Shown here one piece after another: positions 1 through 64,000 of a stretch of 64,000 bases of DNA. This DNA is from an uncultured Gemmatimonadaceae bacterium (lineage in GTDB: Bacteria > Gemmatimonadota > Gemmatimonadetes > Gemmatimonadales > Gemmatimonadaceae), in assembly GCA_963790305.1 (NCBI GenBank), contig CAWBOC010000009.1, positions 832,001 to 896,000 on the forward strand, read 5' to 3'. The notes beneath the pieces are model-generated. The model ran no database searches. It was not told where the DNA came from and saw nothing but the letters and a program-made list of their open reading frames with translations. A program made the position numbers and the translations under genes. The first letter of the stretch is position 1, and every line of letters starts with the position of its first letter.

Positions 1-345
1 GTGCCGTACGAGGACACGCCGGAGCCGGTGGCGTTGCTGGAGCCGTTGGCTACGCGTGTGCGGGAGCGCTTCGAGCGCATTGCGCACGCGGCACGCAAGA
101 TCTCGGATGACGACGATGCCATTCCCGAGCTGCCCGACGATCCGGCGCTGCTCGCCTTCCGCGTTGCGTCGTTCATCGACCTGAACGTCGCGGAGCGCCA
201 GGGGCTGCTCGCGTCGACATCGCCGGGAGAGCGGCTGCGGACCGTCGACGGTGCGCTCGCGCCGGCGGTGGATCCCATGGAGCAGCGCGCCACCGTGCAT
301 GAGCGCTCGAAAACGAACGGCCATGGCGGCGTTGCCCATCTCTAG
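1..345 (+). CDS. LON peptidase substrate-binding (N-terminal-like) domain protein, 5' end outside window
   Basis: C-terminal segment 'LAFRVASFIDLNVAERQGLLASTSPGERL' resembles the end of the LON substrate-binding domain; overlaps the next gene. Confidence 0.65.
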   Translation: MPYEDTPEPVALLEPLATRVRERFERIAHAARKISDDDDAIPELPDDPALLAFRVASFIDLNVAERQGLLASTSPGERLRTVDGALAPAVDPMEQRATVHERSKTNGHGGVAHL

Positions 346-1807
346 CGCGGCGGAGGCCGCGCTCTCGCCGCAGCTCGAGCGCGCTGCCGCTCGCCTCGCA
401 TCGATCGTGGGCCCGAAATCGATTCTCTCGCGCCCGAGCGAGCTCGTCACCTACAGTGCCGACGGCCTGCCCTTCTATCGCAAGCGGCCGGCGCTCGCCG
501 TGTTCCCCGAGACGCGCGAGGAGCTCATCGCCATCGTGCGCGCGCTGGCGCAGGAGGGCGTTCCCTTCGTGCCGCGCGGCGCGGGCACCGGACTCTCTGG
601 CGGCGCGCTCGCCGAGAACGACGCGGTGGTGATCGGCCTCAACCGGCTGCGGCGCATCATCTCGATCGATCCGGAGAATCGGCGCGCTGTCGTCGAGCCC
701 GGGGCGGTGAACGCGGCGCTCACGCGGGCGGTGAGCACCTACGGTCTGCATTACGCGCCCGATCCTTCCAGCCAAACGGCCTGCACGATCGGTGGCAACG
801 TCGCCGAGAATGCCGGCGGTCCGCACTGTCTGAAGTACGGCGTGACGCTGAATCATGTCATCGCACTGACGGTCATCCTTCCCGATGGTGAGCTCGTTTC
901 GTTAGGGTCGACCGAGGGAGAGAGCGACGGATACGACATGCTCGGCGCCTTCGTCGGCTCCGAGGGGTGCTTCGGCGTCGCCGTCGACGTGACCGTCCGC
1001 CTGGTCAAGAACCCCGAGGCCGTGCGCACGCTGCTCGCCGATTACACCGCCATCGTCGACGCCGCACGGGCCGTGTCGGCGATCATCGCATCCGGCGTCG
1101 TACCGGCGGCGATGGAGATGATGGACGGCCCGACGATTCGCGCCGTCGAAGCGTCGATCTACGCCGCGGGGTACCCGGTCGATGCCGATGCCGTGCTCCT
1201 CGTCGAGCTCGACGGGCTTGCGGCGGGACTCGAGGAAGACGTCGCGCTCGTCGAGCGCCTCTGTCGTGAAGCGGGCGCGCGATCGGTTCGCGTCGCGCGC
1301 GATGAGGCCGAGCGTGCACGTCTCTGGCAGGGACGAAAGAAGGCGTTCGGCGCGATGGGACGCATTTCGCCCGACCTCGTCGTCCAGGACGCCGTCGTCC
1401 CCCGCACGCGGCTGCCGGAGATTCTGGCGGAGATTCATCGCATTGCGCAGGAGACGGGCGTCATGGTCTGCAACGTCTTCCATGCCGGTGATGGAAATCT
1501 GCATCCCAACATTGCGTACGACGCGCGGGACGCCGAGGCGACGGCGCGTGTCCATCACGCGATGCGCGCGATCATGCGCGCATGTATTGCGGCCGGAGGA
1601 ACGATCACCGGCGAGCATGGCGTGGGACTCGACAAGCTCGACTACATGCCGCTCGTGTTCACCGAGGACACGCTCGAGGCCATGTGTCGCCTCCGCGACG
1701 TATTCGACCCCGAGCGTCGCGCCAATCCGGGCAAGGTCGTGCCGGTGCGGTCCTGCCGCGAGTGGCACATGGCGCCGAACGTGAGTCGTGAGGCATCGTC
1801 GGTATGA
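323..1807 (+). CDS. glcD: FAD-linked oxidase, glycolate oxidase subunit GlcD-like
   Basis: PRGAGTGLSGG, PDPSS..CTIGGNVAENAGGPHCLKYG, HAGDGNLHP and GEHGVG motifs; ATG at 323 chosen within ORF 251..1807. Confidence 0.9.
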   Translation: MAALPISSAAEAALSPQLERAAARLASIVGPKSILSRPSELVTYSADGLPFYRKRPALAVFPETREELIAIVRALAQEGVPFVPRGAGTGLSGGALAENDAVVIGLNRLRRIISIDPENRRAVVEPGAVNAALTRAVSTYGLHYAPDPSSQTACTIGGNVAENAGGPHCLKYGVTLNHVIALTVILPDGELVSLGSTEGESDGYDMLGAFVGSEGCFGVAVDVTVRLVKNPEAVRTLLADYTAIVDAARAVSAIIASGVVPAAMEMMDGPTIRAVEASIYAAGYPVDADAVLLVELDGLAAGLEEDVALVERLCREAGARSVRVARDEAERARLWQGRKKAFGAMGRISPDLVVQDAVVPRTRLPEILAEIHRIAQETGVMVCNVFHAGDGNLHPNIAYDARDAEATARVHHAMRAIMRACIAAGGTITGEHGVGLDKLDYMPLVFTEDTLEAMCRLRDVFDPERRANPGKVVPVRSCREWHMAPNVSREASSV

Positions 1808-2919
1808 GCGCGAACGAGGTGCGCGACGCGGTGCGCGACGCAGCAGCCGCTCGCGCGACGCTGCGCATCGCCGGCAGCGGAACGTGGCTCGACGCGGGAC
1901 GACCGGTCGAGGCGTCCCGCACGCTCTCGCTCTCGCATCTCACCGGTGTCGTGCATTACGAGCCGGGTGACTTCACCCTCACCGCTCGCGCGGGGACGAC
2001 GCTCGCCGAGCTTGCGAGCGCGACACTTCCCCACCGGCAGTTCCTTTCGCTCGACCCCTTCGGGGACCCCAACGGTACGCTGGGCGCGACAGTCGCAACG
2101 GGCGCCAACGGTCCAATGGCGTATGCATTCGGCGGTCCGCGCGACAACGTCATCGGTCTCGAGGCCGTGACTGGTGACGGGGCCGTTGTGCGATGCGGCG
2201 GCCGCGTCGTCAAGAACGTCGCCGGCTTCGACCTCACCCGCCTCTTCACCGGCTCCTGGGGGACGCTCGGCGTCGTCACGGAAGTCAGCGTTCGGCTTCG
2301 TGCGCTTCCGCAGGTGGACGAAACATACTCGATTACGGTGGACGACCTGCCCGGGAAGATCGGTGAGCTCATCGCAGGGATTCGGTTCGTTTCCATCGCT
2401 CCGCTCGCCATGGAGCTCATCTCTCCGAGCCCTGCCTTACGAGTCACCACCCCCACGCTACTCGTCAGGCTCGGAGGGAACGCAACGTCAGTGCGTGCCC
2501 AACGGCGCGTTCTCGCGGGCTTCGGGGATGTTCAGCAAGCGTCGCCAGACGTCTGGCGCCTCCTGCAAGGGGCGGAGCCGGCAGCTGCGATCGTCGCGCG
2601 CGTGTCGACGCGTCCCTCGCGCATGATTGACGGCTGGACGCAGGCCCGGGAGGCGGTCGAGAGTGCCTCCGGCGCGGTGTTGATCGCGTCGGTGGGGCGC
2701 GGTGTCGTCCGCTGCATCGTTCCCGCGGATGCGCACGACGCCGCCCGCAAGCTCGCGCGCTGCGATGCGACGGTGATCTTCGAGCGACTGCCCGCCGAGT
2801 TGTGGAGCGAGCTCGCGCCATCGCCGGTGAGCGATCGCCTCTCGCGCAGCGTGAAGGACCGCTTCGACCCATCGCACGTGCTCAATCCCGGCGTGCTCGG
2901 CGAGGCCGTCCCCCGATGA
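1804..2919 (+). CDS. glcE: glycolate oxidase FAD-binding subunit GlcE-like
   Basis: GGRVVKNVAGFDL..LFTGSWGTLG and FDP..VLNPG motifs; ATGA overlap with glcD. Confidence 0.88.
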   Translation: MSANEVRDAVRDAAAARATLRIAGSGTWLDAGRPVEASRTLSLSHLTGVVHYEPGDFTLTARAGTTLAELASATLPHRQFLSLDPFGDPNGTLGATVATGANGPMAYAFGGPRDNVIGLEAVTGDGAVVRCGGRVVKNVAGFDLTRLFTGSWGTLGVVTEVSVRLRALPQVDETYSITVDDLPGKIGELIAGIRFVSIAPLAMELISPSPALRVTTPTLLVRLGGNATSVRAQRRVLAGFGDVQQASPDVWRLLQGAEPAAAIVARVSTRPSRMIDGWTQAREAVESASGAVLIASVGRGVVRCIVPADAHDAARKLARCDATVIFERLPAELWSELAPSPVSDRLSRSVKDRFDPSHVLNPGVLGEAVPR

Positions 2920-4187
2920 CCGCCGCCGTGGGACCCTCGTGCGCGCTCCCCAACACGCCGCTCGCCGCCGCGGTGCCGGGGATCATGACCTGCGTTCACT
3001 GCGGCTTCTGTCTTCAGGCGTGCCCCACGTATCTCGCGCTCGGAGACGAGAATGACTCGCCGCGAGGGCGTATTCTCCTCATGCGGTCGCTCGTCGAGGG
3101 AACGCTCGGCATCGATGATCCGGACGTTCACACCCACATTGATCAGTGCCTCGGATGCCGGGGATGCGAGACCGCGTGCCCTTCCGGAGTTCCATACGGG
3201 CACCTGCTCGAGGCGACGCGCGCAACCTTGGCGCTCGCCCGGCCGCTGCCGCTCGTGGCTCGTCTCATTCTGCGGGTCTTCGAGCGGCCGCGCCTCCTCG
3301 CGCTCATACTCGCTGGTGCGCGGCTGTTGCGGGCAACGCGGCTGCCGCGGCTCCTCGGCCGACTCCCAGGACGTATCGGGTTCTCGATGGGGATGCTCGC
3401 GGCCACCGAGGGACGTGTCGATCGGCGAGCGTACACGCGGCGGGGCACCGGCGCACGAGGGGCCACCGCGATTCTCGAAGGCTGCGTTATGCAGGGCCTG
3501 TACGGCGAGACGAATCGCGCGACTGCGCGCACGCTGCGGGCGAACGACTACGACGTCATCGACGTCGAGGGTCAGCAATGCTGCGGCGCGCTGCATGCCC
3601 ACGCCGGTGACCTGGAGGGCGCGCGGCGCCTCGCGCGCATCAACGTCGCGGCGTTCGAGCGCTCAGGAGCTGCCTACATTGCGGTGAACGCGGCCGGATG
3701 CGGCGCGATGATGAAGGAGTATGGCCATCTCCTCGCCGACGATCCGGAGTGGGCGGTCCGCGCCGCGGCCGTGAGCGCGAGGGTGCGCGATGCGACGGAG
3801 CTGCTCGCCGAGGCGGGTCCGGCGCCAGGCGCTCCGATGCCGATGGCCGTGACCTACGACGCGCCATGTCACCTGTTGCATGCTCAACGGCTCATCCGGC
3901 CCCCGCTGGCTGTGCTCGGCGCCATTCCGAGCCTCGAGCTGATTCAGTTGACCGATTCCGACCAGTGCTGCGGCGCGGCGGGCATCTACAACCTGCTGGA
4001 GCCCGAGGTGTCGGCCCTCGTGCTCGAGCCGAAGCTCGCCCACATCGGCGCTACCGGCGCTGAGCTGGTCGTCACCGGCAATCCGGGCTGTCAGATGCAG
4101 ATCGGCGCGGGAATGCTGCGCACCCGAACAGGTCGCGGCACCGTGCACCCGATCGATCTTCTGGATGCGTCCTACTCGCGGCTGTAG
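2916..4187 (+). CDS. glcF: glycolate oxidase Fe-S subunit GlcF-like
   Basis: CVHCGFCLQACP and CLGCRGCETACP ferredoxin motifs plus two CCG domains; ATGA overlap with glcE. Confidence 0.9.
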   Translation: MTAAVGPSCALPNTPLAAAVPGIMTCVHCGFCLQACPTYLALGDENDSPRGRILLMRSLVEGTLGIDDPDVHTHIDQCLGCRGCETACPSGVPYGHLLEATRATLALARPLPLVARLILRVFERPRLLALILAGARLLRATRLPRLLGRLPGRIGFSMGMLAATEGRVDRRAYTRRGTGARGATAILEGCVMQGLYGETNRATARTLRANDYDVIDVEGQQCCGALHAHAGDLEGARRLARINVAAFERSGAAYIAVNAAGCGAMMKEYGHLLADDPEWAVRAAAVSARVRDATELLAEAGPAPGAPMPMAVTYDAPCHLLHAQRLIRPPLAVLGAIPSLELIQLTDSDQCCGAAGIYNLLEPEVSALVLEPKLAHIGATGAELVVTGNPGCQMQIGAGMLRTRTGRGTVHPIDLLDASYSRL

Positions 4188-4211
4188 CGCTCATGCGCGA
4201 GTCCGATAGAT

Positions 4212-4361
4212 TGCAGAATGCAGAATGCAGAATGCGGAATGCGGAATGCGGATTACAAATGTGGACTGCCAGTCGCGAAGCAGCTTGACGTGCTCCGCTC
4301 GCAGTGCGCACTCGCGTTCCGGATTCCGGATTCCGGATTCCGCATTCCGCATCCCGCATTC
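4212..4361. repeat. inverted heptamer tandem-repeat element (family C1, TGCRGAA units)
   Basis: about 6 x TGC(A/G)GAA at 4212-4253 and about 6 x TTCCG(G/C)A at 4317-4361 in opposite orientation, intergenic. Confidence 0.9.
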
Positions 4362-4381
4362 GTTTTTCTTGACCTAGGCGC

Positions 4382-5455
4382 ATGACCACCCCAGTGACCG
4401 GCGGCACAGCGACGGCAGACGTCGGCGGACAAACCGTCGTGCTGCATTACGGCGACGCCGCGGAGGAGTACGCGGCGCTGCGGTCGGGTGCCATGCTCGT
4501 CGACCGGAGCGCGCGCGGACGTTTGCGCATTGGCGGCCCCAAGGCGACCGAGCTGATCACGGGGCTGGTGACGAACGACGTGAGCGCACTCATGCCCGGT
4601 CAGGGGTGCTACGCCGCCGCGCTCACGCCGAAGGGAAAGATCGTCGCCGACCTGCGCATCTTCTGCCTGCGCGACGCGCTGCTCATCGACTCACCGCCCC
4701 GCGCGCGCGAGGGCTGGATGTCGATGGTGCGGAAGTACATCAATCCACGCATCGCTCGCTTCGACGATGAGTCCGCCTCCACGCGCCAACTCGGCATCTT
4801 CGGCGCGCGTGCGCGCACCGCGCTGGCGACGGCCACCGGGCTCGACGTCGCGCAGCTCGGTGCGCTCCCTCGCTACGGGCATGTCGCGCTCGACCTTCCG
4901 GCCGGCGCCATCATCGCGCGCGTGCCGGAGCTCGAGCTCGAGGGCTACGAGATCATCGTTCCGGAGTCGGCGTTCGAGCCGCTCTGGGAGCGACTGCTCA
5001 CCGAGGGTGCGACCCCCGCCGGACTCGCCGCCTGGGACATCGCCCGCATCGAAGCCGGGCGTCCCGAGTGGGGAATCGACATCGACGACTCGACCATTCC
5101 CCAGGAAGCGAACTTCGACGACCTGCATGCGATCTCCTACACGAAAGGCTGCTACGTCGGCCAGGAGACCGTGGCGCGCGTCCACTTCCGCGGTCACGTC
5201 AACCGGGTGCTGCGCGGACTCATGATTCCGCAGGGACCGGTGGTTCGCGGCGCGCCGCTCGCCGATGCGCAGGCGAAGCCGGTTGGCGATGTCCGCAGCA
5301 CCACGCTGTCACCGCGGCTCGGCCCTATCGCACTGGCCATGGTTCGTCGCGAGGTCGAGCCGGGCGCGACGATCGAGGTGATCGTCGAATCGGACGCCGC
5401 CCAGCGCGTCGCGGTTCCCGCCCAGGTCGTTCGGCTCCCCTTCCCCATCGCGTGA
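4382..5455 (+). CDS. ygfZ: folate-binding protein YgfZ/GcvT family
   Basis: ISYTKGCYVGQE signature (KGCYxGQE). Confidence 0.85.
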   Translation: MTTPVTGGTATADVGGQTVVLHYGDAAEEYAALRSGAMLVDRSARGRLRIGGPKATELITGLVTNDVSALMPGQGCYAAALTPKGKIVADLRIFCLRDALLIDSPPRAREGWMSMVRKYINPRIARFDDESASTRQLGIFGARARTALATATGLDVAQLGALPRYGHVALDLPAGAIIARVPELELEGYEIIVPESAFEPLWERLLTEGATPAGLAAWDIARIEAGRPEWGIDIDDSTIPQEANFDDLHAISYTKGCYVGQETVARVHFRGHVNRVLRGLMIPQGPVVRGAPLADAQAKPVGDVRSTTLSPRLGPIALAMVRREVEPGATIEVIVESDAAQRVAVPAQVVRLPFPIA

Positions 5456-6456
5456 GGCGAGCGCTCGTCACCGGGGCCACGGGTCTCGTCGGGTCGCACA
5501 TCGTCGAGCGGTTGCACGCAGATGGATGGAGCGTTCGCGCGCTGGTGCGCGACGCCGCACGCGCCAGCTGGCTTCAGCCGTTAGGCGCGGAGCTGTTCGT
5601 CGGCGACGTGCTCGACGCCGGCGCGTTCACACGCGCCGCCGCCGCGTGCGACGCCATCTTTCACTGCGCGGCGGCCATCCTGCCGGAGGTCGCGGAGTGG
5701 GAAGCGTATCGCGCGACCAACCTCGACGGCACGCGGAACGCGATCGCGGCCGCCCGCGCGGCGAATGCACGTCTCCTCCACGTGTCGAGCGTCGCCGTGT
5801 ACGGGGGCGCGAGCCGGTATCGAGACACGCCCACCGACGAGACTGTCGAGCTGCCACCGCTTCCCGAATCGGCGTTCTACGCACGGTCGAAGCGCGAGTC
5901 GGAGGCGATGGTCCTGGAGGCGCACCACCGAGGGGAGATCTGGGCGTGCGCCGTGCGACCCGATGTGATCTACGGCAGGCGTGACCGGCAGTTCGTCCCG
6001 CGCATTGGCAAGGTGATCGCGCGAGGCTTCTTTCCCTTGCTGGGGGGCGGCCGCTCGACCCTCGCCATCGTGCACGCGGGGAACGTCGCCGACGGTGCGG
6101 TGCGCGCCATCCACGCCGAGATCGCCGGCGGGAAGGCGTACAACCTCGCCAACGATTACGATGTCACGGTGCGCGACTTCGTGCGTCTGGCGGCACAGGG
6201 GCTCAGGCGGCGCGTGATACTCGTGCCCGTTCCGATGATTCTGGCGAAAGCGGTATTCAAGGTGATGACGATCCTGATCGGCGTGGCACGACGAGGTGCG
6301 GCACTCTCGCAGGCCGGGGGCGCGGTGGCATTCGTCTCCCGCAACAACCCGTTCTCCTCGGATCGAGCCAAGCGCGAGCTGGGCTGGACTCCTCCGGTTC
6401 GGCCAGAGGTTGGCATCCCAGAGGCGTTCCGCTGGTGGGCCGATCAGCGCGCATGA
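5452..6456 (+). CDS. NAD-dependent epimerase/dehydratase (extended SDR)
   Basis: VTGATGLVG Rossmann motif and YARSK; GTG start at 5452 overlapping ygfZ stop. Confidence 0.85.
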   Translation: MRRALVTGATGLVGSHIVERLHADGWSVRALVRDAARASWLQPLGAELFVGDVLDAGAFTRAAAACDAIFHCAAAILPEVAEWEAYRATNLDGTRNAIAAARAANARLLHVSSVAVYGGASRYRDTPTDETVELPPLPESAFYARSKRESEAMVLEAHHRGEIWACAVRPDVIYGRRDRQFVPRIGKVIARGFFPLLGGGRSTLAIVHAGNVADGAVRAIHAEIAGGKAYNLANDYDVTVRDFVRLAAQGLRRRVILVPVPMILAKAVFKVMTILIGVARRGAALSQAGGAVAFVSRNNPFSSDRAKRELGWTPPVRPEVGIPEAFRWWADQRA

Positions 6457-7043
6457 CGACGAGCACGACGGTCGAGCGCACCGCGCTCAAGGAGTGGGCG
6501 GTGCTGTGCGACGCGATGGCGCGCGGCGACATCGTGGCGATGGTGCGTAAGGGAGGCATTCGCGAGCACCGCTCCGGCTTCGCGGTGCGACACGACCGCT
6601 TCCTCCTGTATCCGACCTTCTTCCACGCACGTGAGAGCGAGCTCGCCCCTCGTTTCCGGGAGAGCCTCACGAGCGCCGACGCGGGCCAGCCGCCCCCAGG
6701 AGTCGTGAGACTGTCACTGGTCGCCAATGTCGCGGCGGTGTGGCACGTTCACGATCTCGACGCGCTGCGCGCCATCGAGCAGGAGCACGGTCTTGCCTGG
6801 TCGGCGGTCGAGTCGCGCTTCAGCTATCGCGGAGTGCCGGGGGTGCAGGTCGTCGCGGTGCGCGTCTCTCGTCTGGCCGCCGCCGCCGAGCTGCCGGAGG
6901 TGCGCCGTTATGCCGGGTGTGTGTCCTGGGTGGAGCTGGACGATGACGTCGACGTCACCGTCGTTTCACCCGCCCTGGAGGCCTCGACCCTCGATGCGCG
7001 GATCGCGCGCTTGCACTCCGCACTCGGCGAGGCGACGCCGTGA
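6453..7043 (+). CDS. DUF1802 family protein
   Basis: ALKEWA..., RKGGIRE, FLLYPTFFH and YAGCVSWV motifs. Confidence 0.8.
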   Translation: MTTSTTVERTALKEWAVLCDAMARGDIVAMVRKGGIREHRSGFAVRHDRFLLYPTFFHARESELAPRFRESLTSADAGQPPPGVVRLSLVANVAAVWHVHDLDALRAIEQEHGLAWSAVESRFSYRGVPGVQVVAVRVSRLAAAAELPEVRRYAGCVSWVELDDDVDVTVVSPALEASTLDARIARLHSALGEATP

Positions 7044-7107
7044 ACGCCCTGATGCACAAAGGGCGCGACTCACTGAGTCGCGCCCTCGTCGTCCGAGCGG
7101 TGGGCGA

Positions 7108-7287
7108 TTACGGCCGGCGGGCGGCGGTGTCGCGCAGACTGTCGCGCATCGTCGTGTCACGCATCATCGTATCCGCCGGGGCGGGCGCGGGTGCGACCTG
7201 CGTGGTCGTATCGGCGGTGTTGTCCGCGTCATTCGCCGTGCAGGCGGTGATGACAACCACAGCGGCAACGAGGGCCAGGCGCTTCAT
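7108..7287 (-). CDS. small lipoprotein (59 aa), absent from the ORF track
   Basis: MKRLALVAAVVVITAC-TANDADNTADTTTQVAPAPAPADTMMRDTTMRDSLRDTAARRP*; lipobox-like ITAC, AGGAG RBS and upstream sigma70-like promoter. Confidence 0.85.
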   Translation of the reverse strand: MKRLALVAAVVVITACTANDADNTADTTTQVAPAPAPADTMMRDTTMRDSLRDTAARRP

Positions 7288-7367
7288 TTACGTTCTCCTT
7301 GTGGGGGGCCTTGGGGCTTGGTGTTCGTCCGGCCCGCGCTTGGCGATGCTCGGAGCGAGCGGCAAGT

Positions 7368-7395
7368 ATTCTACGATACTCGGACGTAGTGTCAA
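7368..7395 (-). promoter_or_regulatory. sigma70-type promoter of the small lipoprotein gene
   Basis: minus strand TTGACA-N16-TAGAAT. Confidence 0.7.
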
Positions 7396-7458
7396 GAGTG
7401 CGGAAACGTACCGAACCGTAAGAAACGCAAGCATTTCGGAGCCATCAGGAGGTCCGCT

Positions 7459-8937
7459 GTGCGCCTGAGCGCGCTCGCCGGCGCGCTCGGTGTGCCTCTT
7501 TCGGGGGCCGATCGGGAGATTACGGGCATTGCGCTCGACTCCCGCCAAGTGCAGCCGGGTCAACTCTTTGTCGCGATTCCCGGCGCCAATGCCGACGGAA
7601 CGCGCTTCATCCCCGACGCCCTCGCGCGCGGCGCCGTGGCGGTGTGCGCGGTACGCGCGTGGGATACCGTGCCCACGCTCGTCGTCCCCGATCCACGTGA
7701 GGCGCTCGCCCGCCTGGCGAGCGAATTCCACGGACATCCCGCACGCGACCTTCGCATGATCGGGATTACCGGATCGCTCGGGAAGACGTCTACTGCGCTC
7801 CTGCTCGAAACGATCGTCGGGACCGCGGGCGAGAAAGTCGGCGTCATCGGCTCGCTCGGGATTCGGTTCGAGGGCCACGTCGTCGAGACGGGAATGACGA
7901 CCCCCGAGGCCCCCTCCATCCATGGCTCGCTGCGCTACTTCGCGGCGCAAGGTGCGGGCACCGCGGTCATGGAGGTGACGTCGCACTCGATTCTGCTCAA
8001 GCGCGTCGACGGACTTCAGTACGACCTTGGCCTCCTGACGAACATCGTCCCGTACGAGCACCTCGAGTTCCATCCCACTCCCGAGCATTACGTCCGCACG
8101 AAGACGCGCTTCTTCGGCATGCTCAAGCCGGGCGCACCGCTCGTCGTCAACGACGACGATCCCACCGCCCGCGAGGTGAGCACCGGTCTCGATCGACCGG
8201 TCATCGGCGTTTCGCTTCGCGCGCGGGCGAGCGCGGCAGTGCACGTGGAGCGCGTTCGCATGGGGGTCGAGGGCTCGACGTTCGCGCTGCAAGTGCGGCG
8301 CCCGCTGCCGATGCTGGACGGCGGAGAGGTCGCCGCGCAGACGATTCCGCTGGCGCTTCCGATCCTTGGTCGGCAGCAGGTGGCAAACGCGGCTCTGGCG
8401 GCAACGGCCGCTCTCATCGCTGGCATTCCCGCCGAGACGATCGCGTTCGCGCTCACCGACGTGGAGCCAATGCACCGCCGCATGCACATCTTCTACGAGG
8501 ATGGGCCGGTGGTGATCGACGACACCGTCGGGAATCCGGAGAGCATCCGCGCCGTCTTCGAGGCCATCCGCTCGATCCCGCATCACAACCTCCGCGTCGC
8601 GTACGCGATTCGCGGCTCGCGTGGGACGGAGGTCAACGAGCGGAACGCCGAGGCGCTCGCGCGAGAGATCGAGCCGATCATCGCGACGCTGGTCGTGACC
8701 TCGAGCGAGGATCACGCGAGCGAGCGCGATCGCGTCGAGGACGATGAGCGTGAGGCGGTCCTGAAGACACTGGAGGCTCGTGGAGTGCCCTTCATCTACG
8801 AGCCGACGCTCGAGGGAGCAGTCACCCGTGCGCTACAGGACGCGGCTCGCGGGGATCTCGTCGCCCTTCTCGGCGCTCAGGGGATGGACAAGGGAGCAGA
8901 GATCGCGCGGAAGCTGCTGCCGCCGCCGGTGGATTAG
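7459..8937 (+). CDS. Mur ligase family protein, divergent MurE-like
   Basis: ITGIALDSR N-terminus, ITGSLGKTS P-loop, MTTPE, MEVTSH; canonical C-terminal motifs altered. Confidence 0.8.
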   Translation: MRLSALAGALGVPLSGADREITGIALDSRQVQPGQLFVAIPGANADGTRFIPDALARGAVAVCAVRAWDTVPTLVVPDPREALARLASEFHGHPARDLRMIGITGSLGKTSTALLLETIVGTAGEKVGVIGSLGIRFEGHVVETGMTTPEAPSIHGSLRYFAAQGAGTAVMEVTSHSILLKRVDGLQYDLGLLTNIVPYEHLEFHPTPEHYVRTKTRFFGMLKPGAPLVVNDDDPTAREVSTGLDRPVIGVSLRARASAAVHVERVRMGVEGSTFALQVRRPLPMLDGGEVAAQTIPLALPILGRQQVANAALAATAALIAGIPAETIAFALTDVEPMHRRMHIFYEDGPVVIDDTVGNPESIRAVFEAIRSIPHHNLRVAYAIRGSRGTEVNERNAEALAREIEPIIATLVVTSSEDHASERDRVEDDEREAVLKTLEARGVPFIYEPTLEGAVTRALQDAARGDLVALLGAQGMDKGAEIARKLLPPPVD

Positions 8938-9056
8938 GGGTCAGGAGTCAGGGATCGGGGGGGCTCAGGGTGGAGGTTCGAGGAGAGACGCTCGCGCACT
9001 CCTGGAACCACTTCCCTGACACCCCCTGACTCCTGACTCCTGACTCCTGATCCCTA
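8935..9056. repeat. inverted heptamer tandem-repeat element (family C2, GGAGTCA/TGACTCC)
   Basis: TAGGGGTCAGGAGTCAGG at the left pairs 17/18 with CCTGACTCCTGATCCCTA at the right; tandem CCTGACT units. Confidence 0.85.
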
Positions 9057-9068
9057 TATTGTTCAGCT

Positions 9069-11159
9069 ATGGCTCCGACCATCGTCCGAGCGGCCTGCCC
9101 CCACGATTGCCCGGATACCTGCGCAATGCTGGTGACCGTCGAGGACGGCCGCGCCACCAAGGTCGCCGGCGATCCCGACCACCCCTTCACGCAGGGATTT
9201 CTCTGCACGAAGGTCAATCGCTACCTCGAGCGCACCTATCACCCCGAGCGTTTGCTTCGCCCGATGCGTCGCATCGGCCGCAAGGGAGACGGCCGCTTCG
9301 AGCCGATCTCGTGGGATGACGCCCTCGACGAGATTGCCGAGCGCCTGACGAGCATCGCGGGCTCGCCGGACGGTCCGCAGGCGATTCTGCCGTACTCGTA
9401 CGCGGGCACGATGGGCTACGTGCAGAGCGCATCGATGGACCGGCGCTTTTTCCATCTGCTCGGCGCCTCGAAGCTCGATCGCACCATCTGCTCGATGGCC
9501 GGCACGGTCGGGATGCGGATGACGGTCGGTGCGAACATTGGCGCGGACGGTGAAGGGCTGCCCGAGAGCGATTTCGTCCTCTTGTGGGGGACCAACACGC
9601 TCACGTCGAATCCGCACCTGTGGCCGTTCGTCCTTCAGGCACGCGCGAACGGGGCGTCGATCATCGCGATCGATCCGCTTCGCACGCGCACCGCCGCCCA
9701 GTGCGACGAATGGTTCGGCATTCGGCCCGGCACCGACGCGGCGCTCGCGCTGGGCATGATGCACGTGCTGTTCGCGGAGGGGATGGAGGACCAGGAGTTT
9801 CTGACGAACTACACGCTCGGTGAAGAGCTGCTGCGCGAGCGCGTCCGCGAGTACTCTCCGGCGCGCGTCGCGTCGATCACCGGCCTCGAGGAAGCACGCA
9901 TCATCGGCCTCGCCCTGCGGTACGGTCACTCGCGCGCGGCGTTCATTCGCGTCAACTACGGGCTGCAGCGGCACAAGGGCGGCGGAATGGCCGTCCGTAC
10001 GATCGCGTGCCTTCCCGCGGTCGTCGGGCATTGGCGCCGTCCGGGTGGCGGCGTCCAGCTGTCCACCAGCGCGAACTTCCAGTTCGACAAGAACACGCTC
10101 GAGCGCCCCGACCTCTCACCGCCGGTGCGCACGATCAACATGATCCGGCTCGGAGAGGCGCTGACGACACCGAATGCGGGCGTCGGCGGGCCGCCGGTAC
10201 GGGCGATGGTCGTATACAACTCGAACCCCGCCGCGGTCGCGCCCGATCGCAACGCGGTGATGCGCGGATTCGCGCGCGACGACCTGTTCACGGTGGTGCT
10301 CGACCACTTTCAGACGGACACCGCCGACTGGGCCGACATCGTGTTGCCCGCGACGACGCAGCTCGAGCACTGGGACATTCACTTCGCGTACGGTCACCAC
10401 TACGTCACGCTGAACCGACCGTCGATCGCCCCGCTCGGCGAAGCGAAGCCCAACTCCGAGATCTTCCGCCTGCTCGCCGCACGCATGGGAATGCATCACC
10501 CCGCTCTCCGCGACGACGATCTCACGCTCATCCATCAGGCGATCGAGGGCGCGACACCAGGCGCGTGGAACGCGGAGAAGCTGCGCGGCGTGACGCTCGA
10601 CGAGCTGCTCGAGCGCGGATGGATGCGTCTCAACGTGCCGAAGCCGTACCTGCCATTCGGGAACGGCGAGTTCCTCACGCCCAGCGGCAAGTGCGAGTTC
10701 TATTCGGAGCGGATGAAGGAGATGGGACTCGACCCCCTTCCCTCGTTCACGGCGCCTTACGAGTTCCCGGAGGAGGCTCCGGAGCTCGCGTCACGCTTCC
10801 CGCTCACGTTGATCTCCTCCCCCGCGCACCAGTTCCTGAACTCGACGTTCGTGAACATCGGCGCCCTCCGCCGCGCCGCCCGCGAGCCGGAGCTGATGAT
10901 CCACCCGAGCGACGCCGAGCCGCGCGGCATCGCCACCGGCATGCGTGTGGTGGTGCATAACGATCGCGGCGAGTTCACCGCCGTGGCCCGCGTCGACGAA
11001 TCGGTCCGCGAAACGGTGGTGTGGGCCCCGTCGATCTGGTGGGCGAAGTACGCCGCCGACGGCCAGAACGCGAACGCCACCACTTCCCAGCTCGAGACGG
11101 ACATGGGGCATGGTCCCGTGTTCTACGACAATCTGGTGGAGGTGATGGCGGCGGATTGA
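9069..11159 (+). CDS. molybdopterin-dependent oxidoreductase
   Basis: CPHDCPDTC...C Fe-S motif, ADIVLPATT and a C-terminal molybdopterin dinucleotide-binding domain. Confidence 0.9.
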   Translation: MAPTIVRAACPHDCPDTCAMLVTVEDGRATKVAGDPDHPFTQGFLCTKVNRYLERTYHPERLLRPMRRIGRKGDGRFEPISWDDALDEIAERLTSIAGSPDGPQAILPYSYAGTMGYVQSASMDRRFFHLLGASKLDRTICSMAGTVGMRMTVGANIGADGEGLPESDFVLLWGTNTLTSNPHLWPFVLQARANGASIIAIDPLRTRTAAQCDEWFGIRPGTDAALALGMMHVLFAEGMEDQEFLTNYTLGEELLRERVREYSPARVASITGLEEARIIGLALRYGHSRAAFIRVNYGLQRHKGGGMAVRTIACLPAVVGHWRRPGGGVQLSTSANFQFDKNTLERPDLSPPVRTINMIRLGEALTTPNAGVGGPPVRAMVVYNSNPAAVAPDRNAVMRGFARDDLFTVVLDHFQTDTADWADIVLPATTQLEHWDIHFAYGHHYVTLNRPSIAPLGEAKPNSEIFRLLAARMGMHHPALRDDDLTLIHQAIEGATPGAWNAEKLRGVTLDELLERGWMRLNVPKPYLPFGNGEFLTPSGKCEFYSERMKEMGLDPLPSFTAPYEFPEEAPELASRFPLTLISSPAHQFLNSTFVNIGALRRAAREPELMIHPSDAEPRGIATGMRVVVHNDRGEFTAVARVDESVRETVVWAPSIWWAKYAADGQNANATTSQLETDMGHGPVFYDNLVEVMAAD

Positions 11160-11177
11160 TGGTGTGCGCCACGGTCT

Positions 11178-11645
11178 TGGAACCGCAGATTGCCGCAGAT
11201 GGCCGCAGAGACGGTTCCTCCTGGCGATCGAGATCCTTACCGCCACGCTGGCATCACCAGGAAGCTGTTGGATTGCTTCTTTGATGTCTACCACGAGCTT
11301 GGCCTTGGCTTTCTCGAGGCAGTTTATTCCAATGCGTTCGCGATTGCGTTGACGCAAGCCGAAATCTCGTTTCGACGAGAATTCGATGTACCGGTGTTCT
11401 TCCGGGGGATTCCCATAGGCGCCTACAAGGCGGATTTCCTCATCGCCGACGACATCATTGTCGAGTTGAAGGCTGCACGAGCCATCGACCCAGTTCACAT
11501 CGCCCAGCTTGTCAACTACCTGCGTGGTTCCAAGGTCGAGTTGGGGTACATCCTGAATTTCGGTCCAAAGCCGTCATACAAGCGCTTTATTTTCTCCAAC
11601 GCACGCAAGAACAGTTGCGGCCATCTGCGGCCATCTGCGGTTCCA
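11178..11645. mobile_element. putative ~470-bp element: GxxExxY gene bounded by 30-bp terminal inverted repeats
   Basis: 11178-11207 TGGAACCGCAGATTGCCGCAGATGGCCGCA versus reverse complement of 11616-11645 TGGAACCGCAGATGGCCGCAGATGGCCGCA (29/30); mobility inferred. Confidence 0.65.
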
Positions 11646-11648
11646 TAG
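11190..11648 (+). CDS. GxxExxY protein (PD-(D/E)XK nuclease-like)
   Basis: GFLEAVY motif, ADFLI..IIVELKA catalytic-like D..ExK, HIAQLVNYL, LNFG; start may be ATG 11199. Confidence 0.92.
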   Translation: MPQMAAETVPPGDRDPYRHAGITRKLLDCFFDVYHELGLGFLEAVYSNAFAIALTQAEISFRREFDVPVFFRGIPIGAYKADFLIADDIIVELKAARAIDPVHIAQLVNYLRGSKVELGYILNFGPKPSYKRFIFSNARKNSCGHLRPSAVP

Positions 11649-11707
11649 CACTGGCGCGAATAAGTACGCCCGGCCATCCTGAGTAACGACTCAAAACGGA
11701 GCAGACG

Positions 11708-13180
11708 TTGTCGAGCAAGCAGCACCCCACAACACTCGGCGCCCTCAAGCGCTCACCCTACGCCGCACGCGCCAAGCGCACCGTCAAGGACGAGCTGCGC
11801 GAGAATCTTCTCGAGCGGCTGGCGCGCGGCGGGCCGCTGTTCGAGGGCGTCGTTGGCTATGAAGACACCGTTCTTCCGCAGCTGGTCAACGCCATTCTCG
11901 CCAAGCACAATTTCATCCTCCTCGGGCTGCGCGGGCAGGCCAAGTCGCGCATTCTGCGGTCGCTCGTCACGCTGCTCGATGACGCCATTCCCATCGTCGC
12001 CGGGAGCGAGATCAACGACGATCCGTTCGCGCCGATCTCGAAGCAGGCGAGCCAGGTGATCGAGGAGGCGGGAGACGACACGCCCATCGCGTGGATCGGA
12101 CGCGACCAGCGCTACGTCGAGAAGCTCGCTACCCCCGACGTCACCATCGCCGACATCATCGGCGACGTCGATCCCATCAAGGCTGCGCGCGGCGGACATG
12201 TGCTGTCGGACGAGCTCACCATCCACTACGGCATGCTGCCGCGCGCCAATCGCGGCATCTTCGCGCTCAACGAGCTTCCCGATCTCGCCGGCAAGATCCA
12301 GGTGGGATTGTTCAACATCATGCAGGAAGGCGACGTCCAGATCAAAGGCTATCCCATCCGCATCCCGCTCGATGTGCTCCTCTGCTTCACCGCCAACCCC
12401 GAGGATTACACCGCGCGCGGGAAGATCATCACGCCGCTCAAGGATCGCATCGGAAGCGAGATTGCGACGCACTATCCGGAGTCGGTCGAAGTCGGGATGG
12501 AGATCACGCAGCAGGAGGCGTGGACCGCTCGCGGCTCTCTTCCCGTGCGTGTCCCGGACTTCATCGCCGAGGTCGTCGAGCGCGTCGCCTTCGAGGCACG
12601 CACCGACAAGCGCGTCGACAAGCGCTCCGGCGTCTCACAGCGCATGCCGATAACGGTTCTCGAGAGCGTCGTGTCGAACGCCGAGCGGCGCGCCGTCGAG
12701 CGGCGCGAGTGCACGGTCGTGCCGCGCGTGTCGGACATCTACGCGGCGCTGCCGTCGATCACCGGCAAGATCGAGCTCGAGTACGAGGGCGAGCTCATCG
12801 GAGGACAGGTCATCGCGCGTGAGCTGATTCGTCGCGCTGCCGACGCGACGTTCCAGTCGAGAGCAGGCGGCTCCGATACCGACGAGATCGTGATGTGGTT
12901 CGACACGGGGAACGCGCTCGAGGTGCCCGACGACGCCGCCAGCGAGCCGCTGTCGCAGGCCTTCGAGGATGTCCCGACGCTTCTCGATCTCGTGCATGGC
13001 GTCGGGCTCGCATCGCAGGGCGATACCGAGATGACCGTCGCGGCGTGCGAGCTCGTGCTCGAAGCGCTGGTCGGGCGTCGAAAGATCTCGCGCTCCGACG
13101 CCGGACGGTACGGTCGCGCTCAGCCGCCCGAGCGCCGCCGGCCGAACGATCTCTTCGGCGGCGGTGGCATGACCGCCTAG
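11708..13180 (+). CDS. AAA+ ATPase, magnesium-chelatase/MoxR-like
   Basis: LGLRGQAKS Walker A variant, IFALNELPDL Walker B region, ANPEDYT.RGKIITPLKDR. Confidence 0.85.
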   Translation: MSSKQHPTTLGALKRSPYAARAKRTVKDELRENLLERLARGGPLFEGVVGYEDTVLPQLVNAILAKHNFILLGLRGQAKSRILRSLVTLLDDAIPIVAGSEINDDPFAPISKQASQVIEEAGDDTPIAWIGRDQRYVEKLATPDVTIADIIGDVDPIKAARGGHVLSDELTIHYGMLPRANRGIFALNELPDLAGKIQVGLFNIMQEGDVQIKGYPIRIPLDVLLCFTANPEDYTARGKIITPLKDRIGSEIATHYPESVEVGMEITQQEAWTARGSLPVRVPDFIAEVVERVAFEARTDKRVDKRSGVSQRMPITVLESVVSNAERRAVERRECTVVPRVSDIYAALPSITGKIELEYEGELIGGQVIARELIRRAADATFQSRAGGSDTDEIVMWFDTGNALEVPDDAASEPLSQAFEDVPTLLDLVHGVGLASQGDTEMTVAACELVLEALVGRRKISRSDAGRYGRAQPPERRRPNDLFGGGGMTA

Positions 13181-13675
13181 GTGGCCCGCGCCGCGGCGCC
13201 GCGTACGCGCGTGCGCGTTCGCCCGGCGACCATGGCGGACGCCGAACGGATCGCCGAGCTGCGCCTCGCGCTCATCGGCGAGCACCGGTCGAACGCGATC
13301 TACGCGCGCCTGCGCCGCGATGCCCCGTCTCGAGCCGTCGACCTGACGAAGGAGCAGCTCGCGTCGGATCGCGAGGCAATGTTCGTCGCCACCAGAGATG
13401 ACCGGATCATCGGCGTGCTACGCTGCATCGACCAGCGGGGACATCGCCTGTTGCGTCCATCGCGTTTTGCGCTCATCTCCACGGTGTACGTGGACCCTGC
13501 CGTTCGACGGCAAGGCGTGCTTCGTTCGCTGATGGAGGCCGCCATCGGCTGGAGCCGGGAGCGAGGCCTCACCGAGATGCGTCTTCAGAACGCGGCCGAC
13601 AATCCGCTGGCCGTCGCGGCGTGGGAGGCGTTAGGCTTTCGCGTCGTGGAACAGATTCGCCTTCGCCCCCTCTGA
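13181..13675 (+). CDS. GNAT N-acetyltransferase
   Basis: VYVDPAVRRQGV acetyl-CoA motif; N..A..W.ALGF. Confidence 0.85.
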   Translation: MARAAAPRTRVRVRPATMADAERIAELRLALIGEHRSNAIYARLRRDAPSRAVDLTKEQLASDREAMFVATRDDRIIGVLRCIDQRGHRLLRPSRFALISTVYVDPAVRRQGVLRSLMEAAIGWSRERGLTEMRLQNAADNPLAVAAWEALGFRVVEQIRLRPL

Positions 13676-13684
13676 CGCGACGCC

Positions 13685-14329
13685 ATGGCGATCATCACGA
13701 TCTCGCGCATGTACGGCTCCGGCGGCTCCGACGTCGCCGCACGCGTCGCCCAGCTGCTCGCCTGGTCGCTGTTCGACAACGACTTCGTCGACGCCGTGGC
13801 GGAGCGACTCGGGGTTCCGGTATCGGAGGTGCAGGCGCGCGAGGAACGCACGCCCTCGCTCGTCGAGCGCCTCGCGTCGGCGCTGGCGGTCGCGTCTCCG
13901 GAGATACTGCCGCCTCCAACCGAGCAGGTGCCGCCGAGCGAGGAGCGGATGGCCGAGGTCACCCGGCGCATCATCGAGGAGGCGGTCGCCCGAGGGAATG
14001 CGGTGCTCGTTGGCCGCGGGGCGCAATCGGTGCTGGCCCGCCGGGCGGGGGTGCTTCACGTCTTCTGCTACGCCCCCCGCGACGCGCTCGTCCGTCGAGT
14101 GGCCGAGCGACGGGGTGTGTCGATCGGGGAAGCGGAGAAGAAGGTCGACGAGATCAACAAGCAGCGGGACCAATACGTCCGCGCGGCTTTCAAGCGGTCG
14201 TGGAAGGCCCACGACAACTATCACCTCGCCGTCAACACCGAGTGGCTTGGGGTGGAAGGCGCGGCACAGCTCATTGTCAGTGCGGCCCAGCGGATGGGCA
14301 TTACCCGCCGTGACGAAAATCCCGCCTGA
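13685..14329 (+). CDS. cytidylate kinase-like family protein
   Basis: IITISRMYGSGG P-loop, VLVGRG, YHLAVNT. Confidence 0.85.
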   Translation: MAIITISRMYGSGGSDVAARVAQLLAWSLFDNDFVDAVAERLGVPVSEVQAREERTPSLVERLASALAVASPEILPPPTEQVPPSEERMAEVTRRIIEEAVARGNAVLVGRGAQSVLARRAGVLHVFCYAPRDALVRRVAERRGVSIGEAEKKVDEINKQRDQYVRAAFKRSWKAHDNYHLAVNTEWLGVEGAAQLIVSAAQRMGITRRDENPA

Positions 14330-14391
14330 GCGTTGGTAGAGGCGCCCGCACCTCGAGGTCGCGGTCGCTCTCACACCATTTCTCAGGATTT

Positions 14392-14739
14392 ATGCGCCGC
14401 TTTCTCGTAATCCCCGCCGTCATCGGCGTGCTATCGGGCTGCACCTCGTTCCGTCTGGTACAGGCAAACGAGCCCCTTCCCCCGCACGCGACGGTGGCGA
14501 TTACCTTCGACGAGCCGCGGAACCTCGACGCTCGGCGCAACTCGACGGTGTACTCCCTCCGCGAGGTCAGCACGGTGTACGGCGAGCTCGAGGACGTTCG
14601 GTCGGACACTCTGGTGCTTCGCGTCCTCAGCATCGAGTCGAGCCGACGCCAGCCGCGCCTCCCCGCTGAGGCACGGCTTGCGGTCGTGCCGGGCGCGTCG
14701 GCCCAGCTTTCGACGAGCGGAGTTTCCGAGCAGAGGTGA
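14392..14739 (+). CDS. lipoprotein, paralogue of 16732 and 17648, lacking the C-terminal TM helix
   Basis: lipobox LSGC; shared ITFDEPRNL / VYSL..V..VYGE / DTLVLRVL motifs; stop lies inside repeat B1. Confidence 0.7.
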   Translation: MRRFLVIPAVIGVLSGCTSFRLVQANEPLPPHATVAITFDEPRNLDARRNSTVYSLREVSTVYGELEDVRSDTLVLRVLSIESSRRQPRLPAEARLAVVPGASAQLSTSGVSEQR

Positions 14740-14827
14740 TCGAGGCTGTCGAGGGTGTCCAGGTGATCGAGGGAAGGCAACGACGTTCCTGGATCACCTT
14801 GACGACCTCGACACCCTCGCCTACCTC
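14733..14827. repeat. nonamer inverted-repeat hairpin (family B1)
   Basis: GAGGTGATC-like units x4-5, spacer AAGGCAACGACGTT, then CCTCGAC-type units in reverse. Confidence 0.9.
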
Positions 14828-14831
14828 GCTT

Positions 14832-15173
14832 TCACGACCGACCCCGCGGCAATTCGTCTCCACTCTTCGTGTACGCGGGCGGCACGTACAGCGTGAGCGC
14901 CTTGAGCAGCGTTCGCCCGGTGTTGCGGATCTCGTGCGTGTCCCCCTTCTCGATGAGCACTAAGGCCCCTTCGCGAAGGGGGAAACGTCGGCCGTTCACC
15001 GTCGCCGACCCCCGCCCGGAAAGCACGAAGAGCCATTGATCGGCGCCGCAATGGCGGTTGTCAGGCCCGCCCTCGCAGTCGCCCGGCTCGATTACCATTG
15101 AGGCGCCTTGCGCGCGTCGATTACCGAGGGCGACGCGAAAGCCCTTGCCGAATCGGAGTGTCGTTCGTCGCAT
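14832..15173 (-). CDS. cupin domain protein
   Basis: MVIEPG..EGGPDNRH..ADQWLFVLSG and IEKGDTHEIRNTG cupin motifs. Confidence 0.85.
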   Translation of the reverse strand: MRRTTLRFGKGFRVALGNRRAQGASMVIEPGDCEGGPDNRHCGADQWLFVLSGRGSATVNGRRFPLREGALVLIEKGDTHEIRNTGRTLLKALTLYVPPAYTKSGDELPRGRS

Positions 15174-15279
15174 GCGCGAGGCCAAGCGCAAAAACGCAGC
15201 CGGACCGAGCCTCGGCGGCCTTGAGCCGGTCACACCGTCGGCAACATTCTTGTACGGCAGGGTGTCAACCTAGCAGGAA

Positions 15280-15323
15280 GTCACCTCGATAACCTCGACA
15301 CCCTCGACGACATCGACCACCTC
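15280..15323. repeat. family B half element (right arm only, B2)
   Basis: GTCACCTCGATAACCTCGACACCCTCGACGACATCGACCACCTC. Confidence 0.8.
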
Positions 15324-15340
15324 GCATTCCGGAGAAGCCC

Positions 15341-15817
15341 GTGAAGCTGCCAGCACTTTGCGCTCTGGCCATGAGCGCAGCCATGACACTCTCTCTCGGT
15401 GCGCAGGCACGCCCGGATACAGCCACGGCCGCTCAGCTGCCCAGCGTCGAGCTGCCACGCGACCTCGCGCGCGTGCTCACCGACTATGAAACCGAATGGC
15501 GACGCAACGGCGCGGCCGTCGCCCAGCTGTTCACGGAGGACGGCTTCGTGCTCTCGGGCGGGCGTCCGCCGATTCGCGGGCGCGCGGCCATCGCCCAGCA
15601 CTACGGGAGCGGTGGAGGCGGGCCGCTTTCACTTCGCGCGCTCGCTTACGCCGCCGAAGGGTCGGTCGGATACATCATCGGCGGATACACGATGGAGCGA
15701 GGAACGCCGGATATCGGAAAGTTCACCCTGACGCTGCGCAAGCGGCCCGACGGGCGGTGGATGATCGTCTCCGACATGGACAATCCGAATCGACCTCCGC
15801 AGCGACGTTCTCCGTAA
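15341..15817 (+). CDS. secreted NTF2-like / DUF4440 protein
   Basis: signal peptide; LFTEDG...PIRGRAAI and GKFTLTLRKRPDGRWMIVSDM. Confidence 0.8.
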   Translation: MKLPALCALAMSAAMTLSLGAQARPDTATAAQLPSVELPRDLARVLTDYETEWRRNGAAVAQLFTEDGFVLSGGRPPIRGRAAIAQHYGSGGGGPLSLRALAYAAEGSVGYIIGGYTMERGTPDIGKFTLTLRKRPDGRWMIVSDMDNPNRPPQRRSP

Positions 15818-15827
15818 TCACGGGCAT

Positions 15828-16601
15828 CTACGTGATGCTCGCCCACGCGCCTTCGCATTCCTCGCACCCGCTGCCGCGCGGGTGAAGGAAGATCACCGGA
15901 TCGCGACGCACTTGCTCGACCACGACGTCGATCACGTCCCGCGAGCGCGTGAGGCGCGCCTGCCCATGTCCCACCGGTCCCTCGCGCTGTAAGCCTCGCT
16001 CGCGAAGCCAGCCGTCGGCGAGCGTGAACCGCTGACAGCAGTGGTCGTTCTCGCCGTACTCGATGCGCACCGGGCGCCCGTCGACCAGGTGCGTGATGTG
16101 CTTCGGCACACGATACGGCGCACCACCGAGCACCTCGGCGAGGTGAATCGTGGTGTTGGCGTCGTGCCCCACGCCGAGCAAAAGGATCTGCGCGTCGAGC
16201 TCCCACGCTCGGCCGATCGCGCTCTCGAGTCGATGCGGTGGAATCGGTAACGGGTCGCTCGTTATGCGCTGGGCTTCGGGACCGAGGGCGGCGAAGGTGA
16301 AAGGATGATCGGTTCGCACGGCGCCCGGCTGTCGCCAGAACGTGTCCGCGATGACACCCAGGTCTACCGCGCTCGGCGCGTTGGGATCGAAGGGATGCTC
16401 GTCATCGCCGGGCCAGGACGGCATCACGATCGTACCCCGCGGGCCGGCGGCCTCGAGCAGCGCATCGATCACGCCCTGCGGGCCGCCCTCGACCGGTCTG
16501 ATCGCGCGGTACGAGGAATGGACGACGAGCACCCCGCCCGGCTCGACCCCGAGGTCGAGGAGCTGGGTCGCGAGAGCAGAGGGTGTGACGGCCGTCGACA
16601 C
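15828..16601 (-). CDS. aac(3): aminoglycoside 3-N-acetyltransferase, AAC(3)-IV-like
   Basis: LGVEPGGVLVVHSS, LLLGVGHDANTTIHLAE, ENDHCC.RF.LAD.WL and RDP.IFLHP..GCEEC all follow AAC(3)-IVa as recalled. Confidence 0.88.
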   Translation of the reverse strand: MSTAVTPSALATQLLDLGVEPGGVLVVHSSYRAIRPVEGGPQGVIDALLEAAGPRGTIVMPSWPGDDEHPFDPNAPSAVDLGVIADTFWRQPGAVRTDHPFTFAALGPEAQRITSDPLPIPPHRLESAIGRAWELDAQILLLGVGHDANTTIHLAEVLGGAPYRVPKHITHLVDGRPVRIEYGENDHCCQRFTLADGWLRERGLQREGPVGHGQARLTRSRDVIDVVVEQVRRDPVIFLHPRGSGCEECEGAWASIT

Positions 16602-16731
16602 ACCGAACTATATGCGCCGGGATGACTACGTAAGATGGCGTATGTCGGCGAGACGCTGACGGACCGATCCTAGAGGGGGAGAGGCGGTTAACGCAGCTCC
16701 GTCGTCGTTACACGAACTGCGCGAGGGGAGA

Positions 16732-17154
16732 ATGCGAAAGACACTCGCTGTCGTGGGCTCGATTACCGTGCTGACGAGCTGCATCAGCTACTACCCGGTA
16801 CAGCCGGGCGAACAGCCCGAACCGGCGTCGACGGTAACGGTGACGTTCGCGTCGCCGCGCGACCTCGAGGCCATGCACGACACGGTGGTGTACGCCCTTC
16901 CCGCCGTCGACAGGGTCCATGGCGAGATGCAATACTCGATCGGCGACACCCTCCTGCTCCGCGTGCTGCTGGTCGAGTCGAACCAACAGCAGCCAGAGCT
17001 TCCGGCCGGCGCCCGCCTAGCGCTGTTTCGCGACGCGTCAACCCGCGTCGCCATGCGCGGTACATCTCCCGGAAAGACGATCGGACTTCTGGCCTTGACC
17101 CTCGTGGGAGTGCTGGCGATCGGTTTGGCGACCGACCCTGTACCGAGCTACTAA
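16732..17154 (+). CDS. lipoprotein with C-terminal TM helix (paralogue family)
   Basis: lipobox LTSC, TVTFASPRDLEA, hydrophobic C-terminus; GAGGGGAG RBS. Confidence 0.8.
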   Translation: MRKTLAVVGSITVLTSCISYYPVQPGEQPEPASTVTVTFASPRDLEAMHDTVVYALPAVDRVHGEMQYSIGDTLLLRVLLVESNQQQPELPAGARLALFRDASTRVAMRGTSPGKTIGLLALTLVGVLAIGLATDPVPSY

Positions 17155-17182
17155 GCCGCCACGCTGGCGAAAAGGAGAACGC

Positions 17183-17623
17183 ATGCCTTGCAAGAGTGCC
17201 GTCATTGCCGCTGGTCTTCTGACGTTGGTCGCGTGCGAGAGCCCGACCGAGCCGGAGCGCTGCGCCGGGATGGTGCAGGAGGGAGAGCTCCACGTCGTGA
17301 TCGGTCCGCGGCCCGGTCTGTTCGGCTATGGTGAGATCGTCTTCGTCGGTGACACGCTGCCCCTCTCGGCGGAGGTGCGTCCGGCGGTGGGTGCGTCGGT
17401 CGATTTCTGGGGCACGGGAGCTTGTGCGGTCGATTATGGCGACCCGATTTCGGCTGCGATCGAATGGTCGTCATCGGATGCGCTGACCGCCACCGTCAGC
17501 GCCACGGGCATGGTCGCCGGCAAGCGCGAGGGAGAGGCGGTCATTACCGCTCGAGCCCCCGCGCAGAACATCAGTGGGAGCCGGGAGATTTACGTCTGGG
17601 TGCGGGGCTCGGGAGCACCGTAG
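17183..17623 (+). CDS. lipoprotein with bacterial Ig-like domain
   Basis: LVAC lipobox; IEWSSSDALTATVSATGMV.G..EGEAVITA Big_2-like motif. Confidence 0.75.
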   Translation: MPCKSAVIAAGLLTLVACESPTEPERCAGMVQEGELHVVIGPRPGLFGYGEIVFVGDTLPLSAEVRPAVGASVDFWGTGACAVDYGDPISAAIEWSSSDALTATVSATGMVAGKREGEAVITARAPAQNISGSREIYVWVRGSGAP

Positions 17624-17647
17624 TCACACAATCACGCGGGAGGGAGC

Positions 17648-18070
17648 ATGCGAAAGGCACTCGCCGTCGTAAGCTCGATCACGGTGTTGACGAGCTGCTC
17701 GAGCTACTACCCCAGGCGGACGGACGAGCAGCTTGCCCCGGCATCGACGATCACGCTGACGTTCGCGTCGCCGCGGGACCTCGAGGCCACCCGCGACACG
17801 GTGGTCTATGTCCTTCCCGCCGTCGAAAAGGTCTATGGGAAAGTCGAGCGCGCGACGGGGGACACCCTCGTGTTGCGCGGCCTGCTGCTCGAATCAGACC
17901 GGCGCCAGCCGAGTCTGCCGCGAGAGGCGCGCCTAACGATCGTGCCCGACCCGTCGACCAACGTGGCGATTCGCCGTGCCTCTCGCGAGAAGACGGTGGC
18001 GCTGCTTGGCGGGCTGACCCTCCTGGGCGGAATCGCGCTCGCGTTGGCGACGCTTGCGCGCGGGTCGTGA
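17648..18070 (+). CDS. lipoprotein with C-terminal TM helix (paralogue family)
   Basis: MRKALAVVSSITVLTSC nearly identical to the 16732 N-terminus; TFASPRDLEA..DTVVY.LPAV. Confidence 0.8.
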   Translation: MRKALAVVSSITVLTSCSSYYPRRTDEQLAPASTITLTFASPRDLEATRDTVVYVLPAVEKVYGKVERATGDTLVLRGLLLESDRRQPSLPREARLTIVPDPSTNVAIRRASREKTVALLGGLTLLGGIALALATLARGS

Positions 18071-18136
18071 GAGATGCATATGCCAGGAGGCGGCTCATCG
18101 ATCCCTCCAGTTCACGACCTCCCGCAGTGGATCCTC

Positions 18137-18859
18137 CTACTGAGGAGGTCGCTGGACGGTCAAGTTCCTGAAGTGCGCAACCGTTCCGGGTCCGATCCAG
18201 AGCGCGACCGAGCCCTTTGCTGACGCACCGGTCTTCACGTCGTTGACGATGAGCGTCGGCTGCTCCTGACCGTGCACGTAGAGGCGCGCGCGGTCGCCGC
18301 GCACCTCGATCCTGATCCTCGTCCATACGCCGGGCTGGAGATCGACGTACGATTCGTACTTCGACGGCGTCTCACGCCGAAGTCGAAACCACGTCCACTC
18401 GGGGTGTGAGATGTATTGAGCGGCGTGATTCCGCCGCTCCTGATCCTCGGCTCGGCCGTTCGTCGGACGGAGGTAGAACGCGTCGTAGGTCTGCATGTCG
18501 TTCTGCAGCCGGAAGGCGATCCCGACGAACCCGCGCGCTCCACCAGCCGCGCCGGGGCCCGGCGCGCCGGCAATCTCGACCTCGATGACGCCGTTCGCGA
18601 ACTCGAGGCCCTCGATGACGGCGAGCTGCTCGAACAGCGCTTGTTGATCCGGCGTCATGCTCTGCAATCGGCGCGAAGCGTCTTCCGAGATCGCAACTCG
18701 CAAGCCCTTCTTGCCTTCGAGCACCGCGGGTTCGGCCGCTACGTTATGCAGGCGAAGGCCGCTCGCAGACTCCAGCGGGAAGCGCCTGACCTGAGCTGAC
18801 GAGCCGGCCGGCAGTGTGATGGCAATCGCGGTGAGGACAAACAGCGGCAGCTTGTTCAT
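18137..18859 (-). CDS. secreted beta-sandwich protein, DUF1080-like
   Basis: signal peptide; GFVGIAFR, FYLRPTN, WTRIRIEVRG..ARLYV, HFRNLTV. Confidence 0.6.
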   Translation of the reverse strand: MNKLPLFVLTAIAITLPAGSSAQVRRFPLESASGLRLHNVAAEPAVLEGKKGLRVAISEDASRRLQSMTPDQQALFEQLAVIEGLEFANGVIEVEIAGAPGPGAAGGARGFVGIAFRLQNDMQTYDAFYLRPTNGRAEDQERRNHAAQYISHPEWTWFRLRRETPSKYESYVDLQPGVWTRIRIEVRGDRARLYVHGQEQPTLIVNDVKTGASAKGSVALWIGPGTVAHFRNLTVQRPPQ

Positions 18860-18886
18860 GGCTTCTCCACGTGAACGTGAAGGCCC

Positions 18887-18964
18887 TCACGGGCCACCCA
18901 GTGGATTCTTCACGTTCGGAGGTAGCCTCGTCCAGTGCTCCCGTGTCAGGATTGCTTCAAGATC
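18887..18964 (-). pseudogene. relic copy of the 3' end of the TonB-type receptor gene
   Basis: DLEAILTREHWTRLPPNVKNPLGGP* versus receptor DLEAILTPEQWAKLPANVKNPL; 18899-18964 versus 20449-20514 match 53/66 nt. Confidence 0.8.
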
Positions 18965-19031
18965 GCTGTGCGCGGAGATGGTCTCGACCGCTTCGGCGCT
19001 GGCCGCGGGCGAAAGGAAGCAAAGCGTTTCT

Positions 19032-19142
19032 TGAACGCAGAGGACGCGGAGGTACGCAGAGGAACTTTAACTGCGAGTGCTTTGTGGAAAATGCTCCCGC
19101 AGTTGACGTTTCCTCTGCGTACCTCCGCGTCCTCTGCGTTCA
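19032..19142. repeat. family A hairpin (A1), CGCAGAGGA-type units
   Basis: 19032-19064 is a perfect 33-nt inverted repeat of 19110-19142; the stem continues inward (AACTGCG/CGCAGTT). Confidence 0.95.
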
Positions 19143-19296
19143 CAAAAACTCACTCAGATCAATCCTGGCGAGCCGCACCTTCTGCCCCGTCCTCGCCTGA
19201 TCCCCTACCTAACGCGGGACGACTACTACGTACGATGGCGTATTTCGCTCCCTCGCCGGATGCCCGATTGTATCGGTGTCAGGACAAGAGGGGCTC

Positions 19297-20343
19297 ATGC
19301 GCTACATCGTCGTCGTGGCCGCCTGCATCGGAACGCTCGCCGGGTGCCACTCGGATTCACCGACCGGTCCGCCCGTCTACCAGCCGATACCGCCCCCGCC
19401 GCTGGAAGCGCTACCGTTCGACCAGCTCGGCAGTGGGACGTTCGTGTTCATGCGCGAAGGGGCGGGACCGCCGATCTATAGCGCGGCCTACGTGATAGAC
19501 GGCTCTGGCCGCATCACTCTTCCTGCGCTGGGAAGCTCGGGCCGAATAGTAGATGCCCCGAGCGTAGCGCCAGATGGCCGACGGATCGCCTTCCTCGGGT
19601 ATAGTCGCGAGGCCACCGCGGCCTGGGACGTGTACGTCGCGAATCTCGACGGGAGCAATGAGCAACGCGTCGCCACGTTCGACTTCAACGCCGAAGGCCC
19701 GCCATTGTGGACGCCGGACGGAAGCCAGATCGCCTTCGTCGTAGGCGCCGGGGACTACGCGTTTATCTATCGACAGTCGCCAGTTTCATCGCCGACTGAC
19801 CGGGTGGTCGTTCGAAGCCTCATGGGCGCAGCAGACGGCTCACCGTGCCCCTTCATGCATCGCTCGAACGGGCCCATTTCGGTCTCGGGGGAAGGGGTAA
19901 TCGCGCTTAACTGCATCGGCAGCGAGATCGACGTCATACAGGCCGACGGAACGGTGACGGCCTCATACATCCCTCCGGCCCGACCCGCTGGCCACACGTC
20001 GGTCGTTCATGCGCCCGCGTGGTCGCCCGATGGCGAACAGCTCGCCTTCCTCGAGGAGATTCGCAACGCGAGCGGCTTCGTAGGAACCTCCGTCATTGTG
20101 GTAGAGCCATCCCGAGGACCGCCGACAGTCCTCGCAACGGTGCCCTCGAGTGCCGTAGGCGAGTACACCAACTTCGGCCCGTATTCATTGTGTTGGCTGC
20201 CGGGCGGCTCAGGAATCATGTTCACCGCGCCTGATGGGCCAACGGCGACGCATGTCTTCATTGTCGTACTCGAGAGTGGGGTGGTCACGCGAGTGACGTC
20301 GGCAGCGAACGTGCTCGACCACAGCGTTTCGTGCTCTCGGTGA
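19297..20343 (+). CDS. TolB-like beta-propeller lipoprotein
   Basis: LAGC lipobox; APDGRRIAF, WTPDGSQIAF and WSPDGEQLAF PD40-type repeats. Confidence 0.8.
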   Translation: MRYIVVVAACIGTLAGCHSDSPTGPPVYQPIPPPPLEALPFDQLGSGTFVFMREGAGPPIYSAAYVIDGSGRITLPALGSSGRIVDAPSVAPDGRRIAFLGYSREATAAWDVYVANLDGSNEQRVATFDFNAEGPPLWTPDGSQIAFVVGAGDYAFIYRQSPVSSPTDRVVVRSLMGAADGSPCPFMHRSNGPISVSGEGVIALNCIGSEIDVIQADGTVTASYIPPARPAGHTSVVHAPAWSPDGEQLAFLEEIRNASGFVGTSVIVVEPSRGPPTVLATVPSSAVGEYTNFGPYSLCWLPGGSGIMFTAPDGPTATHVFIVVLESGVVTRVTSAANVLDHSVSCSR

Positions 20344-20379
20344 CCGGGGCAGTACACTGACGCGACCGGTCCATTCTCG

Positions 20380-23300
20380 CTACTCCGCGGGCGGACCGTG
20401 CATCTCGATGCGGACGCCGCCCTCGCCTTGCTGGCCACGCCCCGGCATCAGTGGGTTCTTCACGTTCGCCGGCAGCTTCGCCCACTGCTCCGGCGTGAGG
20501 ATCGCCTCGAGATCCTTCGCGGCCTGCTCCGCCATCCGGCGGGCCGCCTGGAGGTTGTCGCGCATGCGGAACATTGTCGTCTGGGGATCCGGATTAGCCC
20601 CGACGTTGCCCAACACCTCGGCGATCTTCGCGATGGCTGTGTCGGCGCGGGCCTGAAGCGAGTCCCCCTTCACCGTGAGCGCGGCCTTTTGCTCAGCCGT
20701 CAGCCCCAGCGCCAGTGAATCGTTGAGCTCGATTGTCCGCCGGAATGGATTCGGGATCGTTCGCTGCATGCGCTGGCGCAGCTGCTCGGCGTTCATCTGC
20801 CGGCCACCAGGCCCGCGCGTCATCGCGCGAATCTGCTCGCGCGCTGGATCGGAGCCTAACGCCGCACGCACCTGAACGGCCAGCTGGAATGGCGAGCGGA
20901 ACGCGCTCCGCGACCCCTGCGCTGCACCGAAGCGCTCGTTGATCTCGTATTTGAAGCGCTGCGCGCTCGCATCGAAGCCGCGGACGTACATGAGCGTGCG
21001 ATCGGGGAAGCTCGGCTGGCCCCAGCCGCGGAGGTCGTCGTGCAGCAGCTGATCGAGCCCGGCGAGCGCATTGAGTGCGAGCACCGAGAAGGTGACGCGC
21101 CGGTTGAGCCCCCACCGGTTCGGACGGATGTTGAGCTGAAGGTCGAGCGACGAGCTCCAGGGCGCCGAGCAGGAGTTGCGCGACGCTATCGTCCCGAGCT
21201 GCGATGACAGACACTCGCGCGCGCGCTCCGGCGCCGTCGTCAGCAGGCGCATCATCCCGTGGACGACGGCGGTGTCGTATATGCTTTGCGGGCTAAAGGG
21301 GAGATGAATGAAAGCGCGATCGTTGCGCGCGCCGTCGCCGTTGACGTCGCCGCCGACCATCGGCGTGAAGCGCGCGCCCGAGCTGGCGCGGAAGATGGCC
21401 GAGAGCTCGAGTCCGGGGTTGAACGGCCACATGATCGTGCCGGTGATCGAGTGCCGACGCTCCTGGTCGCTGCGCCCCCAGTCGACGACGCGCGGATCAC
21501 CAGCGACGGACGAGCCGCCAAAGCCCTGCCCGCCACCCATCACCTGATCGCGCGAGCGCGTGAAGGTGTACGAGGTATTGAGCATGATCAGCCGGCGCGT
21601 GAAGAATCCATTCACGCCAAGGGTGAGCTGGCGCGTGTCCGACTTGAGCTTCGATGTGAGCTCGTTGACGAACCCGAACGTCTCGTAGACCCGCGAGGCG
21701 AGGAGCGGAACACCGCCGGTCATGGTGTCGATGGCCGCTGGACTCACGAACACCGGCCGATTCCCTTCCTCGGCGAGCGTGAATCCCGGCGTTGGGACGA
21801 GGTTGAGGTCGGTCGTCCCCATCTGACTCACGCCCCGCGCGAACGACGCGTCGAGCGAAACGTTCACGCGCTGATCCAGCAGTCGCCGGCTCACACCTAA
21901 CGATCCACGCCACGCCCTCGGCGCCCCGAAGCCGGGATCGAACACCGTGACGTTGGGCCTCGCAATGCGCTCCGGCGCCGCCGGGCCGGTGCACTCGGTG
22001 GGGATCCAGCCGGGGTCGCTCACGTACGACTCCCAGTCCGGCAGCGGTATCGACGACCCGATGCAGACGAGCTGGAACTCGCCACTCTGAAGCCCGGTCG
22101 CCTCACGAGCGAGGCCGAACAGGTGCGAGGGCGCGCGTCCGCGGAACTCGCCGATCCCTCCGCGAATGGTGAAGTTCGCCGGGCGGAACCGACCCTCCTG
22201 GCGGTTCTCGACGAGTCCGGGCATCCAGGTAAAGCCGATGCGTGGACTGACGTGCACCTCCGATGGGAATCGATCGGTGCGACGTCCGAACACCGATTCG
22301 ACGGCCGGGTTGTACGTCGCGGCCTCGGGATAGCGCGATGCTTCGAGGCGCACGCCATACGTGAGCTGGAGACGCGAGCTCTTGCGCCAGGCGTCGCCGA
22401 GGTAGAGCGCGGCGTTCTGGGATGCAGACTTGCGGTCGCCGGCGCTGAGCGTGCGGGTGAATTGGGCCGGGTTGTTGTTCTCGAAGTCCTCGAGGCTGTT
22501 GAAGGTGAACGTGCCGTAGCGATTCGGGATGAGGCCGACGTTCGACCGCTCCTGATTGAGCAGGCCGCCGAGCTTCACGCGGTGGGCGCCGTCCGGTGAG
22601 ATCCAGGAGATCTCATCGGAGATCTCGCGAAGCATCGTGCGCGTGGCCTGCGGCAGTGATGGGTTGCCGCCGAACTGAAGCGTCGTGATGCCGCCGGTGA
22701 TCGTGTCGCGCGTCACGACACGGCCGTCCGGGATCGAGATGTAAGGGTCGGTGTCGCGATTGTCGACCGACTGGTAGGCGCGCAGCTCGTTAATGAAAGA
22801 GCCGAGCTGCGACGTGAGCGTGAGCATGCCCCCGCCGCCGGTGTTGTCCCCTTCCCCGCCGTTGTTAGGTACGGCGAGTGGTCCGATGCGGGTGGCTTCC
22901 TGTGCGGACCAGCGAAAGTCGCCGCGCGCCATGAGCGTGTGAGAGTCGGTGAGCCGGTAGTCGGCGCGAACGAGAGTCGAGGCGTGGTCGACGAGGGCGT
23001 CGCGCGGGATGCCGGGAAGCGTGGCCGGGATCCCCTGCGAGTTCATGGCGACGAGGAAGCGATCAACGAGCGCGGGGTCGGTGCCTAACCGCTGGAGCGT
23101 GACCGAGTCGGCGGAGAGGAGCGACATGAGGTCGGTCGTGCGGCGCGAGATCGTGAATGCACCGAACGCGAAAGCCTTGTCCTTGACGATCGGCAGGCCG
23201 AAGCCGCCCGACAGCTGGTTCTGCCGGTATTTGCCGAACGACGCGTCCTCATCGACGAACTCGAGCGACGGATCGCGGAACGAGTAGTTGAAGACCCCCT

Positions 23301-24057
23301 GCTTCATGTTGGTGCCGCCGCGCGTCGTCGAGGCGATCATGCCACCGGTGAACTGGCCGCGGCCGACGTCGTAGGTGCTGGTGATGATGCGCGTGTTGCG
23401 CAGCGCTTCCTGCGGGATCTCGCTTCTGCCGAAGGAGAGCCCGTCGAGGGTGATGCTGTTTTGGTCGGACGGCTGGCCGGCGACGGAGAAGGCCTGCGGC
23501 GTGGAGTCGGTGCCGGCGATGCCGATGACGCCGGGCGCGAGCGTGGCAAGGTCGTTGAGGTTGCCGGCGTCGACGGGCATGCGCGTCGTCTGGCCTGACG
23601 AGAGCAGGCGTTCGGTGTTGCCGGCTTCTGGTCGTGGCGGGCCTTGGGGTCGCTGTTGGCCGCGGACGACGACGGGGGCGAGCTCGTGGGCCTGCGCGCG
23701 GGACATTTGGACGTTGGCGACGAGGCGGTCTTCGTCGGCCTGGCGCTGGACGGTGGTCTGGAACGGCGCCATCCCGAGGTAGGTGACGCGGAGCGTGTAG
23801 GCGCCGCCGCCGTCGGGGAAGACGATGGAGTATTGGCCTTTGGCGTTCGTCAGGCGGTTCCGCGTGATTCCCGACTCAGCCGAGGTGACTTCGACGCGGG
23901 CGTTCTCGAGCGGGAGAGAGTCGGGGCCGGTGACGCGGCCGAGGATGATGTCGGTGGTCGAGCCAACCTGGGCCTTTGCCGGGAGCGGCACTATGACCCA
24001 GCCCAAGGCAAGGCTGAGCATCGCGAGAACACGGACGCCACCAGGAATAGGACGCAT
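20380..24057 (-). CDS. TonB-dependent-receptor-like outer membrane protein with carboxypeptidase-regulatory-like N-domain and helical C-terminal tail
   Basis: signal peptide, ILGRVTGPD..PL..ARV, plug-like LATLAPGV..NSITLDG, YDV.RG.FTGG, barrel strands, LTAEQ/LTPEQW tail. Confidence 0.85.
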   Translation of the reverse strand: MRPIPGGVRVLAMLSLALGWVIVPLPAKAQVGSTTDIILGRVTGPDSLPLENARVEVTSAESGITRNRLTNAKGQYSIVFPDGGGAYTLRVTYLGMAPFQTTVQRQADEDRLVANVQMSRAQAHELAPVVVRGQQRPQGPPRPEAGNTERLLSSGQTTRMPVDAGNLNDLATLAPGVIGIAGTDSTPQAFSVAGQPSDQNSITLDGLSFGRSEIPQEALRNTRIITSTYDVGRGQFTGGMIASTTRGGTNMKQGVFNYSFRDPSLEFVDEDASFGKYRQNQLSGGFGLPIVKDKAFAFGAFTISRRTTDLMSLLSADSVTLQRLGTDPALVDRFLVAMNSQGIPATLPGIPRDALVDHASTLVRADYRLTDSHTLMARGDFRWSAQEATRIGPLAVPNNGGEGDNTGGGGMLTLTSQLGSFINELRAYQSVDNRDTDPYISIPDGRVVTRDTITGGITTLQFGGNPSLPQATRTMLREISDEISWISPDGAHRVKLGGLLNQERSNVGLIPNRYGTFTFNSLEDFENNNPAQFTRTLSAGDRKSASQNAALYLGDAWRKSSRLQLTYGVRLEASRYPEAATYNPAVESVFGRRTDRFPSEVHVSPRIGFTWMPGLVENRQEGRFRPANFTIRGGIGEFRGRAPSHLFGLAREATGLQSGEFQLVCIGSSIPLPDWESYVSDPGWIPTECTGPAAPERIARPNVTVFDPGFGAPRAWRGSLGVSRRLLDQRVNVSLDASFARGVSQMGTTDLNLVPTPGFTLAEEGNRPVFVSPAAIDTMTGGVPLLASRVYETFGFVNELTSKLKSDTRQLTLGVNGFFTRRLIMLNTSYTFTRSRDQVMGGGQGFGGSSVAGDPRVVDWGRSDQERRHSITGTIMWPFNPGLELSAIFRASSGARFTPMVGGDVNGDGARNDRAFIHLPFSPQSIYDTAVVHGMMRLLTTAPERARECLSSQLGTIASRNSCSAPWSSSLDLQLNIRPNRWGLNRRVTFSVLALNALAGLDQLLHDDLRGWGQPSFPDRTLMYVRGFDASAQRFKYEINERFGAAQGSRSAFRSPFQLAVQVRAALGSDPAREQIRAMTRGPGGRQMNAEQLRQRMQRTIPNPFRRTIELNDSLALGLTAEQKAALTVKGDSLQARADTAIAKIAEVLGNVGANPDPQTTMFRMRDNLQAARRMAEQAAKDLEAILTPEQWAKLPANVKNPLMPGRGQQGEGGVRIEMHGPPAE

Positions 24058-24127
24058 TCTGAAATAGGCCTTGTTAAGCGGGAGAGCCCCACCACACCGG
24101 AGTAGTCTCTAGTGTTCGTCACCTAAT

Positions 24128-24154
24128 TACGGGGACCGGGTTTGCCGCGTTGCA
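24128..24154 (-). promoter_or_regulatory. candidate ECF-sigma promoter of the receptor gene
   Basis: minus strand TGCAAC-N17-CGTA. Confidence 0.5.
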
Positions 24155-24300
24155 ACGGACTTTGATCCGCAGGTGGCGGGTTCGAGACGAACGAATCATT
24201 TGGAGCAACCTCATTCGGATAGGCGGCCTGGATTGCCGGCAACCGGCGCGCGTGCCATCATCGCCGTAGCGGTACAGTGGCACTCATACGGAGGTAGGCG

Positions 24301-25644
24301 ATGATCAGGCTCGCGGCGGCAATCCTTCTTCCTCTCGCGGCACTAACCGCCGCTCTCGCCACGCCGACGCAGGCACAATCCCCGCTGAGCAGCCAGCTGC
24401 AGGCGCGCATCACGGCGATCGAGCCCAAGGTCGTCGCCTGGCGGCGTGACATTCACCAGCACCCGGAGCTCGGCAACCGAGAGGTCCGCACCGCCAAGCT
24501 GGTGGCCGATCACCTGCGTGCGCTCGGGATCGAGGTGCAGACGGGCGTCGCACACACCGGCGTCGTCGGACTATTGCGCGGTGGGCGGCCGGGACCGGTC
24601 GTGCTTCTCCGCGCCGACATGGATGCGCTTCCGGTGACCGAGCGCGTCAACCTCCCATTCGCATCGAAGGCGAAGGCGACGTACAACGGCGCGGAAGTGG
24701 GAGTGATGCACGCCTGCGGGCACGACACCCACGTCGCCATCCTGATGGGGGTCGCCGAAGTGCTGGCGTCGATGAAGAACGAGCTTCCGGGGACGGTGAA
24801 ATTCGTCTTCCAGCCGGCTGAGGAAGGTCCGCCGCAGGGAGAGGAAGGCGGCGCGAAGCTGATGGTGAAGGAGGGAGTGCTCGCCAATCCGACTGTCGAT
24901 GCTGCCTTCGCCCTCCACATCTCGTCCAAGCAGGAGGTGAATGGGATCTACTACAAGCCCGGAGGCACGTACGCGAGCTCGGACGATTTTCGCATCACCG
25001 TGAAAGGAAAGCAGACCCACGGCGGATATCCCTGGAACGGCGTCGATCCCATCGTCACGTCGGCGCACATCATCACCGCGCTCCAGACCATCGTGAGCCG
25101 GGGGATGGAGCTCACCTCGAACGCGGCCGTGGTCACAGTCGGGAAGATTCAGGCCGGAGTCCGCGCGAACATCATCCCCGAGCAGGCGGAGATGATCGGG
25201 ACGATCCGCGCCCTGACGCCAGAGGATCGGACACGGATTCACGACCGCGTTAGGCAGATCGCCACCTCGGTCGCGGAGAGCATGGGCGCGACCGCCGAGG
25301 TGCAGATCCCGGTCACGACCGAGTATCCGGTCACCTTCAACAACGAAGCGCTAACGGCTGCGATGGTACCGGTGCTTGAATCGGTGGCCGGCCCGGGCCG
25401 GGTGCGGCTCGTTCCCGCGGAGACGGGAGCCGAGGACTTCTCCTTCATCGCGCAGAAGGTGCCGAGCTTCTACATCCAGCTCGGTGGGCGTCCGGCCAAC
25501 GTCAAGGAAGAGGACGCCGCCGATCATCACACGCCTGATTTCTACATCGATGACAGCGGGCTCGACCTCGGCGTAAAGGCGTTGACGGCAATGACGCTGC
25601 ATTACATGCGCACACGCCCTGCCGCGCGTGCGGCGGCCCCGTAG
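24301..25644 (+). CDS. secreted M20 family amidohydrolase
   Basis: HPELGNRE, LRADMDAL, MHACGHD, FQPAEEG, AEDFSF. Confidence 0.92.
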   Translation: MIRLAAAILLPLAALTAALATPTQAQSPLSSQLQARITAIEPKVVAWRRDIHQHPELGNREVRTAKLVADHLRALGIEVQTGVAHTGVVGLLRGGRPGPVVLLRADMDALPVTERVNLPFASKAKATYNGAEVGVMHACGHDTHVAILMGVAEVLASMKNELPGTVKFVFQPAEEGPPQGEEGGAKLMVKEGVLANPTVDAAFALHISSKQEVNGIYYKPGGTYASSDDFRITVKGKQTHGGYPWNGVDPIVTSAHIITALQTIVSRGMELTSNAAVVTVGKIQAGVRANIIPEQAEMIGTIRALTPEDRTRIHDRVRQIATSVAESMGATAEVQIPVTTEYPVTFNNEALTAAMVPVLESVAGPGRVRLVPAETGAEDFSFIAQKVPSFYIQLGGRPANVKEEDAADHHTPDFYIDDSGLDLGVKALTAMTLHYMRTRPAARAAAP

Positions 25645-25653
25645 CGCCCGGCG

Positions 25654-26764
25654 TTAGCTACCGCTGCGGTCGAGCGCGCTCGCGACGTCGCTGATGAGAT
25701 CCTCCGTGTACTCACATCCCACGCTGAACCGCACGAACCCCTCGCTGATCGCGTCACCTCCCCACCGCGCGCGCCGCTCGGCGCTCGAGTGTACGCCGCC
25801 GAAGCTCGTCGCTTCTCGTACGAGCGTGAGCGCGCTCAAGAACGTCTCTGCACGCTCGCGCGTGCCGAGGTCGAAGCTCACCACGGACCCGAACGCCAGC
25901 ATTTGCTCGCGCGCGATCGCGTGCCCAGGATGCTTCGGCAAGCCCGGATAGTACACGTCCTCGACGTCGGACCGCATCGAGAGAAAGTTGGCCAGCTGCT
26001 GCGCTGAGCCGCACTGCTGCGTCAAGCGCAACGGCAGCGTCGCGAGCGAGCAATGCGCGAGCCACACCTCCATCGGTCCCGGAACCGCCCCATGCTGCGT
26101 TCGCCAGGTCCGCAGCGCGGTCGCCTTCTCGGCGTCGCGGGTAGCGACATGGCCTAACACGAGATCGCTATGACCGGTCAATGCTTTCGTGTCCGAGGCG
26201 ACCACGCAGGTAGCGCCAAGGTCGAGCGGTTGCTGAAGGTACGCGGTGGCGGTGGTGTTATCGACGACAACCTGCACGCCCTCGGCCTTCGCCGCTTCAA
26301 CCAGCACGCGGATGTCGCAGACATCGAGCTGTGGATTGGTCGGTGTCTCGATCAGAAGCAGCTTCGCACCCTGGAGCCGATCTGCCTGTGCATTGTCGCG
26401 CGTAGGCGCCAATCGAACCTCGACGCCGAGCTTCTCGAGCCAGCTGGATGCGAGCAGCCGGGTGGTGTAGTAGCAATCGGAGGGCAGAACGATGGCATCA
26501 CCGGCCGCGAGCGTCGTGCCAAAAATGGCGCTCATAGCGGCCATCCCCGAGGCGAACGCGACCGAATGCCCTCCTTCGAGGACGCCGAGCGCCGTTTCCC
26601 ACGCCGTCCACGTTGGATTCTGGAAGCGGCCGTACGTGAGCGCGTGTCCGGCGGGATCCCCGCGCGCCGTGTACGTGGATGAAAATTGCGGCCCACCTAG
26701 AGAATGGACCCTCGAGCTCGGGACCGCGGTAGCCCGCGTGGAGGATGGCTGTGTCTCGATGCAC
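25654..26764 (-). CDS. cystathionine gamma-lyase/synthase family PLP enzyme; +1 frameshift near 26701
   Basis: N-terminus MHRDTAILHAG joins LGGPQFSSTY..YGRFQNPT..FASGMAA after removing one base; ETPTNP, VVDNT, SDTKALTGHSD. Confidence 0.8.
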
Positions 26765-26833
26765 TAATGTGCGACCTCTCGCATGTTGGCGTTGCCAGAA
26801 ATGGGCGGTGGCTCCGTCCAGTTTAGCATAGGC

Positions 26834-26923
26834 GAGTGGAGAGTGAGAGTGGAGAGTGGAGAGTGGAGAGTGAGGAGTGATACGAATTTCTCACTCTTCA
26901 CTCCCTACTCTCCACTCTCCACT
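26834..26923. repeat. inverted heptamer tandem-repeat element (family C3, GAGTGGA/TCCACTC)
   Basis: about 7 GAGTG(G)A units at 26834-26880, then reverse units at 26891-26923. Confidence 0.9.
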
Positions 26924-27007
26924 GCCGCGGACGACCGGTCCCACTGCGCGGCCAGATCGTCCCTCCATCGTTGCCCGCTCCTGCCACCGGTCTCACATTG
27001 GCCCAGA

Positions 27008-28342
27008 ATGAGACCGATCATCGGCGTCATCGCCCTCGTCGCCGCCGTCTGGACCATCGCGGCCCCCGGCATTGCTGCCGGCCAGCAGCCTCCGCGCCCG
27101 ACGGCGATCGTGAACGTCAACGTTCTGCCGATGGATGTCGAGCGCGTGCTCGCGCGGCAGACCGTCCTCATCGAGAACGGGCGGATCACGCGCCTCGGTA
27201 GCGTCGAGCAAGTAACCGTTCCGCCGGGAGCGGTCGCCATCGACGGCACGGGCAAGTACCTCGTGCCCGGACTGGCCGACCTGCACGTGCACCTGAACTA
27301 CAACCCCGTTGACCACCACGCCCATTTGCTGAAGTTGTTCCTGGTGAACGGCGTGACGACGGTGCTCAACCTCCGCGGCACGCCGCAGATGCTCGAGCTG
27401 AAGGCGAACGTGGCGGCGGGGCCGATCCTGGGGCCGCACGTCTACACCGTGGGCCCCTATATCAACGAGCCGTTCTTCACGACCCCGGATGAGGTGGAGC
27501 GGGCGGTGGTCGAGCAGCGGCGCGCGGGCTACGACTTCGTCAAGCTGCACGGCGACCTTTCGCGCGACGCGTATGCTCGCCTCAACGCCGTCGCACGGCG
27601 CGAAGGCATTCGCGTCATCGGGCATGCACCCCGCAATCTCGGCATTGAGGCATTGTTCGAGGAGAAGCAGTACGCTCTCGTGCACGGCGAAGAGTTCCTC
27701 TACGATCGGTTCAACCGCTCGACGGATTCGTCGCTGCCGCACGTGGAAGCGCGCATTCCCGAGCTTGCGCGCGAGACGGCACGGGCGGGGATCTGGCTCA
27801 TGCCGAACCTCACCGGGTACAAGGCGATCGCGCGAATGGTGCGCGATCTCGATGCGTTCCTCCGCCAACCGGAGATCCGATACCTCCCGCGCGGGAATCA
27901 GATCGGCTGGGGGCCGGCCACGAATCCCTACACCAATCGGATGGCTCCCAGCAGGTACGAGCCCATCATGATGCGATACCGCTTGCTCGAGCACTTCGTG
28001 CGCGAGTTTCGCGCGCGCGGCGTGCGGATGCTCGTCGGAACGGACGCGATGAACACGGGCGTCGTGCCCGGCTTCTCGACGCACGACGAGCTCGCCGATC
28101 TCGTGGCGGCAGGGCTCACGCCTTACGAGGCGCTGCGCGCGGCGACCGCGAATGCGGCGGAGTTCCTGGGAGAACCGAGGCGAGGCACAATCGTCGTGGG
28201 CCAGGATGCCGATCTGCTCCTGCTCGATGCCGATCCTCTGAAGGACATCACCAACACCCGCCGCATTGCAGGCGTAATGCGGGGTCAGCGATGGATGGCC
28301 CGCGCGGATCTCGACGCCATGCTGGCTGAGCCGGTGCCGTAG
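27008..28342 (+). CDS. secreted metal-dependent amidohydrolase
   Basis: PGLADLHVH (HxH), GVTTV, GTDA, G.I.VG.DADLLLLDADPL. Confidence 0.88.
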   Translation: MRPIIGVIALVAAVWTIAAPGIAAGQQPPRPTAIVNVNVLPMDVERVLARQTVLIENGRITRLGSVEQVTVPPGAVAIDGTGKYLVPGLADLHVHLNYNPVDHHAHLLKLFLVNGVTTVLNLRGTPQMLELKANVAAGPILGPHVYTVGPYINEPFFTTPDEVERAVVEQRRAGYDFVKLHGDLSRDAYARLNAVARREGIRVIGHAPRNLGIEALFEEKQYALVHGEEFLYDRFNRSTDSSLPHVEARIPELARETARAGIWLMPNLTGYKAIARMVRDLDAFLRQPEIRYLPRGNQIGWGPATNPYTNRMAPSRYEPIMMRYRLLEHFVREFRARGVRMLVGTDAMNTGVVPGFSTHDELADLVAAGLTPYEALRAATANAAEFLGEPRRGTIVVGQDADLLLLDADPLKDITNTRRIAGVMRGQRWMARADLDAMLAEPVP

Positions 28343-28354
28343 CTGCGGCCCGTG

Positions 28355-28861
28355 TCAGCCGCCGTCGGACTGCGCCACGGGAAAGATCAAGCACGTCGTC
28401 GTGCCGGAGGCGAGCAGGTCACCGTTCGAGTCAGTGAGACGACCTTCTGCCGACGCGATGCGCCCACCACGCGAAAGGACCTTCCCCTCGATCCTCACTT
28501 CACCCGTTCGGTGAGTGATGGGCTTGTGAAACGCGATCTTGATCTCGAGGCTCGTGTAGCCTTCCCCCGCCTTGAGCGTCGAGTGAACCGCACAGCCCAT
28601 GGCGGTGTCGAGTAGCGTCGAGGCGTAGCCGCCGTGAATGGACCCGATGGGATTGTAGAATCGCTCGTCAGGCAGGGCGCGGAAGAGAATCCGCCCAACC
28701 TCGACCTCGACAGGCGCAATCGGTATCACCGCCGCCATCGGCGGCAGCGGATAGCGTCCTTCCCCCATCCCCTTCAGGAACTCGAGGCCGGGCTGAGCGA
28801 GAACTTCTTTCAGCGACACGAGGCCCACCTGTAAACCGGTCAGCGGATTCACCGCTGGCAT
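28355..28861 (-). CDS. PaaI family thioesterase
   Basis: YNPIGSIHGGYASTLLDTAMGCAV; AGGAGG RBS. Confidence 0.9.
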   Translation of the reverse strand: MPAVNPLTGLQVGLVSLKEVLAQPGLEFLKGMGEGRYPLPPMAAVIPIAPVEVEVGRILFRALPDERFYNPIGSIHGGYASTLLDTAMGCAVHSTLKAGEGYTSLEIKIAFHKPITHRTGEVRIEGKVLSRGGRIASAEGRLTDSNGDLLASGTTTCLIFPVAQSDGG

Positions 28862-28907
28862 GCAACCTCCTTGGGAGCGACGCCTGTTCTGCGTACAACG
28901 CTTACCG

Positions 28908-29372
28908 CTAACGCTGCGCAGCTCGCTGCGGGTTCCAGGTATGCACCTCCTCGCGCGCCTTCGTGGCCCACGCGTACAGGGCGTCGTACACCACGAAGCC
29001 GTGCCGGAGCTGCTCGTGGTCGTCTGCGTAGAGTTGGGACAGGCCGAGCGAGATGGCCAACAGCCCCGCGCACTCCGGGGCGAGATCCAGCCGTGCCGTA
29101 TCAGCGCCGCGCACGATCGTCGCCACAACCGCCAGCGCCGGGTCGTCGAGCGCGTACTTCACGAGGAACGCATCGAAGCTGCACCGCGGGCCGTCGTGTG
29201 AAAGCTCCACCCCTTCGACATCATAGGGTATCGCACCACGCTCGGCGGCCACTCGCGTGACCTCGGCCGCCGGCACGAACAGGAACTCCGCCTCCCGATC
29301 GATGAAGCGGCGGATCAACCAGGGACACGCGACGCGGTCGATCTTTGGACGCTCTCGCGTTATCCACCGCAT
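28908..29372 (-). CDS. chromate-resistance protein (ChrB C-terminal domain only, ChrF-like)
   Basis: MRWITRERPKIDRVACPWLIRRFID, CSFD, YDALY. Confidence 0.85.
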   Translation of the reverse strand: MRWITRERPKIDRVACPWLIRRFIDREAEFLFVPAAEVTRVAAERGAIPYDVEGVELSHDGPRCSFDAFLVKYALDDPALAVVATIVRGADTARLDLAPECAGLLAISLGLSQLYADDHEQLRHGFVVYDALYAWATKAREEVHTWNPQRAAQR

Positions 29373-29406
29373 GGGTACCTCCGCGAATGGAGACCTCGCG
29401 CGGCAA

Positions 29407-30396
29407 TCACTTCCCTCTCCGCGCCGCCCGCGTGCGGCGCTTCCGCGACCCGCTTCGAGAAAGAGCCTGGGAAAACCCCTCGTAGATCCCATCGAACAGC
29501 GCGATGCCATGGGCTTCACGGTCGGCGTCCGAACGCTTCGCCCACCCTCGAAGAACGGCTTCGACGCCCGGCACCTCGGGACGGACATACCGACCGTCGC
29601 GAAGGTCGATTTCATGGACGATCTCCGCGACCGCGTTCATGGCCGAGTCCTCCAGGCCCAACGCTCTGATCATCGTCTCGAACGTGCACAGGTTGCCGAG
29701 ATGACTGAACTGCCCTTCGCTCATGTCGAAGGGCTCCTCCTCCGGTAAGGGGGCAGTCGAATACCGGATCTCGGCGTGCGCGTTGATGAACCGCCGTATC
29801 AGCCACGCACAGGCCAACCGGTCGACATACGGGTCGGGTCGCGTGACCCAGCGTTTGTGGCGAAACGAGGAGCGTGAGACGGGAGCCACGCGCACGTGCT
29901 CCGGACGGCGGGCCGCGAGCGCCTCTTCGATTTTCGCGAATCGTGAAGTGAGGAGCGCTCCCGCCCGAGATCCGAAGAAATCGATCCGCGCGACCTCTCC
30001 GTGCTCCTGCCTGAGCCTGGCCAGAAGCTCGCGCAGCGGCGTCTCATCCTTCGGATCGCGCCTTCGCGATCGGGCGAGCGTCTGCTCGAGCTCGGTTACG
30101 CGCTCGCCAAGCGTCGCGTAATCCTCCCGTCGCGCCTCCTGGAAGAGCGCGACGAGCTGGGCGTCGCTCATCCCTTCGAAGCGCTCGACGCGCATGAGCA
30201 GCGCCTCCCCCTTGGCCCGTTCGACTTCTTGCGCGAGCCATTGGAAGGCCTCGACGCACTCGTCACGCTCCGGGAGCACGTAAATGCTTCCTTTGGGGGA
30301 CACGGCGCCCAACGCGCGCAGACGGCGCCACACGGCGACCCGCGCGCTCGACCGCCCGGCGGACGGCAAGGAGTAGGAGAAAACGATCCAGGACAT
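29407..30396 (-). CDS. chrB: chromate-responsive regulator ChrB
   Basis: RVAVWRRLRALGA N-domain, IDFF, WVTRPDPYVDRLACAWLIRRFI, CTFE. Confidence 0.88.
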   Translation of the reverse strand: MSWIVFSYSLPSAGRSSARVAVWRRLRALGAVSPKGSIYVLPERDECVEAFQWLAQEVERAKGEALLMRVERFEGMSDAQLVALFQEARREDYATLGERVTELEQTLARSRRRDPKDETPLRELLARLRQEHGEVARIDFFGSRAGALLTSRFAKIEEALAARRPEHVRVAPVSRSSFRHKRWVTRPDPYVDRLACAWLIRRFINAHAEIRYSTAPLPEEEPFDMSEGQFSHLGNLCTFETMIRALGLEDSAMNAVAEIVHEIDLRDGRYVRPEVPGVEAVLRGWAKRSDADREAHGIALFDGIYEGFSQALSRSGSRKRRTRAARRGK

Positions 30397-30410
30397 GCGC
30401 GTGTTGACGA

Positions 30411-30450
30411 GTGTAACATCCGTCGCTACTCTGTGCAATAGATGTTACAC
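30411..30450. promoter_or_regulatory. candidate ChrB operator
   Basis: perfect 10-bp inverted repeat GTGTAACATC-N20-GATGTTACAC in the divergent chrB/chrC gap. Confidence 0.6.
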
Positions 30451-30470
30451 GCGCAGACTGGAGTGACCCC

Positions 30471-31457
30471 GTGCCACACGTGCTGATACCGATCCCCTGC
30501 AGGCCGTGGATGCTGAACGGACTGTCGGAGCGTCTGGTCGTCAGCCATTACGAGAACGAGTATGGGGCCGCGGTGCGGTGTCTGAACGCCATTCAGGAGG
30601 CACTGGCCACCATCGACTTCGAGGCTGCGCCCTCGTACCAGCTGCGGGCGATGAAGCAGGAGGAGCTCGCGGCGCTGGGCTCGGTCGTGCTCCACGAGTT
30701 GTATTTCGGCGCCCTGGGTGGTGACGGTGGCGTCGTCTTCACCGGCTCGGGGCCCGGCATGAAGATCGGGGAGGTCGTATCGTCGGCGTTGGAGGAGCAG
30801 TTCGGCGGCGTCGCCGCGTGGCGTCGCGAGTTCGTCGCACTCGCCCACGCCCTTACCGGCGGCCCCGGGTGGGTCGTGTTGTGCTACGCACGGGGAGAGC
30901 GGCGCCTCTATAACCAGATCGCGTTCGATCACAGCCACGCCATGATCAATGCGGTCCCGCTGCTCGCGCTCGACATGTACGAGCACGCGTACCACATCGA
31001 TTTCGGCGCAAACGCCTCCGCGTACATCGACGCGTTCATGCGCAACATCGACTGGAGCGTGGTCAGCGACCGCCTGGTGGCGGCACGCGGCAATGGCGCA
31101 CACACGCAAGCAAGCCAGGGCCGGGATGATTCGGTGCCGTCGGTCTCAGTCGAGGAGCTGGCAGCGGAACGTGCACGAGGGGAGCGCATCCAGGTGCTCG
31201 ACGCACGCCCCAAACACTATTTCTCCCGCAGCAGCGACATGATGGAAGGAGCGACGTGGCGGGACCCGGATCGCGTCGACGAGTGGTCTCGAGAGCTCTC
31301 GCCGGACGCGCCCGTCGTGGTGTACTGCGCCTACGGATACTCGGTCGGCTGTGACCTCACGGCGAGGCTCCGGGAGCGCGGGTTCGACGCGAAATACGTT
31401 CGCGGCGGACTGGCTGCGTGGTACGCGGCCGGGGGCGAGCGTGCCTTGAAGCGTTAG
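30471..31457 (+). CDS. chrC: Fe/Mn superoxide dismutase (ChrC-like) fused to a rhodanese domain (ChrE-like)
   Basis: SHYENEYG, VLHELYF, DMYEHAY.IDFG, then VLDAR, VVYCAYG, YVRGGLAAW. Confidence 0.85.
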   Translation: MPHVLIPIPCRPWMLNGLSERLVVSHYENEYGAAVRCLNAIQEALATIDFEAAPSYQLRAMKQEELAALGSVVLHELYFGALGGDGGVVFTGSGPGMKIGEVVSSALEEQFGGVAAWRREFVALAHALTGGPGWVVLCYARGERRLYNQIAFDHSHAMINAVPLLALDMYEHAYHIDFGANASAYIDAFMRNIDWSVVSDRLVAARGNGAHTQASQGRDDSVPSVSVEELAAERARGERIQVLDARPKHYFSRSSDMMEGATWRDPDRVDEWSRELSPDAPVVVYCAYGYSVGCDLTARLRERGFDAKYVRGGLAAWYAAGGERALKR

Positions 31458-31503
31458 AGCGCGGGCGGGAGGCCTGCATGAAATTCCTTCGAACCGTTGC
31501 GAC

Positions 31504-32655
31504 TCAGAGCGCGACGCTCAACGCCTCTGTCAGCTCATCGTCGGTGAGCGTGATCGGATTCCCCTGCATGCTGCTGGCGCGGCGCGCCTGATCGACGATC
31601 CGGAGAATGTCACCGTCCGTCACGCCGTACGACGCGAGCCGAGGTATCGCCATCGCCTCGACGAGCTCCCCCATCCACGCTACCCCGTCCTCGGCTTGAG
31701 CGTTCGCATCGCCCGTAAGAACTCGGGCGATCTCCTCGTATCGCTCGAGCGCCGGAGATCCAGGTGCGCGCGCCTCGAGGGCCCGCACGTTGGCCTCCAC
31801 GATCGGAGCGAGCAAGCGCGCACACGCGACACCATGCGGGATAGGAAACATTCCACCTAACGGGGCCGCGAATCCGTGGACAGCGCCGAGCTTCGCGTTC
31901 GCCAGCGCGAGGCCGCCGCACAGGCTCGCAACCGCCATATCGCGCCGCGCCTCCACGTTGCCGCCATCGGCGTAGGCCCGACGCAGGCCGCCCGCCGCCC
32001 GCCGCATCCCCTCACGCGCAACGGCGTCGCTGAGCGGATTCGCGTACGGCGTGACGAATGGCTCGATACACTGCGTCAACGCATCGAGCCCGGTGCTGGC
32101 GGTAACGGCTGGCGGAAGCGTGTAGGTGAGCTCGGGATCGATCAGCGCGACCGCGGGGAGCATGAGCGGGCTGCGAAGGCTCACCTTTACCCGCGCCTCC
32201 TCGACCATCAGGACGGCGTTTCGCGTGACCTCTGCACCGGTTCCCGCGGTGGTCGGGATCGCGATGAAGGGAGCCGGCCGTTTGGTGAGCGGTCGTCCCT
32301 CGCCAACGACCTCGAGGTAATGGTGCAGCGGCGCGGAGTTGGTGAGCAGCGCAGCGACCGCTTTCCCCGCATCGATGACGCTCCCGCCGCCGAGCGCGAC
32401 TACGACATCGCATCGCTCGGCGCGCGCGCTCTCGACGCCGCACTCGATCAGCGAAATCGTCGGCTCTCCCGAGACGCGCAGCGCCGTCGTCGCAATACCA
32501 CGCGCGCGCAACATCTCCACCAGAGGCGCGGCGCGATCCGAGCTCCCCTGTGCGACGAGCGCTCGCGAGCCCATGCTCGCCACTAGCTCACCGGCTTCGC
32601 GAAGTCGCTTTTCGCCGAAGAGGATTCGCGTCGGAGACGCGAACTCGAAATTCAC
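31504..32655 (-). CDS. iron-containing alcohol dehydrogenase
   Basis: [30 protein letters not shown]. Confidence 0.9.
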
Positions 32656-32969
32656 CGAGGCATCTCCCACGCATCCGGCTCCGGAAAGAGCGCGCGGTAC
32701 TTCACACTCCGACGCGGCTCGGCCATCATCGACTCTGCCACATCGCGCCACGCTGCGTAGTGCGCGGTCTCCTTGTGGCGTGCCGGGTCCTGCGGGGTAC
32801 GGTAGACCTCGACCAGAACGAAGCGCGTCGGGTCGTCCTCCTGCTGGATGACGTCGAACCGCACCACCCCCGGCTCGCGGACGCTGTTACGCGCGTTCTC
32901 GCGAGTAGCAGCGATGAACCGATCCACCGCTTCCGGCTTTACGTGTATGAAAACGTGGACGATGAGCAT
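32652..32969 (-). CDS. antibiotic biosynthesis monooxygenase (LsrG-like)
   Basis: VKPE..F......NA..SVREPG..RFDV, HKETAHY. Confidence 0.85.
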
Positions 32970-33040
32970 GCGTACCTCGCCGGACCGTTGAGCTCTCACG
33001 AACGTACCCGCGACGACACCGAGTACAAGGGAAGCGTGCC

Positions 33041-33997
33041 ATGACAGACTCGCTACGCCATGCTCGTGGCTCGATCATCCTCGGGTTGACCGCGGTCCTT
33101 CTCGCGGTTGCCTGCCGGGGTGGGGATCGCGCCGATCCAGACTTCCGGGCAGAGGTCGCGAATCCGGCGTACGCGAGCGAGGGTCCTCGCGTTCTGTTCG
33201 ACGAGGCGCACAACAATCACCACCGGGCAGCGTCGACGTACCGGCCATTCACGAAGCTGCTCGAAGCCGACGGCTACCGCGTGGTGCGCGGCAGAGATCC
33301 GGTGACCGCCGAGACGTTGCAGAGCATCGATGTGCTCGTGATTGCCGGAGCGCTGGGAAGGAACGAGCGAAACGACGATGCGGCGTTTCTTTCGCAGGAA
33401 GTGGAGGCGATCCAGAAGTGGGTGTCGGACGGAGGTGCCTTACTGCTCATCACCGATCACTACCCATTCGGTGACGCCGCCGAGACGCTTGCCGAGCGCC
33501 TTGGCATCGTCATGACCAAGGGGGTCGTGGAAGACACAGCGAACTACGATCCATCGTTCGAACCGACTCATATCGTGTATTCCAGGTCGAATGGCGGTGT
33601 GGTCGAGCACCCCATCACCCGCGGCCGCACTCCATCCGAGACGATTCAGCGCGTTCTGACATTCACCGGCCAGGGAGTGACCGCACCTCGATCCGGCGTG
33701 GGCTTCCTCAGGCTAACGGCCACGGCCGTTGCCCGTCCGGCGGAGCCGCTCGTGGAGCGCGAAGGCGGTGACGTGCGCGTGCACGTCAAGTATGGAGCAC
33801 CCACGCCGGCCGAATCGTATGCGCAGGGGCTGGCGCTGAGTCACGGTCAGGGCCGGATCGTGGTGCTTGGGGAGGCCGCCATGCTCACCGCTCAGCTGAG
33901 GCGGTTCGACGGGCTGTCGATCGGCATGACGACGCCCGGTTACGACAACCGCCAGCTGGCGCTCAACATCATGCACTGGCTGACCAGGCTGATCTGA
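33041..33997 (+). CDS. lipoprotein with class-I glutamine-amidotransferase-like (DUF4350-type) fold
   Basis: AVAC lipobox-like; [45 protein letters not shown]. Confidence 0.65.
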
Positions 33998-34023
33998 TCC
34001 ACCGAGCGTTGCGGCTTCCGCGG

Positions 34024-34704
34024 CTACGCGCGTAATCGCTCGATGATCGCCGCGACGTGCAGCCCCGTGGTATCGAGCACCGGCAAGTCGGCGATCGTCG
34101 GATCGCGCATCAGCAAGGGAAGCTCCGTCCCTCCCAGAATGACGCCGTCGATCCCCTTCGCATCGCGAAGGCGCTCAGCCAACGCAATCACACCGCGCCT
34201 TGTCTCGTCCCGCAGGTCACCCTTCACCAGCTCATTCACATAGCGATCGTGCATCCAGTCGCGGTCTCGCTCGGGGGGAACGACGATCTCAATGCCATGC
34301 CGCTGTGCCGCCTCTGGATAGAGCCGCGCCTGCATGAGCCACCGCGTTCCGAGAATGCCCAGCCGCTTCAGGCCCAGGCGTCGAGCCTCCTCAATGCACA
34401 CGTCGACGATATTGACGAGCGGGATGGGAGAGCGCTTGGCAACCTTGTCGAACACGAGGTGAGTCGTATTCGACGTAATCGCCCCGAAGCTCACGCCAGC
34501 CCCGTGCAGGCGATGCAGCGACTCGAGGATGTACTCGGTCAATGCCGGGCGGTCGTGCTCCACCAGACGCATCGCAACCTTGTCGTCCAGGCTATCGATG
34601 ACGATCGACGGTGACGAGAGCGGTTCCTCGCGCCGCCACTCGTAGATGAGGCGCCGGTAGTAGTCGAGAGTCGACTCAGGGCCCAGTCCGCCGACGAGCC
34701 CCAC
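34024..34704 (-). CDS. aspartate/glutamate racemase family protein
   Basis: GLVGGLGPEST..YY, SNTTH, LGILGT, ILGGTELPL; start uncertain. Confidence 0.8.
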   Translation of the reverse strand: MGLVGGLGPESTLDYYRRLIYEWRREEPLSSPSIVIDSLDDKVAMRLVEHDRPALTEYILESLHRLHGAGVSFGAITSNTTHLVFDKVAKRSPIPLVNIVDVCIEEARRLGLKRLGILGTRWLMQARLYPEAAQRHGIEIVVPPERDRDWMHDRYVNELVKGDLRDETRRGVIALAERLRDAKGIDGVILGGTELPLLMRDPTIADLPVLDTTGLHVAAIIERLRA

Positions 34705-34730
34705 CCTGGCCAGGCGTGGCCGCCCCGCGC

Positions 34731-36143
34731 CTACGATGTGCGCCTCGCGATGCGAAGGATCGCCTCGACCGACCTGTCGACATCAGCCTCGGTCGTCGCC
34801 CACGAGATCACGCTCACGCGCATCGCGGTCTTCCCCTGCCACACCGTGACGCCGCACCAGCAGGTGCCATCCTCCTGAATCGCCGCGATCACCTTCCGCG
34901 TGCGCTCGGGATCGCCAAACGAGACGAGCACCTGGTTCAGCACGACGTCATTCAACACCGGAAACCCCGCGGCCGTGAACGCATCGGCGAATCGGCGCGC
35001 CTGGCGACAGTTGCGCTCGACGAGATCGGCCAGCCCCGAGCGACCTAACGACCGGAGCACCGCCCACACGTCGACGCCGCGAGGCCGACGCGACATCTCA
35101 GGCGTGTAGTCGGAGAGATTCGCGAACTCCGTCCCGCTGGGCAGGTACGCCGCGCTCGTGGACATCGCCCGCCGCAGCGCCTCCCCTTCCCTCACGATCG
35201 CAATGCCACAGTCGTACGGCGTATTCAACCACTTGTGCCCGTCCGTAGCCCAGGAGTCGGCGAGATCGATTCCATCGGCGAGGTGAGCGCGCGCCGGCGC
35301 AACCCGGGCCCACAGACCGAAGGCCCCATCGACGTGAATCCACGTCGGCGCCCGGGATTCCTTCACGCGCACCGCGATCTCGCGGAACGGATCGAACGCA
35401 CCGGTATTCACGTTCCCCGCCTGCAAGCACACGATGGTGGGACCGGCAATCTCCGGCAGCGAGTCGGCGCGCATGCGCCCCTGCGAGTCCGCCGGCACCG
35501 TCACCACCCGGTCGCGCCCCAGCCCAATGATCCCGAGCGCCTTGAACAACGACGGGTGCGCCTCGGCACCAACGATGACCGTGATCGGCGGCGCACCGAA
35601 CAGCCCGTCGGCCTCGACGTCCCATCCCACCCGCGCGAGCAGCGACGACCGCGCAGCGGCGAGCCCCGCGACGTGCGCCATTGTCGTCCCGGTGACGAAG
35701 GCGCCGGCGCTTTCCGGTGGAAGGCCAAGCAGCTCGATCGTCCACCGGAGCGCGACCTGCTCGATCTTCGTCCCCGCTGGCCCCAGCACCCAGAACCCGC
35801 CATGCTGCGCCCACGCCGTCGACAGCCAGTTGGCGGCAACTGCCGCTGGCAACCCCGACCCGTTGACGAAACCGAAAAACCGTGGTCCGGCGATCGCCGT
35901 CGTCGCCGGCGAGGCAAGCCGGTCCAGCTCGTCCACGATCTCCTCTGGCGCGATCGGATGCTCCTGGAGGGGAACGTCGAAGGCGCTCAGCGGCGCGAGC
36001 GCGTCACGCGAGGGGAACACTCGCCGCTCATCGATCCCGCTGAGATAGCGCGTCGCACGCTCAGCGACGTCAGCCAGAAGGCGCGAATCCTCGTACGCCT
36101 CGCGCAGCGGGCTTTTTACTCGATATTCAGCCGTCGTCGACAT
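34731..36143 (-). CDS. group II PLP-dependent amino-acid decarboxylase
   Basis: WIHVDGAFG, DSWATDGHKWLNTPYDCG. Confidence 0.9.
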   Translation of the reverse strand: MSTTAEYRVKSPLREAYEDSRLLADVAERATRYLSGIDERRVFPSRDALAPLSAFDVPLQEHPIAPEEIVDELDRLASPATTAIAGPRFFGFVNGSGLPAAVAANWLSTAWAQHGGFWVLGPAGTKIEQVALRWTIELLGLPPESAGAFVTGTTMAHVAGLAAARSSLLARVGWDVEADGLFGAPPITVIVGAEAHPSLFKALGIIGLGRDRVVTVPADSQGRMRADSLPEIAGPTIVCLQAGNVNTGAFDPFREIAVRVKESRAPTWIHVDGAFGLWARVAPARAHLADGIDLADSWATDGHKWLNTPYDCGIAIVREGEALRRAMSTSAAYLPSGTEFANLSDYTPEMSRRPRGVDVWAVLRSLGRSGLADLVERNCRQARRFADAFTAAGFPVLNDVVLNQVLVSFGDPERTRKVIAAIQEDGTCWCGVTVWQGKTAMRVSVISWATTEADVDRSVEAILRIARRTS

Positions 36144-36199
36144 TGTGGCATAGGGTTGGTGGGAACCAAAACTTGGCTCCATTCGCTCGCGAAGGGCAG

Positions 36200-36212
36200 T
36201 GAAATTCGTTCA
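36200..36212. promoter_or_regulatory. LysR/MetR-type box
   Basis: TGAAATTCGTTCA = TGAA-N5-TTCA (T-N11-A) upstream of the decarboxylase and divergent from a MetR-like LysR. Confidence 0.55.
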
Positions 36213-36267
36213 ACTCTAGGCTGTGCGATTTCAATGGGTGGGCTGGGTTGGTATCCCCCATGTTTTC

Positions 36268-36374
36268 TTACCGCAGAGGTCGCAGAGGACGCAGAGGAAC
36301 GTCAACCGCAAATGCTTTTGAAAAGCCTCTGCCAGTTGAAGTTGCCTCTGCGTTCTCTGCGACCTCTGCGGTAA
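36268..36374. repeat. family A hairpin (A2)
   Basis: 36268-36297 versus 36345-36374 inverted 29/30; central GCTTTTGAAAAGC. Confidence 0.95.
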
Positions 36375-36415
36375 AATGCCGTTGGCTTTGCTTTCACGCC
36401 TCCGCTGGAGCCCAC

Positions 36416-37351
36416 GTGAACATTGAAATCCGGCACCTTCGTCTCGTCGTCGCGATCGTCGACACCGGCACGCTCGCGCGCGCCGCCCGGCGGCTGCACC
36501 TCACACCGTCCGCGCTCAGCCATCAGCTCCGCGATCTCGAGACTCGGCTCCGCACTCCCCTCTTTCGGCGAGAGGATCGGCGCATGGTGCCAACCAATGC
36601 CGGCTCGTCGCTCCTTGCGGTCGCCCAGCGGGTGCTTGCCGATCTGGATCAGATGGAGACGGCGTTCCGCGCCGGCGACCATGCGTCGGCCGCGGGCACC
36701 ATCAGGATCACGACGCAATGCTACACCTGCTACCACTGGCTGCCGCGCATCATCGCCGACTTCGCCAAGGAGTGGCCCGACGTCACGATTCACATTGTGC
36801 CCGAAGCGACGCGGTCGCCGCACGAGGCGGTGAGCGACGCCCGCGTCGACGTGGCGATCGTCTACGATCACATCAATGCCGGATCGCTCCAGTACACGTT
36901 CCTGTTCGACAATGATCTCGTGGCCGTGATGTCGCCGAGCCACCCCTTGGCCAAGGCGGCTCTCGTGCATCCCAGCGAGTTGAGTGGGCAGCACCTCATC
37001 CTGTACGACATTTCCCCATCGGAGAGCTTCGTGCAGCGTCACATCCTGGGGCCTAACGCCGTCGCGCCCACCAAGCTGTCTCGGGTGCCACTCACCGAGG
37101 CAATCCTTGAGCTGGTACGCGCCAACCTCGGCATCTCGATCCTGGCGCGGTGGGCCGTCGCGCCCCAGATCGCGTCCGGGGAGCTCGTCGGCATTCCCCT
37201 CGATGCGCCCGGCGCACGACGTCGGTGGAGCGCGGCCCGGCGGATCGGCGGCCTTCACCCGCGCTTCGAGAACGCGTTCGTTGCCCTGTTATCGGGTGCG
37301 CTGCTCGAGGAACGATCGGGCGACAAGGCGCAGCCGCTGCGCCTCGCCTAA
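36416..37351 (+). CDS. LysR regulator, MetR-like
   Basis: IEIRHLRL..HTH LTPSALSHQLRDLE; TQCYTCYHWLP resembles MetR ECHSC..WL. Confidence 0.88.
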   Translation: MNIEIRHLRLVVAIVDTGTLARAARRLHLTPSALSHQLRDLETRLRTPLFRREDRRMVPTNAGSSLLAVAQRVLADLDQMETAFRAGDHASAAGTIRITTQCYTCYHWLPRIIADFAKEWPDVTIHIVPEATRSPHEAVSDARVDVAIVYDHINAGSLQYTFLFDNDLVAVMSPSHPLAKAALVHPSELSGQHLILYDISPSESFVQRHILGPNAVAPTKLSRVPLTEAILELVRANLGISILARWAVAPQIASGELVGIPLDAPGARRRWSAARRIGGLHPRFENAFVALLSGALLEERSGDKAQPLRLA

Positions 37352-37369
37352 CCCGCTACCTATCCAGTC

Positions 37370-38030
37370 ATGAGACGACTGATCAATGTCAGTCACGTTG
37401 TCGAGCACGGGATGATCACCTACAAGGGCTTCCCGGCGCCGGTGATCTGCGACTGGATGAGTCGCGAAGCGTCACGACAGAGGTACGCGGCGGGAACCGA
37501 GTTTCAGATCGGGAAGATCGAGAATGATCGCGAATACAGGGACGTACGTGGACAGCCCCTTTCATCGGTACGAGAACGGAAAGGATCTCGCCGAGCTGCC
37601 GCTGGAGTCGGTTGCGGAGCTGGACTGTCTCGTCGTGCGCGTTCGGCCGACAATGACATCCATTGATGAAGTCCCTCTTCCCGCCACGAAGGTGAAAGGA
37701 CGCGCGGTCCTCTTTCACACCAGCTGGGATCGCCACTTCCGCACCGACGCGTACTTCGAGGGCCATCCACACCTGACCGCCCGCGCGGCGGAGTGGCTCG
37801 TGAAGGCCGGCGCCGCGCTGGTGGGGATCGATTCTTTCAACATCGACAGTACGTCCACCGGAGAGCGTCCCGTGCACACGATCCTGCTCGGCCGCGAGAT
37901 CCCCATCTGCGAGCACATGCGCGGACTGGCGGCGGTACCCGACGATGGTGGGCGCTTCTCAGCCGTACCGGTGAAGGTCAAAGGCATGGGGACGTTCCCC
38001 GTGCGCGCCTACGTTTCGATACAGGACTGA
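37370..38030 (+). CDS. cyclase / kynurenine formamidase-like family; +1 frameshift near 37523
   Basis: MITYKGFP...FQIGKIE joins MIANTGTYVDSPFH, VGIDS, ICEHMRGL, FPVRA. Confidence 0.8.
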
Positions 38031-38034
38031 TCCA

Positions 38035-38409
38035 ATGACGACTCCCACGCGCTACACCATTGACTCGAACGTCGCGTTCGGATTCCTGTCGCTCATCGAT
38101 GTCGACAGGATTCGCCAGAGCGTGACGGAGGAATGGTTCAATCAAAGCTTGTGCGAAGTGAACGACTGCGTCGTGAGGCTCGGCGTCGTCCAGGGCGAGT
38201 TCCACTGGCACAAGCATGACAACGAAGATGAGTTCTTCTTCGTGGTCGACGGCCGGCTGATCATCGACCTGGAGGACCGCAGCGTGGAGCTCCTGCCGAA
38301 GCAAGGGTTCACCATACCAAAAGGGGTGGTGCACCGGACACGGGCTCCCGTTCGTACCGCCATGCTCATGGTCGAGGGCCGCACCGTCACGCCGACGGGC
38401 GACGGCTGA
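38035..38409 (+). CDS. cupin domain protein
   Basis: GEFHWHKHDNEDEFF, IPKGVVHRT. Confidence 0.88.
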   Translation: MTTPTRYTIDSNVAFGFLSLIDVDRIRQSVTEEWFNQSLCEVNDCVVRLGVVQGEFHWHKHDNEDEFFFVVDGRLIIDLEDRSVELLPKQGFTIPKGVVHRTRAPVRTAMLMVEGRTVTPTGDG

Positions 38410-38411
38410 GC

Positions 38412-39951
38412 TTACTGCGGGGCGAACGCGCGCACGGCGTCGATCGTATCGGCCTCGCTCGCTCGCTTGTCCGGCCGATATCCCTTCACCCGCGCGAACC
38501 TCAGCGCGACCCCGCCCGGATACTGCGTGCTCCGCTGCACCTCGTTGAACGCGATCTCGACGACGAGCTCCGGCCGGACATACACAACGTGCCCGTCGCG
38601 ACGCGTCTCGCGCGCGAGCAGCTCTTTCGTCTGCCACTCGAGCAGCTGGTCGGTCATCCCCTTGAACGTCTTGCCGAGCATGACGAAGCCGCCCGTTGCC
38701 GGATCGCGCGCGCCAAGGTGCAGATTGCTCAACCATCCCTCGCGCCGCCCCGAGCCCCACTCGACCGCGAGCACTACCAGATCCAGGGTCTTCGCGGTCT
38801 TCACCTTGATCCACGCCGAGCCGCGCCGTCCGGCGGCGTACGGCGCCGCGAGCGACTTCACCATCACGCCCTCGTGCCCCCGCTCGAGCGTGTCCGCCTG
38901 AAAACGCTTCGCCGCCTCGACGGATGCACCAACAAGACGAGGCGCTCGATAGGCGGCGGGGACGATCGCCTCGAGTAGCTCCAACCGCGACGACAGCGGC
39001 CGATCGAGCACCTCCTCGCCGTCGTGGAGCAGCACGTCGAAGAAGAATGGCGTCAACGGCAGCTGAGTGCGCAACGTCTCGACGTTGAGCTTCCGGCCAA
39101 AGCGCTGCATCGTGTCCTGAAAAGAGAGCGGCCTGCCCGCTCGCCGCGAGCGCGATGACCTCGCCGTCCAGAATCAGCTCGTTCGCCTCGAGCGCGAGCA
39201 CCGCCTCCACCACCTCCGGCACTCGGGTCGTCACGTCGTTCAGGTTGCGCGTGTACACCGCCACGCGATCGCCCGCGCGATGCACCTGGATCCGCGCCCC
39301 GTCCAGCTTCCATTCCACCGTCGCATCGCCGCTCATGCCTAACGCTTCTTCCACATCGTCCGCCGAGTCGGCGAGCATCGGCTGCACCGGACGAAAGAGC
39401 TCGATCTTGTAGCCTGCGAGCGCCGTCAGTGCCGCTTCGCCTCCGCTGCATACGGCTCCCGCGACCACACCCAGGTCGCCGGCCAGCATCACCGCACGCC
39501 GGAGACGAGCGGCGGGAACGTCTGCGGCCTTCGCGACCGCGTCCAGCATCACTCCCTCGAGCGCGCCCTGCCGCACCTCACCGATCACGAGCGCCGAGAG
39601 GAATCGCTGCTCGTCAGGCGTGGCCCGCACGAACAGGTCCCGGACGAGACGCGCCCGCTCGGCGGCCGATCCCTTCCCTTTTACGGTCTGCAGTGCGGCG
39701 AATGTGCGATCGACATCGATCAGCTCGAGCATCGGCGCCATCGCGGGTTCGCTGGCGCTCGCATCGGCCACCGACGCCCATCCGACGCCAATCTTTCCCT
39801 GCCGCGGCCAGCCGATGAAGAATCCGATCGCGATCGGAACTTCGTCGGCTGTCAGCTCCTTAAGGAAAGCAGCAAGCCTCGAGGTCTTCTCCAGCCGTCC
39901 GGACGCGGCCGCGACGATGTTGGAGGTGTGAACGAGCGCAGCGAGCTTCAC
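38412..39951 (-). CDS. ATP-dependent DNA ligase; +1 frameshift near 39137
   Basis: [14 protein letters not shown] (KxDG), LDGE, then FFFDVL, EGVMVK, WIKVK, LRFARV in the second frame. Confidence 0.88.
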
Positions 39952-40014
39952 GATAGGATGCGGACGTGTCTGGTCGTGGCTACACTACGATACGATGACC
40001 CTGCGAGGCAACGA

Positions 40015-40659
40015 GTGACGACGACTAGCGACAGCGCCGCACCAGCCACCAAAGGCCAGGTGATGCGCTCGTCCGCGCGCTTCTATGACCTGATGGTATG
40101 GCTGCTCACCCTCGGCCGGGAGCGCCCGTTCCGTGAACGACTCGTGGATCTCGCGCGCCTCCAGCCGGGGGAGTCGGTGCTCGACGTCGGCTGCGGGACG
40201 GGAACACTCGCCATCGCCGCCAAACGGCGTGTGGGGCCAACTGGCATCGTCCACGGCATCGACGCGTCGCCGGAGATGATTGCCCGCGCCACCCGCAAGG
40301 CGAACAAGGCGGGCATCGACGTCACCTTCCGCACCGCAGTCGTCGAGGCGCTTCCCTTCGCCGATCGCCAGCTCGACGTCGTGCTCAGCACGCTCATGCT
40401 GCACCACCTTCCTCGGGCGACGCGCGAACAGAGTGCGCGAGAGTTTCGCCGCGTTCTCAAACCCGGCGGACGCGTGCTCGCCGTGGACTTTGGAATGCCA
40501 GGCCGACACCGCAAGGGAATTATCAGTCACCTCCACCGGCGCGGTCATCTCACCCTCGACAGCGTGATCGAGTTGCTGAGCGCGTCAGGGATGAAGGTCG
40601 TGGAGAGCGGGCCCGTCGGAGTGAGAGACCTGCACTTCACCGTGGCGACCGCCCGATGA
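40015..40659 (+). CDS. class I SAM methyltransferase
   Basis: VLDVGCGTG, GIDASPEM, RVLKPGG; start uncertain. Confidence 0.85.
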   Translation: MTTTSDSAAPATKGQVMRSSARFYDLMVWLLTLGRERPFRERLVDLARLQPGESVLDVGCGTGTLAIAAKRRVGPTGIVHGIDASPEMIARATRKANKAGIDVTFRTAVVEALPFADRQLDVVLSTLMLHHLPRATREQSAREFRRVLKPGGRVLAVDFGMPGRHRKGIISHLHRRGHLTLDSVIELLSASGMKVVESGPVGVRDLHFTVATAR

Positions 40660-40674
40660 TGACAAGCGATCCGG

Positions 40675-41058
40675 TCAGCTGCGAGCTCTTGACACGGCAG
40701 CGGCCTTGGCGGAGACGATGAGGTCGCTCACACCCGGCCGTTCCAGATCCGACTTCGCGTTGAACTGAACGTACCTATGCCGCTTGCCTTTTCCCTCCAT
40801 GAGATGATGGGGATCGGCAAGATCGGCCCCACCCACCAGGCCGAGCTTCACGCCAGACTTGCTCGGGATGATGGTGCAGACGAGGCCGGCGTAGCCCGCA
40901 CCAACGTTGTAACCTATGACCCGCCCGGACCGATCGACGGTCTCCTCTGCTTCGGGGATCGCTTTCGTTATCAGGGAACGGAGGGAGAGCGCGATGTCCT
41001 TCACCGCCACTGGATAGGTGGCGAGAAACTCCTGAGCCGCATCGATTTTCGTCGCCAT
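40675..41058 (-). CDS. DUF1801 family protein
   Basis: LRSLI..AIP.AEE, LADPHHLMEGKGKRHRYV. Confidence 0.7.
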   Translation of the reverse strand: MATKIDAAQEFLATYPVAVKDIALSLRSLITKAIPEAEETVDRSGRVIGYNVGAGYAGLVCTIIPSKSGVKLGLVGGADLADPHHLMEGKGKRHRYVQFNAKSDLERPGVSDLIVSAKAAAVSRARS

Positions 41059-41217
41059 CGGGCCTCGCGCGCGGTTGATCGCCATCGTCGAATTACACCG
41101 CTGCCGGCCGCGGCGCCAGAACGGAAGGCGGATTTCGGCGTGCTTGTCGATTTCGCCGCCCTTTACTCGACGTTCTTGTACAGGGGCAGGCGCAAATACT
41201 TCGTTTAGAGAGGCTTC

Positions 41218-41796
41218 ATGAGAAAGCTGATTGTTTCCGAGTTCGTGACTCTCGACGGTGTGATGCAGGCACCGGGCGGAAAGGACGAGGATACCGATGG
41301 AGGGTTCAAGCACGGCGGCTGGACGATCCCCTACTGGCACGACGCCATCGGCGAGCGCTTCGGCAATCTGTTGAAAGACGTCGATACCCTTCTGCTGGGC
41401 CGTCGCACCTACGTCATCCACGGTGAAGCGTTCGAGCCGAATCCGGAGCAGGACCCCTTCGCCGGCGCGAAGAAATACGTGGTCTCGAAGACGCTCAAGA
41501 AGCCGGTCTGGCGCGACACGACCATCATTCGCGACAACGTCGTGGAGTCGGTGCGTCAGCTCAAGAAGGAGTCGGGGAAGAGCATCTTCACCGACGGCAG
41601 CAGCCAGCTCGTTCACACGCTGATCGAAAACGACCTCGTCGATGAGCTGCGCCTGCTCGTCTATCCCATCACGCTGGGCGGTGGCAAGCGTGTACTCCCG
41701 GAAGGGGCGCACGCGAAGTTCAAGCTGATCTCGGCCACGCCGTATCCGAGTGGCGTGGTAGGCCTCGACTACGCGCGGGATAGCGGAAGGAAGTGA
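41218..41796 (+). CDS. dihydrofolate reductase-like (RibD C-terminal) protein
   Basis: EFVTLDGVMQAP, LLLGRRTY, LVDELRLLVYP..LG.GK. Confidence 0.9.
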   Translation: MRKLIVSEFVTLDGVMQAPGGKDEDTDGGFKHGGWTIPYWHDAIGERFGNLLKDVDTLLLGRRTYVIHGEAFEPNPEQDPFAGAKKYVVSKTLKKPVWRDTTIIRDNVVESVRQLKKESGKSIFTDGSSQLVHTLIENDLVDELRLLVYPITLGGGKRVLPEGAHAKFKLISATPYPSGVVGLDYARDSGRK

Positions 41797-41831
41797 ATTC
41801 GCCGTCGCGGCCATAGAAGCGCACGCTATGA

Positions 41832-41863
41832 AAAAGCGGCCACCGTATGAGGTGGCCGCTTTT
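41832..41863. terminator. bidirectional intrinsic terminator
   Basis: AAAAGCGGCCACC-GTATGA-GGTGGCCGCTTTT between convergent genes. Confidence 0.8.
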
Positions 41864-41894
41864 GCGTTCGTCCGTGCCGGGAGTGTCGCGACGT

Positions 41895-42206
41895 TTAGCG
41901 CGCTACGTGGCCGAGATCTCGGTCCAGCTCCCGCATGGCCGCTTCGTAGTGCGGATCGACCGGGGCCATCGGCAGCTCGGCGATCGGGCTCTTTCTCCTC
42001 GCGCGAGTCGGTCCGCACACGAGATGCCCGATGAGCCGGAACGCAGCCCAGCCGATCAATCCGAAGACGGCGAGTTTCAGCGCCAGCACGGCGAGGCCGA
42101 CCAGCGCGCCGAGGATTCCGAGCGCGGTCGCGAGCACAATGATCGAGACGGGAACCACGACCAGGAGTGCGATCACGACCTTCAGAAGCGTCCAGAGCAC
42201 TTTCAT
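41895..42206 (-). CDS. small membrane protein
   Basis: long hydrophobic N-half, DPHYEAAMRELD tail, GGAGG RBS. Confidence 0.75.
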   Translation of the reverse strand: MKVLWTLLKVVIALLVVVPVSIIVLATALGILGALVGLAVLALKLAVFGLIGWAAFRLIGHLVCGPTRARRKSPIAELPMAPVDPHYEAAMRELDRDLGHVAR

Positions 42207-42248
42207 GTACGTCCTCCGACTCACGCGTAGGAATGACTCACCAAGCAC

Positions 42249-42275
42249 TACGCAAACCGACGAGACGAGGTTTCA
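42249..42275 (-). promoter_or_regulatory. candidate ECF-sigma promoter
   Basis: minus strand TGAAAC-N17-CGTA, next to a divergent ECF sigma gene. Confidence 0.6.
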
Positions 42276-42298
42276 GGTGCGGCCCGAAGGGTCCGGGC

Positions 42299-42343
42299 AG
42301 CGCCTTTAGCGCCTCTAGCGCCTCTAGCGCCTTTAGCGCCTCT
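42299..42343. repeat. nonamer tandem repeat (AGCGCCTYT) x5 (family D)
   Basis: five consecutive units read directly. Confidence 0.9.
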
Positions 42344-42395
42344 GCTGTGTCCCGAGTCAACCATATTTCGCATCCCGTTGTCCCACGAGCGAGAC

Positions 42396-42983
42396 ATGGA
42401 GATGGATAGCACCCTGGCACCGGAGCGAGCGCACCAGCTCGCGGACCAGCGCGCGCTCATCGAGCGCGCGCGCCGGGGGGACGCATCCGCGCACCGTGCC
42501 TTGTACGACGCGCACGTGGAGCAGATCTACCGGCTCACCTTTCGGTTGACCGGAGCCGAGCACCTCGCGCGTGATGTCACGCAGAACGTCTTCGTCAAGG
42601 CCTTCGCGTCGCTCGATGGATTTCGGGGAGACTCCGCATTTGGAACGTGGCTGCATGCGATCGCGGTTTCGCTGTCGCTCAACGAGATCAGACGACGCAA
42701 GCGCGAATGGGCGCGGAACGCACCGCTCGACGACGCGACCGCGCTTGCCGCATCGGGCCCGCGCTCGGACCCGCTGCTGCGGGAGAAAGTGATGGAAGCG
42801 GTGAACGACCTGCCGCCGGGGTGTCGGGCGGTGTTCATGATGCATGACGCCGAAGGCTACACGCACCAGGAAATCGCGGCGGCGCTCGGAGTGAATGTAG
42901 GAACGTCGAAGGCGCAACTCTCGCGGGCCCGCGGCAAGCTTCGCGTCGCACTCGCGATGTTCGCGGAGGAATGGGAACGATGA
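42396..42983 (+). CDS. ECF RNA polymerase sigma factor
   Basis: DVTQNVFVKAF..L..FRG.SAF.TWL; GYTHQEIA..LG..VGTSKAQLSRAR. Confidence 0.92.
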   Translation: MEMDSTLAPERAHQLADQRALIERARRGDASAHRALYDAHVEQIYRLTFRLTGAEHLARDVTQNVFVKAFASLDGFRGDSAFGTWLHAIAVSLSLNEIRRRKREWARNAPLDDATALAASGPRSDPLLREKVMEAVNDLPPGCRAVFMMHDAEGYTHQEIAAALGVNVGTSKAQLSRARGKLRVALAMFAEEWER

Positions 42984-43702
42984 GAAATGACATGAATGAC
43001 GATCGCTATGACTTCGACGAGGGCGCCGGTCCCGACTTTGGACCGGACGCCGACGTCGTGCCTGACGAGGATCCGGCGTTCGATGCATGGATTCGGAAGA
43101 CGGCGCCGACGCTGAACGCGCCGAATGCCGCGCCGCGTCTCGAGATGTGGGCGGCGATTCAGGCGGCGCGCAGGACCGTCGCCACGCCCCCGCGTCGCAA
43201 GCCATGGTTTCTGATATCGGCGATCGCCGCCGCGCTGCTGCTCGGTGTCGCGATCGATCGCGTCGCGCTCCGAAGCGTCGATGCTCCAACCGCGCCGGTT
43301 GTCGCGGTTACCGAGACCCCTTCCGACCCCAGCGAACCCGCACGCCTCTACCGCATGGCAGCCGCGCAAACGCTGACGCAGGCCGAAGCGCTGCTCACGG
43401 CGTTTCGCACCAGTCCGCGAAGTCCCGTGGGCACCGAGCAGCTGGGAAGCTGGGGACGGCAAGTCCTCGGCAGCACGCGCCTTCTCATCGACTCACCCGC
43501 CGGCGAAGACCCGCAGCTCCGCGCATTACTCAACGATCTCGAGCTCGTGCTGGTGCAGATCATCCAGCTGTCCGGCGCCGAGCTCGACCCGACCGACCGC
43601 GCGCTCATCGAAGGCGCGCTCGAGCAGAGCGATCTACTTCCACGAATCCGCACCGCGGTTCCTGCCGGCGTCCCCGGCGCGGACGCTGTGTCAGGCGATT
43701 GA
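42980..43702 (+). CDS. putative single-pass anti-sigma factor
   Basis: coupled to the sigma gene; central TM WFLISAIAAALLLGVAI; LLNDLELVLVQI helix. Confidence 0.65.
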   Translation: MRNDMNDDRYDFDEGAGPDFGPDADVVPDEDPAFDAWIRKTAPTLNAPNAAPRLEMWAAIQAARRTVATPPRRKPWFLISAIAAALLLGVAIDRVALRSVDAPTAPVVAVTETPSDPSEPARLYRMAAAQTLTQAEALLTAFRTSPRSPVGTEQLGSWGRQVLGSTRLLIDSPAGEDPQLRALLNDLELVLVQIIQLSGAELDPTDRALIEGALEQSDLLPRIRTAVPAGVPGADAVSGD

Positions 43703-43713
43703 GGACCTAACCA

Positions 43714-45105
43714 ATGATCACCAAACTTTTCGTCGGCGCGAGCGCTATCGCCCTGCTCGCCACCTTCCCGGGCGTGACCGATCAATCGATCGGGGGCGAC
43801 ACGCGCTTCGAGTCCCTCGTGGTTGCGCTGGAGCCCGGCTTCGCGCAGACGCCACCGGAGCCCTGGGCTGAGGCGGACCCAGCCGACTCGCTCTACCGTT
43901 TGGGTCGCGAAGCCATCAATCGGGGTGAGTTCCGCCGTGCTGCAAGGCTCTTCGCCGAGATCAGCGAGAAGCATCCACGTTCGGAGTACGCACCCGACGC
44001 ACCGTACTGGCGCGCCTTCGCGCTCTACCGCGTCGGGGACGAAGATAACTTGCGTGAAGCGCTCAAGATCCTGGACACGCAGCAAAGGCGCTTCCCGCGG
44101 GCGACGACGGTCGCGGACGGGAGGGAGCTCGCCATTCGCATCCGCGGCGTGCTCGCCAAGCAGGGCGATGTGGAATCGGCCGAGGCAGTGACGCGGGCCG
44201 CCGGACAGAACCGGCCGTGCACACGCGACGACGAGGACACCGAGATTCGCGCGGCAGCGATGAACGCCCTCCTCCAGATGGACGCGGAGAGCGCGCTCCC
44301 AATCATCAAGCAAGTGCTGCAGAAGCGCGACGAATGCTCGGTCTCGCTGCGCGAGAAGGCGGTGTTCCTCCTGTCGCAGAAGCAGTCATCCGAGACGGAG
44401 GAGCTGCTTCTCGACATCATACAGAACGATCCGAGCCGCTCCGTGCGCGCTCAGGCGGTGTTCTGGCTGGGCCAGGTCCGCACGGAGCGAGCGGCGGAGG
44501 CCCTCGAGCGAATCGCCACATCGTCCCCCGACATGGAGCTTCGCGAGAAGGCGATCCACTCGTTGCACGAGCATGGCTCCGCTCGCGCGGCGGCGGTGCT
44601 GCGACGCCTGGCCGAAAGCGCGCAGACGCCCGAGAACGTCCGCCAGCAGGCGATCTTCTGGCTTGGGCAGCGCCGCTCGCAGGAGAACGCGGACTTTTTG
44701 CGCTCGCTCTTCGGGAAGATAGACAACGACGACCTCGGCAAGAAGATCCTGTTCTCGCTGTCGCAGATGCGCGGCTTCGGGAACGACCGCTGGCTGCTCG
44801 AAATCGCTCTCGACGAAAAGAACAGCGCGGATCTGCGCGGACACGCGCTCTGGACCGCCGGCCAGGCCGGCATCGCGGGAAGCGAGCTCGTGACGGTCTA
44901 CGATCGGCTGTCGGACCCGGAGGTGAAGGAGAAGCTCATCTGGGTGATGTCGGAGTCGCGTGATCGCGCCGCGACGGACAAGCTCATCGAGATCGCGCAG
45001 AGGGACTCCGATCGCGAGATGCGCAAGAAGGCGTTGTTCTGGCTCGGCCAGAAGAACGACCCGCGCGTCAAGCAGATTCTCATCGACATTCTCAACCAGC
45101 CGTGA
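43714..45105 (+). CDS. exported TPR + HEAT-repeat protein
   Basis: TPR-like LY.LG..A.....F..A...F...YAPDAPYW.AF; repeated A(V/I/L)FWLGQ units. Confidence 0.85.
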   Translation: MITKLFVGASAIALLATFPGVTDQSIGGDTRFESLVVALEPGFAQTPPEPWAEADPADSLYRLGREAINRGEFRRAARLFAEISEKHPRSEYAPDAPYWRAFALYRVGDEDNLREALKILDTQQRRFPRATTVADGRELAIRIRGVLAKQGDVESAEAVTRAAGQNRPCTRDDEDTEIRAAAMNALLQMDAESALPIIKQVLQKRDECSVSLREKAVFLLSQKQSSETEELLLDIIQNDPSRSVRAQAVFWLGQVRTERAAEALERIATSSPDMELREKAIHSLHEHGSARAAAVLRRLAESAQTPENVRQQAIFWLGQRRSQENADFLRSLFGKIDNDDLGKKILFSLSQMRGFGNDRWLLEIALDEKNSADLRGHALWTAGQAGIAGSELVTVYDRLSDPEVKEKLIWVMSESRDRAATDKLIEIAQRDSDREMRKKALFWLGQKNDPRVKQILIDILNQP

Positions 45106-45110
45106 TCGCC

Positions 45111-46400
45111 ATGCGAACCTTCATCGCCCTCAGCGCCTTCAGCGCCTTTAGCGCGCTTAGCGCCCAGTCTCTCACGTCCCGCGTCGCCAACGCTCCCGAT
45201 GGCGTGGTGCGAATGCAGATCGAGCCCCGGGTGGGCGTGTGCGGCAACGGTCGTGACCTCGTCGGTTATAGGAGTGCGATCTTCGCTCGCAACTTCCAAT
45301 CGATTGGAGGACACTGGAACAGCAGCGACTGCGATCCCGGCCCCCTCCGGGTCACGCTCACCGTGTCGGACGGCCAGGTGACGCGGGTGCAAACCCAGGT
45401 CGGCGGCTCGTGGCCCGCCAGTGAGTCGCGCGCAACGGATCTCGGTGATGTGCCGCCCAACGAGGCGTCGTCGTACTTCTTCTCGCTCGTGCCGCGGCTG
45501 GAGTCAGCGTCAGGCAAGGATCGCCTGCTCCTCCCGGCGGTGCTCCCTAACGACGCACCGGTCATCCAGCCGCTGCTCGCGCTCGCACGGGATCCACAGC
45601 GCACGGAGCACACGCGTAGCCAGGCGATACTGTGGCTCGGGCAGCTCGGCGACGAGACGGTCATCCCCGCGCTCGTCCAGTTCGCGCGCGACGACGCGGA
45701 CGATGGAGGGAGCCGCAAGGGAAGAAAGAAAGGACTCGGCAGCGCGGCGATGGCGGCGCTCAACACGCTGGACGGCGACATCGGCGTTCCGGCGTTGATC
45801 GACCTCGCGCGCACCGGGAGTGTCGGCACGAGGCACGACGCGGCGTTTTGGCTCGGCCAGAATGGGAGCGAGAGCGCGCGCCGCACCCTGCACACGATGA
45901 TCGAGAACGCGAACGAGGCGAGCCGCGTGCGGTCGCATGCCATCTTCTCGCTGACGCATGGCGGTGACACGCCGGAGTCGGAGTTCGCGTATCTGCGGAA
46001 TCTCTACCCGCGTCTCGATGACCACGACGTGAAGGAAGCGATCATCCAGGGCATGCAGGAAGACGAAGGCGCGGGGGGACGCTGGCTGATCGAGCGCGCG
46101 CTGGACCCGCGGGAGCCATTCGAGCTGCGCAAGAAGGCGATCTTCTGGGCAGGCCAGCGCGACGAGACGCCCACCGCGGATCTCGTCCGCGTCTACCGCG
46201 ACGCTGATGAACAGGACCTGCGCGAGCACGCGATCTTCGTGCTTTCGCAGCGGGAGGACGAGGCCGCGATCGACGAGCTGATGCGCATCGCACGAAGCGA
46301 TTCCGACACGGAGCTGCGCGGCAAGGCGCTCTTCTGGCTGGCGCAGAAAGACGACCCTCGAATCAAGAAGCTGATCGCCGACCTCATCCTGAAGAGGTAG
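45111..46400 (+). CDS. exported HEAT-repeat protein
   Basis: signal peptide, GVCGNG N-domain, repeated AxFWLGQ/AIFVLSQ. Confidence 0.85.
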   Translation: MRTFIALSAFSAFSALSAQSLTSRVANAPDGVVRMQIEPRVGVCGNGRDLVGYRSAIFARNFQSIGGHWNSSDCDPGPLRVTLTVSDGQVTRVQTQVGGSWPASESRATDLGDVPPNEASSYFFSLVPRLESASGKDRLLLPAVLPNDAPVIQPLLALARDPQRTEHTRSQAILWLGQLGDETVIPALVQFARDDADDGGSRKGRKKGLGSAAMAALNTLDGDIGVPALIDLARTGSVGTRHDAAFWLGQNGSESARRTLHTMIENANEASRVRSHAIFSLTHGGDTPESEFAYLRNLYPRLDDHDVKEAIIQGMQEDEGAGGRWLIERALDPREPFELRKKAIFWAGQRDETPTADLVRVYRDADEQDLREHAIFVLSQREDEAAIDELMRIARSDSDTELRGKALFWLAQKDDPRIKKLIADLILKR

Positions 46401-46403
46401 GGC

Positions 46404-47189
46404 ATGCATTCTCGAGCATTCGTGAGCGGCTTCGTCGCAATGGTCACGATCGTGACGCCGCTCCAGGCGCAGTCGCTCGCGTCTCGTGTCGCGGCCGCGG
46501 AAGACGGAGCTGTCACCTTTCATTATGCTCCGCGTCCCGGCATCTGCGGCGACGGCGAGTCTTTCGTCAGGACAGGGCGGTCGTCATATCACGGGTCGTT
46601 TTCGACCAACCGCAAGATGGAGCCGTGCATCTTCGGTCCCGTGCAGGTCCGTCTCAGGGTCAGCGACGGCGCCGTAGATCATGTGGAGACCTGGGTCGGT
46701 CCGCTGCGGTCTCGCAATGCCCACGACCTGGGCGAGGTCTCTGCGCCGGAGGCGGCGCGCTACCTGATGACGATTGCCGCCCAGGGGACGCGTGGGGCCA
46801 GCGCGAAGGCGATCTTCCCCGCGGTGCTCGCCGACAGCGTAACCATATGGCCAGCGCTCCTTGCCATCGCCCGGGACGGCGACAAACGCTCCAAGGGTAC
46901 TCGGCGTGACGCGATGTTCTGGCTCTCGCGCTTCGCCAGCGGCGCCGTCGTCGGGCAGCCCAACAACCCGTTCGCCGACGAGGAAGAGGAGAAGAGCGCC
47001 GACGACGAGCTCAAGAGCCACGCCGTCTTCGTGATGTCGCAGCTCCCGCGCGATGAAGGGATTCCGCAGCTGCTCGAGATCGCCCGCTCCAATCGGAACT
47101 GGCGGGTGCGCAGTCAGGCGTTCTTCTGGCTTGGGCAGAGCGGCGATCCGCGCGCCGTCGACCTCTTCGAATCCGTGCTCCGTCCCTGA
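46404..47189 (+). CDS. exported HEAT-repeat protein (shorter paralogue)
   Basis: AQSLASRVAA, GICGDG, DLGEVSA shared with the previous gene; AFFWLGQSGDPRA. Confidence 0.85.
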   Translation: MHSRAFVSGFVAMVTIVTPLQAQSLASRVAAAEDGAVTFHYAPRPGICGDGESFVRTGRSSYHGSFSTNRKMEPCIFGPVQVRLRVSDGAVDHVETWVGPLRSRNAHDLGEVSAPEAARYLMTIAAQGTRGASAKAIFPAVLADSVTIWPALLAIARDGDKRSKGTRRDAMFWLSRFASGAVVGQPNNPFADEEEEKSADDELKSHAVFVMSQLPRDEGIPQLLEIARSNRNWRVRSQAFFWLGQSGDPRAVDLFESVLRP

Positions 47190-47225
47190 GCGAGGTCACG
47201 CCGTGATTCATCGGTATCACCGCCA

Positions 47226-48623
47226 TCAGTGATCGGCGGACTCGACTGGCGTGATGCCGTGATCGCGGACCGCCTCGAGCGTTGCACCGACCCCGTACGT
47301 CCCTAGCGCCACCGCGAGGGACGTAAGGAACGGCAACGGCAGCCCGGCCGCGAGCGCGCCGAGATAGGCGAGCATGCCCGCAGCCAGCGTCGCGATCGCG
47401 GTCCTTGGGCCACCAATGGACGTAAACAGGCCGAAGACGATCGTCACGAGCGCGCCGGCGCTGCCGAACGCGGAGGCCTGCTCGACGAGCGCGAACACGC
47501 CCTCCGCATGCAGGGCGAGGACGTAGGCGACAACGCCGAAGCCCATGACGCCGGCCCGCGCGATCAGGACCTTCCTTCGCTCACTCGTTATGCGCGCGAT
47601 CGGCACGATGAGGTTATGCGAGAGAAGCCCGGATGCGACGAGCAGCGTGCTGTCCACCGTCGAGAGAATTGCCGAGATCAGCGCCCCGGCAAATATCGCG
47701 TACCCCAGCGTCGGCAGGACCTCGCGAGCAACGACCGGCACGATCTGCTCCGCGTCCGCAACCCCAGGAACGACGCTGGCGCCGACGAGACCAATGAAGA
47801 GAGGAATAGACCCGAACAGCAGGTACAGAGCGGCGGCGGCGAGCGACGATCGCCGGGCGACCTGAGGGGAGGGCGTCGCGATCACGCGCGATACCAGCTC
47901 GGCGGCAACGACGGACCCGCACACGGGGATGGCCCAGGCCTCGATCGCCTGCAGTGCCGATCGACCGCCGGAAGAAATGCCCAGCTGATCGCGTGAGGCG
48001 AGCACGGTGACGGCGTCCGTGGGGCCGCCGAGGTGGATCACGACGCCCGCGAACAGGATGAGAAGTCCCACGGCGAGCACGCCGCCCTGAATCACATCGG
48101 TGATCGCATCCGCGAGCAGGCCCCCGAACGCGGTATAGAGAATCGTGAATCCCGCCGCGATGGCGATGGCGGCTTCGATCTGGAGCGGGGTTCCGGTGCT
48201 GAGCACGGAGCCGAACGCGCGGACCTGGGCAGCCGCCCAGAGCACCGAGCTCGGGATGAGAATCAGCGCCGCGCAGCGCTCGGTCGTCGCCGAGAAGCGA
48301 TCGCGAAACAGATCCGCGAGCGTGGTGAGACGGCGGCGCCACAAGGGAACCGCGAAGACCAGTCCCATGAGCACCAGACACAAGCCGTAACCGAACGGCT
48401 CCGCGGAGGTCAGCGAGAACCCCTCGCGCAGCGCGCGTCCACCGGAGCCGATGATGGTTTCGGCACCAAACCAGGTGGCGAAGATGGAGAAGGTGGCCAG
48501 CGTATAGCCGAGTCGCCGGCCGGCGACGAGATAGTCCTCCTCGGTTCTGATGCGCCGTGAGACCCAGAACCCGATCCCGAGCTGGACGGCGAGATACGCG
48601 AAGATGGCGAGGAGGGTCACCAT
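47226..48623 (-). CDS. sodium:solute symporter
   Basis: DYLVAGR.LG, FATWFGAET, SAILSTVDS. Confidence 0.9.
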   Translation of the reverse strand: MVTLLAIFAYLAVQLGIGFWVSRRIRTEEDYLVAGRRLGYTLATFSIFATWFGAETIIGSGGRALREGFSLTSAEPFGYGLCLVLMGLVFAVPLWRRRLTTLADLFRDRFSATTERCAALILIPSSVLWAAAQVRAFGSVLSTGTPLQIEAAIAIAAGFTILYTAFGGLLADAITDVIQGGVLAVGLLILFAGVVIHLGGPTDAVTVLASRDQLGISSGGRSALQAIEAWAIPVCGSVVAAELVSRVIATPSPQVARRSSLAAAALYLLFGSIPLFIGLVGASVVPGVADAEQIVPVVAREVLPTLGYAIFAGALISAILSTVDSTLLVASGLLSHNLIVPIARITSERRKVLIARAGVMGFGVVAYVLALHAEGVFALVEQASAFGSAGALVTIVFGLFTSIGGPRTAIATLAAGMLAYLGALAAGLPLPFLTSLAVALGTYGVGATLEAVRDHGITPVESADH

Positions 48624-48688
48624 TCGAGAATTTTAGCTCCACCGGCGATATTCGTTAGCAGCTACTCACGTGCGCACCCGGAGGAACC

Positions 48689-49954
48689 GTGCGGAAGACG
48701 ATTCGCGTGCTCGGCGCAGCATGTGTCGCTGTACTCGTGGCGGCACCCGTCGCCACACCACAGGCGCGGCGCGCCGGCTCGAGTGCCGAGCGCCAGGCGA
48801 TCTACTACCCGGGCCCCGGCGAGGAATGGGAGCGTCGCGCGCCGGCGCAGGCGGGATTCGACGCGCGTCAGCTCGACGAAGCAATCGCATTTGCCAAGGC
48901 GAGCGAAGCGAAGCAGCCGCGCGATCTCGAGGCCGCGCACTACCAGAGCTTTGGCCGGGAGCCGTTCGGCGAGGGAATCGGCCCGTTCAAGACACGCGGC
49001 GACGCGAGCGGGGTCATCCTGCGGCACGGCTACATCGTGGCCGAGTGGGGCGATCCACACCGGGTCGACATGACCTTCAGCGTCACGAAGAGCTTTCTTT
49101 CGACCACCGTTGGCCTCGCGCTCGATCGAGGCCTCATTCGAAGCGTTCAGGACCGCGTGGCCGACTACATGGCGCCGGTCGCACTCGTTAGGGGTGGCGA
49201 CGAAGCGAGTCGCGTCTCGCCGACGAACGGCGAATCCGCTGTCCTGCCTTTCGAAACGCCCCACAATCGCAAGATCACCTGGGATCACCTGCTCAGGCAG
49301 ACGAGCGATTGGGAAGGCACGCTGTGGGGGAAGCCGGAGTGGGCGGACCGGCCAACCGGCGAGCCATCGGAGTGGCGTACGCGAGCACGGCTCGAGCCGG
49401 GGAGCGCGTACGAGTACAACGACGTGCGCGTCAACGTTCTCGCGCTCGCCGCGCTCAACGTCTGGCGTCGGCCGCTCCCGCAAGTGTTGAAGGAGCTGGT
49501 GATGGATCCGATTGGAGCGTCGCAGACCTGGCGATGGTATGGCTACGAGAATTCGTGGATTCTCATCGACGGCGTCGCAATGCAGTCGGTCAGCGGGGGC
49601 GGGCACTGGGGCGGCGGAATGTTCATCAGCGCGCGGGATCAGGCGCGCTTCGGCTATCTCACGCTCCGGCGGGGCAAGTGGAAAGACAAGCAGCTTCTGT
49701 CGGACACATGGGTGCGCATGGCGCTGACCCCGACGCCCGTCCAACCGACCTACGGGTTCATGAACTGGTTCGTGAACACCGATCGCAAGCTCCTACCGAG
49801 CGCGCCCGCGTCGGCCTTCGCGCACCTGGGCGCCGGTACCAACATGGTCTACGTCGACCCGGAGCATGATCTGGTGATCGTCGCGCGGTGGATCGAGCGC
49901 AACGCGATCGATGAGCTCGTCAGGCGCGTCCTTGGCGCCGTCAAGAGTCGCTGA
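48689..49954 (+). CDS. serine hydrolase (beta-lactamase-like)
   Basis: FSVTKS (SxxK), YEYND, HLGAG. Confidence 0.88.
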   Translation: MRKTIRVLGAACVAVLVAAPVATPQARRAGSSAERQAIYYPGPGEEWERRAPAQAGFDARQLDEAIAFAKASEAKQPRDLEAAHYQSFGREPFGEGIGPFKTRGDASGVILRHGYIVAEWGDPHRVDMTFSVTKSFLSTTVGLALDRGLIRSVQDRVADYMAPVALVRGGDEASRVSPTNGESAVLPFETPHNRKITWDHLLRQTSDWEGTLWGKPEWADRPTGEPSEWRTRARLEPGSAYEYNDVRVNVLALAALNVWRRPLPQVLKELVMDPIGASQTWRWYGYENSWILIDGVAMQSVSGGGHWGGGMFISARDQARFGYLTLRRGKWKDKQLLSDTWVRMALTPTPVQPTYGFMNWFVNTDRKLLPSAPASAFAHLGAGTNMVYVDPEHDLVIVARWIERNAIDELVRRVLGAVKSR

Positions 49955-50843
49955 GGCTCGGTAGCCGCTTCTCGAACCAGTAATCGCCGTAGGGCTCGGC
50001 GTTGAAGGGCGGGACCTCGACGTACCCCGAACCACGGTACAGTTGGATGGCTTCCACGAGCCTCCGATTGGTCTCGAGCTGCACCTTCGTTAGGCCGAGC
50101 CGTCGGGCCTCGTCCTCGAGTGCGGCGAGCATTCGTCGGCCAAGTCCGAGACCGCGCGCAGAGCTGGCGACCCACATTCGCTTGATCCAGCCGGTTCCCG
50201 GCGAGGAAGTCTTCAGTGAACCGCAGGCAACCGCCTCTCCGTCGACGCTGGCCATGAGAAACGCCCCCCGGGGCGGACGCAGCTCGGCGTCGTCAGCGGG
50301 CAACGCCTTGGCGAGATCGTACCCCTCCTCGAAACGATCGGAGAGCTCGGCGAAATACTGTTTGACGCACCAGCGCGCCGACTCGTTGGCCGGATCCACT
50401 CTCTCGACCACGATGCCCGCCGCCTTGAGCAGGCAATGCACCTCGGCCATCGCGGCGACGAGGCGTTCTCGCTGGGAATCGGTGAGGGGAGCGAGGATGG
50501 CTTCTGCCGCGTCGTCCGACCGCCGATTCATCACCGCGAGCTCCGCCCGTCCGGCGCGCGTGAGCTCGGCGCGGCGAACGCGCTCGTCATCGGCCGCTGC
50601 TCGCAGCTTGACGAGACCCTGCGACTCGAGCGACTGGACGACGCGGCTCAAATACCCCGAGTCGAGGCCAAGTCGCGCGCGCAGTGCGCGAAGGTCCGCG
50701 CCGCCGGTGCTCCCGATCTCGTAGAGAACGCGGGACTCGCCGAGCGGGCGATCGCTCCCGAGGAAGTGATCATCGAGCGCGCCCGCCCGTTGAGTTACGA
50801 GGCGGTTGAAGCGGCGGACCTGTTGGACATGCTCGGTGTCCAT
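49941..50843 (-). CDS. MarR HTH - GNAT acetyltransferase fusion
   Basis: VRRFNR, LGLDSGYLSR, IKRMWV...RGLGLG. Confidence 0.9.
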   Translation of the reverse strand: MDTEHVQQVRRFNRLVTQRAGALDDHFLGSDRPLGESRVLYEIGSTGGADLRALRARLGLDSGYLSRVVQSLESQGLVKLRAAADDERVRRAELTRAGRAELAVMNRRSDDAAEAILAPLTDSQRERLVAAMAEVHCLLKAAGIVVERVDPANESARWCVKQYFAELSDRFEEGYDLAKALPADDAELRPPRGAFLMASVDGEAVACGSLKTSSPGTGWIKRMWVASSARGLGLGRRMLAALEDEARRLGLTKVQLETNRRLVEAIQLYRGSGYVEVPPFNAEPYGDYWFEKRLPSLSDS

Positions 50844-50845
50844 TA

Positions 50846-50861
50846 TCTGACTTTAGTCAGA
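50846..50861. promoter_or_regulatory. palindromic operator of the MarR-GNAT gene
   Basis: TCTGACT-TT-AGTCAGA just upstream of the ATG, overlapping a TTGACG-N18-TAAAGT promoter candidate on the minus strand. Confidence 0.65.
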
Positions 50862-50926
50862 GAACACCTCCGGCGTCAAGTCCGTGCGCAACGAGCTTGG
50901 TGAGTCTAATCGGCGCTCACGGACCC

Positions 50927-51316
50927 TCACGATGCGACGCTGACGGCGCTCACGTGGCCGGCCACGATTCGCCACCCCTCTGGCCGAGCGGACCAGATGC
51001 GCGTGTAGCGAAAGGGCCCGGTGAACGGCGCGCCTTTGAAGGTCCCGCTCATGTCCATCCGGACGATGACAATGGCGATGTCACCGAACCGCTGAATGCG
51101 CTCGTCGCTCGCCTCCAGCCGAGTGATTCGCACCGTTCCGTTCCGGTGAGCGTCGAGATCATCGGCCTTCGAGTACAAGGCGCCGTCCGGACCGGTGAAC
51201 ACGAGCTCATCGTCCAGGAGTCGCTCGAGCTCGGCAACGTCACTCGCGAGCTGGGCTCGCCGGAGCGCCGCCTCGCACGTGAGCAATGAATCGTCGGAGG
51301 TTTCAACGCGGCGCAT
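50927..51316 (-). CDS. NTF2-like DUF4440 protein
   Basis: LLDDELVFTGPDG, FRYTRIW....GWRIVAGH. Confidence 0.8.
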   Translation of the reverse strand: MRRVETSDDSLLTCEAALRRAQLASDVAELERLLDDELVFTGPDGALYSKADDLDAHRNGTVRITRLEASDERIQRFGDIAIVIVRMDMSGTFKGAPFTGPFRYTRIWSARPEGWRIVAGHVSAVSVAS

Positions 51317-51334
51317 AACGAATCAATGGTTGAA

Positions 51335-52570
51335 TCAGGTGGCGGCGCGCTCAGGCGACGCGCGGTACTGGCCTGGCAGCGGCTCGACGACGAAGAGAAA
51401 CGCGACGAATGGCAGCGCCACGACGGCAATGGCCACGACGCCAAGTCCCGCCAGCCCGTGCGTGGCGAACCAGACGCCCCCGCTCGTCGCTATCGCCGCA
51501 GCAGTGAGCTGCGTGATCAGGTCGGCCCGCCCAAGAATGCGAGCGCGCCGGCTCGGCACGGTGATGTCAGTGAGCAGCACTGACGCGCCAATGTAGCCAA
51601 AGCTCCAGCCGAGTCCCACGATCAGGAGGCCGGCGGCGAAGCCGGCCATGGTGGGAACGACCGTGACCACGGCGCCGCCTACGCCAAGCAGGACCAGCCC
51701 CACGAGGATCGTCAGGCGGCGCCCCCAGCGATCGGTGACATGACCGACGACGCGCGAAAGACCGTACATGCCAATGAAATGCAGCATCATGATCGACCCG
51801 AGCACACCGGCACCGTGGCCCGCGTGAACGACCGCGACGCCGGCGACTCCCATTACCGACGCCATCGCTGCGTGACTGGCGGCCAGCGCGATGACACCGA
51901 TGATGAGAAGTCGCCGTGACCTGACGCCGCCACTGTCGGGCAGCGCGCCCGGCGCATGGGGGTGCGCCCGCTCGATCTCTTTCGCGATGTCCATGGGCTC
52001 GGCCGCGCGTCGGAGCGTCAGGGCGCCGGCGATCAGCAGCGGTGGCGCGATCCACCAGACGATCCCCAGTGCGTTGCGTCCAATCGCGTGACCCAACGGC
52101 TCGGTGAGCATGAGGAGCAGCGGTCCCACGATCGCTCCGGCGATCGCGCTCGTCTGCAACCACGCGATGCCCTTGCCTCGCTCGGCGGGCGGAAACATCT
52201 CGGCCGCGGCGATACGTGTGAGCCCGCCGATTCCCATCGCCGCCGCGAACACCAGAATGCCGGCAATGAACAGCGCCAGTACGCCGAACGCGACGCCGAC
52301 GCCGGCGATCGTGTATCCCGCGGCGCCCAGCACATATCCCGCCATGAGCACCGGACGTCGCCCCCAGCGATCCATCGCGCGTCCGCCGACGGCGGCCCCC
52401 GCGGCGGCGCCGAGGTTGAGCAAAGCGACATAGAGACCCGCGAAGCGTGCCTCACCGCTCAACGCGACCAGCGCGGCCGAGCCTGGGCCAGCGGTCATCG
52501 ATGCCGCCGCGAACCCCATGGCAAAGGCTGCCGCGAGGACCACGAGGGTGCGACGGACGATCTCGTTCAT
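51335..52570 (-). CDS. MFS transporter
   Basis: about 12 TM segments; MDRWGRR and TDRWGRR motif-A copies. Confidence 0.88.
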   Translation of the reverse strand: MNEIVRRTLVVLAAAFAMGFAAASMTAGPGSAALVALSGEARFAGLYVALLNLGAAAGAAVGGRAMDRWGRRPVLMAGYVLGAAGYTIAGVGVAFGVLALFIAGILVFAAAMGIGGLTRIAAAEMFPPAERGKGIAWLQTSAIAGAIVGPLLLMLTEPLGHAIGRNALGIVWWIAPPLLIAGALTLRRAAEPMDIAKEIERAHPHAPGALPDSGGVRSRRLLIIGVIALAASHAAMASVMGVAGVAVVHAGHGAGVLGSIMMLHFIGMYGLSRVVGHVTDRWGRRLTILVGLVLLGVGGAVVTVVPTMAGFAAGLLIVGLGWSFGYIGASVLLTDITVPSRRARILGRADLITQLTAAAIATSGGVWFATHGLAGLGVVAIAVVALPFVAFLFVVEPLPGQYRASPERAAT

Positions 52571-52583
52571 GAATGGCGACGCG

Positions 52584-53327
52584 TCAGGCCGTGGTCATGA
52601 CGACCGGCGCGTGATCGCTCGTGCCCACGTCAGCCTGCACGACGCAGCCCGTCGCCTGCGTCGCCACCGCCGGCGATGCCAGCACGTAATCGAGTCGCCA
52701 TCCAATGTTTCGCGCTCGCATGCTTCGCCACGGGGCCCACCAGGTGAAGAGACCGGGATTATCGGGATCGAACCGGCGGCCGACATCTTCGAGACCTGCG
52801 CTGAGCATGCTCTCGAACAACGCTCGCTCCTCCGGTCGCTGACCCACGATGCCAGGCTTCCGCTCCTTGGGATGCACGTCCATCTCGGTGCGCGCAATGT
52901 TGATGTCCCCGCACAGGACCAGCGATCGCCCCTCGGAGTGCAGCCGCCGCACCCAGTCGATCATCAGCGTCATGAAGTTCAACTTGGCCGGGTAGTCTTT
53001 GCCGCCGTTCGGCACGTACACCGATGCGATGACCAGATCGTCACGCTCCACCTGCACGATGCGCGACTCATAGTCGAACGCAGGATGGCTGTACACCGGT
53101 TCCGCACCGAAGCGATCCTTGCGGAGCATGAGCGAAACGCCGGAGTACGCCTTGAGGCAATGCCAGTACGCATGGTAGTCGGCCGACTTGCACTGCTCCG
53201 GAATCTGGCTCTCCTCGGCCTTGAGCTCCTGCAAGCACACCACATCCGGTCGCTCGCGCTCCAGCCATTCCTGAATCTGCGTAGCGCGCGCGCGAATGCC
53301 GTTGACGTTCCAGGTCGCGACTTTCAT
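52584..53327 (-). CDS. xth: exodeoxyribonuclease III
   Basis: MKVATWNVNGIRAR, CLQE.K, YVPNG, GDIN, WRLDY, SDHAP. Confidence 0.93.
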   Translation of the reverse strand: MKVATWNVNGIRARATQIQEWLERERPDVVCLQELKAEESQIPEQCKSADYHAYWHCLKAYSGVSLMLRKDRFGAEPVYSHPAFDYESRIVQVERDDLVIASVYVPNGGKDYPAKLNFMTLMIDWVRRLHSEGRSLVLCGDINIARTEMDVHPKERKPGIVGQRPEERALFESMLSAGLEDVGRRFDPDNPGLFTWWAPWRSMRARNIGWRLDYVLASPAVATQATGCVVQADVGTSDHAPVVMTTA

Positions 53328-53493
53328 ACGGATGCCGGCCGCTTTCCTCTGTAGACGTCGGTGCTCAAATACTTCTTGAGACTACGGTGGGATTCTCCCA
53401 CTCCAGCTTCACGAAGATGCGAGCGCACTCGGCTGGTACAACCCTGCGGAGCCGTACGATTGAAGTGCTTCCAATAGCGCGAAGAACGTTCAT
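53324..53493 (-). pseudogene. cysteine synthase relic: N- and C-termini fused, core deleted
   Basis: MNVLRAIGSTSIVRLRRVVPAECARIFVKLEWENPT, then in another frame SLKKYLSTDVYRGKRPASV* overlapping the xth ATG. Confidence 0.8.
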
Positions 53494-53518
53494 GCCGTTG
53501 CCGAGATTCTGGGAGGCC

Positions 53519-53630
53519 TTTTAACGCAGAGGACGCGGAGGGCGCGGAGGAACTTCAACTGTAAGAGCTTCTTTCAAAGGCCTTCATAGTCGAGGTTCCT
53601 CCGCGTCTTCTGCGCCCTCTGCGTTGAAAA
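53519..53630. repeat. family A hairpin (A3)
   Basis: 38-nt arms with 6 mismatches, all transitions; central GCTTCTTTCAAAGGC. Confidence 0.92.
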
Positions 53631-53679
53631 AACGTCCGGGCTCGTTGCACGCATCCGCGGACCCGAAAGGCCCGCTCGC

Positions 53680-53709
53680 AAAAGAGGCGGACCCGAGAGT
53701 CCGCCTCTT
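53680..53709 (-). terminator. intrinsic terminator after the SRPBCC gene
   Basis: AAGAGGCGGAC-CCGAGA-GTCCGCCTCTT with a short U-tract on the minus strand. Confidence 0.7.
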
Positions 53710-53740
53710 CAAATCTATCGCCGCCGGCAACGGCCTTGCG

Positions 53741-54229
53741 TTAGTCGATAGTCGCGAGCAGCCTGTCGAGCGCCTCGTAGCTCTGGTTGAGCCCCTCCTC
53801 CATCCCCGACTCCAGCATCCCGTCGCGCTCGTCGGTCGTGTGGAACAGCGAGAGGGTCACGACCTTCGTCCGGCCGTCCCCGAGGTCGCTGAGCTCCAGC
53901 GTTTCGATGATCACGTAGGCCGGCATGCCATCCCACTCGAAGGTCTGGACGATGCGGTCCTGCGGCGTTACCTCGCGGAACCGTCCCTCGAAGCCGTGCT
54001 TGCCCTCGGGACCGTGCTCGACGAAGCGCCAGTGTCCGCCCCGTTCCAGCTCGAACTTCTCGATGACGAGCTTGTTCCCGCGGCCCCACCACTGCGCGAG
54101 GAGCTTCGGATCGGTGAAGGCGCGCCACACGCGGTCGCGTGGTGCATCGAAGGTGCGCTCGATGCGGATCTCGCGCTCGCTGGGCTTGGAGACGGTCGCC
54201 TTGTTTGCGGATTTCGTTGCTGTGGTCAT
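53741..54229 (-). CDS. SRPBCC/AHSA1 (START-like) protein
   Basis: IERTFDAPRDRVWRAFTDP..L.QWWG, GMEEG....YEALDRLL. Confidence 0.9.
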   Translation of the reverse strand: MTTATKSANKATVSKPSEREIRIERTFDAPRDRVWRAFTDPKLLAQWWGRGNKLVIEKFELERGGHWRFVEHGPEGKHGFEGRFREVTPQDRIVQTFEWDGMPAYVIIETLELSDLGDGRTKVVTLSLFHTTDERDGMLESGMEEGLNQSYEALDRLLATID

Positions 54230-54564
54230 GATGCTCCTCCTTTGGTGCGCTCGAGAAATCTCCCGAGACGGTCGAGACGGGCGTCTACCATCTCCTGGTA
54301 CATCCGCATCCAGGCCGCTTCGGCGTCGAGCCGTTGCGGACCCAGGCGGCACGTGCGAACCCGGCCGACCTTTTCCGTGGCCACCAGCCCCGCCTCCTCG
54401 AGCACGGCGATGTGCTTCTTCAGGCCCGTGAGGGTCATGTCGAACTGCGCCGCGAGATCGCTGATCGACGCGTCGCCGCGCCCGAGTCGGTGGAGGATGC
54501 CACGGCGGGTCGGATCCGAGATCGCCGCGAACGCCCTGTCCATGTGGGGTGAATACTGAACCAT
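54226..54564 (-). CDS. ArsR family regulator
   Basis: FAAISDPTRR.IL..L, KHIAVLEEAGLV..EKVGR.R. Confidence 0.9.
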   Translation of the reverse strand: MVQYSPHMDRAFAAISDPTRRGILHRLGRGDASISDLAAQFDMTLTGLKKHIAVLEEAGLVATEKVGRVRTCRLGPQRLDAEAAWMRMYQEMVDARLDRLGRFLERTKGGAS

Positions 54565-54576
54565 ATGGTTCAGTAT
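54553..54576. promoter_or_regulatory. ArsR operator overlapping its own start codon
   Basis: perfect 24-bp palindrome ATACTGAACCATATGGTTCAGTAT. Confidence 0.8.
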
Positions 54577-54610
54577 AGCACGCCCGTCCACGGCGCGCAA
54601 GCCCCGGACC

Positions 54611-54688
54611 CAGGTCGTCGAGGATGTCGAGGTGAACCGGGTGAGTCGCCTCGCCCACCTCGACATCCTGGGCGACCTCGACTACCTC
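54611..54688. repeat. family B hairpin (B3)
   Basis: CAGGTCGTC GAGGATGTC GAGGTGAAC ... CACCTCGACATCCTGGGCGACCTCGACTACCTC. Confidence 0.85.
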
Positions 54689-54694
54689 TGCACG

Positions 54695-55618
54695 ATGGTC
54701 CTCATCGCGCGAGTGATCGGTCTCACGATCCTCCTCTTCATCTGCTTCGCGGTGGCGGGAACACTCGTGAGGCTTCCCGAGGCCTCACCGCCCAGTGAGA
54801 CGGCAGGCTCGCCAGTCATCACGCTGCTCGCCGTTTGTTTTCTGAATGCCGCGGTCCTCACCCACATCATCCTTCGCTCCCGGTGGGCAGGCTGGCGGCT
54901 CGCCGCCACCGTCTTCCTCGTGTTCTATGGCGTGACGACGTTCATGGGTCAAATCGAGTCGGCAATATTCATCACGCGACTCCCGCCCGGGGCGTTGCCC
55001 AGGCTGTTTCTGATGGGCGCCCTCGTCGCCGCACCGTTCTCGGCGCTGGCGGTTCTCATTCTCGGCAAGCGAAAACCGTCGACGTCGGACGTTGGGCCCA
55101 ACACACGTCTCCAGATGCCGGCGAGCGAATGGGCGTGGAAGCTCGGCGTCATCGCGGTCCTCTACGTCATTCTCTACTTCACCTTCGGCTATTTCGTGGC
55201 CTGGCGACATCCGGAAGTGCGCGCGTACTACGAAGGCGTCGACACCGGCAGCTTCGCCGCGCACATGGCGATGGTCATCCGAGACACGCCATTGCTCATC
55301 CCTATTCAGATCGTGCGAGCGTTGCTGTGGACTGCGCTCGCGCTGCCCGTCATTCGGATGATGAAAGGGAAGAGGCTCGAAACGGCACTGGCGATTGGGT
55401 TGCTCTTCTCCGTCGTCATGAACGCGCAGCTATTGCTCCCCAACCCCTACATGCCGGAAGCCGTGCGCATGGCGCACCTGGCTGAAACGGCGTCATCCAA
55501 CTTCCTGTTCGGGGCCTTCATCGGTTGGCTGCTGAGCAAGCGACACACTGCTGACGGAGGCGCTCTGCGACCTCAGCCGGTCCATCGCCGCGACATAGAT
55601 CGCGCCGCCGTACAGTGA
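54695..55618 (+). CDS. multi-pass membrane protein
   Basis: about 8 hydrophobic segments; LLLPNPYMP..VRMAHL.ET.SSNFLFG. Confidence 0.75.
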   Translation: MVLIARVIGLTILLFICFAVAGTLVRLPEASPPSETAGSPVITLLAVCFLNAAVLTHIILRSRWAGWRLAATVFLVFYGVTTFMGQIESAIFITRLPPGALPRLFLMGALVAAPFSALAVLILGKRKPSTSDVGPNTRLQMPASEWAWKLGVIAVLYVILYFTFGYFVAWRHPEVRAYYEGVDTGSFAAHMAMVIRDTPLLIPIQIVRALLWTALALPVIRMMKGKRLETALAIGLLFSVVMNAQLLLPNPYMPEAVRMAHLAETASSNFLFGAFIGWLLSKRHTADGGALRPQPVHRRDIDRAAVQ

Positions 55619-56110
55619 GGGCCGAGTCGCGGTGAACGTCGGAGCGGTCAGCCCGGCGTGTGCGGCAATCTGCGGCAAACGGTCGCTGTCGATTGGATAG
55701 GGCACCCATCGGCTCGCACGTCGGCGATCGTACTCGACGACGACGACGCGACCTCCCGGCCGCACGCGCTCGACGAGTCGAGCCAACACACCGGCGGGAT
55801 GCGAGACGAAGTGAAGCGCGTTCGCCACCACGATCCCCGCGAGGAGTTGCGCGCCGAGCCCAGGCAGGTCGAACGGAACCTTGAAATCGGCGACGACCGG
55901 AATCACGTTCGCCTTCGCGCGTGTCGCCCACTGCCCGAGCCCACGCAGCGCGTGCGCATCGTTGTCGACGGCGTAGACTCGACTGCCGGGCTCGAGCAGC
56001 TGCACGAGCGCTCGCGTGAACGTCCCCTCCCCCGCCCCGATGTCCGCCCAGCTGCCACCGCGATCTTCGACCGCCGAAGCAATCAAAGTCGCCGCCTCAC
56101 GAGTGTTCAC
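55493..56110 (-). CDS. class I SAM methyltransferase
   Basis: WADIGAGEGTFT, VYAVD, ANALHF, RPGG. Confidence 0.85.
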   Translation of the reverse strand: MNTREAATLIASAVEDRGGSWADIGAGEGTFTRALVQLLEPGSRVYAVDNDAHALRGLGQWATRAKANVIPVVADFKVPFDLPGLGAQLLAGIVVANALHFVSHPAGVLARLVERVRPGGRVVVVEYDRRRASRWVPYPIDSDRLPQIAAHAGLTAPTFTATRPSLYGGAIYVAAMDRLRSQSASVSSVSLAQQPTDEGPEQEVG

Positions 56111-57018
56111 TACCCGACCTCGATCCAGCCCTCACTGACGAGAACACTGCCACCGCCAATGTGCGCGGAGACGAGAGCGTCGTCGCGCTTCTCGACTCTC
56201 GCCTCGAGAACGCTCGGGCGCCCGATCTCGACGCCCTGCGAAATGCGATAGCGAAACGTTCCCGCGGGAGTGGGATCGTAGTGCGTCAGCATCGCGGCCA
56301 GCGCGCAGTTGGCGCTGCCGGTCGCGGGATCCTCCGGAATGCCGTCGAGTGGCGCGAACATTCGCACGTGAAGGTCAAAATCGCCGGTGTCCTTGGGCCC
56401 CGTGCGAACATACATGTGGATGTCGGGCATCACGCCCTCGGCAGCAAGCGTATCGAACGCCCCCGTGTTGATGCGCGCACGTTTGAGCGCAGCGCGATCC
56501 CTGAGCTGCACCATGATGAACGGCAACCCGACAGAGGCGACCTGCGGCGGGTGGGTGTCGGTGAGAAAGTCATCCGGGGAGAGCGATACCGCCGCCGCGA
56601 CCGACTGCAACTGCACCCTCTTTCCAATCGACAGCTTTTCCGGTGCGGTCAGCTCGCAGAAATAGCGTTCACCGCGGCGTTCAATCCACATGGGAACGAC
56701 GCCGGCCTTTTCCTCGAACGTGACGGTTATCGAGTCGCGGATGTCGCCAAAGCCACCCGTCGTCGCGAGCGTGAAGGCGGTTCCAACGTTCGGATGGCCA
56801 GCAAAGGGAACCTCATTCGCGGGCGTGAAGATCCGAACGCGTCGGGTGTGGCCCGCTATCGGCGGCAATACGAAGGTGCTCTCCGCGAAGTTGAACTCGC
56901 GCGTGATCTGCTGCATCTGCTCCGTCGTCAGTCCTTCGGCCGACGGAAGCACCGCGAGCTGATTCCCACCGAAGCGCTTATCGGTGAAGACGTCGCAGAT
57001 GTAGTACTGGTAGCGCAT
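56110..57018 (-). CDS. PhzF family protein
   Basis: DVFT..RFGGNQLAV, E.PFAGHP, EDPATGSA; start at MRYQYY. Confidence 0.92.
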   Translation of the reverse strand: MRYQYYICDVFTDKRFGGNQLAVLPSAEGLTTEQMQQITREFNFAESTFVLPPIAGHTRRVRIFTPANEVPFAGHPNVGTAFTLATTGGFGDIRDSITVTFEEKAGVVPMWIERRGERYFCELTAPEKLSIGKRVQLQSVAAAVSLSPDDFLTDTHPPQVASVGLPFIMVQLRDRAALKRARINTGAFDTLAAEGVMPDIHMYVRTGPKDTGDFDLHVRMFAPLDGIPEDPATGSANCALAAMLTHYDPTPAGTFRYRISQGVEIGRPSVLEARVEKRDDALVSAHIGGGSVLVSEGWIEVG

Positions 57019-57027
57019 GGTAGGGAT

Positions 57028-57118
57028 GAGGTAACCGAGGTCGTCCAGGTCGTCCAGGTGATCCAGGAAACGTCGTTGCCCTCGATCACCTCGACATCTT
57101 CGACGACATCGATCACCT
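57028..57118. repeat. family B hairpin (B4), same element as B1 in the opposite orientation
   Basis: spacer AACGTCGTTGCC is the reverse complement of B1 spacer GGCAACGACGTT. Confidence 0.9.
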
Positions 57119-57605
57119 ATGGGGTTCGTGCCGGCCGCTCGCTGAGCGAGCTTGGCGCCTCGGCATTCGCACCCGAGTCCACGCCGATGCCCAGTCGCGT
57201 CACGAGCTCGCCCCCGAGCCACCCCGTGACCGCTCCGATCGCGACGCCGACCGCCGAGAGCAGAAGTGCGAAGCCGTCGGGGGCCGCCGTGTTGTCCTTG
57301 CGAAGCATCAGGCTCGCCGCGAACAGCAGGATGACGATGACGTTCCCGACGCCGTGCAGGAGGCCGATCCGCTTGGCGCGGGTACCGTTGGGAATTCCGA
57401 TCCAGTCCCAGATGCCGAATGGCGCCGCGGCCAAGCCGCCAGCCACGCCAGCGACGATCATCCAGAACGCCACGACGGCCCAGAGTGAATTGTCCGTGAC
57501 GAGATAGATCACGTCGAACACGACCGACGTGATCAGCAGACCGAGCGGGAACACGATCAGCTGTTGATGGATCGGGTGGCCGAACAGCTTGGCGCGGCTT
57601 TCCAC
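57117..57605 (-). CDS. DUF2231 membrane protein
   Basis: GHPIH..L..FPLG, GIWDW, H.VGN, GWLGGELV..LGIGV. Confidence 0.85.
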   Translation of the reverse strand: MESRAKLFGHPIHQQLIVFPLGLLITSVVFDVIYLVTDNSLWAVVAFWMIVAGVAGGLAAAPFGIWDWIGIPNGTRAKRIGLLHGVGNVIVILLFAASLMLRKDNTAAPDGFALLLSAVGVAIGAVTGWLGGELVTRLGIGVDSGANAEAPSSLSERPARTP

Positions 57606-57637
57606 AGGTCCCTCCTCGCGTGGGTAATCCAGAAGTC

Positions 57638-58612
57638 CTAACGTGCTGGTGCCGGCGTGAGCAGCACCTTTCCGCTCGTCTGCCGGCTCTCGAGCGCGCG
57701 ATGTGCCTCGGCCGCCTTGGCAAGCGGAATCGTTCGATCGATGCGAACGTTGATCGTTCCTTGCTCGACCCACCGAAAGAGCTGCTCACTGCGCTCCAAC
57801 AGCTCATCTCGCGTCGGCACGTAGTGCGCCAGCGTCGGCCGAGTGAGGTAGAGTGAGCCCTTCCTGCTGAGGACCAGGGGGTCGATGGGGCCAACCGCCC
57901 CGCTCGATTGGCCAAAGGAGACGAGCATCCCCCGCGGCGCCAGTGCGTCGAGACTGTCGTTGAACGTCGCTTTTCCGACAGAGTCGTAGACCACCGGCAC
58001 ACCGCGACCGGCCGTCCGCTCCTTCACCTCGGCGACGAAATCCGCGTACGAGACGACACGCTCCGCCCCCGCCGCACGCGCGCGCGCCTGTTTCTCGCTG
58101 CTCGATGCCGTGCCGATCACGTGCGCGCCTCGCTTCGCGCCCAACTGGCACAGCAAGAGCCCGACGCCGCCGGCAGCGGCATGCACGACACACCACTCGC
58201 CCGCCTTCAGCGCGTAGGTGGATGTCGTCAGATATTGAGCCGTTAGGCCCTGCAGCATTGCCGCCGCGGCAACCTCGGTCGACACCCCCGCCGGGATGCG
58301 CACCAGACGCTCGACCGGGGCAATGGCGAGCTCGGCGTACGTCCCGCGAAAGCTTTCGGAGACGACGCGATCGCCGATCGCGACCTCGCTCACGCCCTCG
58401 GCCACGGCGATCACCTCGCCAGCCGCTTCTGACCCCGGTGTAAAGGGAAGCGGTCGCGCGTACAATCCGGTACGCTGGTAGACCTCGATGAAGTTGACGC
58501 CCGCCGCGTCGACGCGAACCAGCGCCTCACCCGGACCAGGCGTTGGCGCGGCCACCTCCTCGAGCTTGAGGACGCTCGCGTCACCGGTTTGCCGAACGAC
58601 AATCGCTTTCAT
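57638..58612 (-). CDS. qor: NADPH:quinone oxidoreductase (zeta-crystallin/Qor)
   Basis: GVNFI..Y.R.G.Y, HAAAGGVG, VYDSVGK, KGSLYLTRP. Confidence 0.9.
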   Translation of the reverse strand: MKAIVVRQTGDASVLKLEEVAAPTPGPGEALVRVDAAGVNFIEVYQRTGLYARPLPFTPGSEAAGEVIAVAEGVSEVAIGDRVVSESFRGTYAELAIAPVERLVRIPAGVSTEVAAAAMLQGLTAQYLTTSTYALKAGEWCVVHAAAGGVGLLLCQLGAKRGAHVIGTASSSEKQARARAAGAERVVSYADFVAEVKERTAGRGVPVVYDSVGKATFNDSLDALAPRGMLVSFGQSSGAVGPIDPLVLSRKGSLYLTRPTLAHYVPTRDELLERSEQLFRWVEQGTINVRIDRTIPLAKAAEAHRALESRQTSGKVLLTPAPAR

Positions 58613-58632
58613 CGCTTGGTTCGCGGGGTTAA

Positions 58633-58790
58633 GGAACCGCAGATGGCCGCGTTCACTGCAACTGCATTTTGAACGCAGAGGACGCAGAGGGGCGCAGAGG
58701 ACCACAATGGCAGGAGCTTTTCAAATGCGTTCACCGTGCAATCCTCCGCGCCCTCTGCGTCCTCTGCGTTCAAAGAAATGCAGTTGCAGT
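58633..58790. repeat. family A hairpin (A4) with outer inverted repeat, preceded by a GxxExxY-type arm fragment
   Basis: GGAACCGCAGATGGCCGC at 58633-58650; ACTGCAACTGCATTT/AAATGCAGTTGCAGT outer arms; CGCAGAGG inner arms about 58668-58774. Confidence 0.92.
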
Positions 58791-58890
58791 TCGCTGCTGC
58801 CATTCGGCCAGTTTGGCGAAGCGTGAGCGGAAGAGGTTGCGCAACGATCCGCCCCACCACAACCTAGCTCCGCCAACAATCGGAGAGCCA

Positions 58891-59310
58891 ATGGGCCGCG
58901 CCATCGGTGGCATCCTGGTCGGAGTCGTGATCGCCGTCGCACTCGTGTTCGCGATCGAATCGGTCATCGGGCTCATCGTACCGGCACCCGCCGACTTCAA
59001 CATGCGCGATCCCGAGCAGGTTCGCGCACGCGTTGCGAGTATGCCCATGTGGGCGATCCTGCTCGTGCTGGTGGGATGGGTCGTGGGCACCGGACTCGGC
59101 TCCTTCGCCGCCGTGCGAATCGCGCGGACGACCAGACTATGGCCGGGCCTGGTCGTAGGCGCGATCGTCTTTCTCTCCACGCTCTACAACATCATGACCA
59201 TCCCGCATCCCATCTGGTTCGTCGGGATCTCGCTCATTGCCATCCCGGTCGCCAGCTGGCTGGGAGCGAAACGCGGGCGCACGGACGCAGCAGTGGCCGT
59301 TGCTGGATAA
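58891..59310 (+). CDS. small four-TM membrane protein
   Basis: four hydrophobic segments; IPHPIWF. Confidence 0.75.
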   Translation: MGRAIGGILVGVVIAVALVFAIESVIGLIVPAPADFNMRDPEQVRARVASMPMWAILLVLVGWVVGTGLGSFAAVRIARTTRLWPGLVVGAIVFLSTLYNIMTIPHPIWFVGISLIAIPVASWLGAKRGRTDAAVAVAG

Positions 59311-59486
59311 ACGTTAGGCGGCCCAACCGGTCAGGGTGCGCTCGCCGCGGCGCACTCCTCGTGCGGAACCTCCGCCACGGGGGGTTCTGCCACCTTCTTC
59401 CGCCTCTGACGCAACCCTTGCACTCCACCCCCTGCGCGGGGGTGGGACGCACGACATTGTCTCCCAACTGCTCTCGCGAGTCACGG

Positions 59487-61203
59487 ATGTCCGCTTCGAA
59501 GCTCCTGTGCGTCCTCGCCGTGCCAGCGATCGTCGAGGCCGCCGTCGCGCAGAACGCGCCATTCCTCAACATCAACCCATCGTGGTCGCCCGACGGCCGC
59601 TGGCTCGTCTTCGAGAGCCGACGACATGGCGACGCCGACCTCTACGTCATCGCGTCCGACGGAACGGGCGAACGGCGCCTCACGTGGAGCGATGGCGAGG
59701 ATACGCATCCCTCCTGGTCACCGGACGGGCAGACGATCCTGTTCGACTCGAGCCGCGACGGGACGTGGAACCTGTACGTCATTCGGCCGGACGGGACGGG
59801 CGAGCGTCGACTCACGCACCGGGGCGCGAGCAGCGCCGCGACGTTCGCGCGCCATCCCTCCTGGTCGCCGGACGGGCGACGCATCGCGTTCGATTCCGAT
59901 CGCGATGGAGATGAAGAAGTCTACGTCATGGACGCCGATGGCAGCCGCGTCGAGCGCGTGACGACGAGTCCAGGCCGTGATGGGCACGCGGCATGGTCTC
60001 GCGACGGACTGTCCCTGCTCTTCACCTCCGTTCGGAGCGGCAACCAGGACATTCTGGCTGCAGGATCTCATGACGCGTCGTGCGCGACCGGTGATGCCGA
60101 ACGCCGCCGCCGAGGGTGGTGCGCGCTTCTCGCCGGACGGGAGGCGCATCGCGTTCTACTCCGAGCGCGACGGCAACGGCGAGATCTACGTGATGAACGT
60201 CGACGGGACCGGCGTGCGGAATCTCACCGGACATCCCGACACGGTGTACGAGCTCGACTGGTCACCAGACGGCCGGCAGATCGCGTTCTACTCCGATCGA
60301 ACGGGTCGCTTCGAGCTGTATGTGCTCGCGGTCGACGGCGGGGCTCCTCGGCAGCTCACGAGCTCGACGTACAGCAATGCCTGGCCAAGCTGGTCGCCCG
60401 ACGGGCAACGCATTGTGTTCAGCTCGACGCGTGACGGTGACTGGGAGGTGTACGCCATGGACGCGGACGGCGCGAATCCGCAGCGCCTGACGAGCAGCCC
60501 GGGCCGCGATGCGCATCCAGCGTTCATGCCCGATGGCAAGCGCATCGTCTTCCAATCCCCGCGCGACTACGCCAGCCCGTCGGAGGTGGATCTGTACGTG
60601 ATGCACGTCGACGGTGGCAGGGAGCGACGGCTCGTTGCCGGACCTGGCTTCGATGGCGTCCCGGTCCCCTCGCCCGACGGCCGGTGGATCGCGTTCCAGC
60701 GCAGCCCCCTCCCGGCGGATGGCAAGTATCACTGGGACCTCTACCTCGTCGACAGCACCGGCGCATCCGAGCGTCGCTTGACCAGTGAGCGATGGAGTAG
60801 CCAGGTACCGAGCTGGACGCGGGATGGCAGGCAACTGGTCTTCTTCGCCGATCGCACCGGGCGCGAACAGCTGTACTTCATGAACGTGATGACGGGCGAC
60901 GTGACACCACTCCCCGCGAGCGCGGGCGACAGTCATTCACCCTCGGTGTCACCGGATGGCCGGCAGATCGCCTTCACCTCGACGCGTGATGGTCCGCTCG
61001 ACCTGTACGTGATGGACGTGAACGGCGCGAACGCGCGGCGCTTGACGACCAGCCTGCACGTGCAGGCGCAACCGAGCTGGTCGCCCGATGGCCGTCGCCT
61101 GCTGTTCTCCGCCGCCCTCAACGATGTCGCCGATGTCTACGTCGTGAACATCGACGGTACGGGACTCACGCGCCTGACGCGGGGGAGCGAGGGAATTCGT
61201 TGA
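59487..61203 (+). CDS. secreted TolB-like protein with about 12 PD40 repeats; +1 frameshift near 60052
   Basis: repeated PSWSPDG..I.F.S.RDG..D/E.YVM units continuing across two frames (SGNQDI|WLQDL). Confidence 0.82.
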
Positions 61204-61214
61204 GGGGGCTCCCG

Positions 61215-62456
61215 TCAGAGCTCCCGAATCTCCCGATAGTGCGAGAACGCCCACGCCGAGTACGCGAGCATCACCACGGCGCCGCCACCGATCGCCCACT
61301 GCACTCCGAACCGGCTCGCCACCATTCCGCCGAAGAGCTGCCCGATCGGGGAGAACCCAATGAACACGAGTGCGTAGGCAGCCATCACACGGCCACGGAA
61401 GCTGTCGGGCACGATCGTCTGCAGCAGCGTGTTCGAGACGGCGTTGTTGAGAATCATCGCGAATCCAACCGCCACCAGCAGAATCGCCGACAGCCATATC
61501 GACCTCGAAAGAGCAAGGGCGATCAAGAGAAGAGGAAAGGCATAGGCCGCGCGCTCGAGGAGCCACCCGCGTCGCGCGCCGCGACCGAACGTCGCCAACG
61601 CCAGCGCGGCCGCAATGGCGCCTATGCCGACGCAGGTCAGCAGGACACCGTAGCCGCTCGCGTCGGTCCGCAGGACATCGCGAGCCAGCACCGGCATCAG
61701 CACCAGATACGGAACGCCGAACACGGAAAACACCGCCACCAGTCGCATGAGCGCGGAGACTTCGCGCTTGCGCGACATGTAGACCAGCGCGCGCCAGACC
61801 TCTCGCAGGGGTGAGCTGCCCGTCAGGCGCGCCCGCACCTCGGGAAGCCGGATCGTCAACAATCCGATCAGCACCGCGAAGTAGCTCAGGGCGTTGATGC
61901 CGAAGCACCACGCGAGTCCCGCCTTGGCGATGATGACGGCAGCGATCGACGGCCCGATGATGCGCGCGAGATTGAAGCCGCTCGAGTTGAGCGCGATCGC
62001 ATCGAGCAAATCTTCCTTGCCCACCAGCTCGATCTGGAGCGATTGACGCGCCGGCACGTCGAACGCGCTCACCATCCCGGCGAAGGTCGCAAGGACGAGC
62101 AGTCGTGGCACCGTGATCAAGCCCGTCCACGTGAGCCACCACATCGACGCCGCCTCCACCAGCAGCAGCGTCTGCGTCACCCGGACGATGCGGAGCTTGG
62201 AGTATCGGTCGGCCATCACGCCGCCGAAGAGCGAGAACAGCAGGACGGGGAGATTGCCCACCGCGCCCACGAGTCCCACCATGAACGCGTCGTTGGTGAG
62301 CTCGAGCGCGAGCCATCCCTGCGCGACGTTGCGCATCCACGTCCCGATCAGCGAGACGGTGTAGCCGATCCAGAAGCGCCGGTAGTTCCGGTGCCGCTGG
62401 AGCGCGCCGAACGGATTCAACGATCGTGGTGGCGGGCCCTCCCCCTCCTCTCCCAT
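61215..62456 (-). CDS. MFS transporter (transmembrane secretion effector-like)
   Basis: SLIGTWM..VAQGWL, FDVPARQS, AIALNS..FNLARIIGP, RGRVM. Confidence 0.9.
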   Translation of the reverse strand: MGEEGEGPPPRSLNPFGALQRHRNYRRFWIGYTVSLIGTWMRNVAQGWLALELTNDAFMVGLVGAVGNLPVLLFSLFGGVMADRYSKLRIVRVTQTLLLVEAASMWWLTWTGLITVPRLLVLATFAGMVSAFDVPARQSLQIELVGKEDLLDAIALNSSGFNLARIIGPSIAAVIIAKAGLAWCFGINALSYFAVLIGLLTIRLPEVRARLTGSSPLREVWRALVYMSRKREVSALMRLVAVFSVFGVPYLVLMPVLARDVLRTDASGYGVLLTCVGIGAIAAALALATFGRGARRGWLLERAAYAFPLLLIALALSRSIWLSAILLVAVGFAMILNNAVSNTLLQTIVPDSFRGRVMAAYALVFIGFSPIGQLFGGMVASRFGVQWAIGGGAVVMLAYSAWAFSHYREIREL

Positions 62457-62494
62457 GGCTTGATTTTACCACGTCCGCCCGGCAAGGTCATCTC

Positions 62495-63776
62495 ATGCGG
62501 AAGCACACCTACTCGAAATTCTCCCCGGAGCTCGCCGACGCCGTCGATCTCCAGGCGCTGCTCGACAAGCTCGCCGACTTCCTCCTGCAGTCGGGCTTCG
62601 CCGGGGGGCGCCAATTCCATCCGTACTGGGGCGAGTTCGGCGGCGACGAGGATCGCTCCATGGAGGCGCTGCGCGAAGCGATCCTCAACGCGCTCATGGA
62701 GAGCGGGCAGTTCACCCCTGAGATGCTCGAGGCCCTTCGCGGCGACGGCTCGCCGGAGGCGCAGGCGAACCTCGCCAAGCTGCTCGACGAGCTGATCAAT
62801 CGCCTGATGGAGGAGGGCTACCTCACCGCCGATGCACCGCCGCAGGTACCGGCGAATCACGAAGCGGTCACCGGACCTGCCGGACTGGCCCGCGCCGCAT
62901 CACGCGATGTCCAGTTCCAGCTCACCGAGAAAGGCATCGACTTTCTCGGCTTCAAGACGCTTCGCAACCTCCTCGGGTCTCTCGGGAAGTCGAGCTTCGG
63001 CAGTCACGACACGCCCTACCTCGCCACGGGCGTCGAGGCCGACGCGGCCAGCAAGCCGTACGAGTTCGGCGACGTGCTCAACCTCGACGTCAACGCGACG
63101 CTGACGAACGCGCTTGCGCGCACCGGCGACATCCGCGTCCCGATCGACCTGGACTACAGCGATCTCATGGTACGGCAGGCCGAGTATCGGTCATCGTGCG
63201 CGACGGTGCTGATGTTCAGATACGTCGCACTCGATGATCCTGTACGGCGAGGACCGGTTCACGCCTGCGAAAAAGGTTGCCCTTGCACTGACCCATCTCA
63301 TCAGGACGCAATTTCCCGGTGACACGTTGCGCGTGGTCCTCTTCCACGATTCCGCCGAAGAGATTCCGCTCGCCGAGCTCGCACGGTCGCAGGTGGGGCC
63401 CTACCACACCAATACGGCCGAGGGGTTCAAGCTGGCGCGGCGGATTCTGCTGGGGCAGAAGAAGGATATGCGTCAGATCGTGATGATCACCGATGGCAAG
63501 CCCAGCGCGCTGACGATGCCCAACGGGCAGATCTACAAGAACTCGATGGGGCTGGACGCGATGGTCATCGCGCAAACGCTGCGCGAGGTGGCGCTTTGCC
63601 GTCGGGCGGGGGTGATGATCAACACCTTCATGCTGGCCCGCGACCGCGCGCTGGTGGAATTCGTGAAGCGCGTGTCCGAGATCAGCCGCGGCAAGGCCTA
63701 CTTCACCAACACCATGACGCTCGGTCAGTTCATCTTGATGGACTTTCTGCGGCGGAAGACGAGAAAGGTCTCGTGA
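62495..63776 (+). CDS. VWA domain protein; +1 frameshift near 63217
   Basis: ATVLM then [21 protein letters not shown] in the next frame (MIDAS DxSxS), YHTNT, ITDGKPS. Confidence 0.82.
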
Positions 63777-63780
63777 AGCA

Positions 63781-63859
63781 GAGGTGATCGAGGTCGTCAA
63801 GGATGTCGAGGTGACCGAGGCGACTTCACCTCGATCACCTCGACGACCTCGTCAACCTC
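63781..63859. repeat. family B hairpin (B5)
   Basis: GAGGTGATC GAGGTCGTC AAGGATGTC GAGGTGACC GAGG-CGACTTCA-CCTCGATCA CCTCGACGA CCTCGTCAA CCTC. Confidence 0.9.
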
Positions 63860-64000
63860 AGAAACTATTGTCGTTCGCGAGCGGGCAGCCCTTCTCGTTC
63901 AGCGTCTCGAGAGGGTTCTTGACGCTCTCGAAGTCACCGCTGGCGAATGCAGCCTGTACCTGGGCGATCACGTCGGCGGTCGACATCGGATAATCGACGC
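63858..64000 (-). CDS. 3' end of a hypothetical protein extending beyond the window
   Basis: open frame ..VDYPMSTADVIAQVQAAFASGDFESVKNPLETLNEKGCPLANDNSF*. Confidence 0.6.
   Translation of the reverse strand, partial: VDYPMSTADVIAQVQAAFASGDFESVKNPLETLNEKGCPLANDNSF

Follow-up and report, generated by a model that had tools for sequence, protein, structure and literature searches.

A 64,000-nucleotide stretch of DNA from an uncultured Gemmatimonadaceae bacterium (hereafter, the window) carries four gene-less hairpins of about 110 bp. The question is what these hairpins are and which enzyme, if any, keeps and spreads them. A preliminary description, made from the window alone, had taken them for non-autonomous partners of a GxxExxY element. 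The source genome, G000, has 4.31 Mb in 13 contigs and is 94% complete; the window is C9:832001-896000 of this genome.

The four hairpins were found at the positions first described, with arms that are 83–97% complementary or perfect over 24 bp. A1 (19027–19147; arms 19027–19064 and 19110–19147, 95% complementary) lies between divergent genes, one for a 3-keto-disaccharide hydrolase-like protein (minus strand) and one for a PD40 beta-propeller (plus strand). A2 (36263–36378; arms 36268–36297 and 36345–36374, 97% complementary) separates divergent PLP decarboxylase and LysR genes. A3 (53517–53633; arms 53519–53560 and 53588–53629, 83% complementary) has a terminator-like stem on one side and a truncated gene remnant on the other. 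A4 (58666–58778) is again flanked by divergent genes; its arms, 58668–58691 and 58751–58774, form 24 perfect base pairs that continue inward. When folded as single-stranded DNA, the hairpins A1 to A4 had z-scores of -12.7, -13.0, -7.4 and -8.3, and in each case none of 200 shuffles was as stable. An Rfam search of the window gave no match, and the hairpins corresponded to no known RNA family or tRNA.

Every arm of A1–A4 contains, as had been noticed, three CGC(A/G)GAGG units, which are repeated directly behind a T-rich cap, and all six internal mismatches between the A3 arms are transitions. Two further claims of the preliminary description held in part. Copy-specific variants are present in both arms of a copy but are not unique to it: the GGTACGC insertion also occurs in both arms of the hairpin at C5:462, and no cap is more frequent among the aligned copies than TTACCGC. 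The conserved core was found in 12 of the 18 family A copies of G000 but is not private to this family, being also present within four family C hairpins and one family B hairpin.

The G000 census of family A comprises 18 hairpins (12 with the conserved core and six short forms), including four with unequal unit numbers that fall below the census filter (arm identity 0.72) and were retained by inspection; contig C5 also begins with a cut right arm. No copies were found in the reversed genome that served as a control. All 18 copies are intergenic according to crude gene calls, and the window, with four copies against 0.27 expected, shows a local excess. The consensus right end of the family is GCGGTAAAAAA. 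A1–A4 are true members of a dispersed intergenic DNA hairpin repeat family.

The arms of family A are matched to their own partners. Over the outer 22 nt, the arm distance is 2.0 within a copy and 3.2 between copies (18 copies, permutation p<5e-5); the four copies in the window give 2.5 and 5.5 (p=0.04). Among 25 aligned copies, 34 cells are altered on both sides, compared with 14.3 +/- 3.0 in shuffles, and 0 of 500 shuffles reach this figure, which is inflated by related rows. Such covariation is predicted both by selection for pairing and by templating of one arm from the other, the two readings offered at the outset, and fits them alike.

Most mismatches remaining between the full-length arms of a copy are transitions, so that one strand retains G-U pairs. 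These pairs would suit a host function at the RNA or chromosome level, with the hairpins serving as transcript stabilisers, processing sites or terminators under pairing selection and the GxxExxY protein binding or cutting RNA. Enrichment of family B between convergent genes (16 of 39, background 11%) and the long persistence of copies at orthologous sites also agree with this explanation. However, the G-U strand is the transcribed strand in only three of seven tandem copies with a transition mismatch, and no consistent bias of this strand relative to transcription or core orientation was found among family A copies. The gene context of family A (9 tandem, 5 divergent and 4 convergent among 18 copies, p=0.13) is close to background, and three of the four window copies lie between divergent genes. 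In addition, no Rfam family was matched, and the corresponding site in close relatives is often empty or occupied by another family. We consider an RNA function improbable.

Four GxxExxY genes were found in G000, each beside its own arm type, which also forms gene-less copies. The gene in the window belongs to a cassette at 11166–11657 (plus strand; gene 11190–11648, with the likely ATG at 11199, within the arm). It is enclosed by GGAACCGCAGAT arms (11166–11207 and 11616–11657), and the same arms form six gene-less hairpins, termed family D. This locus is also old: in G000, G077, G127, G076 and G098 the end of the same oxidoreductase gene is followed by a GxxExxY gene, with differing arms. The second gene has CACAGAG arms (family B, 33–34 gene-less copies), and the third has GGGACGCGGAT arms (family E, 20 paired copies from 26 arm hits). 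The fourth, C5:12-431 (L001), lies outside the window; it begins right behind a family A right-arm tail at the end of the contig, and a complete family A hairpin comes after it. This gene appears to be the partner of the 18 family A hairpins. The GxxExxY gene of the window was rejected as the partner, since its own arms define family D and its protein falls outside the clade associated with A and B arms. The proposed tie to a GxxExxY element stands in that family A arms flank or enclose GxxExxY genes, with C5:12-431 taking the place of the window gene. No gene is enclosed by family A arms in G000. For family F, a 9-mer family of about 40 hairpins, and for the five hairpins of family C, no partner gene was found in this genome.

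The partner protein carries the GxxExxY motif and scores 133 bits against TIGR04256 (cut-off 35) and 133.7 bits against PF13366; it is a full member of the GxxExxY/PDDEXK_3 family. Its predicted model (pLDDT 90) has a minimal PD-(D/E)XK fold. The top structural matches are the BpuSI nuclease domain (3s1s, Z 8.3), a Spirosoma protein and Cas4 SSO0001 (4ic1; Z 8.1, rmsd 3.5, 100 aligned), all at Z 8.1–8.3; Hjc (1gef) follows at Z 6.5. All top matches of the model are PD-(D/E)XK proteins, and a Z of about 8 indicates the fold only, not the substrate. A Foldseek search with the same model gave no match at E<=0.001, and the sequence search for solved relatives returned chance matches only (E>0.6). 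Among 79 sequences, E41, E91 and Q105 are invariant, and D81 and K93 are nearly so. We take E41, D81 and E91-x-K93 to be the catalytic residues, and Q105-xxx-Y109 (QxxxY) to be RecB-like. The partner is probably a minimal Cas4/RecB/Hjc-like PD-(D/E)XK nuclease with intact motif residues.

Orthologs of C5:12-431 in G077, G152 and G155 are 89–91% identical, have family A hairpins on both sides and adjoin the same LuxR-ATPase gene. Pairwise dN/dS values are 0.04–0.10 in five of six pairs and 0.35 in the remaining one. In these four genomes of one genus, the sequences indicate a single-copy gene kept at one locus under purifying selection. The gene is mostly sessile, at odds with the suggestion that the partner is an autonomous element that multiplies. 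The four genomes G000, G077, G152 and G155 have 16, 26, 26 and 5 hits to the family A pattern, respectively. Within the genus, family A is present in 4/4 genomes with the ortholog and in 1/5 without it (only G151, 81% complete).

Some rearrangements at this locus involve the hairpins themselves. The partner gene of G000 is inverted relative to the LuxR gene in comparison with G077, G152 and G155, with breakpoints in the hairpins; this inversion lies where the contig ends and may be a product of the assembly. Four sequencing runs, made up of contigs of relatives, contained no joint informative on the inversion or on excision or movement intermediates. The hairpin and the gene start are duplicated in G077, in tandem, and in G152. 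One metagenome contig has a back-to-back arm pair enclosing a DUF6883-DUF4926 pair, and the genes adjoining hairpin sites differ between relatives. These observations would be expected if the arms were recombination sites that border exchangeable cassettes of genes, with an effect similar to that of integrons, and if each gene-less hairpin were an empty cassette. The attC sites of integrons are imperfect palindromes of about 100 bp that are able to fold as single strands. Family A resembles them in size, imperfect symmetry and single-strand folding, and its core has a weak likeness to an attC-like array in G000 (E 0.3–15). In contrast to attC sites, it lacks RYYYAAC/GTTRRRY core ends (the GTTRRRY core was looked for by inspection), is dispersed rather than arrayed behind cassettes, and has symmetrical arms of tandem units. 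Moreover, family A arms are empty of genes throughout G000, and ordinary recombination between repeats would explain the same events. A role as cassette borders is very improbable in our estimate.

The partnership was followed across one even draw of 151 genomes of the family, which includes the unpublished genomes G007, G034 and G134; none of the conclusions depends on any one of these three. A PF13366 match was found in 108 of them. The strict family A pattern occurs in 16 of the 151 genomes (control 0), and all 16 have a PF13366 gene (16:0 vs 92:43, p=0.006); none of the 43 genomes without such a gene has the pattern. A search with the family A partner as query (E<=1e-20) assigned genes of its protein clade to 62 genomes. 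The joint A/B hairpin pattern, for which a hairpin adjoining the gene itself may count as a hit, was found in 39 of the 151 genomes, including 31 of the 62 with the clade and 8 of the 89 without it. Strict-pattern hairpins are absent from the other 31 genomes with the clade, and in the eight hairpin-bearing genomes no clade gene was detected by the 151-genome search. Since kin are not independent, the figure to trust is the one within genera: 21 genera are of mixed state, of which 12 are positive, none is negative and 9 are ties (sign test, p=5e-4). All 12 high-copy genomes (at least 15 hits) have the clade gene. In two of these, G039 (90 hits) and G066 (17 hits), the cognate gene is frameshifted and in two pieces; the hairpins flanking the gene of G039 belong to the dispersed variant of that genome itself. 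G153 (89% complete) has related hairpins and no PF13366 match.

Arm class follows the clade of the GxxExxY protein. In a tree of 84 proteins, A or B arms accompany 34 of the 41 rows of one clade (SH-aLRT 98) and 1 of the 43 rows outside it, with rows chosen largely by best score and 5 of 89 proteins dropped (shorter than 78 residues); G034 contributes one row. Within the clade, A and B arms are interleaved (6 changes). The best 80 of 375 GTDB relatives, some of which duplicate loci from the family search, have strict A arms (25 loci, 8 phyla), B arms (29) or neither (26) within 300 bp, compared with 2/64 in a distal control. Many of the 26 loci without strict arms show visibly variant arms. 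At 12 of the 25 A-armed loci the order is arm-gene-arm, and the enclosed gene is GxxExxY. A lack of correlation across genomes and a lack of family A arms beside GxxExxY genes had been named as grounds for refuting the partnership, and both are contradicted by the co-occurrence of the hairpins with the matching clade and by the arms that flank its genes.

In metagenomes, at least 123 loci have an exact A arm, and 80 of these were examined: 32 are hairpins, 30 have no partner arm despite room for it, 12 have too little room, 6 have a distant arm without a GxxExxY gene between, and 2 have GxxExxY within 450 bp. Among A-arm matches on viral contigs, 9/11 are hairpins.

The main rival to spread driven by the nuclease reverses the roles of the two partners. 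The hairpins would multiply by a host route or another one (slippage, recombination, another small protein), and GxxExxY genes would insert into or beside hairpins by recognising their arms, much like those insertion sequences that target REPs. The absence of a partner gene for families F and C in G000 and the persistence of hairpins where the gene is broken or was not found favor this possibility. The sharing of one core by several arm families that swap at the same sites also points to a common machinery. On the other hand, the gene is single-copy at one locus, unlike an element that targets abundant repeats, the family A pattern was found in none of the 43 genomes without a PF13366 gene, and every decided within-genus comparison is positive. 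We regard this reversal as unlikely, while giving it more weight than the other alternatives.

The hairpins turn over at orthologous sites, and the expected difference in their presence between related genomes was observed: copies are gained or lost, swapped for those of other families or nested in older ones. Orthologous flanks of A1 were looked for in the genomes of relatives and none were found. The A2 site is occupied in G077 by a copy with a different core, and the hairpin is absent in G152; the two copies differ by a two-sided change, GGTCGC/GCGACC in G000 and GGCCGC/GCGGCC in G077. The A3 site is occupied in both G077 and G152, and the cap is altered on both sides (AACGC/GCGTT in G000 vs ACCGC/GCGGT). 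At the A4 site, G152 has a family A copy, and G077 and G153 have other hairpins. Similarly, the C5:5534 site has a family A hairpin in G155 and one of a different family in G152. Copies at C5:203834 and C10:241174 are common to G000, G077 and G152 and are absent in G153/G155 or G151. Many copies are old, as A3 and at least three other sites are shared with relatives at 82–90% identity.

The reverse comparison started from 47 copies in the relatives, of which 16 have resolvable flanks in G000, 29 do not, and 2 are at contig edges. Among the 16 resolvable rows, two correspond to family A in G000, one is an artefact of the duplication at the partner locus, and the remaining 13 represent 10 sites. 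In G000, six of these sites are short and empty, three hold another hairpin family, and one has a collapsed family A remnant. Several copies are centered in older D, E or heptamer hairpins (L350, L371, L358 and A4). A4 is nested inside GCAACT hexamers, and the remnant left arm of a family D hairpin (58633–58650, plus strand), the arm type of the window GxxExxY gene, lies outside it and is evidence of nesting. A hexamer layer surrounds 10 of the 18 family A copies of G000 (background 89/1478), and a D remnant surrounds 2 of 18 (background 8/1478). Systematic nesting of A inside D is thus ruled out; nesting is frequent, not the rule.

MITEs are short non-coding elements with terminal inverted repeats that depend on an enzyme acting in trans. 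Family A is likewise short (about 110 bp), non-coding, dispersed, polymorphic and bounded by terminal inverted repeats, and could in principle be a conventional MITE mobilized by a transposase of the DDE or Y1 type. However, no target-site duplication was seen at orthologous sites, where the empty sites are too diverged to define junctions, so that gain is not distinguishable from loss. The whole element folds, and its partner neither is a transposase nor multiplies. No match to the Y1 transposase (Y1_Tnp, PF01797) was found in the 94% complete G000, and at the loci examined no transposase lies within family A arms, which enclose GxxExxY in the 12 cases described above. For DDE transposases with these ends, the search of G000 covered genes enclosed by family A arms, of which there are none. 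A classical MITE is barely credible here.

We infer that family A is a non-coding DNA hairpin repeat that is kept and slowly spread by its cognate GxxExxY nuclease, much as REPINs are by RAYTs, although the components of the two systems are unrelated. The nuclease would recognize the units of its own arms, either in a single strand that has folded or in an extruded cruciform, and cut there. A donor hairpin could then be copied into the break by host recombination and repair, often at the center of an existing palindrome; acceptor palindromes sharing the GCAAC(T/G) hexamer layer or the core would account for the sites with nested hairpins or swapped families. The self-matched arms may arise by fold-back repair, with one arm restored from its partner, and recombination between two flanking hairpins may flip, duplicate or delete the DNA between them, gene included. 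PD-(D/E)XK enzymes hydrolyse DNA without strand transfer, so host recombination and repair would have to complete the process. We assign a probability of roughly 0.6 to this reading, in which the nuclease reads its arms in folded DNA and cuts, and host repair copies hairpins into breaks at other palindromes, restores arm symmetry and rearranges the DNA between. The association, the pattern of specificity and the turnover are observed; cutting, copying and dependence of the hairpins on the nuclease are all conditional on this reading.

The closest known parallel is the REPIN-RAYT system. REPINs are intergenic hairpin doublets of about 100 bp with conserved ends, a variable spacer and compensatory changes, and RAYTs are described as single-copy, mostly vertically kept genes next to their own repeats, with a separate gene for each repeat group (Bertels and Rainey 2011, PMC3116915; Bertels et al. 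2017, PMC5581495). Family A shares the inverted doublet hairpin with the same three features and a single-copy, locus-stable partner gene under purifying selection, with several gene-repeat pairs in one genome. It differs in its predicted enzyme, a PD-(D/E)XK nuclease (PF13366/TIGR04256) instead of an HUH Y1 transposase, and in its arms, which are tandem 8–10-nt units rather than small palindromic REPs and have no GTAG/CGTC tag. Further differences are copy numbers in the tens, a gene that often lies within one arm pair, and families that nest in each other. The GTAG/CGTC REP superfamilies are dispersed extragenic palindromes of many phyla, some of them dimers, tied to tyrosine transposases or to none (Di Nocera et al. 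2013, PMC3733652). Family A is similarly dispersed, extragenic, palindromic and present in many phyla but lacks the terminal GTAG/CGTC, and the main text of that paper does not contain the name Gemmatimonas. PDDEXK_3 was listed with function unknown and multiple transfers, and what the survey says of it there does not mention repeats (Steczkiewicz et al. 2012, PMC3424549). No description of a GxxExxY gene-hairpin pairing was found in the literature searched, with subscription journals and supplements outside its scope. The REPIN-RAYT-like logic is known; the pairing with a GxxExxY nuclease appears undescribed.

This locus adds four enzyme-repeat pairs in one genome, a co-occurrence test at the level of clades and within genera, family swaps and nesting at orthologous sites, and a flipped partner gene. 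We tentatively suggest, as a possibility we would not yet favor, that these are a widespread, undescribed class of replicating repeats of bacteria, possibly also of archaea. A domesticated nuclease that only hydrolyses DNA would drive their propagation, host repair would complete it, and the arm code of tandem units would be specific to the nuclease clade, with new hairpins homing into the centers of older ones. If the proposed partnership is true, it would give a role to PF13366, a common family of unknown function, and the REPIN-RAYT way of life, with a sessile enzyme and dispersed non-coding partners, would have arisen a second time from unrelated parts. The presence in one genome of four enzyme-repeat pairs with different arms makes specificity directly testable, and a nuclease of 125 residues whose arm code is readable and able to evolve would be of practical interest. 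Such repeats apparently favor local inversions and duplications as well as the exchange of genes in soil bacteria.

The family A hairpin at window positions 53517-53633 adjoins a truncated gene remnant (53330-53500), whose intact counterpart of about 900 bp is found in the relatives G077 and G152. Judged by a sequence motif, this gene may encode a PLP-dependent cysteine synthase-like protein. On a metagenome contig (L431:860-1690), back-to-back family A arms enclose two genes, one for DUF6883, which is frameshifted, and one for DUF4926; a Fic gene adjoins them.

Among the GTDB relatives of the family A partner protein, the 3' end of the GxxExxY gene together with its arm is partially duplicated in tandem at two loci (L182 and L198), which suggests recombination at the arms. 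Around the partner gene itself, the GxxExxY nuclease gene at G000:C5:12-431, the region L001:455-7880 is 90–93% identical between this genome and G155, compared with 76–82% elsewhere. The partner genes of G152 and G155 are separated by a low synonymous distance of 0.11. The region is possibly a transferred island.

Other hairpin families are also present. Family F is formed by 9-mer GAGGTCGTC/GAGGTGATC units and comprises about 40 hairpins in the genome, including those at window positions 14733-14830, 15284-15323, 54612-54690, 57025-57125 and 63781-63859; a long pair (14747-15308) spans a cupin gene. A search for a family F partner gene in this genome found none. In G077 the site at 14733 is almost empty, and the one at 63781 is occupied by another hairpin family. 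Hairpins with heptamer arms are located at 4216-4361, 8931-9056 and 26845-26923. In G077 there are dozens of copies of the 8931 type, one of them at the corresponding site with a different number of units; in G127 the hairpin is replaced. A family E hairpin at G000:C7:4658 is interrupted by an apparent end of an insertion sequence. Outside the window, an array of attC-like repeats (G000:C9:696000-722500), probably an integron cassette array, weakly resembles the core of family A.

The GxxExxY cassette at window positions 11166-11657, which has its own family D arms, corresponds in G127 to a GxxExxY gene with different arms and a protein only about 50% identical, within flanks that are 86–88% identical. 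The difference could reflect either replacement of the cassette or its fast evolution.
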